Part shown: piece by piece, positions 1 through 64,000 of the stretch | Numbering within the stretch: the first letter of the stretch is position 1 | Layout: each line of letters opens with the position of its first letter | DNA from: Akkermansia muciniphila | Lineage (GTDB): Bacteria > Verrucomicrobiota > Verrucomicrobiia > Verrucomicrobiales > Akkermansiaceae | Assembly (NCBI GenBank): GCA_004557455.1 | Contig: SFDX01000015.1 | Span: forward strand, 1-64,000 | Length of the DNA: 64,000 nucleotides | Reading direction: 5' to 3' | The notes under the pieces: generated by a model | Told to the model about the DNA's origin: nothing | Databases searched by the model: none | What the model saw: the letters and a program-made list of their open reading frames with translations, nothing else | Made by a program: the position numbers and the translations under genes

Positions 1-1
1 C

Positions 2-166
2 CGCCTCCTCGCGCTCTCCGAGATTGCCTGGACCCCCGCGCAGCTGCCCGACGGCTCCCGCCGCGATGCGGATGAATTCGCCGCCCGCCTCCGTGCCCAG
101 CTACCGTACCTCGACGCGCAGCGCGTCAACTACCGGGAGGAATCCGGCAAGCCCCGTCTGGATTAG
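2..166 (+). CDS. C-terminal fragment of a glycoside hydrolase (possibly GH20 beta-hexosaminidase-like); the 5' end lies outside the window
   Basis: Frame 2 translates as RLLALSEIAWTPAQ...LPYLDAQRVNYREESGKPRLD*, resembling the ALSExxW tail of glycosidases. High-GC third positions. The listed ORF at 24..221 is in a different frame. Confidence 0.3.
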   Translation, partial: RLLALSEIAWTPAQLPDGSRRDADEFAARLRAQLPYLDAQRVNYREESGKPRLD

Positions 167-337
167 GCAGGGCAGCCCCGGGGGCGGGCGTGAGATCCTT
201 GAAAAGAAAGCGCGGGAATAGCAAGGAGGTGTTCCGAGCTTACACTCCAGAATTAGCTCTAACGGACTGAATTTCTCATATCAGGAGGGGAAAATGAAGT
301 TTTTTTAAGATTTTTTGCCATCCGACGACAAAATCGC

Positions 338-366
338 TTGACAGGCGTGACGGGATGTTGTAAATT
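338..366 (+). promoter_or_regulatory. sigma70-like promoter TTGACA-17-TAAATT upstream of small exported protein A
   Basis: TTGACA at 338-343, 17-nt spacer ggcgtgacgggatgttg, TAAATT at 361-366, 35 nt before the ATG at 402. Confidence 0.5.
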
Positions 367-401
367 GAGGCCATGAACGAAACTTCTACCCCACTAAGAC
401 C

Positions 402-872
402 ATGAAAATGAAAAAGTATCTGCTGATATTCTTTGTTGTATTGAGTCTATGTGCTCTTTCCGCGTATCTTTCCTGTTTATCAATAAAGAGGGTAAGGGCA
501 ATGGAACGTTCCTATTCAGATAGTCTGGCAATAAGCTACATAAACAGCGAGGTGGAAAAACTCACAATATCCGTAGGAAGTGATAACATCGGTTTCATTT
601 CCCGGGGATCTGAAATTGTGATGAAATGGCTTATCTGTGTTCCCAAGGATTGTACTTCCGAGGACCTCCCATATCAATTGGATCACCTCCGGGATGACTT
701 GATTAGGCGTATGTGGACTTGTGCATGCTGCTCCCCCGATCTGGATGTGTCATGGGAATCAAGGCGACAGCCTCCGGATTGGGTAAAGGATGAATTAATG
801 AATCGGCAATCTGAATATGCTTGTTATTATGAGGTGATTGTACGGTATCGTGGGATTATTTATCGGCAATGA
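402..872 (+). CDS. small exported/membrane-anchored protein, paralog A (Cys-rich, unknown function)
   Basis: 156 aa with N-terminal hydrophobic signal/anchor MKMKKYLLIFFVVLSLCALSAYLS. Shares the C-terminal motif LxxQLDxLRDxLIxxM..C.PD(L/I)DVS...Y.V.VRY.G with the next gene. Low GC relative to the genome. Confidence 0.5.
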   Translation: MKMKKYLLIFFVVLSLCALSAYLSCLSIKRVRAMERSYSDSLAISYINSEVEKLTISVGSDNIGFISRGSEIVMKWLICVPKDCTSEDLPYQLDHLRDDLIRRMWTCACCSPDLDVSWESRRQPPDWVKDELMNRQSEYACYYEVIVRYRGIIYRQ

Positions 873-918
873 TCGGAGTTCTGTTTTATCAAAGGAGATT
901 ACACCCCTAATCCGGAAA

Positions 919-1353
919 ATGAAGAAGTATGTACTGATATCCCTCATCGTTTTGAGTCTGTGTTCTCTTTCCGTGTATCTTACTTATTCTTTAGCAGAGA
1001 AATTAAGATCAAATCTGCTCTCATATTCAGATAAACTTGCAGCCGGTTACATAGATGGTCAAATAAAGAATCTTGCGAAATCAACAGGTTACGATGAGAA
1101 CTGTTTATTTGTTGTCGGGTTGGGCGTTGAGGGGCAATGGCGTCTCTTTCCCGAATCTCGTGCAATTGAGGATCGCCCACCTCAATCTGCCGAACTCCGC
1201 CGTCAATTAGATCAACTCCGGGATAAATTGATTGAGGAAATGTCGACATTGGAGTGCACTCCCGATATAGATGTATCGTGTGAGGAATATCGTCAGGATT
1301 GTTATAAGGTTACTGTAAGGTACAAGGGCGTTAAGGTTAATTGCCGGTTTTGA
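919..1353 (+). CDS. small exported/membrane-anchored protein, paralog B (tandem duplicate of 402..872)
   Basis: MKKYVLISLIVLSLCSLSVYL signal/anchor. Conserved block LRRQLDQLRDKLIEEMSTLECTPDIDVS...YKVTVRYKGV aligns to paralog A. The ORF-track start at 838 is extended upstream; the ATG at 919 gives the signal peptide. Confidence 0.5.
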   Translation: MKKYVLISLIVLSLCSLSVYLTYSLAEKLRSNLLSYSDKLAAGYIDGQIKNLAKSTGYDENCLFVVGLGVEGQWRLFPESRAIEDRPPQSAELRRQLDQLRDKLIEEMSTLECTPDIDVSCEEYRQDCYKVTVRYKGVKVNCRF

Positions 1354-1490
1354 GTAGGAGGAATGGCACCCCGTCGGATTTTATGCTTGCTCTGCACTAT
1401 GTTTCGTTTCCGGAAAAGAATACAGTCGGTGGTTGAACACTGCCGCCTCGGGAGGCCGCGAAATCCTCGAAAAGAAAGTATATTGTGTAA

Positions 1491-2228
1491 ATGAAAAAGA
1501 TATTTTTATGGATATTATTTATGGGCACGATTACACTTTTTGTTTCGTGCAAAAAGTGTAGTGACTTTCAAGTCCTGAACTTCAGTGATTCCGATTGGGA
1601 GGAGGTCGACCCTTTCGACGCGAACGCTATTCTCATGTCAGATGTGGCGTTATTACTTGAGAAATATCAGCAACATCAGAATTTATCTCTTTCTGAAGAG
1701 GAAATTCAGGTATTTTATGATCGGCTGCTTCAAAATACTCAGTTTTTTAGACCCGGTGAGGAAGACAAACCCACTATGCCCCTCACCTGTAAAGGAAAGC
1801 CTGTAATCTTAACAGAAGAGGAAAGTTTAGAAAAACAGCATATGCTTCTGTCCTGGACGGAAGGCAGGCTGTCGCAATTTCAGCCCGAGGCTTTCAGTGA
1901 AAAAACGAAAGGCTATTTCCATATGCTCGGAGTAAAAGCCGACTTGAACGGGGTTGCGTTTGCTTTGACTGAGAATACAAAAACGGAAACGCCGATGGAT
2001 TCTCTTATTCGGCTGGCAATAAGGCGCAATTTGACGGATTGGGAGTGCAGAGGTGAGGCAAAATTGTATTGGTGGACATATAATAATCAACGTTCACTCT
2101 TGTACATTACGCACAGAGTAGCCATCATTTTTTGCGAAAAGTCGCCGGAAGAAGTAGAAGTTGTTTTTTGCCTGAATAGGGGATATTTTCTGAGTAGGCC
2201 ACCGAGAGCAGATGAGGAAGAGGACTAA
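1491..2228 (+). CDS. hypothetical lipoprotein
   Basis: MKKIFLWILFMGTITLFVSCKKCSD is a signal peptide with a lipobox-like LFVSC; 245 aa; AT-rich codon usage like the two preceding genes. Confidence 0.5.
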   Translation: MKKIFLWILFMGTITLFVSCKKCSDFQVLNFSDSDWEEVDPFDANAILMSDVALLLEKYQQHQNLSLSEEEIQVFYDRLLQNTQFFRPGEEDKPTMPLTCKGKPVILTEEESLEKQHMLLSWTEGRLSQFQPEAFSEKTKGYFHMLGVKADLNGVAFALTENTKTETPMDSLIRLAIRRNLTDWECRGEAKLYWWTYNNQRSLLYITHRVAIIFCEKSPEEVEVVFCLNRGYFLSRPPRADEEED

Positions 2229-2399
2229 GGTCTCGTCTGCGAAATCAGAGCACCACCTTGCTATCCGCACATTTTCCCGGGATTCCGTGCACTCCCGATG
2301 CGTCCATGCAGCTGCGCACCGGTACTCGGCTGTATTCTTTCAAGAACCGAAACATAACATAGGGCAGGCATAAAATCCTGCGGGGTGCAGAGAATAGAA

Positions 2400-2428
2400 T
2401 TGACAAGCCCGGCTGCATATGCGATAAT
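2400..2428 (+). promoter_or_regulatory. sigma70-like promoter TTGACA-17-GATAAT about 260 nt upstream of the ECF sigma operon (long leader)
   Basis: TTGACA at 2400-2405, spacer agcccggctgcatatgc, GATAAT at 2423-2428. The downstream 250-nt non-coding leader contains hairpins such as GTGTGTcagagaaaggtACACAC. Confidence 0.4.
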
Positions 2429-2688
2429 CCTCTTTCCACCCCGTCCGGAATTGTCCCGGGCGAGTGTGTCAGAGAAAGGTACACACCTCAGTCCTGTCGG
2501 AGTATCAATGACCTTTTATGCCATATCGACTCACATGGAGCTGCCTCGAGCGTTCGGCCCTCCTCTTGTTGCATTTTCAGGCAGCGAACGGGCCCGATTC
2601 GGCGCGCCTGATTTGACGGAGGGACGTTTTTTCTGACATATCTTCAACTTTTTTTCGTTACAGGGCCCCGCAGAATCGTTTATTTATA

Positions 2689-3270
2689 ATGAAGATGGAC
2701 AACCATGCACATGCAGAACCCCGCCCGGGTGCGCCGGAAACGCCCCTGGAGAGCTGTGTTGCATGGTTTCGGGAGCAACAGCGCGTCCTGGCAGCCTTTG
2801 CGGAATTACAAGCCGCGGGCATGTTGGAGGCGGAGGAGTTGCTATCCGAAGCCCTCAAGCGGGTAGCCGCTGCCGTGGTGCACGGAGCGGTGCCCCCGCA
2901 CCCGGAGAAGCTGACTCCCTACTGTCTTCGCGTCATCCGCAACGCCGCCATCGATGCCAAGAAAAGGCACGAGATACGCCGCCGCACGGAGCTCGCCTAC
3001 GCCAAGGAAGATGAGACTGCGGCGCGCGGGGTTCGCCCGGGGGATCCCCTCGCGACGGCGGAGCTGCGGGATGACTGTCAACGGGCCATGCAGATGCTGC
3101 GACAGCTACCGCCTGTGCTTGCCGAGGTGGTACTGCTGCGCATCTGGCAGGATATGAACTATCGGGACATCGGCGAGGTGCTGGGCATACCGGTCACCAC
3201 CGCGCAGAGTCGTTACAGTACCGCCATCACGCGGCTCCAAACCCTATTCCACCATCATCATGAATCATAA
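2689..3270 (+). CDS. ECF-family RNA polymerase sigma factor (sigma-70 regions 2 and 4)
   Basis: Region 2-like YCLRVIRNAAIDAKKRHE and region 4 helix-turn-helix LPPVLAEVVLLRIWQDMNYRDIGEVLGIPVTTAQSRYSTAITRL. Start may be 2689 or 2695. Confidence 0.8.
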   Translation: MKMDNHAHAEPRPGAPETPLESCVAWFREQQRVLAAFAELQAAGMLEAEELLSEALKRVAAAVVHGAVPPHPEKLTPYCLRVIRNAAIDAKKRHEIRRRTELAYAKEDETAARGVRPGDPLATAELRDDCQRAMQMLRQLPPVLAEVVLLRIWQDMNYRDIGEVLGIPVTTAQSRYSTAITRLQTLFHHHHES

Positions 3271-3706
3271 GCAAGAGGAGATCGAAAACCTGTTGAGGGG
3301 CATGCCCCTCCCCGAGCTGCCGAGTGAGCAGGCCCGGCGGCTGGAGGACGATTTCATCCGCCAATTCCAAGCCGAGCTTGCGCCGCCGACGCGCTCCTAC
3401 GCGGCCCCGTTCTTGGCTGCGGCAGCCGTTCTGCTGTTTGCCTTGGTCGTCGGCCTGTGGTACGAGATGACACGCCCCCCGATCGGTGTGGCCCCCGTAG
3501 CCTCCGTGAAGCCTGCGGCCTCCCCTGTCATTCCCGCGGTCAGCAAGCGCTTCTGCTCCGCCGAGCTGAAGGGGCGCACCGCCGGGGGACGCTGCTACAC
3601 CGTGCACAGCGAGCGCCGCGTGTGCCTGCCACCCTCCGGCGGCTGCTCCGTCTGCGTGACCATCCCCGAAAGCACCGAAATCATCATCCCGGACGAACCG
3701 ATCTGA
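3260..3706 (+). CDS. putative anti-sigma factor (single-pass membrane protein with a Cys-rich C-terminal domain)
   Basis: Overlaps the sigma gene stop by 11 nt. One TM helix APFLAAAAVLLFALVVGLWY. C-terminal CYTVHSERRVCLPPSGGCSVC. The position is typical for an anti-sigma partner. Confidence 0.5.
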   Translation: MNHKQEEIENLLRGMPLPELPSEQARRLEDDFIRQFQAELAPPTRSYAAPFLAAAAVLLFALVVGLWYEMTRPPIGVAPVASVKPAASPVIPAVSKRFCSAELKGRTAGGRCYTVHSERRVCLPPSGGCSVCVTIPESTEIIIPDEPI

Positions 3707-4401
3707 TGTCCCACCGTATCACCATTCTCTTCAGCACGCTGCTCCTGCTTCTGCTCTCCGTTGTATGGGGGGCGGCCCCCGCTGCCCTGCGCGTCACCTT
3801 CGGGGTGGTGGGGGTGGAGGACCCGGAGGGGCGCGGGCTTATCGTCACCCGACTGGTGCGGCTCAGCCCGGCGGAGAAAGCGGGGGTGCGGCCCACCGAT
3901 ATGCTGCTGAACGTAGCGGGCAAGCCCGTGCCCACCCGCCCCGCCTTGGTCGATGCCTTGGCGGATAAGAACCCGGGCGATGAAGTACCCGTCATTCTGC
4001 TGCGCGACGGGCGCGAGAAGCGGCTGACCGTGACGCTGGGTGAGCGTGCCCCCGGGGACCCGGCCGCCTCCCGCGCCGCAGACCCCATCAGTGCCGAGAA
4101 GATGGCCTTCATCATCGAGTGCCAGAAGCGCCTCGCTCGCATGCTGTCCGGGGAGAAGCCGGACACGAGGCTGCTGCTGGAGCTGGGGGCCCAAATCCGC
4201 ACCGCGACCGGCGGCCTGGCGGGGGCAGGCTCCACCACGCTCCGTTATACCGATGCACAGGGGATGATTACCCTCACCGTTACCCCCGCCGCTGTGGATG
4301 TGGAAGCCGGGGGCATTCACTACTCCGTCACCGACGGGCAAGAGACATCGGCGCTCCCTGCCGAGCTGCGCGCTCGTCTCTACCGACTCAGCCAACCATG
4401 A
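3706..4401 (+). CDS. membrane-anchored PDZ-domain protein
   Basis: ATG overlaps the upstream stop (TGATG). N-terminal TM helix ILFSTLLLLLLSVVW. PDZ-like GLIVTRLVRLSPAEKAGVRPTDMLLNVAGKPV....DEVPVILLRDGREKRLTVTL. The ORF-track start at 3457 is an upstream extension. Confidence 0.6.
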   Translation: MSHRITILFSTLLLLLLSVVWGAAPAALRVTFGVVGVEDPEGRGLIVTRLVRLSPAEKAGVRPTDMLLNVAGKPVPTRPALVDALADKNPGDEVPVILLRDGREKRLTVTLGERAPGDPAASRAADPISAEKMAFIIECQKRLARMLSGEKPDTRLLLELGAQIRTATGGLAGAGSTTLRYTDAQGMITLTVTPAAVDVEAGGIHYSVTDGQETSALPAELRARLYRLSQP

Positions 4402-7400
4402 AGACACCCCTCATCTTTCTGCTGGCCGCCCTCAGCGTAGGCGCCCAAAACGCCTCGCCCGGTGGGGAGGCTCCCCGCGTCAGTGACAGATTGATCATCG
4501 ATGCCAAGCTCATCGAATTAGCCCTCCCCGGCCTGAGCGAAGAGCAGTTGCAATGCGCCGCCGAGTTGGGCAAGGTGCGGGACCGCGCCGCGCTCATCGA
4601 CATTCTGCACCGCCGCCTTGCTGCGCCGGATCTCTCACCGGATGATGCACTGCTGTATATCTGTATTCTGAACCGCTGGTGCGGGCATGAGTGTGAGCTG
4701 GAATCCGCCCGCTTGCTCGGCGCCCTGGCACGGGCGATGGAGCGCGGTGACACGCCGGAGACGCTGATGCCGCGTCTGCGCCGCTTGCATGGCCTGCACC
4801 CCTCCGCGCTGCGTGCGTTGCTGAACAACCGTGCCCCCGTGCCCCCTGCCGTCGCCCCTCGCCGGGTGGAGGCCGCGCCACTGCGGGCACTCGATGACCC
4901 GGCGGCGGCGCTCCGCGAGATGCCGGATGCCTCGGCGGTTGCTCTGCCTGCCTGGCGGGATGATCTCCTGGGCGCCCCCGGTACCGCAGCGCAGGATTTG
5001 CAGCACCTGCGGGAGCAGTTGGAGCAACCGAGGCTCGGCACCCTGCTGGCCTTCGCCCTCAAGGAGGCCGAGGCCGCCCTGCCGGAGGACTTCTTCCGCG
5101 CCCGCATGGGGGTGGAGGGTTATGATGAGTTCACCACCGCCGTATCCGTTACCCTGCTGCGGGACGGTATCGACATCGTCCTCACCCCTCAGGGGCCCCG
5201 CTTCTCGATGGATGATGCGGACCTGCGTGCGCGCTCCCGCGCCTTGCAACTCGCACTGCACCGCTGCGTGTTGCGCCTGGCTTTGGCAGAGCGCGACGGC
5301 AAGCGAGAGGAGCTGCTACGCGATGCGAAGAGCTTGGCGGGGCTGCTGAACCGCTGCAATGCCTGGCCCCTGCTGCTCAACCAGTACGAACTGCGCGGGG
5401 TGAGTCCCGCGGCTCTGCATGCGCTGGTGCGGGACTTCCGCGGGCCCGCCACGCTGCGCCGTGCCATGGTGCTCACCCTGCTGCGGGATGACCCGGCGGG
5501 GCGTCTCGCGACGCTCGCGGGGGAGGGGGAGCTTGCGGGTGAGACCTTCCTCGCGCTGCTGGACCCACAGAGAAGCCCGGAGGAGAAGTCGGAGCTGCGC
5601 CGCGAGGCCTCCCGGGCTGTGGGGCTCGACCTGCCGCCGCTGTGCTTGGGAGAGGCCCTGCCGGCACGCACGCGCCTGTGGTACACCGCCGTGGCCGCTC
5701 AGCTTTACCCGGAGGCTTGGGAGACCTTGGTCGCCCTGGGACCCGCCTCACAGATATCGGAGTTCAATCGCCGCTGCGGGGACTGCATGCCGCGCGCGGC
5801 CAAGCTTGCGCTCATCGAGAAGTTAGCAGAGGAAGAACAACGCCCGGAGGCAACGCGGCTGGCGGCGGAATGGTTGGCGCGCCTGAACTCCGGGGTGGAG
5901 CTCGGTTCGCAGGCGCTGGCGGAGAAGTTGCGTTCGTACATTGCCCCTGCGCCGCTTCCCGCGCAGCGTCCCGCTTTGGTAGAGGGGGAGTACGAGTGGC
6001 ACCCCATCGGGCGCCGTCCCTTCCGCGGCGGCATTGTCGCGCTCAGGACGCAGCCCCTCACCCTCGATCCGCTCAGCACCCCCATCGTTCTGCGCACGGA
6101 GCAGGGGGCCACGCAGGCTCTGCCGCTCTCGCAGCTCAGTGAGGAGGATGCGGAACATGTGCAGGATTGGCTTGCTCGCAACCGCTTGGTTCCCTGGCAT
6201 TTGACGAACCGCCGAGGCGTGGGGCAGCAGCCTGCCGTGCTGCTCGGGCGCGCGGAGCGCTTCATCCCCTGTGAGGGGATGGATCTGGTGCGCGCGCTGC
6301 GCTTCGGGGCGGATTACGCGGGGGAGGGGCAGTTGCTCCTGCGCCTGGCGGATGCCTCGTGGCAGAGCGTGGGGCGCCGCGAGCTCAGCGACGAGGAGTG
6401 GGAGCGCGGGCTCCGCAGTGTGCGGGAGGCCGAGGGGCTCCGCCTGCTCGGGTCGCCGCTCGGGGGCGGGGCAGGGCTGCTTCGCGTGGAGGAGCCGCAG
6501 CACGGTTCGCATGCGGTGGAGGGTATGGCGCAACTGCGTTGTTTCCGTTCGCGGGAGGAAGCTCTCGCTGTGGCGGAGGCGGAGGGGCTGCCCCTGCTGC
6601 AGTGGGAGCTGGGTGCCCCGGGCAGCGAGGCGGAGCGTCTGTGGCAGCGGCGCATGAGCGATCCCATGCTCGTGGACCTCTGTAACCGCTCCTGCGCGCT
6701 GTGGGGCAGCCGCGGTTCGGGTGCGGCTGAGGGTACCCTGAAGCTGTCGGCGGGGGATGCCTCTGTCTCTGCTTCCACGCTGCCGCCTCCTGCGGAGGAT
6801 CTCCCCCTCTCTCGCTTGCTGCAACTCATTCGGGAGGGGCGTGTGGACGAGGTGCGTGCCTTGGTCACGGAGAAAAAGGCCCTGTTGCATTCAAGGAATG
6901 TCAATGGTCAAACCCCGCTGGCCTGTGCCGTGGTGTGCGGGCAGCAGGAGGTGATCGCGGTGCTGATGGAGCAGGGGGCCGATCCCCTGGATACCGGCGG
7001 CGGGTATCCTCCGCTTTGTGAGGCTGCGGCGCGCCGCCTGCCGCTGCAACAGCTCTTCTTTGATTACGGCTATACGCCGGACCGATGTGAGGAGGAAACG
7101 GGCTGCGGGCTCATCCCCGCCTTGTTCCGAGGCGATGTTCCCGATGCATCGGAGGTCTTGGCGCGCGTGGATGAGCTGCTGACTGCAGGGGCGGATATCA
7201 ATGCGCCTGCCTCTCCCGACGGGACGACGGCGCTGGAGCGTGCCATCGCGCTGCGGCGTGCGGACTTGGTGCTCGGGCTCATGCAGCGCGGGGCGGATGC
7301 GCGCGGGCTCCGCTCGGTCGAGGGGGAGATTTATCCCCTGCCCATCGGGTTGATTCGCGACCGAAAAGCTGTGCCTCGGGAGGTGCTCGTGGCGCTGCTC

Positions 7401-7841
7401 AAGGGCGGTTACGACCCGAATACCACCTCGCCTGCTACCTCGCGCAGCATGCTCAGCATGGCCGTTAAGGAGGGGGATGTTGAGCTGGTGCGCTTGCTCC
7501 TGGAGCGCGGCGCCAATGCCAACACGCACGTCGGGCCTTGGTCGGTGCTGATGTATGCCGCCTGGCAGACGGGGGCACTTGCCTGCTCCGGGGAAAGTGA
7601 GGAGGAGCATGAGACTGTCGTGCGGAAACAACTCGCCATCGCGCAGCTTTTGTTGGACCACGGCGCGGATGTCAATGCCACGACTGTCTTCGGCGGGACC
7701 TCTGTCAGCGTGCTGGATTTCGCGATGCTGCGTCTCCCCGTCGACGGCTCGGAGGAAATGCCTTGCTGCGCCGACCCGCGTTTCGCTCGCTTCCTCGAGG
7801 AGCGCGGCGGCAAACACTTGAACTCGTCTTCTAACCATTGA
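4398..7841 (+). CDS. large secreted protein with C-terminal ankyrin repeats
   Basis: ATGA overlap with the PDZ gene. Signal peptide MKTPLIFLLAALSVGAQN. 1147 aa. At least 4 ankyrin-like repeats at the C-terminus (NGQTPLACAVVCGQQEVIAVLMEQGADP; DGTTALERAIALRRADLVLGLMQRGADA; SMLSMAVKEGDVELVRLLLERGANAN; LLLDHGADVNA). Confidence 0.6.
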   Translation: MKTPLIFLLAALSVGAQNASPGGEAPRVSDRLIIDAKLIELALPGLSEEQLQCAAELGKVRDRAALIDILHRRLAAPDLSPDDALLYICILNRWCGHECELESARLLGALARAMERGDTPETLMPRLRRLHGLHPSALRALLNNRAPVPPAVAPRRVEAAPLRALDDPAAALREMPDASAVALPAWRDDLLGAPGTAAQDLQHLREQLEQPRLGTLLAFALKEAEAALPEDFFRARMGVEGYDEFTTAVSVTLLRDGIDIVLTPQGPRFSMDDADLRARSRALQLALHRCVLRLALAERDGKREELLRDAKSLAGLLNRCNAWPLLLNQYELRGVSPAALHALVRDFRGPATLRRAMVLTLLRDDPAGRLATLAGEGELAGETFLALLDPQRSPEEKSELRREASRAVGLDLPPLCLGEALPARTRLWYTAVAAQLYPEAWETLVALGPASQISEFNRRCGDCMPRAAKLALIEKLAEEEQRPEATRLAAEWLARLNSGVELGSQALAEKLRSYIAPAPLPAQRPALVEGEYEWHPIGRRPFRGGIVALRTQPLTLDPLSTPIVLRTEQGATQALPLSQLSEEDAEHVQDWLARNRLVPWHLTNRRGVGQQPAVLLGRAERFIPCEGMDLVRALRFGADYAGEGQLLLRLADASWQSVGRRELSDEEWERGLRSVREAEGLRLLGSPLGGGAGLLRVEEPQHGSHAVEGMAQLRCFRSREEALAVAEAEGLPLLQWELGAPGSEAERLWQRRMSDPMLVDLCNRSCALWGSRGSGAAEGTLKLSAGDASVSASTLPPPAEDLPLSRLLQLIREGRVDEVRALVTEKKALLHSRNVNGQTPLACAVVCGQQEVIAVLMEQGADPLDTGGGYPPLCEAAARRLPLQQLFFDYGYTPDRCEEETGCGLIPALFRGDVPDASEVLARVDELLTAGADINAPASPDGTTALERAIALRRADLVLGLMQRGADARGLRSVEGEIYPLPIGLIRDRKAVPREVLVALLKGGYDPNTTSPATSRSMLSMAVKEGDVELVRLLLERGANANTHVGPWSVLMYAAWQTGALACSGESEEEHETVVRKQLAIAQLLLDHGADVNATTVFGGTSVSVLDFAMLRLPVDGSEEMPCCADPRFARFLEERGGKHLNSSSNH

Positions 7842-7846
7842 TTGTG

Positions 7847-8758
7847 ATGAAATACACCGTTCTGTTCTTTCTGTCGGCGGCTCTCGCTCTTTCGGCGCAG
7901 GAGCTGACTCCCCGAATCTCCGAGGATCTGGCGAGTCTCCTCAGCGCGGAACACGCCGCCGCTGTTCTGCGGCATGAGAAGGCCCTCGGTAAGGCCTTCG
8001 ATCGTGCCCTGTATCGGCAGGAGGCCGCGCGCATCCTCCGCAGCGGGCAGGAGCTGCCCGACCCGCAGAAGAGTGCCTGCCCGGAGGCGGCCGAGTTCGC
8101 TAACAATGTCCTGCATTTCTATGAGGGGGACGTTGACCCGGAGCTTCTGCTGAGCAAGACGGATCAGATGCTGCAGCGCGGGGATTGGGGGTCCCATGCC
8201 TTCGAGCAGGAGATGCAGCAGCTTCGCTTCCGCCTGCGCAGGGATTACCTGCCCCTCCTGCGCGTCCGCGAGCAGCAGCGGGAGAAGAATCTGCTGGCGG
8301 CTAACGCTCTGCGGGACGGGGTGACGGTGCTGCCCAACGGTATCCAGTACGAGGTTGAGCCGGGCAGTGACTCGATCCGGGATATAACCCGCGGCACCTC
8401 CGAGTCCGGTATCCTCTTCTTCACTCGCGTGACGAATGATATGCGCTTCGAGTCGCTCCCCGCTTGCCTCCGGGACGTCGCCGACTCCCTTCCGCGCGGG
8501 CGAAGCTGGGTGATCTACATCCCCGGCCCTCTGCTCACTCAGGAAGCTGAGGCCGCACGGCGTCAGGCGGCGGAAGACCAACAACGCCGGGAGGCCAAAC
8601 TACGCTCCCTCCTCGGCTCCGTTCCTCCGCCCCCGCCCCCGGCCCCCGCTCCCCGCGCCGCCTCCACTCCCGTTCCCCTCCTGAAACTCCGCCTCTGGAA
8701 GGATGACCCCGACCACCCCGTCGATGTCCTCCCGGACACCCACACCGACGCTTTGTAA
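7847..8758 (+). CDS. secreted FKBP_N-domain protein (degenerate FkpA/Mip-like PPIase) with a Pro-rich tail
   Basis: Signal peptide MKYTVLFFLSAALALSAQE. ANALRDGVTVLPNGIQYEVEPGSD matches the FKBP N-terminal domain-to-PPIase junction. The PPIase core is degenerate. PPPPPPAPAP tail. An alternative TTG start lies at 7838. Confidence 0.5.
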   Translation: MKYTVLFFLSAALALSAQELTPRISEDLASLLSAEHAAAVLRHEKALGKAFDRALYRQEAARILRSGQELPDPQKSACPEAAEFANNVLHFYEGDVDPELLLSKTDQMLQRGDWGSHAFEQEMQQLRFRLRRDYLPLLRVREQQREKNLLAANALRDGVTVLPNGIQYEVEPGSDSIRDITRGTSESGILFFTRVTNDMRFESLPACLRDVADSLPRGRSWVIYIPGPLLTQEAEAARRQAAEDQQRREAKLRSLLGSVPPPPPPAPAPRAASTPVPLLKLRLWKDDPDHPVDVLPDTHTDAL

Positions 8759-8796
8759 CAAACGTAAACGGAGAACAGAACCGAGCGAATACCGAA

Positions 8797-8816
8797 CGAG
8801 ACTTCACACCGCAGTG
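8797..8816 (+). repeat. conserved 20-nt box cgagacttcacaScgcagtg, copy 1, immediately after a stop codon
   Basis: Near-identical to 14365..14384 (19 of 20 nt); both lie directly downstream of plus-strand gene stops. Confidence 0.4.
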
Positions 8817-9047
8817 GGAGTCGGCAACTCTCGGTTTCAATGGTCGCGGCGGTGTGCAGTCTCCTCCGACATCTGCTCAGCGCCGACCCCTTAATCAGCT
8901 TTCGGCCATGTACATTCATGGACGGCATTTTGTACACCGGAAACGTGCACGCTGACTATACCGCTGTACGCAGTGCCTCGCAAGCCAAACCCCTTGAAAC
9001 TAAAGGCCCCACGGGGGAAATCCGTGGGGTGCAAGTGTTATTTGAGC

Positions 9048-9118
9048 TAGTCTCGCCAGGATTCGAACCTAGTCAGAGGGAATCAAAATCCCTAGTGCTA
9101 CCGTTACACCACGAGACC
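9048..9118 (-). tRNA. tRNA-Gln (anticodon UUG); no CCA encoded
   Basis: Reverse complement folds as a cloverleaf: acceptor GGTCTCG/CGAGACT with a G1.U72 wobble, D arm GTG-TAACGGTAG-CAC, anticodon stem AGGGA/TCCCT with loop TTTTGAT (anticodon TTG), T arm CTAGG-TTCGAAT-CCTGG, discriminator A, followed by GCTC rather than CCA. Confidence 0.7.
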
Positions 9119-9274
9119 GAAGAAGGGGCGGAAAGCGCGGAGCCTACGCCCGCTCGGGGCGGATGATAGCACAGGGAAGGGCACTTGGCAAGCCAAAAAA
9201 CGCGGAAAGCCGAAAAAAAGCGTGGGGTGGGAGAAGAGAGGGAAGGAAAAAAGGCTCGGGTGCGGCTTTTTGGG

Positions 9275-9303
9275 TTGCAATGGGGGCGTGGGAGGTGTAT
9301 GCT
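9275..9303 (+). promoter_or_regulatory. sigma70-like promoter TTGCAA-17-TATGCT for nifJ
   Basis: TTGCAA at 9275-9280, spacer tgggggcgtgggaggtg, TATGCT at 9298-9303. The spacer is nearly identical to that of the promoter at 41534. Confidence 0.55.
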
Positions 9304-9372
9304 ATGGGCAGCGAAACCCCGTCTGCGCCACCTGCAGGCGAGTGAGGAAACACATTCTGCATACACAAGAAC

Positions 9373-12921
<3,549 letters not shown>

Positions 12922-12953
12922 CCCTCCGCGCATGGCGCATTAACTCTAACCCG

Positions 12954-12991
12954 CCGGGGGAACGGCTCCTTGCAGCCGCTCCCCCGGTTTT
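12954..12991 (+). terminator. rho-independent terminator after nifJ
   Basis: Hairpin ccgggggaacggc-tccttgca-gccgctcccccgg followed by TTTT. Confidence 0.6.
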
Positions 12992-13017
12992 GACCCCGCA
13001 CCCCACCCATCCCGACC

Positions 13018-14361
13018 ATGATTCAGATTCCCCCCCACGCTCGCACTGTTACGGACCGTTTAACCGCCCTGGGCTACGAGGCCTATGTAGTCGGCGGCTG
13101 TGTGCGGGATTCCCTCATGGGGCGCGAGCCGAAGGATTGGGATGTGTGCACGGACGCCACGCCGCAGCAGGTTCTCGCGGCGTTCAAGCGTTTTCATGTG
13201 ATCAAGACGGGCCTGCAACACGGTACCGTCACGGTCATGGTTTCTCACCTGCCGGTGGAGGTGACGACCTATCGCGTCGATGGAGATTATCAAGATAACC
13301 GTCACCCGGAGTCCGTGGCCTTCGTCAGCCGACTGGAGGACGACCTCGCGCGGCGGGATTTCACCGTCAACGCCATGGCCTACAACCCGGAGCGCGGGCT
13401 GGTGGATGCCTTCGGCGGGCGGCAGGACCTGGCGGACCGGCTCATTCGCTGCGTCGGGGAGCCGGAGGCGCGCTTCCGGGAGGACGGCCTGCGCATCCTG
13501 CGGGCCCTGCGCTTTGCCTCGCGCTTCCGCTTCGACATCGAGCGCAGCACCTCGGAGGCCATCCGCAGCTGCCGGCACCTGCTGGCCAATATCAGTGCCG
13601 AGCGCATTTTCACGGAGCTCAAGGGTATCCTGGCGGGGGAGGGGGTGCTCAATATGCTCCTAGCCTACCCGGAGGTCTTCTGCACCATCATCCCGGAGCT
13701 GGCCCCCTCCGTGGGCTTTGCGCAGAATAACCCGCACCACTGCTACGATGTGTGGACGCATACCGCCCACGCCGTTCAGGCCGCGCTGCGGGATGCCACT
13801 ATACGCTTGGCGCTGCTGCTGCACGACATCGCCAAGCCGGGCTGCTACAGTTACGACCCCGTGAAGCACAAGGGGCATTTTTACGGTCACCCGGAGGTGG
13901 GTGCCGGCATGGCAGGGCGCATCCTCCGACGCCTCAAGAGTGACAACGAGACCCACCACACCGTCTGCACCCTCGTCCGCGAGCACGACAGCGCTTGGCC
14001 CACCACCCCCGCCGGGATGCGCCGCCTCATCGGCCGCTTGGGGTTGGATATCGTGCAGATGCTGTTCTCCGTCAAGAGTGCCGACCAAGCCGCCCAATCC
14101 GGGCACGAACGCGAACAGAAGAAGGCGGCCATGCGCAACGCCGCCCTGCTGCTGGATGAGGTGCTCTCCGCTCCCAAGGCGTTCTCGGTCAAGGACTTGG
14201 CCATCAACGGCAACGACCTCATGTCCATGGGTGTCCCCGCCGGGCCCTCCATCGGCCGTATGCTCGCCGCCCTCCTTGCCGAGGTTCAGGATGACGTCCT
14301 CGAGAACGCCCCCCACGCCCTCTTCGCCCGCGCCGCCGACCTCATGCACCGCAAAGGCTGA
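13018..14361 (+). CDS. cca: CCA-adding tRNA nucleotidyltransferase with HD domain
   Basis: GGCVRDSLMGREPKDWDV nucleotidyltransferase motif, RRDFTVNAMAY, HD-domain region HHCYDVWTHT...LLHDIAKP. Consistent with the nearby tRNA lacking an encoded CCA. Confidence 0.85.
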   Translation: MIQIPPHARTVTDRLTALGYEAYVVGGCVRDSLMGREPKDWDVCTDATPQQVLAAFKRFHVIKTGLQHGTVTVMVSHLPVEVTTYRVDGDYQDNRHPESVAFVSRLEDDLARRDFTVNAMAYNPERGLVDAFGGRQDLADRLIRCVGEPEARFREDGLRILRALRFASRFRFDIERSTSEAIRSCRHLLANISAERIFTELKGILAGEGVLNMLLAYPEVFCTIIPELAPSVGFAQNNPHHCYDVWTHTAHAVQAALRDATIRLALLLHDIAKPGCYSYDPVKHKGHFYGHPEVGAGMAGRILRRLKSDNETHHTVCTLVREHDSAWPTTPAGMRRLIGRLGLDIVQMLFSVKSADQAAQSGHEREQKKAAMRNAALLLDEVLSAPKAFSVKDLAINGNDLMSMGVPAGPSIGRMLAALLAEVQDDVLENAPHALFARAADLMHRKG

Positions 14362-14364
14362 ACG

Positions 14365-14384
14365 CGAGACTTCACAGCGCAGTG
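14365..14384 (+). repeat. conserved 20-nt box cgagacttcacaScgcagtg, copy 2, immediately after the cca stop
   Basis: See 8797..8816. Confidence 0.4.
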
Positions 14385-14456
14385 ACAACAGAAGGCGGTC
14401 AGGCTCCTCTCGATCTCTGTTACCTCGGTGCTTTGAGTACGGGGTGCGGCAGTGGC

Positions 14457-15082
14457 TCAGAAAGGGGAGCCGAGGAGTTTGGCTTGGAGGTCCGGGACGG
14501 TGCGGCAGAGGGGGGCGGGCCAGTCCTCGAGATCGGCGGTAGAGGCGTAGCCCCAAGCGACGAGGAGGCAGGAGCAAGCGGCGTTGGAGGCCGTGCGGGC
14601 ATCGAAGAGCGAGTCGCCCACCAAGGTTAGGTCTTGAGGGCGCACGCCCCACTCGGTCGCGATGGCCAGGAGGGCATCCGGAGCCGGCTTGCGCGGGAAC
14701 CTGCCGGAGAAGCCCCAGAGGGGAGAGAAGGGGACATCCGGGAAGAGCGTGCGCACCATGGGCAGGGTGACCTCGTGTGGCTTGTTGGACAGCACGGACA
14801 GCTTGGCCCCGGCGGCGGCCAAGCTGCGCACCATGGACAGGATGCCGGGGTAGGGGCGTGTACCCTCCCCCTCAGCTCCTCCTTGGGGGTCAACTCGGCA
14901 TCCGGGTAACCCAGCGCGGCGGCGCAGAGGTTGGCTGCCCCGCGTCCGATCATTCCGCGCACGGCCTGCGGGGCATGCGGAGAGCGGCCCAGCGAGACGA
15001 GTGCACGATTCACCCCCTCGGCAATGCCCGGTAGGGAGTCCACCAAGGTGCCGTCCAAGTCAAAGACGATGTGCCGGCGCAT
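14457..15082 (-). pseudogene. HAD-family phosphatase (phosphoglycolate phosphatase-like) split by a frameshift
   Basis: The N-terminal part MRRHIVFDLDGTLVDSLPGIAEGVNRALVSLG (HAD motif I) is in one frame (15082 down to about 14860). The C-terminal part LSVLSNKPHE...FPRKPAPDALL...LVGDSLFDARTA (motifs II-IV) is in another frame (14834..14457). The frame change lies near a poly-C/G run around 14850-14880. It may be a genuine pseudogene or a homopolymer sequencing error. Confidence 0.5.
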
Positions 15083-15093
15083 GGGGCGGTAGA

Positions 15094-15882
15094 TCAGCGG
15101 GTCAGCCCGCGGTTTTCCTCACTCTCCCGCACAAACTGCAGGAGCTTCTGCACGAGCGCGTTCCCCGCAGCCTTCTCATCCGCCAGAATGGCAGCCACGG
15201 CATCCGCCACATGGACGGTTTTATCCAAGAAAAGCTTGCGGTAGGCAAAGCGCAGGGCGCGCACATCCGCCTCCTCAAAGCCACGGCGCATGAGACCCAC
15301 CTGATTGACGGCACGAACGGCGGCAGGGAAGCCCTCTGCAATCATGTAGGGCGGAACATCCTTGGCTACGCGAGCGCAACCGCCCACCATGGCATGCTCG
15401 CCCACATGAACGAACTGGTGCAGAGCCGCGAACCCGGAGACGATGGCCCAGTCATCGATGCGGCAGTGGCCGGCCACCCCCGCGAAACCGGACAGGATGC
15501 AGTGGTCGCCCACGATGCACTCATGCCCGCAGTGGCTGTGGATAAGGAAAGCATTGTGGGAGCCGATGATCGTCTTGGTCTCCGGCGTGGTGGAGCGGTT
15601 GATGTTGCAGTTCTCTCGGAAGATATTGCAATCCCCCACCTCCAGGAACGTAGGCTCACCCTTGTACTTGAGATCCTGCGAGCGAGTACCGACCACCGCA
15701 AAGGGGTAAAAGACATTATCCCGCCCGAAAGTGGATGGCCCATCGAGCACCACGTGGCTGTGAAGCACGCAGCCCGGACCCAGTTTCACATGCTTGCCGA
15801 CAACGCAGAAAGGACCGATCTTCACATCGTCCGCCAATTCTGCCGTCGGGTCGATCACCGCTGTAGGATGTATGTCTGCCAT
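15094..15882 (-). CDS. lpxA: UDP-N-acetylglucosamine O-acyltransferase
   Basis: Left-handed beta-helix hexapeptide repeats; MADIHPTAVIDPTAELADDVKIGPFCVVG; length 262 aa; C-terminal helical domain. Confidence 0.9.
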   Translation of the reverse strand: MADIHPTAVIDPTAELADDVKIGPFCVVGKHVKLGPGCVLHSHVVLDGPSTFGRDNVFYPFAVVGTRSQDLKYKGEPTFLEVGDCNIFRENCNINRSTTPETKTIIGSHNAFLIHSHCGHECIVGDHCILSGFAGVAGHCRIDDWAIVSGFAALHQFVHVGEHAMVGGCARVAKDVPPYMIAEGFPAAVRAVNQVGLMRRGFEEADVRALRFAYRKLFLDKTVHVADAVAAILADEKAAGNALVQKLLQFVRESEENRGLTR

Positions 15883-15888
15883 AGGCCC

Positions 15889-15918
15889 ATTTTACCCCTT
15901 TCCCCCCACCTTATTCAA
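15889..15918 (-). promoter_or_regulatory. promoter TTGAAT-18-TAAAAT for lpxA; the start codon lies about 6 nt after the -10, giving a leaderless transcript
   Basis: On the minus strand: TTGAAT, G-rich spacer aaggtggggggaaagggg, TAAAAT, then gggcctATG. Confidence 0.45.
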
Positions 15919-16001
15919 GCACAAAGTGAGCCCCGGAGCAAATTCTCGCACCGCAGCGGGGACGGACGGGCGGAAAAAGTGCGCGTAATTCAAATTTCCC
16001 C

Positions 16002-16030
16002 TTGACAAAGCGGCCCATTCGGCGTATCAT
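16002..16030 (+). promoter_or_regulatory. sigma70-like promoter TTGACA-17-TATCAT for the rpsB-tsf operon
   Basis: TTGACA at 16002-16007, spacer aagcggcccattcggcg, TATCAT at 16025-16030. Confidence 0.6.
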
Positions 16031-16141
16031 CTGCGCTCCCGCATATGCTGCATTATCAACAACGAAGGGCAGGGGGCGAACGCGCAGCACCCTTCACCAA
16101 CCTGTGCATCCTGCCTCAAGGTTGCACGCATCAATAATACA

Positions 16142-16831
16142 ATGATCGACGAACTCGTTACCAAGATGGTGGAAGCCGGTGTGCATCTGGGTCACCAGAG
16201 CCGCAAGTGGCATCCCAACATGAAGAAGTACATTCTCACCCAGAAGAACGGCATCCACATCGTGAATGTGGAGGAGACTGAGAAGTGCCTCGACAAGGCC
16301 TGCGCCTTCCTGAGCGACATGGCCGCCAAGAACAAGAAGATCCTCTTTGTGGGCTGCAAGCGCCAGGCACAGGACGCCGTGCGCGAGGCTGCGGAGGCCT
16401 GCGGCCAGTTCTTCGTGAACTTCCGCTGGCTGGGCGGCATGCTCACCAACATGGCCACCGTCAAGAAGAGCGTGGCCCGTCTGGACTACCTCGAGAACCT
16501 CGACAAGCAGCCGGAGTACAAGCAGATGTCCAAGAAGGAGATCGCTGCCCTCTCCCGCGAGCGTGAGAAGCTTCTCAAGAACCTGCAGGGTATCCGCGGC
16601 ATGGGCGGCGCCCCCGATGTGATGGTCGTGATCGGTGCCGACCACGAGGACATCGCCGTGCGCGAGGCCCACATCCTGGGCATCCCCGTCATCGCCCTGA
16701 CGGATACGAACACGGACCCGGACAGCGTGGAGTTCCCGATCCCGGGCAACGACGACGCCGTGCGTTCCATCCGCCTCATCCTCTCCGTGCTGGTGGAGGC
16801 CATCACCAAGGCTGCCCCGGTTCAGGCCTGA
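16142..16831 (+). CDS. rpsB: 30S ribosomal protein S2
   Basis: MVEAGVHLGHQSRKWHPNMKKYI...ILFVGCKRQAQ...FFVNFRWLGGMLTN is the canonical S2 sequence. Confidence 0.95.
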   Translation: MIDELVTKMVEAGVHLGHQSRKWHPNMKKYILTQKNGIHIVNVEETEKCLDKACAFLSDMAAKNKKILFVGCKRQAQDAVREAAEACGQFFVNFRWLGGMLTNMATVKKSVARLDYLENLDKQPEYKQMSKKEIAALSREREKLLKNLQGIRGMGGAPDVMVVIGADHEDIAVREAHILGIPVIALTDTNTDPDSVEFPIPGNDDAVRSIRLILSVLVEAITKAAPVQA

Positions 16832-16850
16832 TTTTCCCCATCCCCTGATT

Positions 16851-17717
16851 ATGGCTACGATTACACCGCAAATGGTCAAGGAGCTGCGCGTCAAGACCGA
16901 CGCCGGCATGATGGACTGCAAGAAGGCCTTGGTGGAGTGCGACGGCAACATGGACGAGGCCGTCAAGTACCTCCGCGAGAAGGGCATCGCCAAGGCCGCC
17001 AAGAAGGCTGACCGCGAGGCCAAGGAGGGCGTGGTTGCCACCGTGGTGGAGGGCAAGGACGGCGTCATCTTCGAGATTAACTGCGAGACGGACTTCTGCT
17101 CCAAGGGCGACAAGTTCCGCGCCCTGGTGGCCGAGGTGGGTGCTGCCCTCAAAGCCTCTGCTGCCACCACGCTGGACGAGGCACTGAACGTGCCCATGGC
17201 CGGCACGACGGTGGAGAAGTACATCGCCGAGCAGTGCGCTGCCATCGGTGAGAACATGAAGTTCCGCAAGTTCGGCCGCTACACACTGGTCGGCGAGGGC
17301 TCCATTGTCTCCTACATCCACATGGGCGGCAAGGTGGGCGTTTTGCTGCAGGTCAGCTGCACCAAGCCGGAGACGGCTGCTGCGGAGGACTTTGTGACCA
17401 TGTGCAAGGACATCACCCTGCACATTGCTGCCTGCGCACCCAAGAGCGTTGACTCTTCCTCCCTGGACCCCGCCTTCATTGCGGAGGAGCAGGAGATCGC
17501 CAAGGCTCAGCTCATTGCTGAGGGTAAGCCGGAGAAGCTGCTGGAGAAGATCCTCCCCGGCAAGCTCAAGGCCCTCTACAAGCAGAGCTGCCTGCTCAGC
17601 CAGGAGTTCGTGAAGGACCCCTCCATCTCCGTGGAGAAGTTGGTGGCCGACACGGGCAAGAAGCTGGGCGATACGCTGAAGGTGGAGGCCTTCCTCCGCT
17701 ACCAGCTCGGCGCCTAA
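16851..17717 (+). CDS. tsf: elongation factor Ts
   Basis: ITPQMVKELRVKTDAGMMDCKKALVECDGNMDEAVKYLREKGIAKAAKKADR is the UBA-like N-terminus of EF-Ts; downstream of rpsB. Confidence 0.95.
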   Translation: MATITPQMVKELRVKTDAGMMDCKKALVECDGNMDEAVKYLREKGIAKAAKKADREAKEGVVATVVEGKDGVIFEINCETDFCSKGDKFRALVAEVGAALKASAATTLDEALNVPMAGTTVEKYIAEQCAAIGENMKFRKFGRYTLVGEGSIVSYIHMGGKVGVLLQVSCTKPETAAAEDFVTMCKDITLHIAACAPKSVDSSSLDPAFIAEEQEIAKAQLIAEGKPEKLLEKILPGKLKALYKQSCLLSQEFVKDPSISVEKLVADTGKKLGDTLKVEAFLRYQLGA

Positions 17718-17838
17718 GAGCTCCCGAAACCATCATTGCGGCCCCTCATCCGTGCATCGGGTGGGGGGCTGCCGCATTTCCGGCTTGCAAGCTGTGCGTG
17801 GGTGCGCTATGATGTCTGCCGTTACCTTCTGTCACATT

Positions 17839-18306
17839 ATGAAACTGAATCAAGAAGTCTTGGCTGCCAAGGGGCTGGCGTTCCTGCCCGCTCCCCAACC
17901 CGTCGGTTCCTACGTCCAGTGCATCCGCACCGGCAATTACCTCCACCTCTCCGGCGGTATCTCCGTGCGCGGGGAGGCGGCGTTCTACGGCAAACTCGGC
18001 AAGGATGTGGACATCCCGACCGGGCAGCAGGCCGCTGCTACGGCCATCATGAACCGCCTGGATGTCATCCTCGGCGAGCTCGGCAGCTTCGACCGACTCA
18101 AGCGCATCGTGGCTCTCAACGGCTTTGTGAACTGCACCCCGGATTTCACGGACCAGGCGAAGGTCATCAACGGCGCGTCCGACCTGCTGGTGGAGCTCTT
18201 CGGGCCGGAGGCGGCGCACTCGCGCTCGGCCGTCGGCGTGGTCAGCCTGCCGCTCGGTGTCGCGGTGGAGATCAACCTCATCGTGGAGATTGAGCCGGAG
18301 GCCTGA
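17839..18306 (+). CDS. ridA: RidA/YjgF-family enamine/imine deaminase
   Basis: 155 aa from the internal ATG. PAPQPVGSYVQCIRTGNYLHLSGGI...RSAVGVVSLPLGVAVEINLIVEI is typical of YjgF/L-PSP. Confidence 0.7.
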   Translation: MKLNQEVLAAKGLAFLPAPQPVGSYVQCIRTGNYLHLSGGISVRGEAAFYGKLGKDVDIPTGQQAAATAIMNRLDVILGELGSFDRLKRIVALNGFVNCTPDFTDQAKVINGASDLLVELFGPEAAHSRSAVGVVSLPLGVAVEINLIVEIEPEA

Positions 18307-18336
18307 GCCTGCGGCGCATCATTCGGGAGTAGGGCC

Positions 18337-18873
18337 ATGGCGACGGTTGTGTTAGGAATCTGCGGCTCCATCGCGGCCTACAAGGCGGCGGATGTGGCCT
18401 CCGGGCTCGTCAAGCTGGGGCATACGGTGCATTGCGTCTGTACCCCGACGGCCCTGCAGTTCGTGACGCCGCTCACGCTCATGACCCTCTCCCGTAACCC
18501 CGTCATCTCCTCCTTCGAGGACGAGACGGGGGACTGGGTGCCCGTGCACATTGCCCTGGCCAAAAAGGCGGATGTGCTCGCCATTGCCCCGGCCAGCGCG
18601 CACACCATGGCCTGCCTGGCGGCGGGGCTGGCACCCAATGCCCTCACCTCCCTCTACCTTGCCTGCCGCGCGCCCGTCCTGCTCTTCCCGGCCATGAACG
18701 GCGCCATGTGGGATCACCCGGCCACGCAGGCGAACGCCCGCATCTTGGAGCAGCGCGGGCACCGTATCTTCGGGCCGGATGACTCCGGCACCCTGGCCTG
18801 CGGGGATTCCGGCAAGGGGCGGCTCCTGCCCGTCCCGCAAATCATCTCAGCCATCGATGCCACTGTTCGCTGA
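18337..18873 (+). CDS. coaC: flavoprotein phosphopantothenoylcysteine decarboxylase (stand-alone CoaC-like)
   Basis: VLGICGSIAAYKAADVASGLVKLGHTVHCVCTPTALQFV...PASAHTMACLAAGLAPNALT is the flavoprotein family signature; 178 aa. Confidence 0.8.
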   Translation: MATVVLGICGSIAAYKAADVASGLVKLGHTVHCVCTPTALQFVTPLTLMTLSRNPVISSFEDETGDWVPVHIALAKKADVLAIAPASAHTMACLAAGLAPNALTSLYLACRAPVLLFPAMNGAMWDHPATQANARILEQRGHRIFGPDDSGTLACGDSGKGRLLPVPQIISAIDATVR

Positions 18874-18895
18874 CCGACTCCGCGGTAGGTGGGGC

Positions 18896-20320
18896 ATGCA
18901 CCTTGCCGCCGCACTGTGGGCTGCGGTATGGGCTTGGTGCTGTGTGCCGGCGGAAGTAGGCCCTCTTCGGGTACCGGTGCAGGCCTGCGGCGCGGCAGGG
19001 GGCATCGTGCTGTTCTTGCTGCTGTGGGGAATCATGGCGGCAGCGGTCGAGACCGTGCACCGGGTGTCGCGCGGGGCCGCACCGTGGCCGCGGGGCGGTG
19101 AGCTGCTGCTGTGCGCGGAGGCCCTCGCTCTCTTTCTGCTGCTGTGGTGGGTGAAGGGCACCCGATGCAGCGCGGACTTCCTCGGTAGCTTGGACCAGGC
19201 CCGCAGCGGGGCCTACAATACCATTCAACCGCTCTCATATACCCTCTTCATCGGCGCGTTGGACCGACTGGGGCCTAACTCCGTCGCCAACATGGCAGCG
19301 CAGGCGGGCTTGTTTGTTACCGCCGCCGGTGTGGCAGGGCACTGGTGCCGGAGGGAAGGATTGCCGCTGCTCTGCGGTGCGGGGGTGGTGGCGCTGTTGT
19401 TGCCGCTCTGCCAATGGGCCCTCGCGGTACTGGTGAAGGATGCCCTCTACACCTGCTGTTTCGTGATCATGATGGTGGGACTTTGCTCCCTGTATCGGCG
19501 GGATGACGGGTTCTCCCGCACCACTCTGTACGGCGGCCTGGCGGGGCTGGTTCTTCTGCGTCCGGATGCTCTGCTCATTGCGGCCGTGGCGGGAATCGGC
19601 GTGCTCACGGTGGCCCGGCGGCGGCGACGCGGGGGGCTTGCGGCTGCGGGCGGCGTTTCGGGTGTTCTGTTCCTCGGGGTGGCGGCGCATGTGCTGCTGC
19701 CGCTTGCCGTGGGTGCCCGGAATGATGCCTGCGGCACCCGTCTGGCCATGCCCGCCGAGATGCTTTGCGAGGTGGTGGTGCATGATGCCGACCTGCCCCC
19801 GCGGGATCGCGAGCGCATCTGCCGTCTCATCATGCCGGAGCCCGTGATGCGCCGCCACCACGACTCCGCCCCGGAGTGGATCGGCGAGCGCTACCTGTGG
19901 CGCGGTTTCGAGTCCGAGGCAGACCTCCGGCGGCATTCCTTTGTGTTTCGTCTGGCCGGTCGGGACCGCGAGGTGCTCGCTCTGTGTGCCGAGCTGCTCC
20001 CCGCTCATGCCGGCACCGCGCTGCGCCCTCTCATCGCCCACACCCGCCTGCTGCGGGATCCCTCCTACACCCCGGCCCTTGCTCTCGGTGTCCTCTTGTT
20101 CCTCGCCGGCCTGCTCCTGCTCCGCCGCCTTCCCCTGCGGGCCTTCCTTCCTTTTCTCCCCCTCCTTGCCAACATTGTCATCGTCACCTGCGTAGCCACC
20201 ACCTATGAGTACCGCTATGCGCTCCCCCTGTGCGCCGCCGCGCCGCTCCTGCTCTGCTATGCGGGGGCTGTCTTCATGACTCCGGAGGCGGGAGAAAGTC
20301 AAAACCGAGGACTCCGATGA
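18896..20320 (+). CDS. polytopic integral membrane protein (about 12 predicted TM helices), possibly a glycosyltransferase-39/83-like or uncharacterised family
   Basis: Highly hydrophobic 474 aa with W/L/A-rich helices. The ATG at 18896 lies just after the coaC stop. No confident family assignment is possible by eye. Confidence 0.4.
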   Translation: MHLAAALWAAVWAWCCVPAEVGPLRVPVQACGAAGGIVLFLLLWGIMAAAVETVHRVSRGAAPWPRGGELLLCAEALALFLLLWWVKGTRCSADFLGSLDQARSGAYNTIQPLSYTLFIGALDRLGPNSVANMAAQAGLFVTAAGVAGHWCRREGLPLLCGAGVVALLLPLCQWALAVLVKDALYTCCFVIMMVGLCSLYRRDDGFSRTTLYGGLAGLVLLRPDALLIAAVAGIGVLTVARRRRRGGLAAAGGVSGVLFLGVAAHVLLPLAVGARNDACGTRLAMPAEMLCEVVVHDADLPPRDRERICRLIMPEPVMRRHHDSAPEWIGERYLWRGFESEADLRRHSFVFRLAGRDREVLALCAELLPAHAGTALRPLIAHTRLLRDPSYTPALALGVLLFLAGLLLLRRLPLRAFLPFLPLLANIVIVTCVATTYEYRYALPLCAAAPLLLCYAGAVFMTPEAGESQNRGLR

Positions 20321-20362
20321 GAAAGCAAAGGCGGAAGCTGCCGAATAGGGGCAACTTCCGCC
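20321..20362 (-). terminator. candidate rho-independent terminator downstream of rpsO
   Basis: Stem GGCGGAAGCTGCC...GGCAACTTCCGCC, followed on the minus strand by UUUGCUUUCUC. Confidence 0.4.
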
Positions 20363-20403
20363 GAAAAATAGGGACAGGATGGTGTCCTTCCGCCCTCCGG
20401 GGA

Positions 20404-20655
20404 TCAGTGGCGGAGCGAGAGGCGCTTGAGCAGGCTCAGGTAGAGCTCGTTGTCCGTGCGCTTGGCGTAATTGAGCAGACTGCGGCGCTTGGACACCATC
20501 ATCAGCAAGCCACGGCGAGAAGCGTGGTCATGCTTATGCTCAGCAAGGTGCTGAGTGAGGTGAGCAATGCGCTTGGTCAGCACAGCTACCTGGAAACCGG
20601 TGGAGCCGGTATCCTTCTCGTTAATTTTGAAGTCGTCGACGTTGATTTCGCTCAT
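20404..20655 (-). CDS. rpsO: 30S ribosomal protein S15
   Basis: MSEINVDDFKINEKDTGSTGFQVAVLTKRIAHLTQHLAEHKHDHASRRGLLMMVSKRRSLLNYAKRTDNELYLSLLKRLSLRH is canonical S15. The rest of the listed 342-aa ORF is an antisense extension. Confidence 0.9.
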   Translation of the reverse strand: MSEINVDDFKINEKDTGSTGFQVAVLTKRIAHLTQHLAEHKHDHASRRGLLMMVSKRRSLLNYAKRTDNELYLSLLKRLSLRH

Positions 20656-20722
20656 ATTACTACTTGGTTTTGCCCCGCCCGGCAGCACCTGCAAAGACCG
20701 ACGCGTCGCGCGAAGCGGGGAG

Positions 20723-20750
20723 AGTATACCACAATCCGCGGGAGATGCAA
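20723..20750 (-). promoter_or_regulatory. promoter TTGCAT-16-TATACT for rpsO with an about 75-nt structured leader
   Basis: On the minus strand: ttgcat ctcccgcggattgtgg tatact. The GC-rich leader is plausibly the S15 autoregulatory structure. Confidence 0.45.
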
Positions 20751-20859
20751 GCCGAATTTCACGTTTCTCTGCAAAAAGATAAAAAAGTGAGTCACCGGAC
20801 GGGAAATAGCTTGACACCCCGGCCGGATATGCTAACCTAAAGGCAATCAAATTCGACAT

Positions 20860-21426
20860 ATGAGCAAATTCATCGACTACGTATCCACCTTCCTGAAAGC
20901 CCTGGACCTGCTGCCCGACTTCAACTCGCAGACGGGCATCTTCTGCGCGATGGCGTGGATTGCTACCCTGATAGCGCTGCTGCTCTTCGGCATCTCCTTC
21001 ATCGCCGACCTCGGGGACGGGGATGCGGACGCCTTCGGCTGGGGCGGCTTCGTGGCCAGCAACCACGGTTGCAGCGTCTTGGCCGCCATCGGCATCGGTT
21101 TGCTCATCGGTCTTATCATGTTCCTGCTCGTGGCCGTGTTGATGCGCTTTATCAACGGCCTCAAGTGCGACGGCACGCTGCAATACTCCACCCTGGTGGG
21201 CATGACGGGCACGGTGTACGTAACCCTGCCGCCCAATGGTGAGCCCGGCGGCCAGGTGCAGGTGAACCACCCCGGGCAGCTGCTGACCATGCAGGCCGTA
21301 CAGTACGGGGACAAACCGCTGCCGGCGCAGACGCGTGTGGTCGTGGTGGATGCCACCTCGCAGCTCCTGACGGTGCGTCCTTTCACCGCTGAAGATCTTC
21401 ACAACCATAACACAACAAAACAATGA
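20860..21426 (+). CDS. NfeD-family membrane protein (C-terminal OB-fold domain)
   Basis: Two or three TM helices followed by a soluble beta-rich C-terminus GTVYVTLPPNGEPGGQVQVNHPGQLLTMQAV....RVVVVDATSQLLTV. Lies immediately upstream of and overlaps a flotillin gene. Confidence 0.7.
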   Translation: MSKFIDYVSTFLKALDLLPDFNSQTGIFCAMAWIATLIALLLFGISFIADLGDGDADAFGWGGFVASNHGCSVLAAIGIGLLIGLIMFLLVAVLMRFINGLKCDGTLQYSTLVGMTGTVYVTLPPNGEPGGQVQVNHPGQLLTMQAVQYGDKPLPAQTRVVVVDATSQLLTVRPFTAEDLHNHNTTKQ

Positions 21427-22937
21427 TACCATACTACACCCCCCTGTTGGCAGCGGCGCAGAAATCCGAGTCCTCGGATACCGCGCCCATCGTCGCCATC
21501 GTCGTTCTCGTTGTCTTCCTGGTCAGCGTCATGGCGTGGCTCTTCTCGCGCTACAAGATGTGCCCGTCGGACAAGATTTTGATTGTCTACGGTAATGTGG
21601 GCGCAGGTCGTTCCGCTAAATGTATCCACGGCGGTGCCACCTTCATCATGCCCATCATCCAGAGCTACGCCTTCATGGACCTCAACCCCATCAACATCGA
21701 TGTGCCGTTGAAGGGGGCTCTCTCCAGCCAGAATATCCGCGTGGATGTTCCGTCCTCGTTCATCGTGGGCATCAGCACGCAGCCGGAGATCATGCAGAAC
21801 GCCGCCAGCCGCCTGCTGGGTCGCACGCGCCAGGACATCCGGGATCTGGCTTCGGAAATCATCATGGGCCAGATGCGTGTGGTGATCGCCTCCCTGACGA
21901 TTGAGGAAATCAACGCCGACCGCGAGAAGCTCATCAAGGGTATCACCGGCGGCGTGGATGTGGAGCTGCACAAGGTGGGTCTCTACCTCATCAACGCCAA
22001 CATTACGGATATCCGCGATGCTTCCGGCTACATCGCCGCTCTGGGCCAGGAGGCCGCTGCGCGCGCCATTAACGATGCCATGATCAAGGTGGCCGAGGAG
22101 ACTCGCCGCGGCGAAATCGGTAAGGCGGAGGCCCTGCGGGAGCAGACCGTGCAGGTGGCCATGGCCAATGCCGCCGCTGTGGAGGGTAACAACGAGGCCC
22201 AGATGAAGGTGGCGGACTCGAACGCGCGCCTCAAGGTGCGCCAGGCCGAGGCGCAGCGCATCGCCGTGGTGGCCGAGCGTGAGCAGGCTGCCCGCGCCGA
22301 GGCGGCCGGCTATGTGGCTAACCAGGAGGCCGAGTTGAAGCGCGCCGAGCTGGAGCGCGCCAAGCAGACCGCTAACGAAATCGTGGCGGCGGAAATCTCG
22401 AAGCGCAAGCAGGAGATCGCCGCAGAGGCCGCCGCTGCCGTGCTGGTGAAGGAGCAGCAGGGTAAGTCCGATGCCCTCGTGATCGCCAAGAAGGCAGAAG
22501 GTGAGGCCGCTGTCCGTTTGGCGGAGGGTGAGGCCAACGCTCTGCTCCTCAAGAAGAAGGCAGAGGGTGATGGCTTGGAGATGGTGGGTCGCGGTCACGC
22601 CGCCGCCATTCAGGCCGAGCTGGAGGCCAAGGCGAGCGGTTTCCGCCAGATTGTGGCTGCTGCGGGGGATGCCCGTGCGGCTTCCGGTCTGCTCGTCACG
22701 GAGCAGCTCCCGCAGATCGTCGAGACCCAGGCGGGCGCTATCCGCAACCTCCGCTTCGACAAGGTGGTGGTCATGGGCGGCGGGGATTCCAAGTCCGGTT
22801 CCGTCGGTGGCTTTGTGCAGAACCTCGTGACGGGCACGCTGCCCCTGCATGAGCTGGCCGCGGGCGTGGGTGTGGAGCTGCCGAATTACCTCGGTAAGGC
22901 TGCCCCGGAGGCCGCGGCCCCGCAGGAGAAGGCCTGA
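21423..22937 (+). CDS. flotillin / SPFH (band 7) domain protein, YqiK-like
   Basis: N-terminal TM helix; SPFH core MPIIQSYAFMDLNPINIDVPLKGALSSQNIRVDV...; long Ala/Glu/Gln-rich coiled-coil flotillin region; ATGA overlap with nfeD. Confidence 0.85.
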   Translation: MIPYYTPLLAAAQKSESSDTAPIVAIVVLVVFLVSVMAWLFSRYKMCPSDKILIVYGNVGAGRSAKCIHGGATFIMPIIQSYAFMDLNPINIDVPLKGALSSQNIRVDVPSSFIVGISTQPEIMQNAASRLLGRTRQDIRDLASEIIMGQMRVVIASLTIEEINADREKLIKGITGGVDVELHKVGLYLINANITDIRDASGYIAALGQEAAARAINDAMIKVAEETRRGEIGKAEALREQTVQVAMANAAAVEGNNEAQMKVADSNARLKVRQAEAQRIAVVAEREQAARAEAAGYVANQEAELKRAELERAKQTANEIVAAEISKRKQEIAAEAAAAVLVKEQQGKSDALVIAKKAEGEAAVRLAEGEANALLLKKKAEGDGLEMVGRGHAAAIQAELEAKASGFRQIVAAAGDARAASGLLVTEQLPQIVETQAGAIRNLRFDKVVVMGGGDSKSGSVGGFVQNLVTGTLPLHELAAGVGVELPNYLGKAAPEAAAPQEKA

Positions 22938-23013
22938 TCCGCCCCGAATACATGTGACACGAGCCGCAGGAGCACCCCTCCTGCGGCTCGATGATTTCCG
23001 GCGAGGGCCGTGC

Positions 23014-23865
23014 TTACTGGTGGCGTTGGGCGGCGCTGTGCAGAATGCCGTCGGCGATGAGGCGCACGGTCTCCTCCAGGATGTTGCAGAGGTGACTGCC
23101 GGCGCGGTAGTCCGCGGGGGCAAAGAAGTCAACACGCCGCTGGTCGGATTTGAGGGCGTAGCACTTCCGGAAGGCGCTCAGGGATGAATCGTCGGGGTTA
23201 TACACTGCCACGCTGTGCCCGCCTTGCTGGCGCATGACGGTGAAGCAGGGGACGTCCGTGGGGCCGTCGCCTACGTAGATCATGTTGCGGAAGGGCACGG
23301 GGCGCAGTTCGGGGTCCAGGTGCTCGTTGACGTCCTCCGTATAATCGAGCATGCCCTTGTTGATGCGGAAGAGGAATTGCGTCTTCATGGTGTGGGAGAT
23401 GACGCGCTTGGGGAAGTCGATGACGCCGTTGCGCTCGCTGAACTCGCAGGCGAAGACGGCGTGCATGTAGGGCCGCACGGCAGAGCCGTCGATGATGCTC
23501 TTGATGCCGCCGGAGATGATGTAGTACTCGATGCGGATGCCGGCGTAGCGGTGGGCGTCCGTGAGTACGCGGTCGGGGAAGGTTTCGAAGAACTTCGGTA
23601 ACCCGCGGTAGAAGACGATCTTGCGGCCCAGTTCCTCCAAGCGCTTGTTGGTCACGCCGTCGATGCGCAGCTCATCCAGCAGCTCCTTGAGGTAGCTCAG
23701 CTCGCCGTCCCAGCCCTCCGTCACACAGCGTTCGTTGCATTTCTGCCAAAAGCGTTCGGCATCGATCCCGAACTCGGGGAAGATGGTGTCTTCCTGCATG
23801 TTGTGCGGGCTCAGGGTCTTGTCAAAGTCGAAGATGAGGGCTATGGTCGTTTGCGGTATCGGCAT
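23014..23865 (-). CDS. HAD-superfamily hydrolase (subfamily IB-like)
   Basis: [14 protein letters not shown] (motif I DxD), [23 protein letters not shown] (motif IV). Confidence 0.6.
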
Positions 23866-23974
23866 GCTCCCATTCTACCCCACGGCCCCCCGCTTTGGCA
23901 AGCCGTAAAACGCGCCCCGCCCCCCGTGCCGAGGGCGTTTTCCCACTTTTTTTCCGAAAATGGCGAATTTCGGG

Positions 23975-24003
23975 TTGCAAAATCGTCCCTTTGGGTGTAC
24001 AAT
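23975..24003 (+). promoter_or_regulatory. sigma70-like promoter TTGCAA-17-TACAAT for hppA
   Basis: TTGCAA at 23975-23980, spacer aatcgtccctttgggtg, TACAAT at 23998-24003. Confidence 0.5.
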
Positions 24004-24063
24004 ACGGCGCATTTTTGGCTAATACTTAAAAATGCAAAACTATTAAATCAAGAAATAAGAACC

Positions 24064-26316
24064 ATGTCACCGCAAACATTATTCTGGATTGTTCCGGCAG
24101 CTTCCCTGGTGGCGCTTGCTTTTGCCGCAAAGTTCTACTGCGGCATGAAGAAGGCGGACGAAGGGACTGACCGCATGAAAGAAATCGCCGGCTACGTGCG
24201 CGAAGGCGCCATGGCCTACCTGAAGCAGCAGTACAAGATAGTGACTCTCATCTTCATTATCTTGGCCATCGTCTTCGCCGTGATGGCATTCTACAACCTG
24301 CAGAACAAGATTGTGCCCGTCGCTTTCCTGACCGGCGGCTTCTTCTCGGGTTTGGCCGGTTTCATCGGCATGAAGACGGCTACCTATGCCTCCGGCCGTG
24401 TGGCCCAGGCTTGCCGCGATGAGGAGGACGGCCTCAACAAGGGCCTTCAGCTTGCGTTCCGCTCCGGCGCCGTGCTCGGCCTTACCGTGGTGGGCTTCGG
24501 CTTGCTGGATATTTCGGCTTGGTATCTTATTCTCGACAATACGGGCCTTATCGAGGCCGAGGGTGTCTCCAAGCTCGTGGAGATTACCACCATCATGCTG
24601 ACCTTCGGCATGGGTGCCTCGCTGCAGGCTCTCTTCGCTCGCGTGGGCGGTGGTATTTACACCAAGGCGGCCGACGTGGGCGCGGATTTGGTGGGTAAGA
24701 CGGAGTACCACTTCAACGAGGATGACCCCCGTAATCCCGCCACCATCGCGGATAATGTGGGTGACAACGTGGGTGACGTGGCCGGCATGGGTGCGGACCT
24801 GTATGAGTCCTACGCCGGTTCCATCTTGGCTTCCGCCGCTCTGGGTGCCGCCGCTACGGCTGTTGCGGGCGGTTCGTATGATGAGGGCCTCAAGCTGGTG
24901 ATGGCTCCCATGATCATCGGTGCCATCGGTACCATCCTTTCCGTGCTGGGTATCTTCACTGTGCGCACCAAGCAGGGTGCCACGCAGTCCATGCTCATGG
25001 CTGCCCTGAACAAGGGTATCAATTTCTCCGGCGTGCTCATCGCGCTGGCGGCTGCCGGTGTGCTCTACACGCTGGGTATTCAGAACTGGCTGGGCCTCTG
25101 GGGTTCCATCGTCATCGGCCTGTTGGTGGGTATCCTCATCGGTAAGGTGACGGAGTACTACACTTCTTTCGAGTACAAGCCCGTTAAGTTCATCGCGGAG
25201 AACGCCACCACCGGCCCCGCGACGGTCATTATCTCCGGTATCGGTGTGGGCATGATTTCCACCTGCTGGCCGGTGATCTTCATCGTGCTGGGTACCATCG
25301 GTGCTTACATCTGCGCTGCCGGTGCTTTCTCGGCAGAGAGCATGAGCATGGGCCTCTACGGTATCGGTATTGCTGCCGTGGGTATGCTTTCCACCTTGGG
25401 CCTCACCTTGGCTACGGATGCCTACGGGCCCATCTCCGATAACGCCGGCGGCAACGCCGAGATGAGCAACCTGGGCGAGAGTGTGCGCTCCCGCACGGAT
25501 GCGCTGGATGCCCTGGGCAACACGACGGCTGCTACCGGTAAGGGCTTCGCCATCGGTTCCGCCGCTCTCACGGCTCTCGCGCTTCTCGCTTCTTACATTG
25601 AGGAGATCAAGATCGCGGCTGCTCGCGTGGGTGAGTTCAGCCTCAATTGCTTCAGCGAGACGCTGAATGCGCATCAGCTCAACATCGCGGGGCAGACCAA
25701 GGATGTGATGGATCTGACCATCGCGGACTTCATGCAGCTCTTCGAGGTGAACCTCATGAACCCCAAGGTGCTGCTCGGTATCTTCATCGGTGCCATGCTT
25801 TCCTTCCTCTTCTGCGGCCTTACCATGAACGCCGTGGGTCGTGCCGCCAAGAGCATGGTGGAGGAGGTGCGCCGCCAGCTTTCTGATAAGGATGTGTTCG
25901 AGGGCCGCAAGAAGGCGGACTACGCCCGCTGCGTGGGTATCTCCACCCAGGGCGCACAGCGCGAGATGATCGTGCCGTCCATGATCGCGGTGATCGTTCC
26001 CATCGCCACGGGGCTCATCATGGGTGTGCCCGGCGTGTTCGGTCTGCTGGCCGGCGGCTTGGCGGGCGGCTTCGTGCTCGCTATCTTCATGGCAAACTCC
26101 GGCGGTGCTTGGGATAACGCCAAGAAGTACATCGAGACCGGTGACGCCCCCTTCTGCGGCAAACACACCGCCATTCACGATGCGTCCGTGGTCGGCGATA
26201 CCGTCGGCGACCCCTTCAAGGACACCTCCGGCCCCTCGCTGAACATTCTCATCAAGCTCATGAGCATGGTCTCCATCGTCACGGCCGGCCTCAACGTGGC
26301 CTTCTCCCTGCTCTGA
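24064..26316 (+). CDS. hppA: membrane-bound proton/sodium-translocating pyrophosphatase
   Basis: 750 aa with about 16 TM helices. Signature segments [35 protein letters not shown] and [22 protein letters not shown]. The ORF-track start at 23803 is an upstream extension; the ATG at 24064 follows the promoter. Confidence 0.95.
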
Positions 26317-26456
26317 TGCAGGCCTGAACAGCCCTCTCCTTCACCCCGCCCCCGCTCTCACGCGGCGGCGGGGTTTTTAATGCCCCCACCGCGAGCCCCT
26401 CCCCGCCGGGGTGGGAGGGCTCCTTCTGTAGACATCAAGCGGCCCTTTTTTTTACC

Positions 26457-26489
26457 TACAGCATTCTGAATGCCGGGTTAAGCCTAAAT
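26457..26489. promoter_or_regulatory. decayed copy (a) of the palindrome/TTGAC module, tacaGCATTctgAATGCcgggTTAAGcCTAAAt
   Basis: Matches the consensus tacaGCATT-N3-AATGCtgta-GTCAAG-n-CTAAAA seen at 32114, 37126 and 61036. The next about 50 nt are also homologous to 61069..61115. Confidence 0.4.
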
Positions 26490-26692
26490 GGCAGAAAGAC
26501 CGCATTTTTGCTGCAATTTCGCCCACTTTCCCACCTACCTCCCCCGGAACATCCCACACATTTTTGGCACTCCGTGTTCTCTGCAATCCTAAATGCACCA
26601 TATGATGTGATTATTGACATGCCTCCTTCTTTTTGCGAAAATGGAATCCAAAGGCTTTTGTTTTACTGCGGGATAAGCCCTCGAAATCATAG

Positions 26693-26817
26693 CGGAGGTG
26701 CTTAGGGCCGCGGCACCTCAGCCAAGCCCGAAAATCGCTGCGTAACCCACAAAAATACAGGTTTAGCAGAAAAAATCCGGTGGCAGGGATTTTCCGGAAA
26801 AAAGGCTTGCATCACCG
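26693..26817 (+). repeat. about 125-nt repeat, copy A (inverted partner at 51641..51769)
   Basis: About 89% identity to the reverse complement of 51641..51769. Contains the conserved hairpin GAGGTGC-N11-GCACCTC and a conserved core cagccaagcccgaaNatcgctgcgtaacccacaaaaatacaggtttagcagaaa. Confidence 0.85.
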
Positions 26818-27121
26818 CGACCGCCCTCCGTGCGGTGCAGCTTATGAAGGAGCAGGCCGACCCCCGCGCCGTCCGCACCGAAATCAGCGTCCGCAATCGC
26901 TACAGGGACAAGCGGGACTTCTTCCTCCGCCTCAAGCGCAACCGCTCTTGAGGCCGGAGCGCCCTGCCTCTGAGGATGGACACAGGGGCCATGGAGAAGG
27001 GGGGATTCAACGCTGTTTCGGAGGTCGCATATCACCCGGAGGAAACGGAGACTCTTCCCCCGGCCGCTGAGGTGGTTCGCCGCCCTTTGGCAGGAATATC
27101 GTCTGCCCCGATATTTTGAGC

Positions 27122-27150
27122 TTGATTTCTCTCCGTTATTCCACTACACT
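27122..27150 (+). promoter_or_regulatory. promoter TTGATT-17-TACACT for the PEP-CTERM protein gene (about 7-nt leader)
   Basis: TTGATT at 27122-27127, spacer tctctccgttattccac, TACACT at 27145-27150, ATG at 27164. Confidence 0.45.
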
Positions 27151-27163
27151 TAATCCCGCACGT

Positions 27164-27973
27164 ATGAAACTGCGTTCTCTCCTTCGTTCGCGTATTCTCC
27201 CCTTAGCCGCGCTCCTTGCCCTCGCCGCCCCTCCTTCCCGAGCGGCGGTGGAGATTATTACGTTCGGACCGGCGGGAAAATCTCTTTTCTCGACCTTTGC
27301 TACGGATCGCGTTACCACTCTGAGTAATGGTACGAGTGTTACTCTGTCGAGTAAGGATTCTCTGCAATGCATAACGACGTCATCTGAAGAGAGAGTTTCC
27401 ACTATTACGGCTAATGAGCCGTGGGTTAATGAATCCGCAGTAGAGGCGCTTAATAATGATTTGGGTACCCATATTACTGTTGCGGATATAGTAGGGACCG
27501 GATCGACGCCTATGCTGAGCGCTGCACATGGTAAAGGCGATGGGTTATGCTTGAATCTTGGTTCTACGCATCAAGTGGGTGACTCTATTACTCTCTACAT
27601 GTTTGTAACAGCCAGAGCTAGCGATTCAAATAAGACCATGTGGAATCTTGATGAGTTAACGGGTTTTCTTTCTCTGCTGGGTAGTGCGACATTGGAAAGG
27701 GCTGTCTATAGTGTTAATAACGGTTTTGTATCTTGTGGGCTAACGTCTAATATCGGGAGTACTTCGGCCAAGCACGCTATTTTGAAACTTTCGGGTAATA
27801 TCAAGGATGGGGGAACGGAGCTTCGCATTCCTCTTTCTATTGGTACAAGCGTGAACAACGAGGTTTATTCCATCGGTGCCATCCTATACTCCTACGACGT
27901 CCCTGAACCGTCATCATCTTTCCTCGTACTCTCCGGTTTATTACTCCTGCTACGCCGCCGGCGGCGGGGGTGA
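27164..27973 (+). CDS. PEP-CTERM-anchored secreted protein (putative exosortase substrate)
   Basis: Signal peptide MKLRSLLRSRILPLAALLALAAPPSRA. C-terminal VPEPSSSFLVLSGLLLLLRRRRRG is a PEP motif plus TM helix plus Arg cluster. Confidence 0.8.
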   Translation: MKLRSLLRSRILPLAALLALAAPPSRAAVEIITFGPAGKSLFSTFATDRVTTLSNGTSVTLSSKDSLQCITTSSEERVSTITANEPWVNESAVEALNNDLGTHITVADIVGTGSTPMLSAAHGKGDGLCLNLGSTHQVGDSITLYMFVTARASDSNKTMWNLDELTGFLSLLGSATLERAVYSVNNGFVSCGLTSNIGSTSAKHAILKLSGNIKDGGTELRIPLSIGTSVNNEVYSIGAILYSYDVPEPSSSFLVLSGLLLLLRRRRRG

Positions 27974-27994
27974 TGCTTACTCTCTCTTTCTCAC

Positions 27995-29476
27995 ATGGGA
28001 CGCATTGCAGACGAGACCATTCGAGGCGCCAAGTGGGGGCTCATCCAGAAGTGCACCATGCAGCCGGTGCAGTTCCTCTACGGCATCGTTCTCGCTCGCC
28101 TTATTACCCCGGAGGAATTCGGTATTCTGGGGCTTACATCGATTTTCTTTGCCATCGCCGGACAGTTGCAGAACTGCGGGTTCGGATCAGCCCTGATACG
28201 CAAGCAGGATCGCACGGAGGAAGATTGCTCGACCGTTTTTTGGTATAACGTTGGAGCCAGCTTTGTCCTATCTGCCGCCCTTTTTGTAGCAGCCCCTTGG
28301 TTTGCGGACTTCTTCAATCAACCTCCTTTGGTCAATATCACCCGCGTCTCTGCCGTGATGATGTTCCTCGGGAGTACCTCTGGCGTTCATTGGGCCCTCT
28401 ATTCCGCTCGCAGAGACTTCAAAACCCCGGCCATCGTTGGTATGATCACCACCCTCGTCGGTATTCCTGTCTGCTTAACCTTGGCTTTCTGCGGCTTCAG
28501 TTACTGGTCAATGGTCATTCAAGGAGTTGTGACCGGCCTACTTTCCCTCATCATCATCTGGATTATTTCCCCCTGGAAACCCAAGTTCATCTGGTCCTCT
28601 CGTTCCTTTAAGGAGTTCTTTGGGTTTGGCTCTAAGCTCGTCCTCTCCGGCCTTAATGATATCCTCTACCTTCAGTCCCGACAACTCATTATCGGTAAAT
28701 TTTATTCTCCCGCTCAGTTGGGAAATTTTAATAAGGGAATGCAGCTGTCTGAAATGCCGAGGATTTTAACTGATGGTGTTATCGGGGGTGTTATATTTCC
28801 TATTTTGTCTACCATTCAGAATGATGAGAAGAGACTTGTCGCTGTATATAGAAAATATATCAGGCTCAATAATCTTGTGTGTCAGTTTGTTATGCTTACT
28901 ATGGTATTTAATGCTCATGCCTTGGTAACCGTTCTCTATGGAGATGCTTGGTCTGAGGCGAGTGTCTATGCTTGCATTTTGTGCATTGGTGCCGCAACAA
29001 ATTCGCTTTCGTCAATCAATGCGAATCTCTACATGGTAAAGGGAAGGACGGATATTGTTTTGAAGATAAACGTCCTTCTCCGTATCTTCGGTATTATGGC
29101 GCTAATAGGCGCGGCTTTCATCAGTGTTGTGGCGATGTGTTGGGCCGCCGCTTCTACCGCCCTAGTTTGGTTTGTTCTTTGCCTTTACTATACAACAAAA
29201 GTAAGTTCTCTGGATTATCTGAAACAGTTAAAAGATTATCTTCCCTATATCTTTTTTTCAATTATTGCAAATATTCCATCCTACATCTTTTCCAGTGTGT
29301 GTGTGCATTCTGGGTTGAAGCTTATGATGGGGGTAGGTTGTTCATTTGTAATTTACTCATTTCTGCTCTACCTACGCAGAGACGAGATGGCAAATGAGTT
29401 GATTCATGTTTCGCTGAGGAGCCGTTTTATCAGGAGAATTACATCTAAGAAATTACAATGGAAATCAAGCAAATAA
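27995..29476 (+). CDS. wzx: Wzx-type polysaccharide flippase (MOP superfamily)
   Basis: 12 or more TM helices, 493 aa, typical Polysacc_synt architecture. The ORF shows a GC discontinuity (GC-rich 5' half, AT-rich from about 28650). Confidence 0.75.
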   Translation: MGRIADETIRGAKWGLIQKCTMQPVQFLYGIVLARLITPEEFGILGLTSIFFAIAGQLQNCGFGSALIRKQDRTEEDCSTVFWYNVGASFVLSAALFVAAPWFADFFNQPPLVNITRVSAVMMFLGSTSGVHWALYSARRDFKTPAIVGMITTLVGIPVCLTLAFCGFSYWSMVIQGVVTGLLSLIIIWIISPWKPKFIWSSRSFKEFFGFGSKLVLSGLNDILYLQSRQLIIGKFYSPAQLGNFNKGMQLSEMPRILTDGVIGGVIFPILSTIQNDEKRLVAVYRKYIRLNNLVCQFVMLTMVFNAHALVTVLYGDAWSEASVYACILCIGAATNSLSSINANLYMVKGRTDIVLKINVLLRIFGIMALIGAAFISVVAMCWAAASTALVWFVLCLYYTTKVSSLDYLKQLKDYLPYIFFSIIANIPSYIFSSVCVHSGLKLMMGVGCSFVIYSFLLYLRRDEMANELIHVSLRSRFIRRITSKKLQWKSSK

Positions 29477-30294
29477 TCAAGAGAGCAATCTTATATATAT
29501 TTAAGGGTGTCCCTGTACAGCAGCAGGTGGTTGTGAGACCACAGATTTCTTATCTGAGTCCCCATAACCGCATGTGCGGGAAGAAGGTCATCGTGACGGG
29601 TGGAAACCGCGGTTTGGGGTATGCAATGGCTAAGAGGATTGTTGAGGAAGGGGGTCATGTTGTGATAGCCGGAAGAAACGAGGATTCTCTTCGGAAGGCG
29701 TCGGATAAAATTGGTTGTCCCTATGTGCTTATGGATGTTCTGAGGCCTGATACATTCGATAGTTTTATGGCTTCATGCGAGGAAGTGCTACCCGGAATAA
29801 ACGGGTTGATTAACAATGCCGGTATTTCTCTGCATGAAGGAGATTTTCGACGCGTGGAGCCTCGACAGTTCAATATTCAGTTCGATACGAATCTCCGTGG
29901 TAGCTACTTTATGACACAGGCTTTTGTTCATTTACTCGAGAGTCGGAGTCGTTTGGGTGTCGTTCTATTGGTATCCTCAGAAACTGGTGAAACCGTTGAC
30001 TATCTTCCCTATGGCCTAACGAAAGCCAGTATTCATAGCTTAACGAAGGGTTTAGCAAAATACCTGATTAAAAGTGGTATCAGGGTTAATGCTATAGCTC
30101 CCGGAGTTACCGCATCAGATATGACTGGGTTTGCTTCAGACGGAAATCTCTACTGCCCCTATAATTTGACGCATAGGGCATATTTACCCGAGGAAGTGGC
30201 TGAAGTTGCTTGTTTCCTACTTTCTGATGCAGCATCAATTCTGAATGGACAAATCCTTGTCACAAACGAGGGTAAGACTATAAATCTGAGATAA
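29458..30294 (+). CDS. short-chain dehydrogenase/reductase (SDR)
   Basis: KKVIVTGGNRGLGYAMA Rossmann motif, NNAG, catalytic YLPYGLTKAS (YxxxK). The true start is possibly the internal ATG near 29572. Confidence 0.8.
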   Translation: MEIKQIIKRAILYIFKGVPVQQQVVVRPQISYLSPHNRMCGKKVIVTGGNRGLGYAMAKRIVEEGGHVVIAGRNEDSLRKASDKIGCPYVLMDVLRPDTFDSFMASCEEVLPGINGLINNAGISLHEGDFRRVEPRQFNIQFDTNLRGSYFMTQAFVHLLESRSRLGVVLLVSSETGETVDYLPYGLTKASIHSLTKGLAKYLIKSGIRVNAIAPGVTASDMTGFASDGNLYCPYNLTHRAYLPEEVAEVACFLLSDAASILNGQILVTNEGKTINLR

Positions 30295-30313
30295 TATGTT
30301 CTGACGTAATTGC

Positions 30314-32074
30314 CTAGAGTTTGCGAATTCTGCCTCGTAGACTTTGAATGAAATGGTGAATCCTCCTCTTGATTCCACGCTGCTTTCTCTGTGGCGGATC
30401 CACGATGATCTCATGCATTCGTACAAGAGCCTCGTTTTCATTCTCCGTCGAGGTAAAAATTTCCAAGATTATAGGCTTCTCTGTGACATGAGGAGTAACA
30501 AACTCCGGCAAGACTGATTTGAACTCTTCTTTTGTTGAGGCAGTCAAATACCTATATCCTAAATCTGAGGCATAGTGTCGTATCAATTTCTTGTTTTGAG
30601 ACGGGAAATGCCCGGCGGCAGCCATGTACGGGTCAGCATCCTCTCCAAATTGATAGCAGGGGTGGTATGGACTTCTGAACTCCACTCCACGTCCATTATT
30701 CACCAAAATGATCCTTAGATTGTTGCCAATATGTCGGTTTCCCAGAGAATTTATGTCGTAGAAGAAAGCAAGGTCACCAACAACTGCATAGAAGAGCTTA
30801 TTCGGACTAACCAATGATGCTCCTATGACGGAGGATAAATTACCATCAATACCAAAGCCTCCCACGTTAGAGAATACAGATACTTCCTGAGGCAGGGGAA
30901 ACATGCTCCAACAACGAAGAGTATTAAGAATTCCCAAGTGTAACGAGCTCCCTGACGGCAGCAGAGGAGCAATCTGACTTGCGACCCAAAGATTTGAGAA
31001 AGGAATGTCAGGTATGCGGTTTATTATGTCTTTCTGCTCCTGAATAATGGAGTTGGTTTGGATTCCTGCGCCTTCTTTGGGAAGAGCGGCATAGTGAATA
31101 AAGAAGCGTTCCTCTGGCATCTGAAAGACCGCTTCAAGTCGCCCTGCGGTATCTCTTCCGTACCCATCTTCACTGACTCTCCATATCCTTCTTGCAGAGT
31201 AGAGGGAAGACATCAGTCCGTAAGCACCGGATACTTCACCGATGTGAATTAATAAATCTATATTGTCAAGAAGTCTCGGTCGATGGTGATCCTGTTCAAA
31301 TAAAAGAGTAGTATTTACGGAATGTTCCCCCCTATAATTTCCGGTGTGATCACACAAGACAACGGCACCGTACTTGGCACAGAAGGAATCTATGGCAGTC
31401 AATAATGAACATGCTATCGGGGAATGGCTACCGATGAAAATGGCTATGTTCTTTGACGTAATATCAGGTAGGGGATCATAAACTGTAAAACGCCGAATCA
31501 CACGAGCGCTGGGAAGTGTCTGAATGGAGAAATCCTTGCTGTACCTCGTCTCCAAATTCAAGTGTACCGGGCCACCCCCGTGTTGTATAGCAGCCCAAAG
31601 AAGTCGATTTACCTTTAGCTCGCAGTCTCCTTCATCCTCCGGAGTTTGCACGAATTGAATGTGCTCTGATGCCAGAACTACATCATTGCCGACTACTCTT
31701 CGGTCGATGACTTGGGGAACAAGATTCCCGATCCGTCGAATATCCTGAGTGGCGGTAATTGCGATGATCGGTAATTTTCTATAAAATGCCTCCGTTAATC
31801 CCGGGATGTAATTTCGAGATGCTGTAGCGCCGGTACATGTTAAAACGACAGCCTCGCCGGATTCTGCTGACATTCCACATGCCATATATGCGGCTGAACG
31901 TTCGTCGAGGGATGAATAGATCTCAAACCATGGATCCTGCTGCATGCTGGCAACTAGGGTTACATTCGTTGTTCCGGGGGAGGCAACCACCTTTCTTACC
32001 CCATACGCCTTGAGAAGAAACAGCACGATTTGCACGTTTCTCTCGTTCGTGTAATGCTTAATTGCTCGCTCCAT
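30314..32074 (-). CDS. thiamine-pyrophosphate-dependent enzyme, MenD/acetolactate-synthase-like
   Basis: N-terminal VASPGTTNVTLVASM...VVLTCTGATASRNYIPGLTEAFYRKLPIIAITATQ aligns to the MenD PP-binding region. C-terminal TPP motif GDLAFFYDINSL...ILVNNGRGVEF. The start is set at MERAIKHY because the upstream ATG/GTG codons lie inside the predicted promoter. Confidence 0.65.
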   Translation of the reverse strand: MERAIKHYTNERNVQIVLFLLKAYGVRKVVASPGTTNVTLVASMQQDPWFEIYSSLDERSAAYMACGMSAESGEAVVLTCTGATASRNYIPGLTEAFYRKLPIIAITATQDIRRIGNLVPQVIDRRVVGNDVVLASEHIQFVQTPEDEGDCELKVNRLLWAAIQHGGGPVHLNLETRYSKDFSIQTLPSARVIRRFTVYDPLPDITSKNIAIFIGSHSPIACSLLTAIDSFCAKYGAVVLCDHTGNYRGEHSVNTTLLFEQDHHRPRLLDNIDLLIHIGEVSGAYGLMSSLYSARRIWRVSEDGYGRDTAGRLEAVFQMPEERFFIHYAALPKEGAGIQTNSIIQEQKDIINRIPDIPFSNLWVASQIAPLLPSGSSLHLGILNTLRCWSMFPLPQEVSVFSNVGGFGIDGNLSSVIGASLVSPNKLFYAVVGDLAFFYDINSLGNRHIGNNLRIILVNNGRGVEFRSPYHPCYQFGEDADPYMAAAGHFPSQNKKLIRHYASDLGYRYLTASTKEEFKSVLPEFVTPHVTEKPIILEIFTSTENENEALVRMHEIIVDPPQRKQRGIKRRIHHFIQSLRGRIRKL

Positions 32075-32110
32075 CTGGCTCTCTATGAATAATTCGGGTG
32101 AGACTTGGGT

Positions 32111-32140
32111 AGTGTACAGCATTTTGAATGCTGTAGTCAA
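32111..32140 (-). promoter_or_regulatory. promoter TTGACT-18-TACACT with the perfect palindrome TACAGCATT-ttg-AATGCTGTA in the spacer (copy b)
   Basis: On the minus strand: ttttagtcTTGACTacagcattcaaaatgctgTACACT. Same architecture as 37123..37152 and 37261..37290. Confidence 0.55.
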
Positions 32141-32259
32141 GACTAAAACAGATTTTTCACGAAAAAAAGGGATTTTTGAGCAAATAAACACTTTAAGATG
32201 GTGTATCTCCTGAACGCAAAATCGTGTAATCTATTGAGTATCAACGATTTACATGAGGT

Positions 32260-33552
32260 GTGCATTCAAAATGCATATCCTATGTGCGGGACATGGCAGG
32301 GAAGCAGGTATTGTCGGAAGACGAATTGAGGCAGCGCGTGCCGGATTGTACGGGCTGCGCGGCGTGTCTATGTGCCTGCGGGGTGCAAGCTATCCGGATG
32401 GTCGAGTCTCCGGAGGGCTTCTACCGACCGTCGATAGATTCGGGGCGCTGTGTGGGGTGCTGCAAGTGCATGCGGACTTGCCCGGTGTTGAATGAGGTCC
32501 AACGGAAGGCAGAGCAGAAGCGTCATACTGAGTCGGGAGGGGAGCCGAAGTTCCTTTATGGGTGGTATGGGGATGCAGTTGCAAGGGAGAGCAGCAGCAG
32601 CGGGGGCATTTTCACGGCGCTTGCTCGCGGTGTATTGCAGCGTGGAGGATGCGTGTTCGGGGCTGCGATGGGGGTGGATATGCGGGTGCGGCATGCTCGT
32701 GCTACATCGGAGGAAGCGCTGGGGGCTCTGCGTGGGGCTAAATACATGCAGAGCCGCATGGATGGTATCTATCGAGAGGTGAAGGCCGCCTTGGTGGCCG
32801 GGCGCCCTGTGCTTTTCTGCGGTGTCCCATGCCAGGTGGGAGGATTGCGTGCATACTTGGGGTACAAAGCTTGGCCGCAGTTGCTGACGATAGATGTCGT
32901 GTGCCACGGAGTGCCGACACTGCATCTGATGCCGGCTTATCTTGCGGATGAGATGCATCGCGCGGGGCGCGCGGATGCCCCGACCTCTGTGAACTTTCGA
33001 GACAAGTGCAGCGGGTGGGGACATTATGGGTACAGTGTGACCCTCACATGGCCTGATGGCACACAGCGGACTGTACCGCAGGGAAAGGATGCCTATATAC
33101 GCGCCTATTTATCGGATCTTCTGTTGAGCAAAGCCTGTTATAACTGTCGGTACAGTGGGGTGAGGGGTAAACTATCGGACATAACCTTGGGGGATGCTTG
33201 GGGAATATGGGAGGCTTGCCCGGAGGTGGATTGGCGGCAGGGTGTCTCTCTGGTTGTGGTACATACCGACAAGGGCGCGTCTTCCTTGTCGGGAGCCGAG
33301 GGCGTGGAACTGCACCGTTGGAGCGAAGAAGAAGCTACGCTTCATAACCCGTCTTTGTTGCGCCCCGCATCGGAACCTCCCGGGACGGAGGTCGCGCGAC
33401 GATTATTAGGGGGAGTTGCTCTGGAAAAGATTTTGATTCGGGTAGGGAAGCTCAACCCGAACAATAACAAGAGTTTCTTTCACCCAAAAGGTGCTTTGCA
33501 TGTGCTACGGAAGATACTGTGTGCCCTATTACCGAGGTGCATCAGTAGGTGA
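32260..33552 (+). CDS. coenzyme F420 hydrogenase/dehydrogenase beta-subunit-like (FrhB family) Fe-S flavoprotein
   Basis: N-terminal 2x[4Fe-4S] ferredoxin motifs CTGCAACLCACGV and CVGCCKCMRTCP. FrhB-like C-terminal domain. This family is typically paired with polysaccharide pyruvyl transferases. Confidence 0.65.
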   Translation: MHSKCISYVRDMAGKQVLSEDELRQRVPDCTGCAACLCACGVQAIRMVESPEGFYRPSIDSGRCVGCCKCMRTCPVLNEVQRKAEQKRHTESGGEPKFLYGWYGDAVARESSSSGGIFTALARGVLQRGGCVFGAAMGVDMRVRHARATSEEALGALRGAKYMQSRMDGIYREVKAALVAGRPVLFCGVPCQVGGLRAYLGYKAWPQLLTIDVVCHGVPTLHLMPAYLADEMHRAGRADAPTSVNFRDKCSGWGHYGYSVTLTWPDGTQRTVPQGKDAYIRAYLSDLLLSKACYNCRYSGVRGKLSDITLGDAWGIWEACPEVDWRQGVSLVVVHTDKGASSLSGAEGVELHRWSEEEATLHNPSLLRPASEPPGTEVARRLLGGVALEKILIRVGKLNPNNNKSFFHPKGALHVLRKILCALLPRCISR

Positions 33553-34828
33553 TCAATTTCCATAGAAGCAAAAGCCTCCGTTTCTCTCTCCCGGATTGTG
33601 CCAGTTTATCTCGGTTAAAGATACCCTGTATGCGGTGTCTGATATATTGTGGTAGGAGTCTGCGGATTTCTTTCCAAAGGGGGGCAAGGTAGGCACGTCG
33701 CTCCGCTCGTACAGCAGAGCGATCTACCTGCACTACTGTGCTGCCCGGGGGCATAGGGGCATCCAACGCTTGTTGAAGGAAACGACGGGTTGCATCGATT
33801 TGCGCGGCCAGCACAGGCTCCGCTGCAGTGTAGTCCATGGGAGCATCCTTCAGGGCGGCGAGGCGTGACAGGGTATTCTCGGTGTTGTTGAGGAGTTCCT
33901 CTTCCGAGAAGATGGGGATCGGCATCGTAAGCATGCGGGAAAGACTGGGGATGCGATCGCCGCCTCTGCTTTCTATGTTCAGGTAGATGACAGGTTTTCT
34001 GAAAATGATGCCGAAGCACGTAGCGTGGAAGCTATCTGTTACCAACACCTTGCACTGTCGGATGATGTTTACCCAATCGGCAACCTCCTCACCGTTCAGT
34101 AAATGGACGGATGGAAGACCTGTCGAGTCCCAGCGTTCAGCCAGTTGATGGCAGATCGGAACGTAGGGAGTATGGAGAGTACAGAAGGCGGCAAATTCAT
34201 TGGGAAGGGTTTTTCTACCTTCATCCGCCAACCTCCCCCATTCTTTACTGTTGAGCAGGAACACCGGGTCCAGAACGTGCACGGCCTGCACACCGTAATA
34301 ATCTCGGCAGATATCTACTCCACTAGCCTCGCGCACTGAGATGGCCGTGAACTTCTTCAGGGCTGCTGACCTGGCCTCCACAAATTCCTTAGGAACATTA
34401 CTGTGATCAGCACTGCCGAAACTGGCTGCCACAGCGATACGTTTTTTGCCATCAGGGAGGTCAGAAAAGTCAAATATCTCCCTGTCCTGTATATGGCGAG
34501 TGTCCCAGTTGGGTTTATATGTCCAAACCTGGTCACTACCCACGATGAAGGTATCGTAATCGGCACTGATAGTCCGGAAGGTATGTCGCCCGAAACAATG
34601 GGGGGTCCATCGAAGGTGTTTTTGACAGAACCGCGAAAAGGGAGAATTGAAAGAAGTCAGATCAAGGGTATAAAGAAAACGTCTATCTATCAGGGCTGGA
34701 GTAGTACCTCGATTTTTGCAATATTCAGCGATAGCGTAGGCTGTTAGATTGGCTCCATAATTAGGACAGCCGGCGAAATTCAGAATGGCGATTTTTTTAT
34801 TCATGATTCGGAATGAAATGCTGAACAA
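33542..34828 (-). CDS. polysaccharide pyruvyl transferase (WcaK/CsaB family)
   Basis: MNKKIAILNFAGCPNYGANLTAYAI is the characteristic N-terminus; the C-terminal half is consistent with the PS_pyruv_trans fold; convergent with the FrhB-like gene. Confidence 0.8.
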   Translation of the reverse strand: MFSISFRIMNKKIAILNFAGCPNYGANLTAYAIAEYCKNRGTTPALIDRRFLYTLDLTSFNSPFSRFCQKHLRWTPHCFGRHTFRTISADYDTFIVGSDQVWTYKPNWDTRHIQDREIFDFSDLPDGKKRIAVAASFGSADHSNVPKEFVEARSAALKKFTAISVREASGVDICRDYYGVQAVHVLDPVFLLNSKEWGRLADEGRKTLPNEFAAFCTLHTPYVPICHQLAERWDSTGLPSVHLLNGEEVADWVNIIRQCKVLVTDSFHATCFGIIFRKPVIYLNIESRGGDRIPSLSRMLTMPIPIFSEEELLNNTENTLSRLAALKDAPMDYTAAEPVLAAQIDATRRFLQQALDAPMPPGSTVVQVDRSAVRAERRAYLAPLWKEIRRLLPQYIRHRIQGIFNRDKLAQSGREKRRLLLLWKLITY

Positions 34829-35096
34829 GCTTCATGCGTTACAGCCAGGGGATTATCCCATATTTTGAGTGAGTTGTCAATTTGTTTTTCGGACACGCCT
34901 CAGGAAGAAAAGTCTTCCGAGCTTGATTTCCAATGGGGTTGGGTGCATAATCGCAACACAAACCAAATTAGCGCATTATGGCAAACATAATCAAGAAGAG
35001 GTGCCGCTACAGCGCGGCCATGAAGGAAGAGGCCGTAAGGTGGTACCCCTTCTCGACGCCAGCGTTTTATTGCATTGGGTTCATTTATAAAAATAG

Positions 35097-36068
35097 CTAA
35101 ATAAGATCTTTGAATCCGTAACGCCTGAAGGTACCCGCTATTGCACGTACCGCTGCCGGTGCCGGTACGTATATGGACGTAGTGAGGAGATAGTGTAGAA
35201 AAGAGACAAGGAGTCCACGTCGTGCTGGGGGAGCATTCCTCTTCAAGGTTGCATTGATCCATACCCACATGGCAATTTGCCTTCGAATAAGGACTTCTCC
35301 GAACAGCTTTCTGTCTCTCACGGACCAATAGGGGGGCATATCCTTGGCAATACGCGTCCAAAAAGAAAAATGAGAGATATAAATTTCCTTAGGTAATAAA
35401 CCCATCTCGAATTTATTATTGGAACTGCCTCGGTGAACAGTGTAGTTCATAAGTGTATTGTGGACAAAGACGGTATTTTGTGAAAATATAAGGTATCTGA
35501 TAACAAAATCCTGATCTTCTCCGTTAGACATGTTCTCATTAAAGTGAAGATCGTGTGCTTTTATGAGATTCATACGATATAATTTCCCCCATGCGGCAAG
35601 ATTCTGTATATATCGTAGAGACTCGTGACGTGGCAGAGAGAGATCCCTGCGTCCGTCGGAGAGAACCAGAACATCTTCCGTTTCATCTCCTTTGCAAAAA
35701 CGAATCGCCCCTGCGGCTAAATCTGCCTCCGGCTTGCCCTGTAATGCATGTAGAAGAGATGATAGCATAAATGGTTCCATCATGTCGTCACTATCATGGA
35801 AGGCAAGAAATTCTCCCGCAGCAATTTTTATACCTACATTGCGGGCATGCGAGACTCCCTGATTATTCTGATGGATTACATGCACCCATGGCCGTGAGTT
35901 TGCATATTCATCCAGAAATAAGGAACTTCCATCGGTCGAACCATCATCCACCAGAATAAGCTCAATGTTGCAATAATCCTGAGCTTCGACGGAAGCCAGA
36001 CATTCGGGGAGATATCCAAGTCCGTTGTAAACTGGAATGACGATGGAAATGAGAGGATTGTCATTCAT
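35097..36068 (-). CDS. family 2 glycosyltransferase
   Basis: LISIVIPVYNGLGYLPECLASVEAQ...ELILVDDGSTDGS...AFHDSDD is a GT-A fold with DxD. The start overlaps the upstream GT2 stop (ATGAATGA). Confidence 0.8.
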   Translation of the reverse strand: MNDNPLISIVIPVYNGLGYLPECLASVEAQDYCNIELILVDDGSTDGSSLFLDEYANSRPWVHVIHQNNQGVSHARNVGIKIAAGEFLAFHDSDDMMEPFMLSSLLHALQGKPEADLAAGAIRFCKGDETEDVLVLSDGRRDLSLPRHESLRYIQNLAAWGKLYRMNLIKAHDLHFNENMSNGEDQDFVIRYLIFSQNTVFVHNTLMNYTVHRGSSNNKFEMGLLPKEIYISHFSFWTRIAKDMPPYWSVRDRKLFGEVLIRRQIAMWVWINATLKRNAPPARRGLLVSFLHYLLTTSIYVPAPAAVRAIAGTFRRYGFKDLI

Positions 36069-37110
36069 GGATATTATGTTGTTGGTTCTGATGGTCGTAG
36101 GCATTCAATTTGCGGAGGTAAATGCTCAGCAGCGGAAGTGCAGCAAAGCGCGGCAAGTGAGCTATTTTCTCCATTCTCCGGAAATGAAGGTTGTCATTTA
36201 ATCGAAGCATGGTGGCCATCGGGGGAGTTATGGCGGCCCGGAGGGCGCGGGCTAAGGAGAGGTAGGAACGCCGGTTAGGGGGAACCTTATGGAATTGCCA
36301 CTTGAGGTAGGCGTTCAGGCGCTTGGCAAAGAAGAGTTGCACCTTCGGGCGTTCGGCGATACCCTCTTCGACTGCGAGTCGGGCAAACTCACTCAGGGTA
36401 CCGAGGAGGTGCTCGATATTGCGCATGGAGTAGGAGTTCATGATGGAGCCGGGGCGAACATTGCGGTACACATAGGTGCGCTCCGGGATGCAATAGATGG
36501 AGGGTTTGGAGAAAGCCAAGTAAAGGCTCCATCGGTTGTCTTCGTGCAGGAGTCCCTCTTCGAATAAGAGATGATGCTCGCGGATGAAGTCTGCCCGAAG
36601 CAGCTTATTCCAGCCTTGTACCATCCACTGCTCTGCAATATAGGCTTTGAGCGCTTCCTCCCGCTGCCACAGAATACCTGTTTGGTTATCCATCCATGCC
36701 GGGTCATCCGTCATCAGGCTCGTTTGTCCTATGACGACATCTGCTCCGTGCTGCAGGGCGGCTTCATAGAGGAGGGATAGTGCATTCGGGGACAGTTGAT
36801 CATCGCTGTCCAAGAAGAGGAGGTACTCTCCCGTTGCCGCGGCTATTCCTGTATTACGTGCAGCAGATAACCCCCTGTTTCTCTCGTGGCAAAGGACTCT
36901 ATGGGCAAGAGGATTATCGGTTGTCGCTAAAAGCTGCAGAGCGAGCTCCATCGAGTCATCCCCTCCGCAATCATCAACGAGAATCAGCTCAAACGGTGGC
37001 GGCTCGAGCTGTGCGGTGATAGAACGGATGCAATCTCCGATGTAGTCTCGAACCTGATAAACAGGCACGATGAGAGATATGGCGGGGTGATGTGTGTGTG
37101 AGGATGACAT
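36061..37110 (-). CDS. family 2 glycosyltransferase
   Basis: ISLIVPVYQVRDYIGDCIRSI...ELILVDDCGGDDS...LFLDSDDQL. Confidence 0.8.
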   Translation of the reverse strand: MSSSHTHHPAISLIVPVYQVRDYIGDCIRSITAQLEPPPFELILVDDCGGDDSMELALQLLATTDNPLAHRVLCHERNRGLSAARNTGIAAATGEYLLFLDSDDQLSPNALSLLYEAALQHGADVVIGQTSLMTDDPAWMDNQTGILWQREEALKAYIAEQWMVQGWNKLLRADFIREHHLLFEEGLLHEDNRWSLYLAFSKPSIYCIPERTYVYRNVRPGSIMNSYSMRNIEHLLGTLSEFARLAVEEGIAERPKVQLFFAKRLNAYLKWQFHKVPPNRRSYLSLARALRAAITPPMATMLRLNDNLHFRRMEKIAHLPRFAALPLLSIYLRKLNAYDHQNQQHNIHE

Positions 37111-37122
37111 GATGCCGGGAGG

Positions 37123-37152
37123 ATACTACAGCATTTGTAATGCTGTAGTCAA
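37123..37152 (-). promoter_or_regulatory. promoter TTGACT-18-TAGTAT with an embedded 11-nt-arm perfect palindrome ACTACAGCATT-aca-AATGCTGTAGT (copy c); near-leaderless for the GT2 at 37110
   Basis: On the minus strand: tttttagacTTGACTacagcattacaaatgctgTAGTATcctcccggcatcATG. Confidence 0.55.
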
Positions 37153-37260
37153 GTCTAAAAATGGGGGATAGCGCATGTGGACTGTATCCGACGGCTACAC
37201 GCGAACGCAGAGGTGGGAGATATGGCTCCCCTTGACTATCAAGGATTTATGCCGAATTTG

Positions 37261-37290
37261 ATGACTACAGCATTACAAATGCTGTACACT
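37261..37290 (+). promoter_or_regulatory. promoter ATGACT-18-TACACT with palindrome TACAGCATT-aca-AATGCTGTA in the spacer (copy d), upstream of the plus-strand GT2
   Basis: atgacTACAGCATTacaAATGCTGTAcact; ATG at 37314. Confidence 0.5.
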
Positions 37291-37313
37291 GAGCCGAGGG
37301 AGGTAAGAGAAGC

Positions 37314-38342
37314 ATGATAGATGAACATGAAGAGTTAACGGATAAGTCAGTAGCCGTATCCGTTATTGTGCCGTTTTATAACGCCGCCGACTATTTGGAA
37401 GAGTGCATCAATTCCGTGCTGTCGCAGGATGTGGAAGCGGTGGTTGTGTTGTTGTTGATTGATGATTGCAGTACGGATGGTGGAGATCGCATAGCGGAGC
37501 GAATTTTTGCCGGTGCCGGGGCTGACAGGCTGTGCGTATTGGTTCGTCAGCCGCGGAATGCCGGGACATCGACTGCCAGGAACACGGGGGTAGAGATGTC
37601 GCGGGGTCGTTATGTGTTCTTTTTGGATGCGGATGATAAGCTGTTACCCGGTGCGCTGCGCGCGATGTTGCGGGCTGCGGAGGCTCATCAGGCAGACATG
37701 GTGATGGGCGATGTGGAGTGCCGCACCGGGAAGTATGGCGACTATTTTCACCCGAGGTGCCTCGGCGTCTTGGAGGGTGAGGAATCCTTCGCCGCACAGA
37801 TGCGGCACGATGTGTATGCTACTGTGTGGAACCGATTGATTCGGCGGGAGTATTTAGAGAACCCACCCCTTCGCTTCGAGGCCGGTATTTATCATGAGGA
37901 CGAGCTGTATTGTTTCCGACTCCATGCTCGCTTCGGCCGCACCGTTGTCATCCCGAATACGACCTACTACTACCGAACGGAGGTTCCGGGGTCTCGTGAT
38001 ACCGTCTATACGTTTCAGCATGTCATTGACTCCTTCATTGTTGCGAAGGGAGAAGTTGTCTGTGCGTCGAAGAATCATCTATCCGAGCGCGGGGATGTGG
38101 TGCGCCACATCACCATGTTGCTCCAAACGACGCTGGATTATAAGCTCAGAATATCCAAGTCGGGGTGGCGTCAGGTGTGGTATGCCGCCGGGCGTATTGT
38201 GCCGCTTCTGGAGCCGGACTTGTTGGGCCTCATGCTCCGGGCACCGCAACCTATCGTTCGGCGAGTCGGCAAGCTCTGCCGTATGGCCCCGACTTGGCTG
38301 CGACGGCCCGTGCTGTGGGCGTGTTTTATGTGCCTGAAGTAG
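37314..38342 (+). CDS. family 2 glycosyltransferase
   Basis: VSVIVPFYNAADYLEECINSVLSQ...LLIDDCSTDGG...FFLDADDKL. Confidence 0.8.
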   Translation: MIDEHEELTDKSVAVSVIVPFYNAADYLEECINSVLSQDVEAVVVLLLIDDCSTDGGDRIAERIFAGAGADRLCVLVRQPRNAGTSTARNTGVEMSRGRYVFFLDADDKLLPGALRAMLRAAEAHQADMVMGDVECRTGKYGDYFHPRCLGVLEGEESFAAQMRHDVYATVWNRLIRREYLENPPLRFEAGIYHEDELYCFRLHARFGRTVVIPNTTYYYRTEVPGSRDTVYTFQHVIDSFIVAKGEVVCASKNHLSERGDVVRHITMLLQTTLDYKLRISKSGWRQVWYAAGRIVPLLEPDLLGLMLRAPQPIVRRVGKLCRMAPTWLRRPVLWACFMCLK

Positions 38343-38478
38343 CCGGGAATTCGGGTGCTACTTGGCTCCGGGGGACAGATATGACTCTTCGGGGGCCGGT
38401 GAATGGGCTCTTAGCTTTTCAGCCTGATTCACCCGTAGCCTGACGAAGTATCTATCCGAAAAAGTTCTCTCGACATCC

Positions 38479-38955
38479 TCACTCCCACAGGAAGGACTTT
38501 TTGGTGTCCTTGAGGGTGTCATTGACGAAGAGGTCGATTTTCCAGCTGAGGATATCGCCGTTGCGGGCGCGTTCCGGGCCGGAGAAGAAGAAGTCAGCCT
38601 TGCGGTCGAAAGCGGGTTTGCGGGGGGCGGGAAAGTCGAGGGTGCGGGTGAGGACTTTGCCGGCGGTGCGGGCCTGGGTGTAGTGCATGACGAGGCGGAC
38701 GTGGGCTTGCGGGTCGGCGTCGTTCCAGCGCACGTGGTAGTAGTCGCCGAGGCGGTTACGGCGTTCGGCCTCGGTGTTGGTGCCGTAGAGGAGGTAGCGG
38801 GCGTTGGCACGGAGGGGAACGGCAGCCCAAGAGTCGGCGGGCAGGGCGGTGGATTTCAACGGCAGGTCGGCCACGCCGGTAATGCAGGTGCGGGAGGGGG
38901 AACAGGAAACCAGAGCGGCGAGGAGAAAGGAAGCCGTGATGAAACGCTGAAGCAT
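38479..38955 (-). CDS. hypothetical lipoprotein
   Basis: MLQRFITASFLLAALVSCSPS is a signal peptide plus lipobox; 158 aa; no recognisable domain. Confidence 0.45.
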   Translation of the reverse strand: MLQRFITASFLLAALVSCSPSRTCITGVADLPLKSTALPADSWAAVPLRANARYLLYGTNTEAERRNRLGDYYHVRWNDADPQAHVRLVMHYTQARTAGKVLTRTLDFPAPRKPAFDRKADFFFSGPERARNGDILSWKIDLFVNDTLKDTKKSFLWE

Positions 38956-39013
38956 AAGTTGTTCTACACCCGAGGGGCGGGGGTTGTCAATACAAAACTG
39001 CGGCGGGGATGGT

Positions 39014-39754
39014 TTACTTGAGGAAAACGCGGTCTGCCGGGAGGCCGGTGAGGGCCTGCAGCCGCCGCGCCAAGAAACGCATGACTGCCACGAGCGTGGT
39101 CATGAGCGGCACCCCGATAACAACGAAGCCCCACCAGTGCATGCCCCCGACCGCTTGATTGTAGGCCAGTGCTTGGTCTGCAGCAGGTAGATGCAGCACG
39201 GGGAGGAGGAAATAGAGCGAGAGCCCGAAGTTCGCCAGCCCGGAGCCCAAGAGCGAGGCAGCCATCAGGCGGCTGCATTGCAGCTCCAAGCGGCGGTAAT
39301 CGTCTTCGCGGCCTTGCTCCTGCACCTTCTGCTCGATGAGCGGGATGTCATACAGTGCCTCGGAATAAACGAACGCACGGAGCAGCGAACTGCGGCCGCG
39401 GGCCGTCACCAGCACCGCCCCCGCAAGCATAGTCGCCACCATCAGCTCCTTGCCGGCATACCACCAAGGCGTGTCCGGGCGGATAGCCTCCCCTGTGCCG
39501 GAGTTCGCGTACATGCTCACCACGCCCGTGAGCAGCGTGCCCAGCAGACCGAACACCGCCAACGGCTCCACCCGCCGCTGCGAGATAACAGCGTAAATTC
39601 CGCAACCGATGGGCAGGGAAAGCGCCACCACAAGGGCCCACACCGTACCCCAGTCGTACCACGCACCGCCGGAGCCGGAGCACTTCTCCAGAATCAGCAC
39701 CGGCGCCAGCACGCTGAGCAGCACATTGATCAGACTCTTCTTACCGCTGTCCAT
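39014..39754 (-). CDS. hypothetical integral membrane protein (6-7 TM helices)
   Basis: 246 aa with hydrophobic helices; no family assignable by eye. Confidence 0.45.
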   Translation of the reverse strand: MDSGKKSLINVLLSVLAPVLILEKCSGSGGAWYDWGTVWALVVALSLPIGCGIYAVISQRRVEPLAVFGLLGTLLTGVVSMYANSGTGEAIRPDTPWWYAGKELMVATMLAGAVLVTARGRSSLLRAFVYSEALYDIPLIEQKVQEQGREDDYRRLELQCSRLMAASLLGSGLANFGLSLYFLLPVLHLPAADQALAYNQAVGGMHWWGFVVIGVPLMTTLVAVMRFLARRLQALTGLPADRVFLK

Positions 39755-39772
39755 GGGGAAGGGTAGGGGGCT

Positions 39773-40423
39773 TCAGCGCATAGCGGCAATGGCCGCTGCC
39801 ATGTCATCCGCACGGAAGGTCGAGGAACCCGCCACCAGGCAATCAGCCCCTGCCTCCTTGCAGAGCGGAGCCTGAGCAGGCCCGATGCCGCCGTCCATCT
39901 GGATGAGGAAAGAGCCGGCCCCCTCCGCGCGAGCCTGCGCCAGCGTTCGCACCTTGTCGAGCACATGAGCCATGAAACTCTGCCCCCCGAAACCGGGGAC
40001 CACACTCATCACCAGTACCATGTCCAGCTCCGCCAAGTAGGGCAACACCGCCTCCACCGGGGTAGCCGGGTTGAGAGCCAGCCCCGCCTGAGCCCCACCG
40101 GCACGGATGGCCGCCAACGTGGCGTGCAGGTCCACCGCCCCCTCTCGCTCCACGTGGATGGTAATCATGCTCATCCCCGCCTTGAGGAAACGCGGCAGGT
40201 AGTGATCCGGCGCATCGATCATGAGGTGGGCATCCAAGAAGGTACCCGCCGGGACACTGTCATGAATGGCCCGGCAGATGTCCGGCCCGAACGAGATGTT
40301 GTCCACGAACGAACCGTCCATCACATCCAGGTGCAGCCAATCGGCACCGGCGTTCAGGGCTCGCACAGCCTCCTCGCCGATGCGTCGGAAATCGCAGGCG
40401 AGCATGGAAGGAGCAATCAACAT
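39773..40423 (-). CDS. rpe: ribulose-phosphate 3-epimerase
   Basis: IAPSMLACDFRRIGEEAVRALNAGADWLHLDVMDGSFVDNISFGP...VMSVVPGFGGQSF is canonical Rpe. Start at the internal ATG (MLIAPS). Confidence 0.9.
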   Translation of the reverse strand: MLIAPSMLACDFRRIGEEAVRALNAGADWLHLDVMDGSFVDNISFGPDICRAIHDSVPAGTFLDAHLMIDAPDHYLPRFLKAGMSMITIHVEREGAVDLHATLAAIRAGGAQAGLALNPATPVEAVLPYLAELDMVLVMSVVPGFGGQSFMAHVLDKVRTLAQARAEGAGSFLIQMDGGIGPAQAPLCKEAGADCLVAGSSTFRADDMAAAIAAMR

Positions 40424-40436
40424 GGCGCAGTGCGGC

Positions 40437-41381
40437 TCAAAGACTCTTCCAAGGCAGGGCGGCAAGCAGGGCATCGAAGCCCAGCCCGGTACCGGCAGGC
40501 ACGGGGAAATCGGGCGTGATGTTGAAACCGAGCTGTTCCGAGAACGGATTGGGCTTGTAGTTCAGGTGGGTCAGCAGACCGCAGAACGGCACCTCCGCCT
40601 CCGGCTTTCCGGTGTAATAGGCAGCGGCATTGTAGGCGGCCCAGCACTGGCCCAGCGGGTGGTCCATGTAAGAGGTGAAGACCGGCATACCCGTGGTGCT
40701 CATATGGCGCGCGGGCTTCACCAGTCGCATCATGGGCTTGGTAGTGCGCTGCGGGATGATGCTCTCATTCTGCACGGGCATATCGTAGCCCAAGGGCATA
40801 CCGGCGTCCTGCAGGGCCTGCCACACGGCAACATCGTAGTAGCAGGGGTCCTCCACAAAGTCAATGCGCTGACGCATGGCCGGCGGCAGCATCTCCCAGA
40901 ACTGCAGGGCATCCTCCAGCGACAGCGTGCAGTTAAAGTCAACCCGCCACTTCCAATCCGGCACCATGGAGGCCAAATTCACCAGACGCTCCACCGTCGC
41001 GGCCAACTTGGGCACCACCTTGATTTTGCCGACGCGGAAGCCGCGTTGGTGGAGGTTGTACACTTGGCCGGGCGTGGCACTCACGGGCAGGGTGGCATGG
41101 CTGCGCGGCACCCGCAGACCCGCAAAAAGGCTCTCTCCCTTGGCGCGCGCGGCGCCGTCCAGCTCCACGCATTTGAGTGCGCGAGCCCCCAAGCGCAGAG
41201 GCGTGCCGTCCCGCAGAGCATCCAGCTCATATTCCAGCGGGGCATCCCCCAGCTCCGGCCAGGGTTGCAGGCAGGCATAGCCGCCGTTGTCGCCGCGCAA
41301 AAGAACACCCTGGCGTGGCTGCGCAGCCGCGCGCGCGCTCAACGCCCCCAGCGGATAAAGTGTGTACGGAGAGTACTGCAT
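40437..41381 (-). CDS. enolase-superfamily enzyme, o-succinylbenzoate synthase (MenC)-like
   Basis: KxK (GKIKV), metal ligands DFNCTL, IDFVEDP and a downstream D. About 314 aa, typical of the short OSBS subgroup. Function is inferred. Confidence 0.5.
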   Translation of the reverse strand: MQYSPYTLYPLGALSARAAAQPRQGVLLRGDNGGYACLQPWPELGDAPLEYELDALRDGTPLRLGARALKCVELDGAARAKGESLFAGLRVPRSHATLPVSATPGQVYNLHQRGFRVGKIKVVPKLAATVERLVNLASMVPDWKWRVDFNCTLSLEDALQFWEMLPPAMRQRIDFVEDPCYYDVAVWQALQDAGMPLGYDMPVQNESIIPQRTTKPMMRLVKPARHMSTTGMPVFTSYMDHPLGQCWAAYNAAAYYTGKPEAEVPFCGLLTHLNYKPNPFSEQLGFNITPDFPVPAGTGLGFDALLAALPWKSL

Positions 41382-41533
41382 GCGCCTATTCTATCCTAAA
41401 TCCCCCATTTGTCACGCCCTTTTTTTGCCCCGTGTGCATTTTCTCACCCCTTCCTCCGGTGGTGATTGATGGGTGAGGGAACCCCGTATGTTGTGGTATA
41501 GTTGAGAAATTTTAATAATTTTTCATAAAATGC

Positions 41534-41562
41534 TTGACATCGGGGGTCGGGAGGTGTATAGT
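41534..41562 (+). promoter_or_regulatory. strong sigma70-like promoter TTGACA-17-TATAGT; the start codon lies 8 nt after the -10, giving a leaderless mRNA
   Basis: TTGACA at 41534-41539, spacer tcgggggtcgggaggtg, TATAGT at 41557-41562, ATG at 41571. Confidence 0.65.
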
Positions 41563-41570
41563 CTCCGCCC

Positions 41571-42002
41571 ATGAGACGTACCCTGACATTTTTGCTGAGT
41601 CTTGTGCTGTTGACCATCGTCGCTCCTGCGGACGAGGTAACGGCCCTGCGTCCTGTCATCCACCAAGCGGCGGCGGACAACGATGTAGATCCGGTGATGA
41701 TGGAAGCGATCATCCGTCACGAATCCGCCCACGCCACCTCCAAGGCGGCCCGCAACAAGAATAACCTGGCGGGCATCATGGGCCGCAACGGACAACGCCG
41801 CTACGGCAGCAAGGAGGAATGCGTGCATGATCTGGGCCGCATCTTGGCCAAGTACAAGGCCAAGGGCCGCACCACGACCGCGCAGGTGGGCCGCTCTTAT
41901 GCCGCTGCGGGCAACTGGGCCGCGCATGTCGACCGCCATATGCGGGAGATTTTGGCCGGTAAATACGGCGAATTGCCCTCCTCCGGCACCGCAAACAACT
42001 GA
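41571..42002 (+). CDS. small secreted protein, possibly a lysozyme-like/transglycosylase (SLT-like) domain
   Basis: Signal peptide MRRTLTFLLSLVLLTIVAPA. DPVMMEAIIRHESAHATSKAARNKNNLAGIM resembles SLT/glucosaminidase core motifs but is degenerate. Confidence 0.35.
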   Translation: MRRTLTFLLSLVLLTIVAPADEVTALRPVIHQAAADNDVDPVMMEAIIRHESAHATSKAARNKNNLAGIMGRNGQRRYGSKEECVHDLGRILAKYKAKGRTTTAQVGRSYAAAGNWAAHVDRHMREILAGKYGELPSSGTANN

Positions 42003-42030
42003 GGAAGCAGCTGCAAGCCGCACAAAAAGC

Positions 42031-42059
42031 TTGCAGAGAGCGGCGGCATCCGCTAGAAT
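42031..42059 (+). promoter_or_regulatory. promoter TTGCAG-17-TAGAAT; start codon 10 nt after the -10, giving a leaderless mRNA
   Basis: TTGCAG at 42031-42036, spacer agagcggcggcatccgc, TAGAAT at 42054-42059, ATG at 42069. Confidence 0.5.
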
Positions 42060-42068
42060 ACGCTTGCT

Positions 42069-43295
42069 ATGCCGCAGAAAATGCTTTTGTTGATGATGCC
42101 GGCGCTGGCGCTGCTTGCCGGCGCCCCCCTGCCGGTGCAGGCCGCCCCGACGCGCCGCCCCGCAGCCAAGCAGCAGACGACTGCTCGCCTGCCCATGTTG
42201 CGCACATGGGAAAAACGCTTGACCGTCGCCATGGACGAGGCGTTGAAAGAGAACGGCTCCGAAGGTGAGCCGGCTGACATGGCCCGCAAATGTGTGGTGG
42301 ATGCCGTGACCGCTGCCGAAAAGTGGCAACGTGCCCGCACGGCGTACCTCGAGGCAGCAGCCCAAGCTGTCGGCGGAAAATCCGAGCGCCTGACCGAGCT
42401 GAAGCAGGAAGGCGAGCGCAACCTGGAGGCCGACATGCGAGCCTTGGCGGCGGGTGCTGCTTGGTATCCCGATGCCCGCTGCAAAGAATTGGGGATAGCG
42501 GAGGAAGATCGTGAGGAAGCGGCTACCCCCGGGGTGGGGGATGTACCCCTGCCGGTGATCAAGCTGCTGCAATGCGGCTCCAACAGCACACAGGAATACG
42601 CCCTCGCGGCGGAGTCCGCTGCTGCCGTCTGCTCGGCCATGATCAAGGCCGAGAATGACGCCTTGCTGAAGATGTACCCCACTTCCGAGGAACCCTTCCC
42701 CGGCCCGGAGCCGGTCACGGGGCTGCTGTGGGAGGCCGTTCCCGAGCTGAAGGCGCAGGCCCCGAAGCTGATCTCCCTGTGGAAGGCGGAGGTCAAGGCT
42801 TGGGAGGAATACTGCGAGGCCATGCGCGTGTTGCTGGCTCCCGGTTGCCTGATGTACACGGGCAGTATGGCCTACATGGACCGGCTGACGCTGAAGCTCA
42901 TTGCCAACCGAGAGTCCTTCTTGTCCGTGCTCATTCCCCCGCCCGCCGAGCAGAGTGCGGAGGAGGCCGATGAGGGCGATGAACCCGCCGCGCAGGACAT
43001 GACCCCCGAGCAACTGCGCCGCGCCGCCGAGGCCGATGACCCGAACGCCCAGTGGGAGCTCGGGGAGCGTCTGTTGAACGGGAAAAACGGCTTCAAGAAG
43101 AACGCCAAGGAGGCCGTCAAATGGCTGGAGAAATCCGCCAAGCAGGGACACTGCATGGCTGCCCTGCGCCTGAGTGAGTGCTATCGCAACGGCACCGGTG
43201 TCGCCAAGGATGCCAAGAAAGCCGACTACTGGCTGGAAGAGAGCGGTGACGGCATGGAATCCCAGGGCGGCGAAGACCAGGGCGGGGAACAATAA
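42069..43295 (+). CDS. secreted Sel1-repeat (TPR-like) protein
   Basis: Signal peptide MLLLMMPALALLAGAPLPVQA. C-terminal Sel1 repeats AQWELGERLLNGKNGFKKNAKEAVKWLEKSAKQGHCMAALRLSECYRNGTGVAKDAKKADYWLEES. Confidence 0.7.
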   Translation: MPQKMLLLMMPALALLAGAPLPVQAAPTRRPAAKQQTTARLPMLRTWEKRLTVAMDEALKENGSEGEPADMARKCVVDAVTAAEKWQRARTAYLEAAAQAVGGKSERLTELKQEGERNLEADMRALAAGAAWYPDARCKELGIAEEDREEAATPGVGDVPLPVIKLLQCGSNSTQEYALAAESAAAVCSAMIKAENDALLKMYPTSEEPFPGPEPVTGLLWEAVPELKAQAPKLISLWKAEVKAWEEYCEAMRVLLAPGCLMYTGSMAYMDRLTLKLIANRESFLSVLIPPPAEQSAEEADEGDEPAAQDMTPEQLRRAAEADDPNAQWELGERLLNGKNGFKKNAKEAVKWLEKSAKQGHCMAALRLSECYRNGTGVAKDAKKADYWLEESGDGMESQGGEDQGGEQ

Positions 43296-43307
43296 GGGAC
43301 GCAGCCT

Positions 43308-44372
43308 ATGAATCTGGAGGACCTCAGGGGGCAGATCGACAGCATCGATGCGCAAATCGTCGAGCTGTTGAAGCAGCGTGCCCGCTGTGCGCACGAGGTA
43401 GGCCGCCGCAAGCGCGAGGCAGGCCGGCCCACCTTCGTGCCAGAGCGGGAGAGCGCTCTCATCGCCAAGCTGCTGCGCCTGAATGCCGGCGAGCTGCCGG
43501 AGCAGTGTCTGCTGAGCATCTACCGCCAGATTGTGAGCTGTTCCTTCCACATGGAGGGCGGCATGCGGGTCGGTTATCTGGGCCCGGAGGGCACCTGGAG
43601 CCACCAAGCGGCCCTTGCGCGCTTCGGTGACAGCGTGGAGTTCGTGCCCTTCCCCTCGTTCGCCCATGTGTTTTCCGCCGTGGAGCGGCAGGAGGTCAAC
43701 TACGGGGTCATCCCTATCGAGAACAGCACGGATGGCTCCGTCTCGCAGGCGATGGACGAGTTCGGTCACAGCCCCCTGCGCATCTGCGCCCAGGTGCAGC
43801 TGAGCATCCGCAACTGCTTGCTGTCTGACATCCCGGCGGAGGCCATCACCACCATCTACAGCCACCCGCAGGTGCTGGGGCAGTGCCGTGATTGGCTTCG
43901 CGAGAACTTCCCGCAGGCGGAGTTGGTGTCCGTCTCCTCCACGGCGGCCGCGGCCGCACGCGCCAAGCAGGAATCTGCCTCCGGTGCCGCCGCCTTGGGC
44001 AGTAAGCTGACGGGCACGCTGCACCACCTTCCCGTGCTGGCCGAAAATATCCAGGACAAGGCATACAACAGCACGCGCTTCGTCGTTATCGGCGACCAGC
44101 GAACCGCCCCGGCGGAGAAGAACCGCACCACCCTCTGCTTCACCGTGCCGCACACCCCCGGCAGCTTGGTGGATATGCTTCTGCACTTCCGCCGCCACGG
44201 CATCAACCTGTTGTGCATCGACAGCCGCCCGACCCGCGACACGGCGTGGGAGTATCTGTTCTACGTTGACGTGGAAGGCCACGAAGAGCTGGACCCCCTG
44301 AAGAGCTGTTTGGAGGAAATGAAGCAGCAGAGCCTCATGTTCAAGGTACTGGGCTCCTACCCGGAGCAATAG
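43308..44372 (+). CDS. pheA: bifunctional chorismate mutase / prephenate dehydratase
   Basis: N-terminal CM domain LRGQIDSIDAQIVELLKQRARCAHEVGRRK. PDT domain VGYLGPEGTWSHQAA...IPIENSTDGSV. C-terminal ACT domain. Confidence 0.9.
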   Translation: MNLEDLRGQIDSIDAQIVELLKQRARCAHEVGRRKREAGRPTFVPERESALIAKLLRLNAGELPEQCLLSIYRQIVSCSFHMEGGMRVGYLGPEGTWSHQAALARFGDSVEFVPFPSFAHVFSAVERQEVNYGVIPIENSTDGSVSQAMDEFGHSPLRICAQVQLSIRNCLLSDIPAEAITTIYSHPQVLGQCRDWLRENFPQAELVSVSSTAAAAARAKQESASGAAALGSKLTGTLHHLPVLAENIQDKAYNSTRFVVIGDQRTAPAEKNRTTLCFTVPHTPGSLVDMLLHFRRHGINLLCIDSRPTRDTAWEYLFYVDVEGHEELDPLKSCLEEMKQQSLMFKVLGSYPEQ

Positions 44373-44378
44373 CGCGCC

Positions 44379-45353
44379 ATGGCCTTCACCCTGCAACAGG
44401 CGCAGCGCATGCTGCTGCAAGCCCGGGAACGCGGCCGCCTGCCGCATGCCCTGCTCATCACCGGGGCGGAGGAAGCCGGTACGCGGCGGCTGGCTCTGTC
44501 CCTGGCGGAGGCCCTCAACGGCGCGCGGGCCGAGAGTCTGGAGACCCTGCGCCATCCGATGTGCCGCATTATCCGTCCCGGGTCGAAAATCCGCAGTATT
44601 CCCGTAGAGAGCGTGCGCGCGGTGGAGCCTTTCCTGTCCCTGCGTGCCATGGAGGGCGAAACCAAACTGGTTATCATGGTGGAGGCCGAGCGCATGAAGG
44701 ACGAGGCCGCCAACGCCTTCCTCAAGACCTTGGAGGAGCCTCCGCCGCAGACGCTCATCATCCTCATCACGGAGCACCCGGACCACCTGCTGCCCACCAT
44801 CCTCTCCCGCTGCGTGCGCGTGCCGCTGCATACCCCCGGCGCGGGTCTGCACCTCAGCGAGGCCCAGCGCGCTTTCCTGCCCGCCGTGCAGCAGGCCCTC
44901 CCCGACATCGGCTCGGATGTGACGGCCTTGGCTCTGCGTGCGGATTTGACCGCCGTTCTCGCTCAGCGGAGGGAACAGATAACCGATCGCCTCACCGAGG
45001 CGGTGAAGGCCGAGGCCAAGGCGGTGGCAGAGGGGACGGATATCAAGGATTGGGAGAGCCGTCAAAAGGACGCCACGGCGGCGCAGATTGAGACCGAATA
45101 CCTGCGCGAGCGGGAGGAAGTGCTGGAGTTGCTCTCCCTCTGCATCGGCCAGGCGGTGCTGCTGGCCAGTCATGCCCCGGACGTGAAGCCCCTCGTGCCG
45201 CAGGTGGCAGAACTGGCGAAACGTCCGCTGCCGGAGCTCCTGCGCCGCATGCGTGCCGTGGATGCCTTGCGCAGCGACCTTAATTTTAACGTCAACGAGG
45301 CCCTGGCACTCGAGGCTCGCCTCATCGACATCATCGGAAATATCTCATTATGA
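44379..45353 (+). CDS. holB: DNA polymerase III delta-prime subunit
   Basis: AAA+ clamp-loader fold; HALLITGAEEAGTRRLALSLAEAL, FLKTLEEPPPQTLIILIT, SRC motif ILSRCVRV. Confidence 0.8.
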   Translation: MAFTLQQAQRMLLQARERGRLPHALLITGAEEAGTRRLALSLAEALNGARAESLETLRHPMCRIIRPGSKIRSIPVESVRAVEPFLSLRAMEGETKLVIMVEAERMKDEAANAFLKTLEEPPPQTLIILITEHPDHLLPTILSRCVRVPLHTPGAGLHLSEAQRAFLPAVQQALPDIGSDVTALALRADLTAVLAQRREQITDRLTEAVKAEAKAVAEGTDIKDWESRQKDATAAQIETEYLREREEVLELLSLCIGQAVLLASHAPDVKPLVPQVAELAKRPLPELLRRMRAVDALRSDLNFNVNEALALEARLIDIIGNISL

Positions 45354-46225
45354 ACAGTATGACAGGATTCGGGGCGGCTTCTGCCTCCCTCAAGCGGTGT
45401 TCCCTCCGGGTGGAAATCGGCGGGGTGAACCGCAAGCAAACAGAAATTGCCATCTCCCTCCCCCGGGCATGGGCCGAGCTTGAAACACGCGTCCGCGAGG
45501 TGGTCGCTGGGCCGATTTCCCGCGGGCGGGTCAACGTTTCCATCTCCCTCCAAAGCAGCAGCGGCGGGGCTATTCCCTTGCAGCTTCATGCGGAAAAACT
45601 GGCGGATCTGCGCATGCACCTGCTGTCGCTGGCCGCCTCTCTGGAGCAGCCGGTGCAGCCCACGCTCGATGCGCTGATTCGTTTGGGAATCATTGCGGAG
45701 GAGTCCGAGGCGGATATTTCTGCGGAGGAGGCGTGGACGGCCATTCAGCCGGCGCTGGAGGAGGCCTTGCAGAAGTTCTGCTCCCTGCGTGCAACGGAGG
45801 GCGAGAACATGAAGCGGGACCTTCTGGCGCGCATTGATACCCTGCGGCAGCTCCGCAGCGAGATCAAGGCGCAGGCGGCCACCGTTCCTGCGCATTACCG
45901 CGAGATGTTGCTCAAGCGTTTGCAGGAGGCGGACCTGCCTTTCCCGGCGGATGACGAGCGCATTATCAAGGAGATCGCGCTTTTTGCTGATCGCTGCGAT
46001 GTGAGCGAGGAGCTCACGCGCCTCGGTTCGCACCTGGATCAGTTCTGCCGCCTGTGTGACAGTGCGGAGCCCGTCGGGCGTACGCTCGATTTCCTGTGTC
46101 AGGAGATCTTCCGGGAGTTGAACACCACGGGCTCCAAGGCCAATGATGCGGCTTTGGCCCAGCTTGTCGTGACGGCCAAGACGGAGCTGGAGAAGATTCG
46201 TGAACAAGTGCAAAATATCGAATAA
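45350..46225 (+). CDS. yicC: YicC-family stress-induced protein
   Basis: MNSMTGFG N-terminus and overall YicC_N/DUF1732 architecture; adjacent gmk (conserved yicC-gmk synteny); ATGA overlap with holB. Confidence 0.8.
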   Translation: MNSMTGFGAASASLKRCSLRVEIGGVNRKQTEIAISLPRAWAELETRVREVVAGPISRGRVNVSISLQSSSGGAIPLQLHAEKLADLRMHLLSLAASLEQPVQPTLDALIRLGIIAEESEADISAEEAWTAIQPALEEALQKFCSLRATEGENMKRDLLARIDTLRQLRSEIKAQAATVPAHYREMLLKRLQEADLPFPADDERIIKEIALFADRCDVSEELTRLGSHLDQFCRLCDSAEPVGRTLDFLCQEIFRELNTTGSKANDAALAQLVVTAKTELEKIREQVQNIE

Positions 46226-46226
46226 T

Positions 46227-46817
46227 ATGCTCGGTACTCTTTTGGTGGTCTCCGGTCCCTCCGGTTCCGGGAAGACAACTCTCTGCCGCCGCGCGGCTGC
46301 GGAGGGCTTGGCGGCGTATTCCATCTCCTGCACCACCCGCGCGCCGCGTCCGGGGGAGCAGGACGGTGTGGATTATCATTTCCTTTCGCCGGATGAATTC
46401 GCTGCCCGTGTGGCGGCGGGCGAGTTCCTGGAACATGCTACCGTGCACGGCAATTCCTACGGCACCCTCAAGGCGGATATCGTGGCGCTGCTCGAGAGCG
46501 GTCGGAACGTGGTGATGGACATCGATGTGCAGGGCGCGGCGGGTATCCGTGCCTGTACGCATCCTGTCATTCGTCGGGCCTATGCGGATCTCTTCATTCG
46601 CGTGCTGCCCGCGGAGTTGGAGGCGCGCCTGCGCGGGCGTCAGACGGATGCCGAGGAGGTGATCCGCCTGCGTTTGCACAATGCAGCGCAGGAGAATGCC
46701 CGCCGTGGGGAATATATGTTTACCCTTACCTCCGGCGACCGTGAGCAGGACTACGCGCGCTTCACCGCTTTGCTGACGGCGTTGTCCCTGCGCACCGGGC
46801 TGGAGCCCGTGGAGTAG
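46227..46817 (+). CDS. gmk: guanylate kinase
   Basis: LLVVSGPSGSGKTTL P-loop; TTRAPRPGEQDGVDYHFLSPDEF; HGNSYGT. Confidence 0.9.
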   Translation: MLGTLLVVSGPSGSGKTTLCRRAAAEGLAAYSISCTTRAPRPGEQDGVDYHFLSPDEFAARVAAGEFLEHATVHGNSYGTLKADIVALLESGRNVVMDIDVQGAAGIRACTHPVIRRAYADLFIRVLPAELEARLRGRQTDAEEVIRLRLHNAAQENARRGEYMFTLTSGDREQDYARFTALLTALSLRTGLEPVE

Positions 46818-46838
46818 GCCGCCTGTCCCGCTCTTTTT

Positions 46839-46880
46839 CCCGTCTGCGGGCGTAAAAAAGCCCGCGGCGGGGTGTTTTTT
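46839..46880 (+). terminator. rho-independent terminator after gmk
   Basis: Imperfect stem cccgtctgcgggc-gtaaaaaa-gcccgcggcgggg followed by tgTTTTTT. Confidence 0.5.
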
Positions 46881-46882
46881 GC

Positions 46883-46911
46883 TTGCAAGCCCGCGCGCGG
46901 GGGCGTATGAT
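46883..46911 (+). promoter_or_regulatory. promoter TTGCAA-17-TATGAT for nagA
   Basis: TTGCAA at 46883-46888, G-rich spacer gcccgcgcgcgggggcg, TATGAT at 46906-46911. This places the start at the second ATG (46935). Confidence 0.5.
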
Positions 46912-46934
46912 GGGTGGCGCAAGAGAGTCATCTT

Positions 46935-48077
46935 ATGAAAACACTTATCACCAATGCACACATCATCTCCCCGGGGGTGGATCTCCCCGGCGGTTCCGTG
47001 TTGATTGAGGGCACCAAGATTGTCGACGTGCTGCTGCCGGGCGAGACGGCGGAGGCGGACAAGGTGGTGGATGCCGGCGGTAACATGCTGCTGCCGGGTT
47101 TTGTGGACATCCACTCGCACGGTGCGGGCGGCTGCGATACCTGCGATTGCAAGGTGGAGAGCATCCGCACGATCGCCGATTGCAAGATGAAGGAGGGCGT
47201 GACCACTTGGCTGCCCACCACGCTGACGCTGGGTACCAAGACCCTGATGGACGTCTGCACGGCGGTGAAGGAGTACGCTGCCTCCCCGAACGGTTCCAAG
47301 ACCCCCGGCGTGCACTTGGAGGGCCCCTTCATCAACCCCAAGCAGTGCGGGGCTCAGAACCCCGCTTTCGTCCGTCCGTCGGACTTTGAGGAGGTGATGG
47401 AGATCAACAGCATCTACCCCGTGCGCTACATCTCCTTGGCCCCTGAAATGCCCGGTGCAACGGACTTCATCGCCAAGGCTACGGCTGCGGGTATCACCTG
47501 CTCCGCCGGGCACTCCGCCGCCACCCATGCGGACTTCAAGAAGGCGAAGGCCAAGGGACTCAAGTTCCTGACCCACTTCTGCAACCAGATGAGCCCGCAG
47601 CACCATCGCGAGATCGGTTTGGTGGGTTCCGGTATGCTGGATAAGGATATCAAGATCGAGATTATCTGTGATACGATCCACCTTTGCTCCGACATGCTGA
47701 ACTTGGCTTTCACCAACAACGGCATCGACCAGATGGTGATGGTTACGGACTCGTTGGCTTGCTCTTGGATGCCGGACGGCCCGGGCAGCCTGGGCGGTCT
47801 GCCCATCATCGTGAAGGGCGGTGTGGCACGCCTGGAGAGCGGTAACTTGGCCGGTTCCACCCTGCGCTATGCCCACGGCTTGCGCAACGTGTGGAAGATC
47901 ACCGGTAAGCCGCTCAGCGAGCTGGTGAAGGCTACCTCCTGGAACCAAGCGCAGGCCCTCGGGCTGCATGACCTCGGCAAGATCTGCCCCGGTTACACAG
48001 CGGACATGGTGCTGCTGGATGCGGACTTCAACACCGTCAAGACGATTATCGACGGCGAGGTGAAGTACGAGGCCTGA
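46935..48077 (+). CDS. nagA: N-acetylglucosamine-6-phosphate deacetylase
   Basis: MKTLITNAHIISPG..., metal-binding GFVDIHSHGAGG, amidohydrolase fold, C-terminal DADFNTVKTIIDGEV. The GTG at 46914 listed by the track lies inside the promoter. Confidence 0.9.
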   Translation: MKTLITNAHIISPGVDLPGGSVLIEGTKIVDVLLPGETAEADKVVDAGGNMLLPGFVDIHSHGAGGCDTCDCKVESIRTIADCKMKEGVTTWLPTTLTLGTKTLMDVCTAVKEYAASPNGSKTPGVHLEGPFINPKQCGAQNPAFVRPSDFEEVMEINSIYPVRYISLAPEMPGATDFIAKATAAGITCSAGHSAATHADFKKAKAKGLKFLTHFCNQMSPQHHREIGLVGSGMLDKDIKIEIICDTIHLCSDMLNLAFTNNGIDQMVMVTDSLACSWMPDGPGSLGGLPIIVKGGVARLESGNLAGSTLRYAHGLRNVWKITGKPLSELVKATSWNQAQALGLHDLGKICPGYTADMVLLDADFNTVKTIIDGEVKYEA

Positions 48078-48098
48078 TTTTTTTCCACGGTCGGGCTG

Positions 48099-48150
48099 CC
48101 GGGCATGCGGTGCTGTGCATGCCCGGGGGCTCGTCCGCGTTTCTTTCGTT
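48099..48150 (+). terminator. candidate terminator after nagA
   Basis: Perfect 10-bp stem CCGGGCATGC-ggtgctgt-GCATGCCCGG followed by the U-rich stretch gcgtttctttcgtttta (not immediately adjacent). Confidence 0.35.
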
Positions 48151-48168
48151 TTATCGTAATCCCTCGGA

Positions 48169-48861
48169 ATGCGTATTTCTCCCTTGGCTGCTAAACTCTG
48201 TGCCCGGCAGGGCATAGATCCCGCCACTCTGCACGGCACCGGGCCGCGCGGGCGTATCATGGCGGCGGATGTGAAGGTCGGGCCGCGTGTCGGGCGTTCT
48301 TTCGCCGGTCAATCGGTGCGGGCCGTTTTTGCGGAGCAGCCTGCCGCCACCACCGGGCCGGAGGGGTATACCGTGTATGTAGGGAAGGCTCCCGCGCCGG
48401 GGCGTTTGCCGGAGCAGGTGGCCGTGCAGCGGGCTCGCTTGGGGGCAGGGGGCCTGAGTTTCCGGGATTATATTGCCCGCGCTTTAGTGAAGGCTGCGTT
48501 GCGGGCACAAGTCACCTCGCTGGAGGAGACGAACCTTTTGCTGCGTAACGAGGATGGGGACTGCGCCGTTCCCTCCGCTGCCCGCAAGCCGCTCTGCCGC
48601 TTGGCGCAGGAGGCCGCTGTCCCCGCGCCGTTCCCGCAGGGTTTTGCTCCGCAGCTCGTTCTGTGCCTGCCGGGGCAGGGGGCTGCCGCTATCCGTGACT
48701 TCCGTCCCCGCTTGGTGCTGGAGTGTGCCGCCCCCGGACCGGAGGGCGCGGCCTATTCGCTCTACTCTGCCCCCGATTTACCCCGCGCCTCTGCCGACAC
48801 CGCCGCCGCCGCTCTGCACCTGCTTGCAGAGAACCCGGTGGCTCTCTTGCTGCTGCCCTAA
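48169..48861 (+). CDS. truncated/degenerate 2-oxoacid dehydrogenase E2-like protein (PSBD domain plus catalytic-domain remnant, no lipoyl domain)
   Basis: ISPLAAKLCARQGIDPATLHGTGPRGRI matches the E3/E1 peripheral-subunit-binding domain. C-terminal AAALHLLAENPVALLLLP resembles the E2 tail. The catalytic DHR motif is replaced (SAPDLPRAS). Confidence 0.45.
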   Translation: MRISPLAAKLCARQGIDPATLHGTGPRGRIMAADVKVGPRVGRSFAGQSVRAVFAEQPAATTGPEGYTVYVGKAPAPGRLPEQVAVQRARLGAGGLSFRDYIARALVKAALRAQVTSLEETNLLLRNEDGDCAVPSAARKPLCRLAQEAAVPAPFPQGFAPQLVLCLPGQGAAAIRDFRPRLVLECAAPGPEGAAYSLYSAPDLPRASADTAAAALHLLAENPVALLLLP

Positions 48862-49026
48862 CTCCCCTCATGGGAGGGGGAATCTACTACGGGCATGTGT
48901 GTGGAGCGCGCCCGAAAAAAGGTGCCGCCTTAGTACTCAACTTGAGGATACAATCTGAAAGGTGAAGCGTCAGCGAGGAAGAACAGATGCGGGAGTGGTG
49001 ATTTCCTTACTTCTATGCATGAAGTA

Positions 49027-50259
49027 TCAGTCACTCACCACCTTGAGAAAATCCTCCACACCCATGATCCACTCTTTCTGATGGTCTGAGAAGGACGAGT
49101 GCAGACAGCGCGGCAGAACAAGTCGAACGTCCTGTTGCTTCATCTCCGTCGTTTGATTTTCGCTGATACCGGGTTCGATTGTAAGAAGATGTTTAGTTTT
49201 GATTCGAGCTGCTTCCGTCAGTATCTGTCGCCATCGATCCTTGCATGTAGTCTTGACCCCCAGCATATACAGATGCATCGAAGGAAAAGCGGGATCCCGA
49301 TAGGCTTCTATACTTGGAAAAATATAATCCGGACGAGATTTGCCCTCTGTAACAGGAGTTCGCGAGTATGCTATATTACGATCGATGAAAATTTGCTCGA
49401 TATGGTTCTCAAGAGATTGGCCTGCTCTGGTTTTTCTCCTATTGAGAAATGTTTTAGAAAGAGAAATAAAACGCTCGGCAGAAAGCCCACGATTGATTTC
49501 CTCATCTAAAAGATACTTTTCAAAAGAGAGAAACAGTTTTGTCTCTGTATTGTACCAGTAATAAAGCAAGTCGTCTGCCGTACCGGATTGCACTTCTCCG
49601 GCATTCGGGCAACCGGAAATTAGGCGAGCGTAGGAGGAAAACTCGGCTGTCGATGGGAGAGTTCCCTTGAACCGAACTATCATCTCATCTAAAAAATCAT
49701 CATTTTGCGGAACCTCCAGCCCCATTGCAAAAAAGAGTTCATAGGCCCGCGCCGGAAGCTCTCTGTTGATGAGGATATCAGAATCGACACCGGAAAAAGA
49801 TGTCTTCTGCTGTTCAGTATATCCGAATAACCATTTCAACCAAGGCAGAGCGTCGCTGTCCTTGTCTACAATAGCAAAGACGGCGGGAGTATCTGACTTT
49901 TTCCGATGTGCGATAAAGAGAAGATCTCCTTCCTCCATGCGCAGTGTCGCATCATTGGTCCGGTAGTACATTCGATATTCACTTCTGTCAGTTCTTCCAA
50001 GCTCTCGCCCCTTTGCCCGTGCATCATACAGAGTGAGTACCCCGGGATTCGATATGACAGAATCGTCATCTGCATAAATATATAAGCACGGAATGTTGAG
50101 CTTTTCGCACCCTTGGGGGTCACCGAACATTTGCACAATGGGACGAATGGCGTTGATTTCATGTTGGTTCGAGTGCCGGGGTGACGTCTCAACAGCAGAA
50201 AGTATCTTAAAGGCCAGAGCATCGAAGCAATTGGCCAAGCAGGCGGAACGTAACATCAC
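49027..50259 (-). CDS. EcoRII-like type IIE/IIP restriction endonuclease
   Basis: C-terminal catalytic region TRAGQSLENHIEQIF...GKSRPDYIFPSIEAYRDPAFP...LGVKTTCKDRWRQILTEAARI resembles the EcoRII-C PD-(D/E)xK domain. Lies immediately downstream of a Dcm-like methyltransferase with a 4-nt overlap. Low GC. Confidence 0.6.
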   Translation of the reverse strand: MMLRSACLANCFDALAFKILSAVETSPRHSNQHEINAIRPIVQMFGDPQGCEKLNIPCLYIYADDDSVISNPGVLTLYDARAKGRELGRTDRSEYRMYYRTNDATLRMEEGDLLFIAHRKKSDTPAVFAIVDKDSDALPWLKWLFGYTEQQKTSFSGVDSDILINRELPARAYELFFAMGLEVPQNDDFLDEMIVRFKGTLPSTAEFSSYARLISGCPNAGEVQSGTADDLLYYWYNTETKLFLSFEKYLLDEEINRGLSAERFISLSKTFLNRRKTRAGQSLENHIEQIFIDRNIAYSRTPVTEGKSRPDYIFPSIEAYRDPAFPSMHLYMLGVKTTCKDRWRQILTEAARIKTKHLLTIEPGISENQTTEMKQQDVRLVLPRCLHSSFSDHQKEWIMGVEDFLKVVSD

Positions 50260-51575
50260 GATTTAAAACAGTTATAATTTGCCAAAACCGATGCTATAAA
50301 GCGAGCGGAGGCTTCAATTGCGGGAACAACGACACTGTTTCCTATTTGGTGATATGCCTGAGTCGAGGATACGGGGAAGATAAAAACAGAAGGATCATAC
50401 CCTTGCAGCTGCATAGCTTCCGAAACGGATAAACGTCGAGGACGATCGCCCGGCTGTTCAATAAGAATTTCGGCCCCGTCTTTATGATACCTTGCGGATA
50501 TAGTTCTCGTTACCTCATCGTCTCTGAGAGGCCAGGTGTGTAACCCATAACCGAATCCGTTTCCGGCTTTTTCGTGGTGCGCCTTGTGCCGTTCCAATGT
50601 AGCCCAAGTTCCCTCTCCCAATGTGTACCCCGGTAAATTTTTCATGATAATGCCGGGAAGAGTTGGATAACTGTAATCCTTTCCCGGTTTTGTCGGAATA
50701 TCAATCGGGTATTTTTCTGTATTGATTTGCTTCGGATCAAATCCGATAAGATACATGCGTTCGCGATGCTGGGGAACCCAAGCAGCCCCATCGACTATCT
50801 TCCATGAAATGACATATCCGAGTTCATCCTGAAGAGATCGCCGAATCACTTCAAATGTGCGACCTTTGTCGTGTGAGAGAAGATTTTTGACATTCTCCAA
50901 CATAAATGCTTTAGGCCGCTTTAATCTGAGAATTTCCTTAATCTCGAAGAAGAGCGTACCTTGGGTTTCATCCTCAAATCCATGCTTTCTCCCCAAAGAA
51001 TTTTTTTTGGACACTCCCGCCAGAGAAAACGGTTGGCAGGGGAACCCCGCACAAAGGACATCATGGTCGGGAATGGAAGACTTCGGAATACTCCGAATAT
51101 CGCCGAACGGCATTTCACCATAGTTGCGAAGATACGTTTGCTGAGCGTATTTATCCCACTCACTGGAAAAGACACATTTGCCTCCCGCTCTTTGGAAGGC
51201 TATACGAAAGCCCCCTATGCCGGCAAAGAGGTCGATAAACGTAAAGTTCCACTGCTTGGGCGGAGCATAGGGGATACCATCGAATAGATCTCTGGACGCA
51301 CATTCAGGGAGAGAAACAGGTTCTCTTGCGGACAAAACACCATCATGTTCATCCTCGATTTTATATAAATGCCGTTGGAGAGAAAGTCTTCCTTCCTTAG
51401 TCAGGAAGGGAATTGGCTGCTCCTCCCATGCGCGCTGTACATAGTGGGATACAACAGCCAAATAATCACGATCGGAAGGGTTCGGAATATCAACCGTGTC
51501 TTCAATAAGTTTTCCTCCGCCGGCAAGGAGACCGGTGTATGAGAGAAATTCTGCGGACTGAGTTGATGTAGACAT
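50256..51575 (-). CDS. dcm: DNA (cytosine-5)-methyltransferase, Dcm/M.EcoRII-like
   Basis: Motif I FIDLFAGIGGF, motif IV GFPCQPFSLAG, motif VI ENVKNL, motif VIII QHRERMYLIG, motif X YHQIGNSVVVP. Start set at the ATG at 51575 because the upstream ATG (51605) falls inside the predicted promoter. Confidence 0.9.
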   Translation of the reverse strand: MSTSTQSAEFLSYTGLLAGGGKLIEDTVDIPNPSDRDYLAVVSHYVQRAWEEQPIPFLTKEGRLSLQRHLYKIEDEHDGVLSAREPVSLPECASRDLFDGIPYAPPKQWNFTFIDLFAGIGGFRIAFQRAGGKCVFSSEWDKYAQQTYLRNYGEMPFGDIRSIPKSSIPDHDVLCAGFPCQPFSLAGVSKKNSLGRKHGFEDETQGTLFFEIKEILRLKRPKAFMLENVKNLLSHDKGRTFEVIRRSLQDELGYVISWKIVDGAAWVPQHRERMYLIGFDPKQINTEKYPIDIPTKPGKDYSYPTLPGIIMKNLPGYTLGEGTWATLERHKAHHEKAGNGFGYGLHTWPLRDDEVTRTISARYHKDGAEILIEQPGDRPRRLSVSEAMQLQGYDPSVFIFPVSSTQAYHQIGNSVVVPAIEASARFIASVLANYNCFKS

Positions 51576-51595
51576 GATGGATGAATACCGCAGAC

Positions 51596-51624
51596 ATTCT
51601 ATCATCTCATATCTGCATTGTCAA
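51596..51624 (-). promoter_or_regulatory. promoter TTGACA-17-TAGAAT for the methyltransferase/restriction operon
   Basis: On the minus strand: tcTTGACAatgcagatatgagatgaTAGAATgtctgcggtattcatccatcATG. Confidence 0.45.
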
Positions 51625-51640
51625 GACCACAGCCCGGCTT

Positions 51641-51769
51641 CGGTGATGCAAGCCTTTTTTCCGGAAAATCTCTGCCATCAGAAAAATTCTTTCTGCTAAA
51701 CCTGTATTTTTGTGGGTTACGCAGCGATGTTCGGGCTTGGCTGAGGTGCCGCTGCCCTAAGCACCTCGG
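51641..51769 (-). repeat. about 125-nt repeat, copy B (inverted partner of 26693..26817)
   Basis: The reverse complement aligns to copy A at about 89% identity with a small indel block. The same hairpin (C)GAGGTGC-N11-GCACCTC(G) is preserved. It lies just upstream (minus-strand sense) of the dcm promoter. Confidence 0.85.
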
Positions 51770-51925
51770 CAAAGATTTCGAGCTTCTCCGGAGATATGTA
51801 GGCCCTGCCGTAGAGGAAGGACAAGGTATCCACTGTAAAGAAATGGCCGGGCTCGTGATTGTGTATGGCATAATTCTCCGGCGACATGAAGTCTGCACGG
51901 TGGTATTGTATGGCTCATTTCCGGC

Positions 51926-51954
51926 TTGATTTCGGGGCGGGGATGGGGTATTAT
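51926..51954 (+). promoter_or_regulatory. promoter TTGATT-17-TATTAT for the M3 peptidase (about 11-nt leader)
   Basis: TTGATT at 51926-51931, G-rich spacer tcggggcggggatgggg, TATTAT at 51949-51954, ATG at 51972. Confidence 0.5.
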
Positions 51955-51971
51955 GAATCCTGCGTTATACC

Positions 51972-54146
51972 ATGAAACACCGAATGCGAATTCTGATAGC
52001 CCTTTTGTTGACCTGTCTGCTGCCCTCGACGGGGTTGGGAGCGGGGATGGATTTTTACCCGGCGTGGTCGAAGATCAGCGTGGAGCAGAGCATGGCGGAG
52101 TTGGACCAAGCCATGCGTGAGGCCTCCGAGCAAGTGGAGGGCATCAAGCGCCTGCGGCCGGAGGAGATGAGCTGGGAGAATGTTTTTGCGGTGTTGGATG
52201 ATGCCCTGATGACGCCGGCGGAGGTGCAGGTGATCGGCATCGGTCTGAAGGATTGCGTGATGCGTACGCCGGAGATACAGCAGGCGCAGGACCGCTCCGC
52301 CACGGAGCTGAAGAATCTGGAAAACAAGATGCTGAGCGACCCCGAGCTGTGGCGTGCCGTGCAGACGGCTGCCGAGCAGGAGTGGGTCGGCAAGCTGTCG
52401 CCCGGGCAGCGTTATTTCATCACCTCTATCTTACACGAGTTCCGCCGCCACGGGGCGCATCTGCCGGCAGAGGTACGCGAGGAGCTGCGGCAGGTGGATG
52501 CCGAGTTGACCGGCGTGAGCACCGAATACGACCGCCGCTATCGCGAGGCGCAGGCCGGTTGGAGTATGACGGTGACCGATGCCGCCGAGCTGGAGGGTAT
52601 GCCTGAGAACCTGCTGCAGACGGCGGAGGCAGCCGCTGCGGCGCGCGGACTCGGCACCCCGGAGAAGCCGCAATACCTCCTCAGCATCGGTGATATGACC
52701 GCCTCCGCCGCCATGGCCTTCTGCCGGAAGGAGTCAACCCGCCGCGCGGTGTACATGGGCATCAACTGCCCGGATTTGAAGGGGCCGCAGGCGAATGCCG
52801 AGCTGCTGGACCGCCTGCTCTCCCTGCGCCTGAGGAAGGCTCAGTTGCTCGGATATAACAGTTATGCCGATTTTGTGACGGAGCAGCACATGACCCGCAA
52901 TGGGCAGGGTGCCTTGGATTTCGTCGACGGGCTGATGAAGGGCGCGAAAGCCGACTTTGATGCGGAGCTGGCGGGTATGCAGAAGGTGGCGCGCATGTCC
53001 GGCCTGTACCCGGACGAGCCGGAACCGCTCATGCAGCCTTGGGATGTCCATTACTGTGTCTTGGCCTATGAGTCCATGCAATACGTGCCGAGCCATCATG
53101 CGTGGCAGTTGGATGACTACTTGGAGTTCAACAGCGTGCTGCGCGGACTCTTCGCCATCAGCCGCAAACTCTTTGATATTAACATCCGCGAGCTGCCCGT
53201 GTACTGCCCCGGCGGGCAGACCGAAGCCGCGCCGGAGGCTGTGGAGGTGTGGCTGCCCGGGGTACGTGTGTTCGAGATTTCGGACAACAAGACGGGGCAG
53301 CATCTCGGCTCTTTCTATTTAGATGACACGGCGCGCCCGAATAAGCACGCCGGTCCCATGACCGGCCCCCTGCGCTGCAGCCGCACCGGGGCGAACGGGG
53401 AGCCGCGCTTGCCGAATCTCTGCGTGATGAGCCTGGTGCGCCGTCCGGATGGCGATGGCGGGCCGGATATTCTGTCTCAGCAGGACCTGCGCTCTCTGTT
53501 CCATGAATTCGGGCATGTGCTGCAGATGCTCTTGGCGGACACCCCGACCCGCGCGCAGAGTGCGGTGATGGTGCCCACCGATTTCGCGGAATTGCCCAGC
53601 ACCCTGATGGAGAAGATGGTGAACGAGAAAGCGGCCATTCGCCTATATGCACGGCATCGCAAGACCGGTAAGGTCATCCCCAAGCGCGTGGCAGAGCCAC
53701 TCTTCCTGCCCGGTGGGGACTCCACTGCTGCAACGGAATTGCAGGGTACCCTGAATATCTGTAAGCTGGATTTAGAGGCCAACCTGCACTACGCCGAACG
53801 TTTCCGAGGCAAGGATTTGGATGAAGTGAGCCGGCAGATTCTGGCGGGGTATGACTTCCCGGTGCGGAGCACACCGCTGAGCGTGATGCGCATTTGCCTG
53901 CACCTGGCGAACGATGTCTATGGCTCGGCCTACTACTCCTACCTGTGGAGCGAGATGCTGGCCTTGGAGGCCTTGGAGCGCATCCGCCGCGAGGGGCTGA
54001 ACGCCAAGACCGGTGCGGCCCTGCGGCGTGAGATTCTGGCCCCCTTCGGCTCGCGGCCTGCCGGGGAGTCCGTGCGTGCCTTCCTGGGGCATGACCCGGA
54101 TCCCGGGGTGATCATCCGCTCCATGCAGTCAAAGCGCCGCCGTTGA
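51972..54146 (+). CDS. secreted M3-family zinc metallopeptidase (oligopeptidase A / peptidyl-dipeptidase Dcp-like)
   Basis: Signal peptide MKHRMRILIALLLTCLLPSTGLGAG. HExxH motif LFHEFGHVLQ followed by a downstream Glu. 724 aa, typical M3 length. Confidence 0.85.
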   Translation: MKHRMRILIALLLTCLLPSTGLGAGMDFYPAWSKISVEQSMAELDQAMREASEQVEGIKRLRPEEMSWENVFAVLDDALMTPAEVQVIGIGLKDCVMRTPEIQQAQDRSATELKNLENKMLSDPELWRAVQTAAEQEWVGKLSPGQRYFITSILHEFRRHGAHLPAEVREELRQVDAELTGVSTEYDRRYREAQAGWSMTVTDAAELEGMPENLLQTAEAAAAARGLGTPEKPQYLLSIGDMTASAAMAFCRKESTRRAVYMGINCPDLKGPQANAELLDRLLSLRLRKAQLLGYNSYADFVTEQHMTRNGQGALDFVDGLMKGAKADFDAELAGMQKVARMSGLYPDEPEPLMQPWDVHYCVLAYESMQYVPSHHAWQLDDYLEFNSVLRGLFAISRKLFDINIRELPVYCPGGQTEAAPEAVEVWLPGVRVFEISDNKTGQHLGSFYLDDTARPNKHAGPMTGPLRCSRTGANGEPRLPNLCVMSLVRRPDGDGGPDILSQQDLRSLFHEFGHVLQMLLADTPTRAQSAVMVPTDFAELPSTLMEKMVNEKAAIRLYARHRKTGKVIPKRVAEPLFLPGGDSTAATELQGTLNICKLDLEANLHYAERFRGKDLDEVSRQILAGYDFPVRSTPLSVMRICLHLANDVYGSAYYSYLWSEMLALEALERIRREGLNAKTGAALRREILAPFGSRPAGESVRAFLGHDPDPGVIIRSMQSKRRR

Positions 54147-54154
54147 GGGACGGC

Positions 54155-54862
54155 TTACAGCTCGGCGGCGGGCAGTTGGCGCAGGGCTTGGCGGCACAGC
54201 GGGGCAGACCACTGGCCGGGCGCGGCGGGTGTGGTGCCCAGGTAGCCGTAGATCAGGCAGCTGCCGAGCTGGCAGTACATCAGGCGACTGGTGGGACCCA
54301 GCGGGCCCATGCCCATGACCGCCACGGGACCGCCGGCGCGCCGCAGCAGCTCCACCCCCGCCATGATGTCCTCCGGGCGGTTCAGGCGGAAAGCGAACTT
54401 GACCACCTGCGCCCCGGCAGCGCGGGCGGCTTCCTCCGCGCGCAGCATGTCATCCACCGACGGCGTGGCGCGGAAGTCGTGCATCGAGGCAATCAGAGGG
54501 ATTCCTGCCTCTGCCGCTGCCTGCACCAGCTCCCCCGCCCCGGGCAACTGCGCAGCCTCCCAATCCACCGCTGCCGCCACAGGCAGCAGGTGCAGGGCCA
54601 TGGCCAAGCGCGTGGGCTCCGGAATACCCCGGCTGCCGCCCTCGCTCGCGTGCCGAATTGTCAGCAGCAGCGGGCGCGTGCATCGGTCTGCCTTCAGGTG
54701 CTCCGCGCCGAGGATGGGCGGCATGGAATCCACCCGCAGCTCCACGATGTCGCACGCCGGCTTACACCCGGGAGCCGTAACGCTCAGCCAGGTTTTAAGG
54801 TCCGAAACAGTACCGACAACAAGCGGCGTGCGAAGCGAAGCGAAAGAAAGCGGAGTGGTCAT
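54155..54862 (-). CDS. aroD: 3-dehydroquinate dehydratase, type I
   Basis: TIM-barrel AroD-like; PLIASMHDFRATP and the catalytic Lys region AQVVKFAFRL. Start at the internal ATG (MTTPLSF). Confidence 0.75.
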   Translation of the reverse strand: MTTPLSFASLRTPLVVGTVSDLKTWLSVTAPGCKPACDIVELRVDSMPPILGAEHLKADRCTRPLLLTIRHASEGGSRGIPEPTRLAMALHLLPVAAAVDWEAAQLPGAGELVQAAAEAGIPLIASMHDFRATPSVDDMLRAEEAARAAGAQVVKFAFRLNRPEDIMAGVELLRRAGGPVAVMGMGPLGPTSRLMYCQLGSCLIYGYLGTTPAAPGQWSAPLCRQALRQLPAAEL

Positions 54863-55302
54863 GGTGCCCCCTTTATACCACAGCCTCCCCCCCGCTGCAA
54901 GGCAAAAATGCAGCGAGTTCGGAAATCTGAGCCCCGCAGAGGAGAGAGATTTCATGCCGCTGTGGCCGTGGAAACCGGGAGTTGCTGACCGCGGAATGAA
55001 AGGAATTTCCGGAGAGCCGGTGATATGCCGAGCTGGACACAGACTGCATGCCGGCGGGGTAGCAGCTCCCTTGATTGTTTGATAAAATATAAAGTTGCCT
55101 ACTGTGAACAGGCTCCGACGTCTTGCCTAAGAGCAGCATGATATACAGGTTTCCGAAAATTCCCTTTATTCCGCGGTCAAAATTATTCTCGCATTCTACC
55201 AAATCAGCGGTCAGTAATCTCACCTTCCCTCTCTGTAGCCGGAGAAGGCGCTGCAAGGTCGGACAACCTGCAGCGCCTTCGGGTAAGGGAGGTGGGGTGG
55301 GC

Positions 55303-58300
55303 TTATGACTCCGGGAGGAGGTCCTCGTCCTCGTTGTCCTCGCCGCCGTGGGCCAAGATGAACTGAAGGTCGCTGAGGTCGAGGCTGGAAGCGAAGCCCT
55401 CATCACCGAGCACGTTGGTAACGAGCTGGTTCTTCTGCTCCTGCAGCACGCGGATCTTCTCCTCGACTGAATCGCGGGTAAGGAGTCGGTACGCGATCAC
55501 CTTGTTCTTCTGGCCGATACGGTGGGTACGGTCGATAGCCTGGGCCTCCACGGCGGGGTTCCACCACGGATCGTAGAGGATGACGTAGGAAGCGGAGGTA
55601 AGGTTAATACCGGCACCACCGGCCTTGAGCGAAAGGAGGAAGACGCTGGGCTCCTTGGTGGTCTGGAAGCTCTCGATTTCCGCCTTGCGGTCCTTGGTCT
55701 GGCCGGTCAGGTAATTGAAGGGCCGATTCTCCAGCTCCAAGCGCGCCTTGATAATCTCCAGCATCGCGACGAACTGGGAGAACACGAGCACCTTGTGCCC
55801 CTCCTCACGCAGCTGATCCAGCAGGTAGAAGAGCGCGTTGAGCTTGGCGCTGTCCTCCTTGGCGTACTTGGCATCCACCAAGCCCGGGTGGCAGCAGATC
55901 TGGCGCAGGCGCATGAGCCCCTGCAGAATGGCAAAGGAGTTCTTCTTGACGGATTCGTCGGAATCCCAGCCGAGCAGCGCCTTCTGAATGCGGCGCAACT
56001 CCGCCTTGTAGAGCTGGCGCTGAATGCCCTCCATCTTGGCATACACCTCCTCCTCCGTGCAGGGCGGCAGGTCGTGCGCCACCTGTTGCTTGGTACGGCG
56101 GAGCAGGAAGGGCTTGAGACGCGCCGCGAGGCGATTCTGGCTCTGCGAATCCTTCCGCTTGTCGAAGCGCTTCTTGAAGTACGCCCGGCTGCCGAGCACG
56201 CCCGGCATAGCGAAAGCCATCAGCGACCACATATCCATGAGCCCGTTTTCGATAGGCGTACCGGAGAGCACGAGGCGGTTGTATGCCGTAATCTCCCGCG
56301 CAGCCTTAGCCGCCTTGGAGTCCGGGTTCTTGATCTGCTGGCCCTCATCCAGAATGACCGTGAGCCACTTGATGGCATTGATCTGCTCCCCGCAGACGCG
56401 GAGCTGGGCGTAGTTGATGACCACCATATCACAGGAGGTCAGGATGTTTTCCACCCGCGCCTGCTCCTTGTTGCGGATAACCATTACGCGGATTCCCGGC
56501 GCGAACTTCTCCGTCTCCCCGGCCCACACATCGAGCACGGACTTGGGGCAAACGATGAGCACCGGCGGGATGGTAACCGGCTCCCCGCCGTCTATCTGAT
56601 TGCGGCGCACATAGTCCTCCCGCAGCCAGAGCATGTAGGTGATGGACTGAATGGTCTTACCCAAGCCCATATCATCCGCCAGAATACCGCCGAAGCCGTT
56701 GACCGCCAGATAGGCCAAGAAGTGGAAGCCCTCCACCTGATAGGGGCGAAGCGTGGCCTGCAGGGTCGTGGGTACATCCGGGTGCACATCGATACGGATC
56801 TCCGAGGTACGCTCCTTAATCTTCTGCCAAGCCTTCGGGTCGAACACCTCCGCCGCCCGCGGGTCCGCCAGCTGCAGCGCGTGCATGCGGTGCGTCTCAC
56901 CGGAAAGGTCGAAGGGATCCAAGCCCAGCTTGGTGACGGCATCGCGCTGGGCATCATCCAGCTTGATTTCCAAGCGCATCCAGCGGCCGTCATCCATGCG
57001 CACATAACCGCCGCGCGCAGAAACAAGGGAGCGGATCTGCTCCTTCGTGAGGGTGACGCCCTCCACGTCGATGACCACGCGCAGGTCGAACCAGTCGATT
57101 TCCTGATTGACAACCTCGAAGCGGATAGCCGCAGCCACGGGGTCCGCCAGCAGGGACTTAAGGTTGTGGTCCATCTCCACTTTGATGGACTCCGGGATGT
57201 TCTTGGCCCACTCCGCGAACTTCTCCGGGAACTGCTTGGTGATGCGGCTCTTGAATGCAGCGAGCTGCGCATCGTAGGTAAAGTTCATCTCGCTGAGCAA
57301 GTCCGGAATGGGGTAGAGGTAATCACGGATAAAGCGCAGCAGCGTGTTATCCTTCATCGGCGCCTGCTCCACCAGCTCCCAGTCATCCTTGCCCAAGTGC
57401 TCCTTGCGGCGGCCGGGGTCATCCTGAGCGGTAACATCCAGCAGCACATGCTCGGTATCCGCACTCGTCAGGCCGCGCACGATCTTCATGTTGAAGGTGG
57501 GCTTCATCTCGATGTCCACCACGCGCTCCTCCATGCTGGGGGGCAGGGTGGCGCCGATCTTGCGCAGGAACTCCACGCCCTCCAAGCTGTCGATTACGCA
57601 CTTGGGGATGGAGTAACGCGGTTCCACCTCCGTGGTCTCCAACCAGCAGGGCGGGCCCGGGAAGACCGTTTCATCGGACTGGTAGAGCTCTACCAACCCC
57701 GGTAGCTGGCGCACGGAGTGGGTAACATGCGTGCCGTCCGCCGTGATGAGCTGCAGGCCGTAGCAATCCGGCACAATGGGATCATCGATGCAGATCCAGC
57801 GCAGCGGCGCCGTCACTACCTTGAAGTAGCATTCATCCAAGTTCACCAGGTAGCCCTTGAGCGCCGGCTGCTGGAAGAGGCGGTTCATCACACGGCAGGC
57901 CGCCTCCCGGTCCAAATCCAGCACCACGGTCTGCTCCCGCTCGGCGAAGTCGCGCAGCACGTTGACCAAGATGTCCGTCTGCGGGTCCGTCACCAGGGCG
58001 CCGTAAAGGAACTCGCTGAGGATGGCATCCAACTGAGCACGCTCGCGGATGGCGATCCAGTCCTCCTTGAGGTTGAAGCGGTACTCAAAGTGCGCTTCGT
58101 TGATGGTCGAGACCAAGCGCATGTACATGGGGTGGCGCGGCGGCTGGGGCGGGCGCTCGTTCACGCCCTGAATACGCGCGTACCAGGTATCCACCTCCTT
58201 CTCCCGCTCCCACTGCGCGATGCGGCTCTGCACCTTCGAGAGGTCCGTCACGCATTCCATGAAATCCGGGTAGGTAATGCGCTTCTTGTGGAAGGCATAG

Positions 58301-58851
58301 GCGATGTAGTTCCAGAACTCCAGAATGTTGCGCGGCGGCGTGGGCCAGAGGTCCAGGGCATCGTACCCCGTGATCTCCCAGCGAGCGTTCAGGCGCACCA
58401 GGTCGTGGTCGTGTATCTCCTGCTCGATGGCAAAGCGGCGGTAGCGTTTCTCCAGCTTGGTGACGAATTCTGCCTCCTTGTCATCCAGTTCCCGGCCCAG
58501 CTTCTCTTCCAGGATGTCAGTGAGGGGTGTTTCATCCAGCTCGTTGGGACTCTCCGGCATGTTGGCGCCGCGGTACAGGCGCTCCACCATGGTGGCTACC
58601 ATGCAGGCCCCGGCAATCTCCTCGGACTCCGCGCTGCAGGAGCCGTACCAGCGGTTGCCCTGCAGGCGCAGGCTCGTTCGGAAAACGCCTTGCTTGGTTT
58701 CCACCCGCCCCTGGATGAAGAGGTGATTGCCGAAAATCTGCGTGACGGCGCCGTCCTTCTGCAACTTCTCGCCGAGGTTGCGCACGTCCTCGGAGTAGGC
58801 GTTCAGAAAGTTTAATGTAGCTCGGTCAGGATTGAGAGAAGCACTTAACAT
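55303..58851 (-). CDS. SNF2-family DNA-dependent ATPase/helicase with N-terminal SWIM-type zinc finger
   Basis: SWIM-like WYGSCSAESEEIAGACMVATM. SNF2 motifs: I GGILADDMGLGKTIQSI, II LDEGQQIKNP, III SGTPIENGL; helicase C domain VLVFSQF...LKAGGAGINLT...ILYDPWWNPAVEAQAIDRTHRIGQ. Start set at MLSASLNPD downstream of the predicted promoter. Confidence 0.85.
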   Translation of the reverse strand: MLSASLNPDRATLNFLNAYSEDVRNLGEKLQKDGAVTQIFGNHLFIQGRVETKQGVFRTSLRLQGNRWYGSCSAESEEIAGACMVATMVERLYRGANMPESPNELDETPLTDILEEKLGRELDDKEAEFVTKLEKRYRRFAIEQEIHDHDLVRLNARWEITGYDALDLWPTPPRNILEFWNYIAYAFHKKRITYPDFMECVTDLSKVQSRIAQWEREKEVDTWYARIQGVNERPPQPPRHPMYMRLVSTINEAHFEYRFNLKEDWIAIRERAQLDAILSEFLYGALVTDPQTDILVNVLRDFAEREQTVVLDLDREAACRVMNRLFQQPALKGYLVNLDECYFKVVTAPLRWICIDDPIVPDCYGLQLITADGTHVTHSVRQLPGLVELYQSDETVFPGPPCWLETTEVEPRYSIPKCVIDSLEGVEFLRKIGATLPPSMEERVVDIEMKPTFNMKIVRGLTSADTEHVLLDVTAQDDPGRRKEHLGKDDWELVEQAPMKDNTLLRFIRDYLYPIPDLLSEMNFTYDAQLAAFKSRITKQFPEKFAEWAKNIPESIKVEMDHNLKSLLADPVAAAIRFEVVNQEIDWFDLRVVIDVEGVTLTKEQIRSLVSARGGYVRMDDGRWMRLEIKLDDAQRDAVTKLGLDPFDLSGETHRMHALQLADPRAAEVFDPKAWQKIKERTSEIRIDVHPDVPTTLQATLRPYQVEGFHFLAYLAVNGFGGILADDMGLGKTIQSITYMLWLREDYVRRNQIDGGEPVTIPPVLIVCPKSVLDVWAGETEKFAPGIRVMVIRNKEQARVENILTSCDMVVINYAQLRVCGEQINAIKWLTVILDEGQQIKNPDSKAAKAAREITAYNRLVLSGTPIENGLMDMWSLMAFAMPGVLGSRAYFKKRFDKRKDSQSQNRLAARLKPFLLRRTKQQVAHDLPPCTEEEVYAKMEGIQRQLYKAELRRIQKALLGWDSDESVKKNSFAILQGLMRLRQICCHPGLVDAKYAKEDSAKLNALFYLLDQLREEGHKVLVFSQFVAMLEIIKARLELENRPFNYLTGQTKDRKAEIESFQTTKEPSVFLLSLKAGGAGINLTSASYVILYDPWWNPAVEAQAIDRTHRIGQKNKVIAYRLLTRDSVEEKIRVLQEQKNQLVTNVLGDEGFASSLDLSDLQFILAHGGEDNEDEDLLPES

Positions 58852-58934
58852 GTTTGCACTGGACTTGGGAAATGGCGCGCCGCCCGCCGGAAAAAGGAGC
58901 CCCCGGCGTACAACGGCGTGCAGCACGTGTACTT

Positions 58935-58963
58935 TTATAGCACACTTTCCCCGATGATGCAAG
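58935..58963 (-). promoter_or_regulatory. promoter TTGCAT-17-TATAAA for the SNF2 helicase gene
   Basis: On the minus strand: ttgcat catcggggaaagtgtgc tataaa. Confidence 0.4.
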
Positions 58964-59060
58964 ATGTGAGCGAGCGATTTTTGCATTTTTTTGCAAAATC
59001 GGGGCGCGTCGCCGGAGCCCGGGACGCCGTAAAAGGTAGGGGAGCTGACAGAAAAGGGGC

Positions 59061-59089
59061 TTGCAGAGCGGGGCGGCCGGGCCTATGAT
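59061..59089 (+). promoter_or_regulatory. promoter TTGCAG-17-TATGAT; the ATG at 59096 lies 7 nt after the -10, giving a leaderless mRNA
   Basis: TTGCAG at 59061-59066, G-rich spacer agcggggcggccgggcc, TATGAT at 59084-59089. Confidence 0.5.
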
Positions 59090-59095
59090 GGGGGC

Positions 59096-59842
59096 ATGAT
59101 GATGCGTTTACTCTGCGTGCTCACGGGGCTGTGGCTGTCCGCCGCGGCTTGGGCGCGCTTGCCGGAGGGCTGCACCCAGGCGGTGGTGGGGATGACGGAG
59201 GGCTGGAACAGCCCGCACGCCAAGGTTTACCTGGTGGAGAAGGACCGCTCCGGCAAATGGCAGCGCGTGCTCGGGCCTGTCTCCGCCCGCCTGGGGCGCA
59301 ACGGCGCGGTCTGGGGGCTGGGGCTGCACACCAACCCGGCCGGGGCCGTTACTAAAAAGGAGGGCGACGGACGTACGCCGGCGGGTATCTTCCGCATCGG
59401 CGGGCTGTGGACGACGACCGGCACCCCGGTGAAGCACCACCGCCGCCTTCCGGAGGTGCGGGTGGATGCGCGGGACCTCTGGGTGTCCGACCCCAAGACG
59501 CCGCATCTGTATAACCGCTATGTACGGCTGGACCACCCGGCGGCTTCGGCTTGGGAGCTGCGCGAGCAGATGAAGCAGAATGACTACGCGCACAGCATCA
59601 AGCTGCAAATCTGCCACAACTCGCCGGATACCCCGGGGCGGCCGGTGCCGGGGGCGGGTTCGTCTATTTTCTTCCACATCTGGCGGGACGGCGGCAAATA
59701 TCCCACGGCGGGCTGCACGGCGATGGGGGAGCAGAATCTGCGGGCCATCATCGCTCGGCTGAATCCGGATCGCAAGCCGGTTTACATCATGCTGCCGCGG
59801 GAGGCCTATGCGCGTTACCGCACGGAGTGGCGGCTGCCTTGA
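59096..59842 (+). CDS. secreted L,D-transpeptidase-family protein (YkuD-like catalytic domain)
   Basis: Signal peptide MMMRLLCVLTGLWLSAAAWA. Catalytic-site-like HIWRDGGKYPTAGCTAM (His...Cys). Confidence 0.6.
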   Translation: MMMRLLCVLTGLWLSAAAWARLPEGCTQAVVGMTEGWNSPHAKVYLVEKDRSGKWQRVLGPVSARLGRNGAVWGLGLHTNPAGAVTKKEGDGRTPAGIFRIGGLWTTTGTPVKHHRRLPEVRVDARDLWVSDPKTPHLYNRYVRLDHPAASAWELREQMKQNDYAHSIKLQICHNSPDTPGRPVPGAGSSIFFHIWRDGGKYPTAGCTAMGEQNLRAIIARLNPDRKPVYIMLPREAYARYRTEWRLP

Positions 59843-60993
59843 CTGTTATGAGCGATTCCTCCACCGAAACGGTTGAATGGCCGGAGTACGTGCCGCCCGC
59901 CCTGCGCCGCGGCGCTACCCCGCAGGAGTGGGCCGACCCGCGCTGGCAGCTGCGCCACTGTTTCTGCACGGCGCAACAGCTGGAGCAGGTGCTGCGGCTG
60001 ACGGATGAGGAGCGCGAGGCGCTGTCCGCGGCGGGGGGGCGACTCTCGGTGCGCGTCACGCCGCATTTCCTCAGCCTCATGCAGCCGGAGGATCCCCTCG
60101 ACCCGCTGCGCCTGCAGGTAATCCCGCGCCGCGGGGAGTTGCATGCCTACCCGGAGGAGATGCCGGACCCCTGCGGGGAGGACGCGGATATGAAGGCGCC
60201 GGGGCTGGTGCACCGTTACCCGGACCGCGTGTTACTGCTGGTCACGGATCGCTGCTCGAGCTACTGCCGCTACTGCACGCGCTCGCGCCTGGTTTCCGGC
60301 GGCCGCACGCGGCTCTTCGATGAGGAGGCCTGCCTGGACTACCTGCGCCGCCATACGGAGGTGCGGGATGTGCTCGTCTCCGGCGGGGACCCGCTGCTGC
60401 TGCCGGATGCGCGGCTGGAGGCGCTGCTGGCGCGCCTGCGGGCTATTCCGCACATCGAGCTGCTGCGGGTGGGTACGCGGGTGCCCATCATGCTGCCCAT
60501 GCGCATCACGCCCGCGCTGGGTGCCATGCTGCGCCGCTACGCCCCGCTGTTTATCTCGGTGCACTGCAACCACCCCCGGGAGCTTTGCCCGCAGACGCAG
60601 CAGGCCCTGGAGCTGCTGGCCGACCACGGGCTGCCCCTCGGCTGCCAAAGCGTGCTGCTGCGCGGGGTGAACGATGACCCGCAGACCATGCTGCGCCTCT
60701 GCCACCGCCTCCTGCAATGCCGCGTGCGCCCCTACTACCTCTACCAATGCGACCCCGTGCCCGGTACCCGCCACTTCCGCACGGATATCCGCTGCGGCCT
60801 GGACATCATCCGCCACCTCCGCGGCTTTACCTCCGGCTACGCCATCCCTCAATACGTCGTCGATGCCCCCGGCGGCGGCGGTAAGGTGCCCCTCAACCCG
60901 GACTATATCCTGGACCACACCCCCACCCACATCACCCTCCGCAACTACGCCGGCCACACCTACTCCTACCCCCTCCCCTCCCCGGAGCCCTGA
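59827..60993 (+). CDS. KamA-family radical SAM protein (lysine 2,3-aminomutase / EpmB-like)
   Basis: CSSYCRYCTRS radical-SAM CxxxCxxC in the KamA context. RVLLLVTDRC; PLP-binding-region-like SGGDPLLL. 16-nt overlap with the preceding gene. Confidence 0.8.
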   Translation: MAAALTVMSDSSTETVEWPEYVPPALRRGATPQEWADPRWQLRHCFCTAQQLEQVLRLTDEEREALSAAGGRLSVRVTPHFLSLMQPEDPLDPLRLQVIPRRGELHAYPEEMPDPCGEDADMKAPGLVHRYPDRVLLLVTDRCSSYCRYCTRSRLVSGGRTRLFDEEACLDYLRRHTEVRDVLVSGGDPLLLPDARLEALLARLRAIPHIELLRVGTRVPIMLPMRITPALGAMLRRYAPLFISVHCNHPRELCPQTQQALELLADHGLPLGCQSVLLRGVNDDPQTMLRLCHRLLQCRVRPYYLYQCDPVPGTRHFRTDIRCGLDIIRHLRGFTSGYAIPQYVVDAPGGGGKVPLNPDYILDHTPTHITLRNYAGHTYSYPLPSPEP

Positions 60994-61035
60994 GCCAACC
61001 TCCGCCGCCCCACCCTCCGCAGGCCGATTTTGCCT

Positions 61036-61068
61036 ACTGCATTTTGAATGCTGGGTCAAGCATAAAAG
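61036..61068. promoter_or_regulatory. decayed copy (e) of the palindrome/TTGAC module, tactGCATTttgAATGCtgggTCAAGcaTAAAAg
   Basis: 30 of 36 nt identical to copy b at 32114..32148. The following about 50 nt are homologous to 26490..26535. Confidence 0.4.
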
Positions 61069-61193
61069 TTGGAAAATCCGCAGTTTTCCTTCATTTTCTC
61101 GCACTTTTGCCCGACCTCTTCTCCGCCGGTCTCTACGCCCTCTTTGTCGCAAATTCAGCGTAAGTCGTTGAGCATCAACACTCTGCATGCCCT

Positions 61194-61213
61194 CTGCATT
61201 CAAAATGCTGTAG
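61194..61213. promoter_or_regulatory. partial palindrome copy (f), ctGCATTcaaaATGCTGTAg
   Basis: Half-degenerate version of TACAGCATT-N3-AATGCTGTA, 140 nt upstream of the adhesin-like gene. Confidence 0.3.
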
Positions 61214-61352
61214 GCTATCACCAGTGGGAGGGAGCACGTGCCCGGACGCGGACACCTCTGCATCCTCCCATAGGGAGGCGCATCCATCGGCTCGATTCGT
61301 ACCCGAGCCCGGAAGCCGCGCCCCCCGAACCTTTAACCCAATCATTTCAATC

Positions 61353-64000
61353 ATGCGATTACATTTACCGAAAACTCTTCTCGCAGCCGTATTAGCTGCG
61401 TGCGCCGCCCTCCCGACTTGGGGCGAGGACTCCGGTACCGCGGTAGATACCACCACATACACTGTTACCGTGGCCGGTACTACAAAGACATTCAACTCAC
61501 TGGAAACCGGCTCCGCTCTTCCCACGAACACCCCGGATGCCTTTTGGGTATCCGGGGGTAGGGTGACAGTGAATTCAACAAGTCAGACCACCCTCAATGG
61601 AATAGATACAGTCATCCTTGCAAACGGTAGCTATACCACCTCGACTGCACCTGAGGAGTCTACGAGTGTAACATCTCACCAGCTCTTTCTGGATGGATAT
61701 GCTTCAGGCGCGGATATTAACATCACTTCAAGCTTGATTGTCGGCTCTGTTGCTCAAGGTGCGGATGAACAAGCCGCCATTCGCTTTGGGGCTGACGGGG
61801 CAAATGCAGTGAAAGTTTCCGGCGATATCAACGTTGCCGACAATTCAAAGTTTGTGGCCGGTGGAACTCGTGCCGTCATTTCCGGTGGCATTACGGGAGC
61901 TGGGAAGACTCTCACACTGAGCAACTTTAATACAGCCGGCTCCTATACCATGCGCGGAGCGGATGGAAAGAGTATTGAATTGGGCGGTTTGACCATTTCA
62001 GGCGATACATCTGTTACCTTGAACTACGAGACCGCAACCATCGGCACGCTGACTCTCAACTCTACAGCCACGAATGCCTTCACCCTGTCCGGCGGCACTA
62101 CAACCGTATCGACTGTTTCCGGTTCGGGTTCCATTCTCCTCAATGGTGGTACACTGGCTGTTTCTGATACGGGAGACTTCTCGATTTCCGGAGTAAAGTT
62201 TGCCGGAGGAGTCTTGGATGTCTCCTCGGTAACCGGCACTTTGACCGTTGGAGGTACGTGGACGGGAGATTTCGTTGAAAAAAGTGTCAAGGTGATCAAC
62301 GCTAACAATGCTACGATAGCCGGCAGCTTAGCAACGTCGCTGAATCCCTCCAGGCTCTTAAACTACATGTACAAAGCCGGAAACGCCGATGCAGGAGAAT
62401 CTGCATCATCCGTGTACCGTGTGCGTCGTGAGTTTATCACAGCTACGGCTACTGTCGATTCTACACAAAAGAATCGAATTGTCATCGGATCAGTTACGGG
62501 GGCTGATGGTTCTACTGAATTCTCCAATGTCGCCCTGAGCGATCTGCTTGCCGGGGATAAGGTGACCATCAATGGTTTGACCGGCTGGATTGGTCAGAAC
62601 GGAGCAAATACCATTTTGGCTGATTTGAAATTCACAGGGGAGAATCATATCAACAATGGCAGCTCCGACAATAACTGGATTACGTATTCCGGTGCTATCA
62701 CGGGAGATGGGACATTGAGCTATGAGTGGGCGACCAAGGCTTATACCTATAACTTTAATGGTGATTTGTCCGGATTCACCGGCACCATCAGTGACACAAC
62801 TACACTCAATGTGACCATCGGCGGGACTCCGGCAACGGAAGCGGCCAAGAAGGTCAATGCGACAATCGATATCGCCGGTGCTCTCACAGTCAATCGCGAT
62901 GCCACGTTTACCAACACGGTGCAAGCAGGTGGCAATATCAAGGTTACCTCAGGCGTGTTTCGTGTGGAAAAGTCTGCATCAACCAATGCGCAGTTGGATC
63001 TGTCTAATGGAGATACGTCTACGGGCTGTGTTGAGATCGCATCAGGGGCTTCCTTGACTGTCGGAACCAATATCTGGGGCACATCCAATGATACGTTTGC
63101 ATCGAAGATTCTTTTGGAGAAGGATGCCAACCTAGTATGGAATGGTTTTACGATCACCGGAAAGACTGCTAAGGATGGAGTAGAGACCGGACTCAAATTC
63201 GGCGCGAATAATGTGATGCTGTATTCAAACAACAGCACCCATTCTGTCACCAACTCGATCATCACATATACCGGAACAGATGAGAAGACGCTGTCTTGGC
63301 AGCTTGTTGATACGGACCTGAACGTAGAATCGGAATCGGGCACGGTAAACCTGGCCGGCAACTCCATCGGGGGCAACCTGACTATCAATGCCGGCACGGT
63401 CAAGACATCTGCTAACAGCAACAAGGGTGTTGTAGGAGCACATACGGTCACAATCAACGCCGGTGGTACACTGGAGGCCTTGGGCGTTGATACATTCGGA
63501 TGGGAGGACGGGCAGAAGTGCATTCAAATCGTCATGGGCGGAACCGCAGATGCCTTAGCGCAGTTGAAGCTTAACTCCGGCAATCTTTGGCAAACAACTC
63601 TCGGGACGGACGTACTTCTCAAGGGGTATTCAAGCATCGGAGGCAACTCTGCTTTCAAGACAGCGGGCGGCAAGATCACGGCTACCGGCACAAACAATGT
63701 TATCAGCGCCTCTATGTGTGTGATGGATGATGTCGAGGTCGAGGTGACCGGAAAAGGGGACAAGCTTCAGATTGACAATATCCAATACTTCCATAATTTC
63801 GATAACGGCAAGGAGTCTTCCGGCACGGTTTCAGTGACCGGCGAAGGCGCACTCAGCGTGGGCGCCGTGACACGTTCCGCCTTGAAGAACACCGGCAGCG
63901 GCTCCGTCGAGGTTACCGGAGCGGTCTCGGATTCGACGATTTCCAACACCGGCAGCGGCTCCGTAACCCTGAGAGGCACGGCCGACAGCACAACGAAGCT
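61353..64000 (+). CDS. large secreted repeat-rich adhesin-like protein (beta-helix / autotransporter-associated beta-strand-repeat type); 3' end beyond the window
   Basis: Signal peptide MRLHLPKTLLAAVLAACAALPTW. More than 880 aa of Thr/Gly/Ser/Asn-rich degenerate repeats (GxxTLxxxGxxTxxG). The open frame-3 ORF has no stop before the window end, so it is absent from the ORF track. GC is lower than in flanking genes. Confidence 0.6.
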   Translation, partial: MRLHLPKTLLAAVLAACAALPTWGEDSGTAVDTTTYTVTVAGTTKTFNSLETGSALPTNTPDAFWVSGGRVTVNSTSQTTLNGIDTVILANGSYTTSTAPEESTSVTSHQLFLDGYASGADINITSSLIVGSVAQGADEQAAIRFGADGANAVKVSGDINVADNSKFVAGGTRAVISGGITGAGKTLTLSNFNTAGSYTMRGADGKSIELGGLTISGDTSVTLNYETATIGTLTLNSTATNAFTLSGGTTTVSTVSGSGSILLNGGTLAVSDTGDFSISGVKFAGGVLDVSSVTGTLTVGGTWTGDFVEKSVKVINANNATIAGSLATSLNPSRLLNYMYKAGNADAGESASSVYRVRREFITATATVDSTQKNRIVIGSVTGADGSTEFSNVALSDLLAGDKVTINGLTGWIGQNGANTILADLKFTGENHINNGSSDNNWITYSGAITGDGTLSYEWATKAYTYNFNGDLSGFTGTISDTTTLNVTIGGTPATEAAKKVNATIDIAGALTVNRDATFTNTVQAGGNIKVTSGVFRVEKSASTNAQLDLSNGDTSTGCVEIASGASLTVGTNIWGTSNDTFASKILLEKDANLVWNGFTITGKTAKDGVETGLKFGANNVMLYSNNSTHSVTNSIITYTGTDEKTLSWQLVDTDLNVESESGTVNLAGNSIGGNLTINAGTVKTSANSNKGVVGAHTVTINAGGTLEALGVDTFGWEDGQKCIQIVMGGTADALAQLKLNSGNLWQTTLGTDVLLKGYSSIGGNSAFKTAGGKITATGTNNVISASMCVMDDVEVEVTGKGDKLQIDNIQYFHNFDNGKESSGTVSVTGEGALSVGAVTRSALKNTGSGSVEVTGAVSDSTISNTGSGSVTLRGTADSTTK

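Follow-up and report, generated by a model that had tools for sequence, protein, structure and literature searches.

Debris of mobile elements at variable spots in a genome is an ordinary and well-known phenomenon. Solo ends and other remnants of insertion sequences (ISs) occur at synteny breakpoints in IS-rich genomes, e.g., those of Shigella, Bordetella pertussis and Yersinia pestis. MITEs have terminal inverted repeats at both ends and are mobilisable in trans. The IS256 family, e.g., IS256 of Staphylococcus and Enterococcus, ISCth4 of Clostridium thermocellum and IS406 of Burkholderia, has the Mutator-type DDE transposase (PF00872) that is also found in the element described here. Its members typically measure 1.2-1.5 kb, with imperfect terminal inverted repeats of ~20-40 bp at either end, and are flanked by target-site duplications of 8-9 bp. 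A subterminal 5'-TGTAAA-3' motif in the terminal repeats is a feature of this family, and in ISCth4 the -35 box of the circle-junction promoter lies at bp 6-11 (PMC7780238).

We analysed a stretch of 64,000 nucleotides, which we call the window, that contains an inverted pair of repeats on either side of a 24.8-kb segment. Both repeats are very likely one-ended relics, namely decayed right ends of a Mutator-type insertion sequence (IS256 family) whose activity in an Akkermansia-like lineage is either past or ongoing; the IS identity, the sharp tip and the truncations are observed directly. As is typical of the family, fuller elements (a related one of ~1.5 kb in L086 and one of the window's type, ~1.3 kb with an internal deletion, in L080) have a single transposase reading frame, imperfect terminal inverted repeats (clear in L086, only weakly alike in L080), a T-rich tract and a subterminal ..AAAATC box, and the window-type right end resembles that of ISCth4 in having a -35-like hexamer at bp 6-11. 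However, in the window itself there is no transposase, only stubs of 138 and 173 nt; the window's element type has CGGAAA in place of the subterminal TGTAAA; and its transposase extends at the C-terminus ~33 aa past the Pfam model. Like the IS remnants at synteny breakpoints, the stubs are truncated intergenic fragments between conserved blocks and variable low-GC cassettes, and close relatives differ in gene order. They share with MITEs the properties of being short, non-coding-sized, IS-derived and intergenic, but they consist of the right end only, their inner edges are unequal and no left repeat adjoins them. The features of the locus are as follows.

26680..26817, plus strand: IS stub A, the right end of an IS256-family element, 138 nt (from the repeat and the reading frame)
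26680-26745, plus strand: coding part of stub A, the last 21 transposase codons and TAA (LEIIAEVLRAAAPQPSPKIAA*)
26746-26817, plus strand: non-coding right end of stub A
roughly 26788-26817, plus strand: right terminal inverted repeat of stub A, GATTTTCCGGAAAAAAGGCTTGCATCACCG
51641..51813, minus strand: IS stub B, the same right end as stub A, 173 nt, with its tip at 51641
up to 51813, with the stop codon at 51719-51717, minus strand: coding part of stub B (YGRAYISPEKLEIFAEVLRAAAPQPSPNIAA*)
51717..51887, minus strand: chimeric ORF of 56 aa, with 26 non-IS codons followed by the last 30 transposase codons
54987..55107, plus strand: stub between the DHquinase and SNF2 genes, derived from the left end of a related IS256-family element
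26440..26650, plus strand: promoter/operator-like module between genes, directly upstream of stub A; the window has four copies of this module
48864..51640, minus strand: low-GC dcm + EcoRII restriction-modification (R-M) cassette, from the stub B tip to the E3_binding stop codon (from Pfam and GC content)
50256-51575/51605, minus strand: dcm (from Pfam)
49027-50259, minus strand: EcoRII (from Pfam)

A preliminary description of this DNA had reported homologous inverted repeats of ~89% identity, and the pair is real, if slightly longer than claimed: positions 26680-26817 on the plus strand (copy A) are homologous to 51782-51641 on the minus strand (copy B). Their global alignment has 129 matches, 9 mismatches and 4 gap columns that form a single 4-nt indel, which gives an identity of 90.8% with gaps counted, close to the earlier figure, and 93.5% without them. 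The longest uninterrupted matches span 39, 30 and 23 nt. In a repeat search the 4-nt indel splits the pair into one arm of 97 nt with 94% complementarity and another of 42 nt with 93%. Because blastn aligns copy A to copy B with E ~1e-52, the likeness is far beyond chance. No further copy occurs within the window, an exact 28-mer from the repeat core has 0 matches in GTDB genome contigs, and a gapped right-end pattern has 0 matches in JGI metagenome contigs.

The smaller observations of that description mostly agree with ours. The hairpin GAGGTGC-N11-GCACCTC is present in both copies, the ORFs at 26763-27035 (minus) and 51618-51929 (plus) exist, and the shared peptide GDASLFSGKSLP is read from the opposite strand of both copies. 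The remark that these ORFs are spurious is right for the strand that was read, but it overlooked a genuine transposase C-terminal tail on the other strand. The repeats had also been placed 100-350 nt from a promoter; in fact, just 17 nt separate the copy B tip from the -35 box of dcm, whose promoter-like site (TTGACA-17-TAGAAT, at 51624-51596) lies beyond the tip. The low GC content of the dcm/EcoRII region is borne out (0.45-0.49 at 49-52 kb, with flanks at 0.60-0.68), and the glycan cluster at 27-38 kb is also low in GC (0.43-0.55 versus flanks at 0.60-0.68). Pfam searches of the window confirmed the H+-PPase, the PEP-CTERM protein, the Wzx-type flippase, the C-5 methylase, EcoRII and the M3 peptidase.

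The coding tail connects the repeats to a transposase. Both copies can be read in one frame, LEI[I/F]AEVLRAAAPQPSP[K/N]IAA*, and 2 of the 5 substitutions in the shared coding stretch are synonymous. Neither the 56-aa ORF nor the four ORFs that overlap the repeats match Pfam or NCBIfam; the stubs encode just the tail that lies outside the Pfam domain. Homologues of the 56-aa ORF extend further: P0006, P0007 and P0009 reach upstream into ...IRTSNIMECVNSQLKRRTRL..FPSEASLLRL..., and in P0005-P0009 the IS-derived part continues into the PF00872 domain. P0009 matches positions 301-377 of the 379 in Pfam Transposase_mut (PF00872) with E=7e-16 and 58.5 bits (cut-off 21), and P0006 scores 24.5 bits against the same model. 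Derivation of the stubs from a PF00872 protein is shown by tblastn matches to the L080 tail, by these overlapping longer fragments and by the similarity of the L080 ORF to annotated IS256-family transposases.

The most informative relative is L080, a 2,244-nt contig with a frameshifted, near-complete element at ~872-2212 whose right end is that of the window stubs. The element contains the IS256-type motifs EMYLQGVSTRKV and WQRCQFHF, and part of its transposase is 42-43% identical over ~190 aa to plasmid genes annotated as 'IS256 family transposase' or 'IS406' (E=1e-41 to 2e-44). Stub A is 82% identical to the L080 IS over 144 nt (blastn, E=5.5e-35) and 81% identical to its transposase tail over 21 aa (tblastn, E=9.5e-5). 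For stub B the corresponding values are 87% over 179 nt (E=3e-57) and 87% over 30 aa (tblastn, E=2.4e-11), and this stub is 94% identical to L073 and 92.6% to L081. The homology between stub B and stub A spans 51782-51641, and that to fuller IS copies runs on to 51813. Upstream of 26680 and of 51813, we found neither IS homology nor a left repeat.

The outer boundary is sharp. The right tip reads ...GGCTTGCATCACCG (also given as ...GCATCACCG), and in six contexts (copies A and B of the window, L073, L075, L080 and L081) the sequence has the common terminus ...GCTTGCATCACC(G), with an identical last base and complete divergence into unrelated flanks beyond it. L086 holds a related element of ~1.5 kb that has the same architecture and clear terminal inverted repeats (AGTGTAA[A/G]CTT..TTTCTGTAAAATC), whereas the left and right ends of the internally deleted L080 element (~1.34 kb) are only loosely alike (GCAGAATGAAAGGAATTTCGGGAAAG versus CGGTGATGCAAGCCTTTTTTCCGGAAAATC). 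The subterminal TGTAAA is found at both L086 ends (CTGTAAAATC), and the equivalent box of the window-type right end reads CCGGAAAATC, i.e., CGGAAA in place of TGTAAA. The hexamer at bp 6-11 from the window-type tip is TTGCAT. The 100+ homologues are all fragments of at most 219 aa, and no full-length element with an unbroken transposase gene (~400 aa) was recovered. One Logan contig ends within stub B, and homologous transposase fragments mostly lie on contigs of 0.5-2 kb; such breaks are as expected of an assembly-breaking repeat. A literature search that combined Akkermansia and IS256 gave nothing relevant.

The tip of stub B is also the boundary of a strain polymorphism. In L075-L079 and L092, homology to the window extends up to 51642 and resumes at 48863, with a short spacer (CTATAAAAG) in between; dcm and EcoRII are therefore a presence/absence polymorphism that starts exactly at the stub B tip. 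The two alleles are related by replacement (2.78 kb versus a short spacer) without a clean duplication. The preliminary description had offered a mobile-element footprint or integration boundary as one of three readings, and this proved to be the correct one, given the IS256-family right end and the R-M polymorphism at the tip of copy B. In two other relatives, L002 and L003, whose M3 peptidases are 97% and 92% identical to that of the window at the amino acid level, there is no stub and no R-M cassette, gene order is different, and no IS or transposase traces were found. Among the relatives found, none provides an empty site for stub A; the contigs retrieved with the H+-PPase all share the layout of the window. 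Contig look-ups with the 35-aa ORF and with dcm gave no new contexts. The link between the IS and rearrangements is here positional only, and neither intact paired copies nor reciprocal junctions were recovered.

We propose the following origin for the stubs. Each retains the last 21-30 transposase codons, the stop codon and 72-76 nt of non-coding DNA ending in the right terminal repeat, while the transposase body and the left end (>1.1 kb) have been deleted, at different points in stubs A and B. Two separate insertions, each followed by a deletion, probably gave rise to them. The inverted layout would then reflect only that the parent copies inserted in opposite orientations, with their right ends facing the 24.8-kb segment. 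Neither stub is able to transpose. IS activity may have played a part in rearranging the region and in the R-M cassette being gained or lost, and the stubs themselves are most likely without present function. Their main residual effects would be to offer short homology for rare RecA-dependent recombination and to act as assembly-breaking repeats. It is unlikely that a dead IS tip is still recognised, by a transposase that intact copies supply in trans or by the recombination machinery, and so serves as a hotspot for cassette gain and loss, or that the pair supports a rare, reversible inversion of 24.8 kb. In the former case, dcm/EcoRII and glycan genes would be gained or lost precisely at the tip; in the latter, the glycan cluster and the R-M system would be expressed differently.

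Other explanations of the repeats must be weighed against IS debris. It had been suggested that the repeat is a cis-regulatory element or small RNA, and in a more specific form it would be exapted as a leader RNA or outward promoter for the PEP-CTERM/glycan genes and dcm. Each stub is indeed oriented towards a downstream gene, TTGCAT occupies the position of the family's outward -35 box, and stub A is ~30 nt downstream of a module that appears promoter/operator-like and contains the palindrome TACAGCATTCTGAATGC and a TTGACA-17-GAAAAT site at 26614-26642. Since this putative promoter is directly upstream, stub A probably lies within the leader of the PEP-CTERM/glycan genes and is transcribed as such. 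However, the repeat is unmatched in Rfam, in scans of the whole window at the gathering threshold (the only threshold used for copy B) and of 26300-27300, around copy A, at E up to 10. Folding is weak (z-scores -1.2 and -2.0). An RNAalifold analysis of six copies gave a compensatory change in 0 of 33 pairs and an unfavourable covariation term (+1.56), the GAGGTGC/GCACCTC hairpin is disrupted by substitutions in L073 and L075, and the repeat's first half is the end of a coding sequence. With neither a covariance-model match in these scans nor compensatory changes, a structured non-coding RNA is unsupported. Moreover, stub B is 96% identical between strains and thus no better conserved than the neighbouring genes, at 92-98%. 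As to promoter activity, neither flank has a -10-like hexamer 16-18 nt past TTGCAT, so the sequence of both flanks rules out a hybrid promoter assembled from TTGCAT and a flanking -10 box, and dcm has its own site downstream of the tip. A regulatory role is accordingly very unlikely.

The remaining proposals concern the segment as a whole. As a working substrate for switch-like inversion, the pair would flip the 24.8-kb block with its glycan cluster, housekeeping genes and R-M system. The copies are in inverted orientation and 93% identical, and inversion is physically possible because they share perfect matches of 39 and 30 nt, close to the shortest length that RecA-dependent recombination needs. 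Still, all recovered junction contigs have the window's configuration, both for the H+-PPase to PEP-CTERM junction (6 contigs) and for the junction from the M3 peptidase to the stub, and in L003 the inner block (38474-45658) and the outer block (51887-54927) are oriented towards each other as they are in the window. No gene for an invertase or recombinase appears in the Pfam gene lists for the segment and its flanks, and IS debris accounts for the repeats without any switch. This proposal, also made in the preliminary description, is thus unsupported and seems highly improbable, and at the level of contigs the single orientation and the lack of a recombinase family speak against a programmed invertible segment. 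It is extremely improbable that a 25-kb composite transposon or genomic island, bounded by the two stubs, imported the whole intervening segment. Although the segment lies between inverted IS copies and the DNA just inside both stubs is low in GC, the middle 10 kb (38.5-48.9 kb) has a host-like GC content of 0.60-0.65 and carries housekeeping genes (rpe, a pheA-type CM/PDT, holB, gmk and a nagA-type amidohydrolase), and this block is present in collinear order in L003 and L075, where one or both islands are missing. The presence of the R-M cassette does not follow that of the other parts of the segment, and no flanking target duplication is visible, each stub being one-ended. The host-like, housekeeping and collinear middle is why we reject a composite transposon for the 25-kb block. 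The MITE class is rejected as well, with right-end sequence alone present at both stubs.

The interpretation as IS debris has consequences mainly for annotation and for reading the remainder of the window. The 56-aa ORF, although annotated as a gene in public assemblies, is unlikely to be a functional one; like the two ORFs on the opposite strand, it is an artefact of IS debris, and the repeat is not worth pursuing as a regulatory RNA. The stubs flag a rearrangement-prone region of an Akkermansia-like genome, in which close strains vary in their R-M cassette, in their surface-glycan cluster and in where a small block with the M3 peptidase and DHquinase lies. This bears on strain typing and on variation of surface and defence genes among gut relatives of Akkermansia.

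An additional point concerns the left-end stub at 54987-55107, which begins at a left terminal inverted repeat, GCGGAATGAAAGGAATTTCCGGAGAG. It is 71% identical over 122 nt to positions 875-996 of L080 (E=2.5e-10), the homology starts where the L080 element starts, and the stub aligns with the reverse complement of the right end.

The preliminary description offered three readings of an inverted repeat pair, and the right one is that it is the footprint of a mobile element: the repeats are two dead ends of an IS of the IS256 family. The pair itself was confirmed by alignment, but on the inner side it reaches 13 nt further than the coordinates first assigned to it. The alignment of positions 26680-26817 (plus strand, copy A) with 51782-51641 (minus strand, copy B) of the window contains 129 matches and 9 mismatches plus a single 4-nt indel (93.5% identity without the gap, 90.8% with it), and the longest uninterrupted stretches of identity measure 39, 30 and 23 nt. 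No further copy emerged when the whole window was scanned for repeats 30 nt or longer, and exact matches in the window to the terminal 13-mer are confined to copies A and B. The proposed hairpin, GAGGTGC-N11-GCACCTC, was found in both copies, as was the opposite-strand peptide GDASLFSGKSLP.

The coding potential of the repeats points to a transposase. In one frame, both copies encode a protein end, LEI[I/F]AEVLRAAAPQPSP[K/N]IAA, with TAA as the stop codon; of the five substitutions in this shared coding tail, two are synonymous. In copy B, the frame runs upstream into a 56-aa ORF at which public pipelines call a gene. This ORF has no match of its own in Pfam or NCBIfam, because the stubs encode only about 30 residues beyond the end of the relevant model. 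However, a search of a large protein collection recovered fragments that have the same tail and reach further upstream, e.g., P0009 (...DCPAEVQRYIRTSNIMECVNSQLKRRTRLISVFPSEASLLRLMTARLMDLSDEWEGNSGRAYISPEKLAVIAEVLKSAAPQPTPNIAE), whose match to the 379-position Pfam model Transposase_mut (PF00872) covers positions 301-377 (E=7e-16, 58.5 bits; the cut-off is 21 bits). Moreover, database contig L080 (2,244 nt) contains a near-complete element at ~872-2212 that is frameshifted and internally deleted. It has characteristic motifs of IS256-type transposases, its right end shares 87% identity with copy B and 82% with copy A, and its transposase part is 42-43% identical (E 1e-41 to 2e-44) to plasmid genes named 'IS256 family transposase' or 'IS256-like element IS406'.

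We aligned the ends in six independent contexts: the two window copies and database contigs L073, L075, L080 and L081. Homology stops at one common base, ...GGCTTGCATCACC(G), with unrelated sequence beyond it, the hallmark of the tip of a transposable element. Based on its transposase and defined tip, we assign the element to the IS256 family, although in this exact element type the two inverted repeats match each other only loosely and the canonical TGTAAA box is altered. The window-type right end has the hexamer TTGCAT at bp 6-11 from the tip; in ISCth4, also of the IS256 family, these positions hold the -35 box of the circle-junction promoter (PMC7780238). A related element of ~1.5 kb in contig L086 has clear terminal inverted repeats and the same arrangement of tip, T-run and ..AAAATC box. 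Database searches recovered no intact copy of the window-type element.

Copy A retains 138 nt of the IS and copy B 173 nt (51813-51641). Upstream of this, both are joined to sequence unrelated to the IS, and therefore the transposase body and left end were lost in both, at different breakpoints. Neither copy is able to move. The right ends of both parent elements faced into the 24.8-kb segment, which accounts for the inverted arrangement. In L073, a second, shorter fragment of the same right end (2043-2104, 79% over 62 nt) lies ~1.5 kb downstream of the first, so such stubs recur in related genomes.

Features near the stubs (window coordinates unless stated otherwise)
24064-26316, plus strand: H+-pyrophosphatase gene, one neighbour of copy A
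27164-27973, plus strand: PEP-CTERM protein gene, the other neighbour of copy A, heading a low-GC polysaccharide cluster
51605-49027, minus strand: low-GC dcm/EcoRII pair, one neighbour of copy B
51972-54146, plus strand: M3 peptidase gene, the other, divergent neighbour of copy B
48864-51640: R-M cassette, versus spacer CTATAAAAG at L075 6907-6915 and L092 1-45
54987-55107, plus strand: left-end stub (121 nt) from a related element of the IS256 family, lying between DHquinase and SNF2 genes

Both copies face low-GC DNA. The host bacterium is Akkermansia-like: the window's M3 peptidase shares 97% identity with its counterpart in a MAG titled 'Akkermansia sp. SUG1064', and the window's DNA is also found in ENA assemblies and GCA_004560525.1. 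Six contigs from other strains (L075-L079 and L092) have stub B at the same place and lack dcm/EcoRII. Their homology to the window extends up to 51642 and resumes from 48863, where the E3_binding gene has its stop codon; the short spacer CTATAAAAG is all that separates the two parts. The low-GC R-M cassette (2.78 kb) is thus present in some strains and absent from others, and one of its edges falls exactly on the IS tip. No target duplication could be seen.

The start of stub A is ~30 nt past a promoter/operator-like module, of which the window has four copies, and the stub is probably part of the leader of the PEP-CTERM/glycan genes. Among the relatives recovered, none has an empty site at this locus. 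From stub A to the PEP-CTERM gene, the DNA has high GC and contains a 35-aa ORF, MKEQADPRAVRTEISVRNRYRDKRDFFLRLKRNRS (26844-26951, plus strand), which is a gene call in public assemblies. This ORF may be a remnant of a gene that the IS disrupted, and it matches no known family.

It was also suggested that the repeat is a cis-regulatory element or small RNA. Among six copies there are no compensatory pairs, and the hairpin is broken in two. Rfam gives no match on the repeat, folding z-scores are weak, a -10 box at the right distance from TTGCAT is absent from both flanks, and stub B is no better conserved among strains than its neighbours. A structured RNA or regulatory element is thus not supported. 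Homologous recombination between the copies, which would invert the 24.8-kb block, is physically possible. However, all contigs recovered over either junction have the window's configuration, and no recombinase gene lies inside or adjoining the segment, so this suggestion too lacks support. It is also unlikely that the stubs bound a 25-kb composite transposon, given that the middle 10 kb has host-like GC and housekeeping genes and is collinear in relatives without the islands.

As dead IS ends, the repeats are an ordinary finding; their practical value is to correct annotation and to flag a variable, rearrangement-prone region. Two contigs from more distant relatives, L002 and L003, have neither stub nor R-M cassette beside the M3 peptidase gene, and differ in gene order. 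In L002, window 14441-18873 leads directly into 51908-54913; in L003, 51887-54927 comes first, then a 2-kb low-GC insert, then 38474-45658. The M3 peptidase/DHquinase block thus has three different genomic contexts. In the window, this 3-kb block is flanked by stub B and the stub at 54987-55107, which begins at the left terminal repeat and is 71% identical to L080 875-996. IS debris is therefore present at several junctions where the window and its relatives differ. Two inverted IS copies might at one time have carried the block between them, and we infer, from position only, that IS activity caused the rearrangements.

The L003 insert (5202-7145), beside the equivalent of window 38474, encodes a 439-aa ATPase-like and a 204-aa RloB-like protein, as judged by eye from their sequences. 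It looks like a defence-type pair at the variable position where the boundary of the glycan island also lies. In L083 (19964-21808; GCA_004560525.1), from a strain ~96-97% identical to the window, the glycan cluster has a different gene content and includes an IS481-type (rve) transposase and a DDE_3 fragment; this cluster therefore varies among strains and attracts other IS families.

Additional repeats were observed. An intergenic module of ~190 nt occurs at 26440-26650, 32100-32290, 37110-37320 and 61020-61230, i.e., in divergent/promoter regions of the glycan cluster and near 61 kb. It contains, in this order, palindrome TACAGCATTnnnAATGCTGTA (12 strand-hits versus 0.42 expected), GTCAAGnCTAAA, a TTGA..ATCAA stretch and a second palindrome, CTGCATTCAAAATGC, and resembles a shared operator/promoter for a regulator. 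Window 1-2500 has low GC (0.43-0.48), small paralogous ORFs (402-872 and 838-1353) that look like secreted/lipoprotein genes and contain a direct repeat (404-470/915-981, 82%), and a 63-nt inverted repeat (1366-1428 versus 2388-2327, 79%). Because 1411-1437 is 92.6% identical over 27 nt to part of the 5' region of the L080 IS, this stretch of the window may hold further IS debris.

Follow-up and report, generated by a model that had tools for sequence, protein, structure and literature searches.

Paired palindromic promoter-spacer sites in Akkermansia very likely bound invertible switches upstream of surface-structure genes

The window, i.e. the entire 64,000 nt stretch of Akkermansia muciniphila DNA analyzed here (contig SFDX01000015.1), contains pairs of palindromic sites. 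Each pair very likely bounds a short invertible segment (~100–160 bp between the repeats), i.e. an inverton that would act as a phase-variation switch. The mechanism is most likely the one already known in Akkermansia, here with a different site sequence.

The perfect palindrome TACAGCATT-N3-AATGCTGTA, which a first-pass annotation had placed at three promoters, is found at positions 32115–32135, 37127–37147 and 37266–37286, and the decayed copies reported with it are real, at 26457, 61035 and 61192. The window displays six matches to the 21-mer with three or fewer mismatches, against 0.02 expected from shuffled sequences. Two further sites had been overlooked. One is a fourth copy with the core GCATTCAAAATGC at 32262 (21-mer at positions 32258–32278), the other a remnant at 26579. 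The sites are not independent and form four pairs, 26457/26579, 32115/32258, 37127/37266 and 61035/61192 (modules 1 to 4), with spacings of 122, 143, 139 and 157 bp, respectively. The central trinucleotides complement each other in the three pairs that are better preserved (TTG/CAA, TGT/ACA and TTG/CAA). Both repeats are perfect only in module 3; partial decay is seen in modules 1, 2 and 4, which may be locked.

The motif is multi-copy in Akkermansia-type genomes (Akkermansia, Akkermansiaceae and gut MAGs), where 114 or more blocks carry it. Approximately ten of the block matches fall in unrelated taxa, which is the chance expectation; the motif is in essence confined to Akkermansia-type genomes. 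In related loci 154 of 202 sites (~76%) are paired, giving 77 pairs whose spacings cluster at 122–124, 143–148, 155–158, 168 and 179–182 bp. The left N3 is the reverse complement of the right N3 in 75 of the 77 pairs, and 32 different N3 values are represented; in shuffled sets the mean is 4.3 such pairs and the highest count 12. Judged by this asymmetric center, 75 of the 77 pairs are inverted repeats that flank a short intergenic segment. Deviations in the arms are almost never mirrored (3 of ~170 deviating positions), and all three mirrored cases are at the two outermost bases.

These properties bear on the first-pass reading of the palindrome as an operator for one dimeric regulator. In the sigma-70-type promoters of 76 modules the palindrome indeed occupies the spacer, but the single dimeric transcription factor does not fit the co-variation of the centers. 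It is very improbable that the sites are operators of a transcription factor, dimeric or looping as a tetramer, that represses or activates without DNA rearrangement. A symmetric 9-3-9 palindrome placed exactly between -35 and -10 would suit such a protein, as would paired sites with helically phased spacing of the kind found in DNA-looping operators; however, a symmetric regulator offers no reason for complementary, unconserved centers between arms whose mutations are not mirrored. Each pair moreover has a single -35, 45 of 76 modules have their -10 at the opposite end, and some -35 ends aim into the 3′ ends of genes (at 26457 and 61035). A MerR-type activator had been suggested as well. MerR promoters typically have a 19–20 bp spacer and a MerR-family gene nearby, usually divergent, whereas the spacers here are 17–18 bp and no MerR-family gene was found in the window. 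In a scan of window proteins neither MerR nor any other helix-turn-helix regulator turned up, and the sole DNA-binding match is an ECF-type sigma factor at positions 2689–3270. The recurrent neighbor of the pairs in other loci is a recombinase. A perfect palindrome in a promoter spacer is therefore not necessarily an operator, which is a caution for annotation.

A symmetric protein very probably binds the palindrome arms, and under the inverton explanation the 21-mer would be a recombinase core site, with a dimer of the enzyme on its two 9-bp arms. Its asymmetric central trinucleotide would lie within the strand-exchange (overlap) region and would therefore have to be identical in both partner sites; it would also give the site its direction. 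Since only the three central bases vary and invariant TT/AA are found beside them, we infer a 7-bp overlap. Core sites of the lambda-Int/Xer type have inverted arms and a short asymmetric overlap that matches between partners, in a total of ~21–28 bp. The present sites are alike in their inverted arm pairs around a matched asymmetric center and are of similar total length.

The consensus of 76 modules from many genomes is an A+T-rich tract, cTTGC or TTGAC, the 21-bp site and TAnnnT, where TAnnnT starts within the last two bases of the site. A -35 box is present at exactly one inner end in all 76 modules. The TAnnnT box accompanies the -35 end alone in 22 modules and the opposite end alone in 45; 8 modules have one at each end and 1 has none. 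Thus, at the sequence level, an oriented promoter element lies inside the segment. The promoter would be split, with the A+T-rich upstream element and the -35 (cTTGC or TTGAC) inside the segment, abutting one repeat, the repeat itself serving as the 17–18 bp spacer and the TAnnnT -10 running from its last two bases into the fixed flank. Because the core sites double as promoter spacer, flipping would take the -35 away from one fixed -10 and place it beside the other. Inversion would turn the flanking gene OFF, and would turn the opposite gene ON where the other flank has a -10.

Module 3 is the best-preserved case. Its left inverted repeat, TACAGCATT-TGT-AATGCTGTA (37127–37147), is identical at 21 of 21 positions to the reverse complement of the right repeat, TACAGCATT-ACA-AATGCTGTA (37266–37286), which is 139 bp from its partner and has as its center ACA, the reverse complement of TGT. 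The repeat extends a further 4 bp inward, on the left to position 37151 and on the right from position 37262, giving 25 bp. The 11-nt arms (ACTACAGCATT/AATGCTGTAGT) that had been assigned to the plus-strand copy are those of the copy at 37125–37149; the arms of the plus-strand copy at 37266 are 9 nt. At the left end of the presumed invertible segment (37148–37265) are the -35 TTGACT (37147–37152, minus strand) and a short A+T-rich tract; within the segment, a palindrome, CTTGACTATCAAG, is at 37231–37243, 34 bp before the right repeat.

The -35 and -10 hexamers named in the first-pass annotation are present in the sequence, and a consensus scanner returns TTGACT-18-TACACT (32140..32111, minus) and TTGACT-18-TAGTAT (37152..37123, minus). 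At the proposed plus-strand promoter (37261–37290) the fixed -10 is there, but the -35 (ATGACT) is weak and arises from the 4-bp inward extension of the repeat. The fixed -10 TAGTAT (37123–37128, minus) belongs to the GT2-GT2 operon (36061–37110 and 35097–36104, minus), whose leader from the predicted transcription start is only ~6 nt. In A. muciniphila -35/-10 promoters are in use, ~10% of mRNAs are leaderless and short leaders are common (PMC4782308). In the assembled state module 3 appears to be ON for the GT2-GT2 operon, because its -10 pairs with the -35 in the present orientation. For the divergent GT2 gene (37314–38342, plus), which has the fixed -10 TACACT at 37285–37290 (plus), the state would be weak or OFF. 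Inversion of the module would hand TTGACT and the A+T tract to the -10 of the divergent gene, and the flipped junction would read ...AATGCTGTAGTCATCAAATTCGGC.

Module 2 has the left inverted repeat TACAGCATT-TTG-AATGCTGTA at 32115–32135 and the right repeat GTGTGCATT-CAA-AATGCATAT at 32258–32278. The right repeat is decayed at its outer arm positions, while the core GCATT-CAA-AATGC is intact and its center is complementary to TTG. Its inner arm, GTGTGCATT, is found again in three related blocks (L038, L075 and L097). An internal palindrome, TTGAGTATCAA, is at 32234–32244. The promoter (32111–32175, minus) consists of the -10 TACACT at 32111–32116, the repeat as an 18-bp spacer, the -35 TTGACT at 32135–32140 and an A+T-rich tract to ~32175. 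In the orientation assembled it is predicted to be ON for the TPP-enzyme gene (30314–32074, minus).

In module 4 the left repeat, TACTGCATT-TTG-AATGCTGGG (61035–61055), has 15 of 18 matches, and the right repeat, CTCTGCATT-CAA-AATGCTGTA (61192–61212), is followed by a fixed -10, TAGGCT (61211–61216, plus). Here again there is an internal palindrome, TTGAGCATCAA, at 61168–61178. The -35 (GTCAAG on the plus strand, 61055–61060) abuts the left repeat and aims into the 3′ end of a KamA-like gene (59827–60993). The right repeat is upstream of a gene for a giant secreted protein (ATG at 61353), which runs off the window, and the module as assembled would be OFF for this gene. The giant protein clusters with inverton-adjacent proteins of other genomes that bear the autotransporter-type PATR repeat. 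Module 1 (26457–26599) appears to be a decayed relic of an inverton. Its left repeat (26457–26477) matches at 15 of 18 positions and the right remnant (26579–26599) agrees with its partner at 9 of 21, with an indel. A -35-like GTTAAG beside the left repeat aims into the 3′ end of a pyrophosphatase gene, and a conventional promoter, TTGACA-17-GAAAAT, follows the module at ~26624.

Modules 1–3 bound and punctuate a low-G+C surface-glycan island (27164–38342) with genes for a PEP-CTERM protein, a Wzx-like flippase, an SDR, the TPP enzyme, an FrhB-like protein, a pyruvyl transferase and three GT2 glycosyltransferases. The proposal that the palindromes coordinate a single glycan pathway is not borne out, as the genome-wide neighbors are varied surface proteins and the motif is not specific to glycan clusters. 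Flanking genes elsewhere encode PEP-CTERM, PATR autotransporter-like, ankyrin and Sel1 repeat proteins, Acyl_transf_3 proteins and glycan-modifying enzymes. Genes for surface structures are thus found beside the modules both in the window and in related loci.

The sites lie between genes and face gene starts. With gene calls from a rough ORF picker, 51 are in divergent, 50 in tandem and 1 in convergent regions, versus 21% convergent in the background. This context, together with the module interiors, is relevant to the notion that the pairs are non-autonomous mobile repeats, similar to REP doublets or miniature inverted-repeat elements, which look like promoters only by common descent. The pairs are multi-copy, restricted to the genus, of near-constant size and have terminal inverted repeats, as such elements would. 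It is nonetheless extremely improbable that they are mobile repeats: copies of a mobile element would be similar, whereas most of the internal sequences here have no relation to one another (53 clusters for 78 modules), and the one convergent site in 102 contrasts with the usual accumulation of extragenic palindromic repeats in convergent regions. REP-type doublets can also be set aside on the arms, where hairpin-type compensatory change was not found and 3 of ~170 deviations are mirrored. In addition, the -10 in the unique flank belongs to the pattern. The spacings of the 53 unrelated internal sequences follow one helical phase with a period of ~11.2 bp, and none of 5000 random sets is as good.

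No flipped copy of the four window modules is present among the same-species consensus contigs (2–3 samples per module), which represent the majority orientation only, so that minority states are not visible in them. Module 2 is arranged identically in a second sample (L118), and module 1 likewise keeps its arrangement in two further assemblies. Neither of two metagenome scans gave a match. That no flipping was seen in this species reflects the use of consensus contigs alone. Between species, the homologous modules of L076 and L078 have opposite orientations relative to a homologous 170-bp flank. At least ten contigs terminate 35 bp or less from a repeat. For five contigs of SPAdes style (L002, L009, L014, L056 and L087) the distance is 33–35 bp, consistent with a branch of the assembly graph at the repeat if k was 55.

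A uniform orientation in all same-species contigs would also be expected of modules of inverton ancestry that have become fixed in this species, through loss of the recombinase or decay of the repeats, and now serve as constitutive promoters only. Degraded partner repeats in three of the four window modules, the ordinary promoter after module 1 and a window free of a recombinase gene are in keeping with this, but we consider it quite unlikely. The perfect 25-bp repeat of module 3 and its matching center would be hard to maintain in the absence of recombination or selection, complementary centers are kept in modules 2 and 4, and consensus assemblies would hide a minority orientation.

Inversion, which we favor, would most likely be the work of a dedicated tyrosine recombinase whose gene is elsewhere in the genome; no recombinase gene was found within the window. 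In at least 11 related blocks (L017, L023, L031, L051, L083, L090, L095, L098, L101, L109 and L121) a tyrosine recombinase gene of ~325 aa is directly beside the pairs. Its product matches PF00589 with 53 bits (cut-off 27) and is below every NCBIfam Xer cut-off. The catalytic R, K, R, H and Y are conserved and align with those of XerD, and the first catalytic His is replaced by a conserved Asp. Thus the R-K-H-R-H/W-Y set of tyrosine recombinases is present in the linked protein of the relatives with the exception of the first His. The E. coli fimS switch offers a parallel. There, the tyrosine recombinases FimB and FimE invert a promoter segment, their genes adjoin the switch and accessory DNA-bending sites are inside the segment. 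The present modules would resemble it in the inversion of a promoter-bearing segment by a tyrosine recombinase and, in relatives, do so in the recombinase gene beside the switch. Unlike the modules described here, which number in the dozens and have 21-bp core sites and 120–180 bp spans, fimS is a single-copy element of 314 bp with 9-bp repeats and a complete promoter.

In Bacteroides fragilis the promoters of capsular polysaccharides reportedly undergo inversion by the serine recombinase Mpi, an observation said to come from Krinos and coworkers in 2001. The segments in that organism are ~170–230 bp, with a common repeat motif and a globally acting recombinase, and most loci are OFF at once. 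As in Akkermansia, several glycan loci per genome have a promoter on a repeat-flanked segment. The entire promoter (-33/-7) is inside the segment in B. fragilis, however, whereas here the repeat is the spacer and the -10 is outside; the master invertase there is a serine enzyme and the linked enzyme here is a tyrosine recombinase.

The closest known system is that of the A. muciniphila invertons, which were reportedly described by Jiang and coworkers in Science in 2019, according to a paper that cites them (PMC13343947). Experimental verification exists for the cps1 capsule inverton, whose ON and OFF states were followed by PCR and qPCR (PMC13343947). Thirty-two invertons with one common repeat motif, one of them beside autotransporter genes, have been listed (inverton group 138; PMC11892184), and among the phyla compared Akkermansia has the highest number of intergenic invertons per genome (PMC10028968). 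The resemblance to the present modules includes the genus, short intergenic segments, inverted repeats with an ...ATT..AAT... center, many copies per genome with one repeat motif and an associated promoter motif, and a location beside capsule/glycan loci and autotransporter genes. A published example with 17-bp repeats whose starts are 174 bp apart is within the size range found here. The motif differs, as the published one is quoted as CGGATT..AATCCG and that of the window is CAGCATT-N3-AATGCTG. The published motif is absent from the window, and ~770 kb of related loci gave one chance-level match with a 2-nt spacer (L079). Since the half-sites differ (CAGCATT vs CGGATT), the motif here is a sister of the published one, and the sites belong to a different family.

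Akkermansia is in probiotic development, and its capsule is phase-variable and important for colonizing the mucus layer (PMC13343947). The modules suggest that in the species analyzed here at least one glycan-biosynthesis island and a giant secreted protein are under such a switch. Inverton searches with the published motif would overlook Akkermansia species that carry the different repeat. From the comparison of loci come testable switch rules, i.e. matched 3-nt centers, spacing steps of ~11.2 bp, a -35 within the invertible segment and a -10 beyond it, as well as a candidate invertase family.

Somewhat tentatively, with chances a little short of even, these features can be joined in one reading. 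The recombination site would itself be the spacer, and a single mobile half-promoter (upstream element and -35) would be shuttled between fixed -10s, which makes a two-way toggle at divergent pairs. Spacing by integral turns (~11.2 bp) would be combined with an odd 3-nt center that provides directionality. The recombinases would form an Akkermansia-specific clade whose own genes lie behind such switches, with feedback on the switching rate, and from species to species the site that they recognize would have diverged (CGGATT, CAGCATT, CAGTATT). Unless already described, these points would refine the mechanism of Akkermansia phase variation. The last of these half-sites is from a third repeat variant, CAGTATT-N3-AATACTG, which is found in L128–130.

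The perfect 21-bp palindrome TACAGCATT-N3-AATGCTGTA is found in three copies in the window, at positions 32115–32135, 37127–37147 and 37266–37286, as reported in the first-pass annotation. Six copies are present when up to three mismatches are allowed, versus 0.02 expected from shuffles, and the 13-nt core GCATT-N3-AATGC occurs seven times (0.06 expected). The decayed copies listed by that annotation are also real, but a core copy at 32262 had been overlooked, and the 11-nt arms attributed to the plus-strand copy are those of the copy at 37125–37149. The -35 and -10 hexamers that had been named are present. A consensus scanner returns TTGACT-18-TACACT (positions 32140..32111) and TTGACT-18-TAGTAT (37152..37123) for the two minus-strand copies, and the promoter reading, originally extended to all three copies, is limited to these two. 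By itself the scanner is uninformative (8 matches, 6.0 expected).

Degenerate copies with 14 or more matches out of 18 bring the number of sites to 202, and 154 of these are paired, i.e. there are 77 pairs. The window pairs are at 26457/26579 (module 1, which is decayed), 32115/32258 (module 2), 37127/37266 (module 3) and 61035/61192 (module 4). Centre-to-centre spacings fall into classes of 122–124, 143–148 (the majority), 155–158, 168 and 179–182 bp. The central trinucleotide that separates the two 9-bp arms is the reverse complement of the partner's centre in 75 of the 77 pairs, with 32 different trinucleotides represented; shuffled partners give a mean of 4.3 centre matches and never more than 12. 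Only 3 of the approximately 170 deviating arm positions are mirrored in the partner, all three of them at the outermost two bases. Pairing of both copies as an RNA or single-strand hairpin would constrain all 21 positions, which is contrary to the arm pattern, where a deviation in one partner is hardly ever compensated in the other; in addition, no Rfam family matches the modules or the conserved leaders. A single dimeric regulator, as first proposed for these sites, would as a symmetric DNA-binding protein place no constraint on the central three bases, contrary to the co-varying centres. The co-varying centre together with unmirrored arms is exactly the pattern predicted for the core site of a site-specific recombinase, and a reading of the sites as recombinase core sites of invertible promoters should take the place of the proposed regulator. 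The enzyme would bind at the arms. The central overlap would need to be identical in both partners for strand exchange and would set the relative direction of the partner sites. As the centre is of odd length it is never its own reverse complement, thus every site is directional. It is very likely that the palindrome pairs delimit invertons, i.e. short invertible promoter segments between paired inverted repeats.

With the modules oriented by their flanks, a cTTGC or TTGAC box, with an A+T-rich tract upstream, abuts exactly one repeat of the module in 76 of 76 cases. The hexamer TAnnnT starts in the last two bases of the repeat (TA) and extends four bases into the unique flank. It is found only at the -35-bearing end in 22 modules, only at the opposite end in 45, at both ends in 8 and at neither end in one. 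The segment thus contains the -35 and its upstream element, with the repeat forming a 17–18-bp spacer and the -10 staying with the target gene. About two thirds of the modules with a single target are assembled with the -35 at the end away from its own -10. A promoter split in this manner would explain why, at the window copies 26457 and 61035, the "-35" is directed into the gene before it, at the 3′ end of that gene. The predicted leader of the GT2 gene at 37110 is about 6 nt, which fits the share of leaderless transcripts (~10%) in A. muciniphila, an organism with -35/-10 promoters (PMC4782308). The best conventional promoter match of the region, TTGACA-17-GATAAT with an upstream TG (window 34852–34880, minus strand), just precedes the pyruvyl-transferase gene (33542–34828), so expression of this gene may not depend on the module 3 switch.

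By unrelated internal sequence, 78 modules are resolved into 53 groups. The spacing is 143–148 bp in 33 of the groups, and the remaining 20 are in phase with 145 bp at a period of 11.0–11.4 bp (mean offset 1.35 bp; 0 of 5000 random sets are as good). A period near 11 bp is what in vivo DNA-looping systems show, and such phasing would be expected if sites only about 12–16 turns apart must be brought together. Module 3, the best pair in the window, has a spacing of 139 bp and is somewhat off this phase. A private 3-nt centre for each inverton that would block cross-recombination was considered and rejected: modules 2 and 4 share TTG/CAA, and one MAG uses CCG/CGG at most of its sites.

A scan for the exact palindrome with one genome per species gives at least 114 blocks. 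Among the matches listed, approximately 100 blocks belong to Akkermansia, Akkermansiaceae and other Akkermansia-type gut MAGs, where a single genome often has many of them, and roughly ten are in unrelated taxa, the number predicted by chance for 18 specified bases. The motif, previously described as belonging to three glycan-cluster promoters, therefore occurs in many copies throughout the genus and is not specific to one such cluster. With genes called by a rough ORF picker, 131 of the 162 core sites classified in the window and in the related loci (designated L) are intergenic. Where both neighbours are called (n = 102), 51 sites are between divergent genes, 50 between tandem genes and one between convergent genes. 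Convergent regions represent 21% of the background intergenic regions of the same DNA, and on genomic position a terminator or an extragenic palindromic repeat is rejected. The sites go with gene starts rather than gene ends.

A profile-free search of all ORFs of the loci with XerD detects a family of ~325-aa proteins that score 53 bits, over threshold, with Pfam Phage_integrase (PF00589). The family is only distantly related to XerC/D and has more than 1100 database relatives, the named ones being tyrosine-type recombinase/integrase of Akkermansia. The catalytic R, K, R, H and Y are kept and the first His is replaced by Asp; in the HxxR signature this aspartate (D-x-x-R-H-T-F-A-S) is conserved in 8 of 8 aligned sequences (L051, L083, L101 etc.). 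The recombinase gene starts directly beside a repeat pair in ten loci (L017, L023, L031, L051, L083, L090, L095, L098, L101 and L109). Contig L121, which was fetched independently, is a further case: its two sites have a spacing of 182 bp and centres GTG/CAC, and the recombinase gene is on the side faced by the -35. In 7 of 7 complete cases the -35 end faces this gene. No member of the family is encoded in the 64-kb window.

A. muciniphila has dozens of invertons with one common repeat motif and a promoter motif (PMC11892184), and Akkermansia/A. muciniphila displays the top count of intergenic invertons per genome in a comparison between phyla (PMC10028968). The cps1 capsule locus of A. muciniphila is switched by an inverton, and the two orientations of this inverton have been physically separated and their levels measured in mice and humans (PMC13343947). 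The repeat motif of published A. muciniphila invertons is quoted as CGGATT..AATCCG (PMC13343947), whereas the window and loci have CAGCATT-N3-AATGCTG, and the published motif shows no more than chance matches in them. A third variant, CAGTATT-N3-AATACTG, precedes the recombinase gene in L128–L130. The repeat sequences are not given in the supplementary files of PMC11892184, and literature searches by sequence string and for "mobile promoters" returned nothing relevant. The window system appears to be of a known kind, the Akkermansia inverton, with a diverged site sequence. The third variant, at about 1157–1185 of L128–L130, reads CCCAGTATT-CGG-AATACTGCC with an adjacent CTTGAC, directly upstream of the recombinase gene, and has a decayed partner about 160 bp off with the complementary centre CCG.

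When a homologous flank of 170 bp is taken as reference, the homologous modules of L076 and L078 have opposite orientations, and genomes differ in whether homologous flanking proteins are at the -35 end or at the other one. At least 10 contigs break off no more than 35 bp from a repeat. Five SPAdes-style contigs (L002, L009, L014, L056, L087) stop 33–35 bp beyond it, so that the last k-mer starts at the inner edge of the repeat if k = 55 is assumed; we infer that these ends reflect assembly-graph behaviour where two continuations exist. MAG contigs ending 0–1 bp or 33–35 bp from a repeat (L002, L009, L014, L027, L040, L053, L056, L074, L087, L094, L112) are far above chance, consistent with breaks from mixed orientations. 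L087 (binned as Bacteroides) and L098 (binned as Acetatifactor) look like mis-binned Akkermansia contigs.

No flipped orientation is present among same-species contigs encoding the exact proteins beside modules 1–4 (consensus only, 2–3 samples per module). Two metagenome scans, the first for the flank of module 3 joined to its repeat and the second for a generic -35 joined to the repeat, each gave 0 matches. As the consensus contigs all have the window's orientation and the scans are empty, we only infer flipping for the window's species. Flipped module 3 would read TGTAATGCTGTA followed across the junction by GTCATCAAATTCGGC. Partner repeats are degraded in three of the four window modules, so the chief doubt left concerns present-day activity of the switches in this species.

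The flanking proteins are diverse (128 form 90 clusters), with surface or secreted types dominant. They include PEP-CTERM proteins (several with a lectin-like Laminin_G_3), PATR-repeat autotransporter-like giants, ankyrin and Sel1 repeat proteins, as well as acyltransferase, DUF6056 and PrsW protease types; a PEP-CTERM protein and a membrane pyrophosphatase are encoded in the window, and the pyrophosphatase falls in a 90%-identity cluster that carries the name Akkermansia at NCBI. The window modules bound or punctuate a low-G+C island at 27–38 kb that encodes a PEP-CTERM protein, flippase, SDR, TPP enzyme, FrhB-like protein, pyruvyl transferase and three GT2, and module 4 is upstream of a giant secreted protein gene. 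The G+C content of this island (27000–38000, the glycan cluster) and of a second one at 49000–51600 is 45–54%, versus about 62% elsewhere; the second holds an EcoRII-type restriction enzyme and Dcm-type cytosine methylase pair (49027–51605). Both islands were probably acquired horizontally. An ECF-type sigma factor gene (2689–3270) is followed by two short ORFs without Pfam matches, upstream of a gene for a 1240 aa ankyrin-repeat protein (4119–7841). Ankyrin-repeat genes also flank invertons in L100.

A second, small palindrome, TTGA-N3-TCAA (TTGA[GC][TC]ATCAA), has exactly three copies in the window (32234–32244, 37231–37243 and 61168–61178), in each case inside a module and 24–34 bp from the promoter-distal repeat. 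Elsewhere it is at 24 or 32–34 bp from that repeat in 9 of 76 modules (loci with it include L042, L051, L052, L076, L078 and L106), and TTGA is enriched 20–39 bp from the promoter-distal repeat. This palindrome could be a site for an accessory factor or a site of the arm type.

Many invertons are followed, ahead of genes for small PEP-CTERM proteins, by a conserved ~170-bp leader (...CAGGTATCTCAGCCTCCCGACG...), and a second leader type begins TTGTAGGGYCGTTGGATTGTAGCA. The leader is immediately outside the repeats in L036, L045, L050, L059, L063, L065, L067, L078, L111 and others, and in some loci inverted copies are on both sides of one module. In L015 (4563/4897/5875) and L049 (150/476), repeat pairs are 326–334 bp apart and the unique flanks are 40-bp inverted duplicates, giving both flanking genes the same 5′ leader. 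L015 has a third site, and the arrangement in these two loci may be shufflon-like, i.e. multi-site. Group II intron domains (RF02001, RF01998) are present in L065 at 3558–3849, about 1.5 kb from an inverton.
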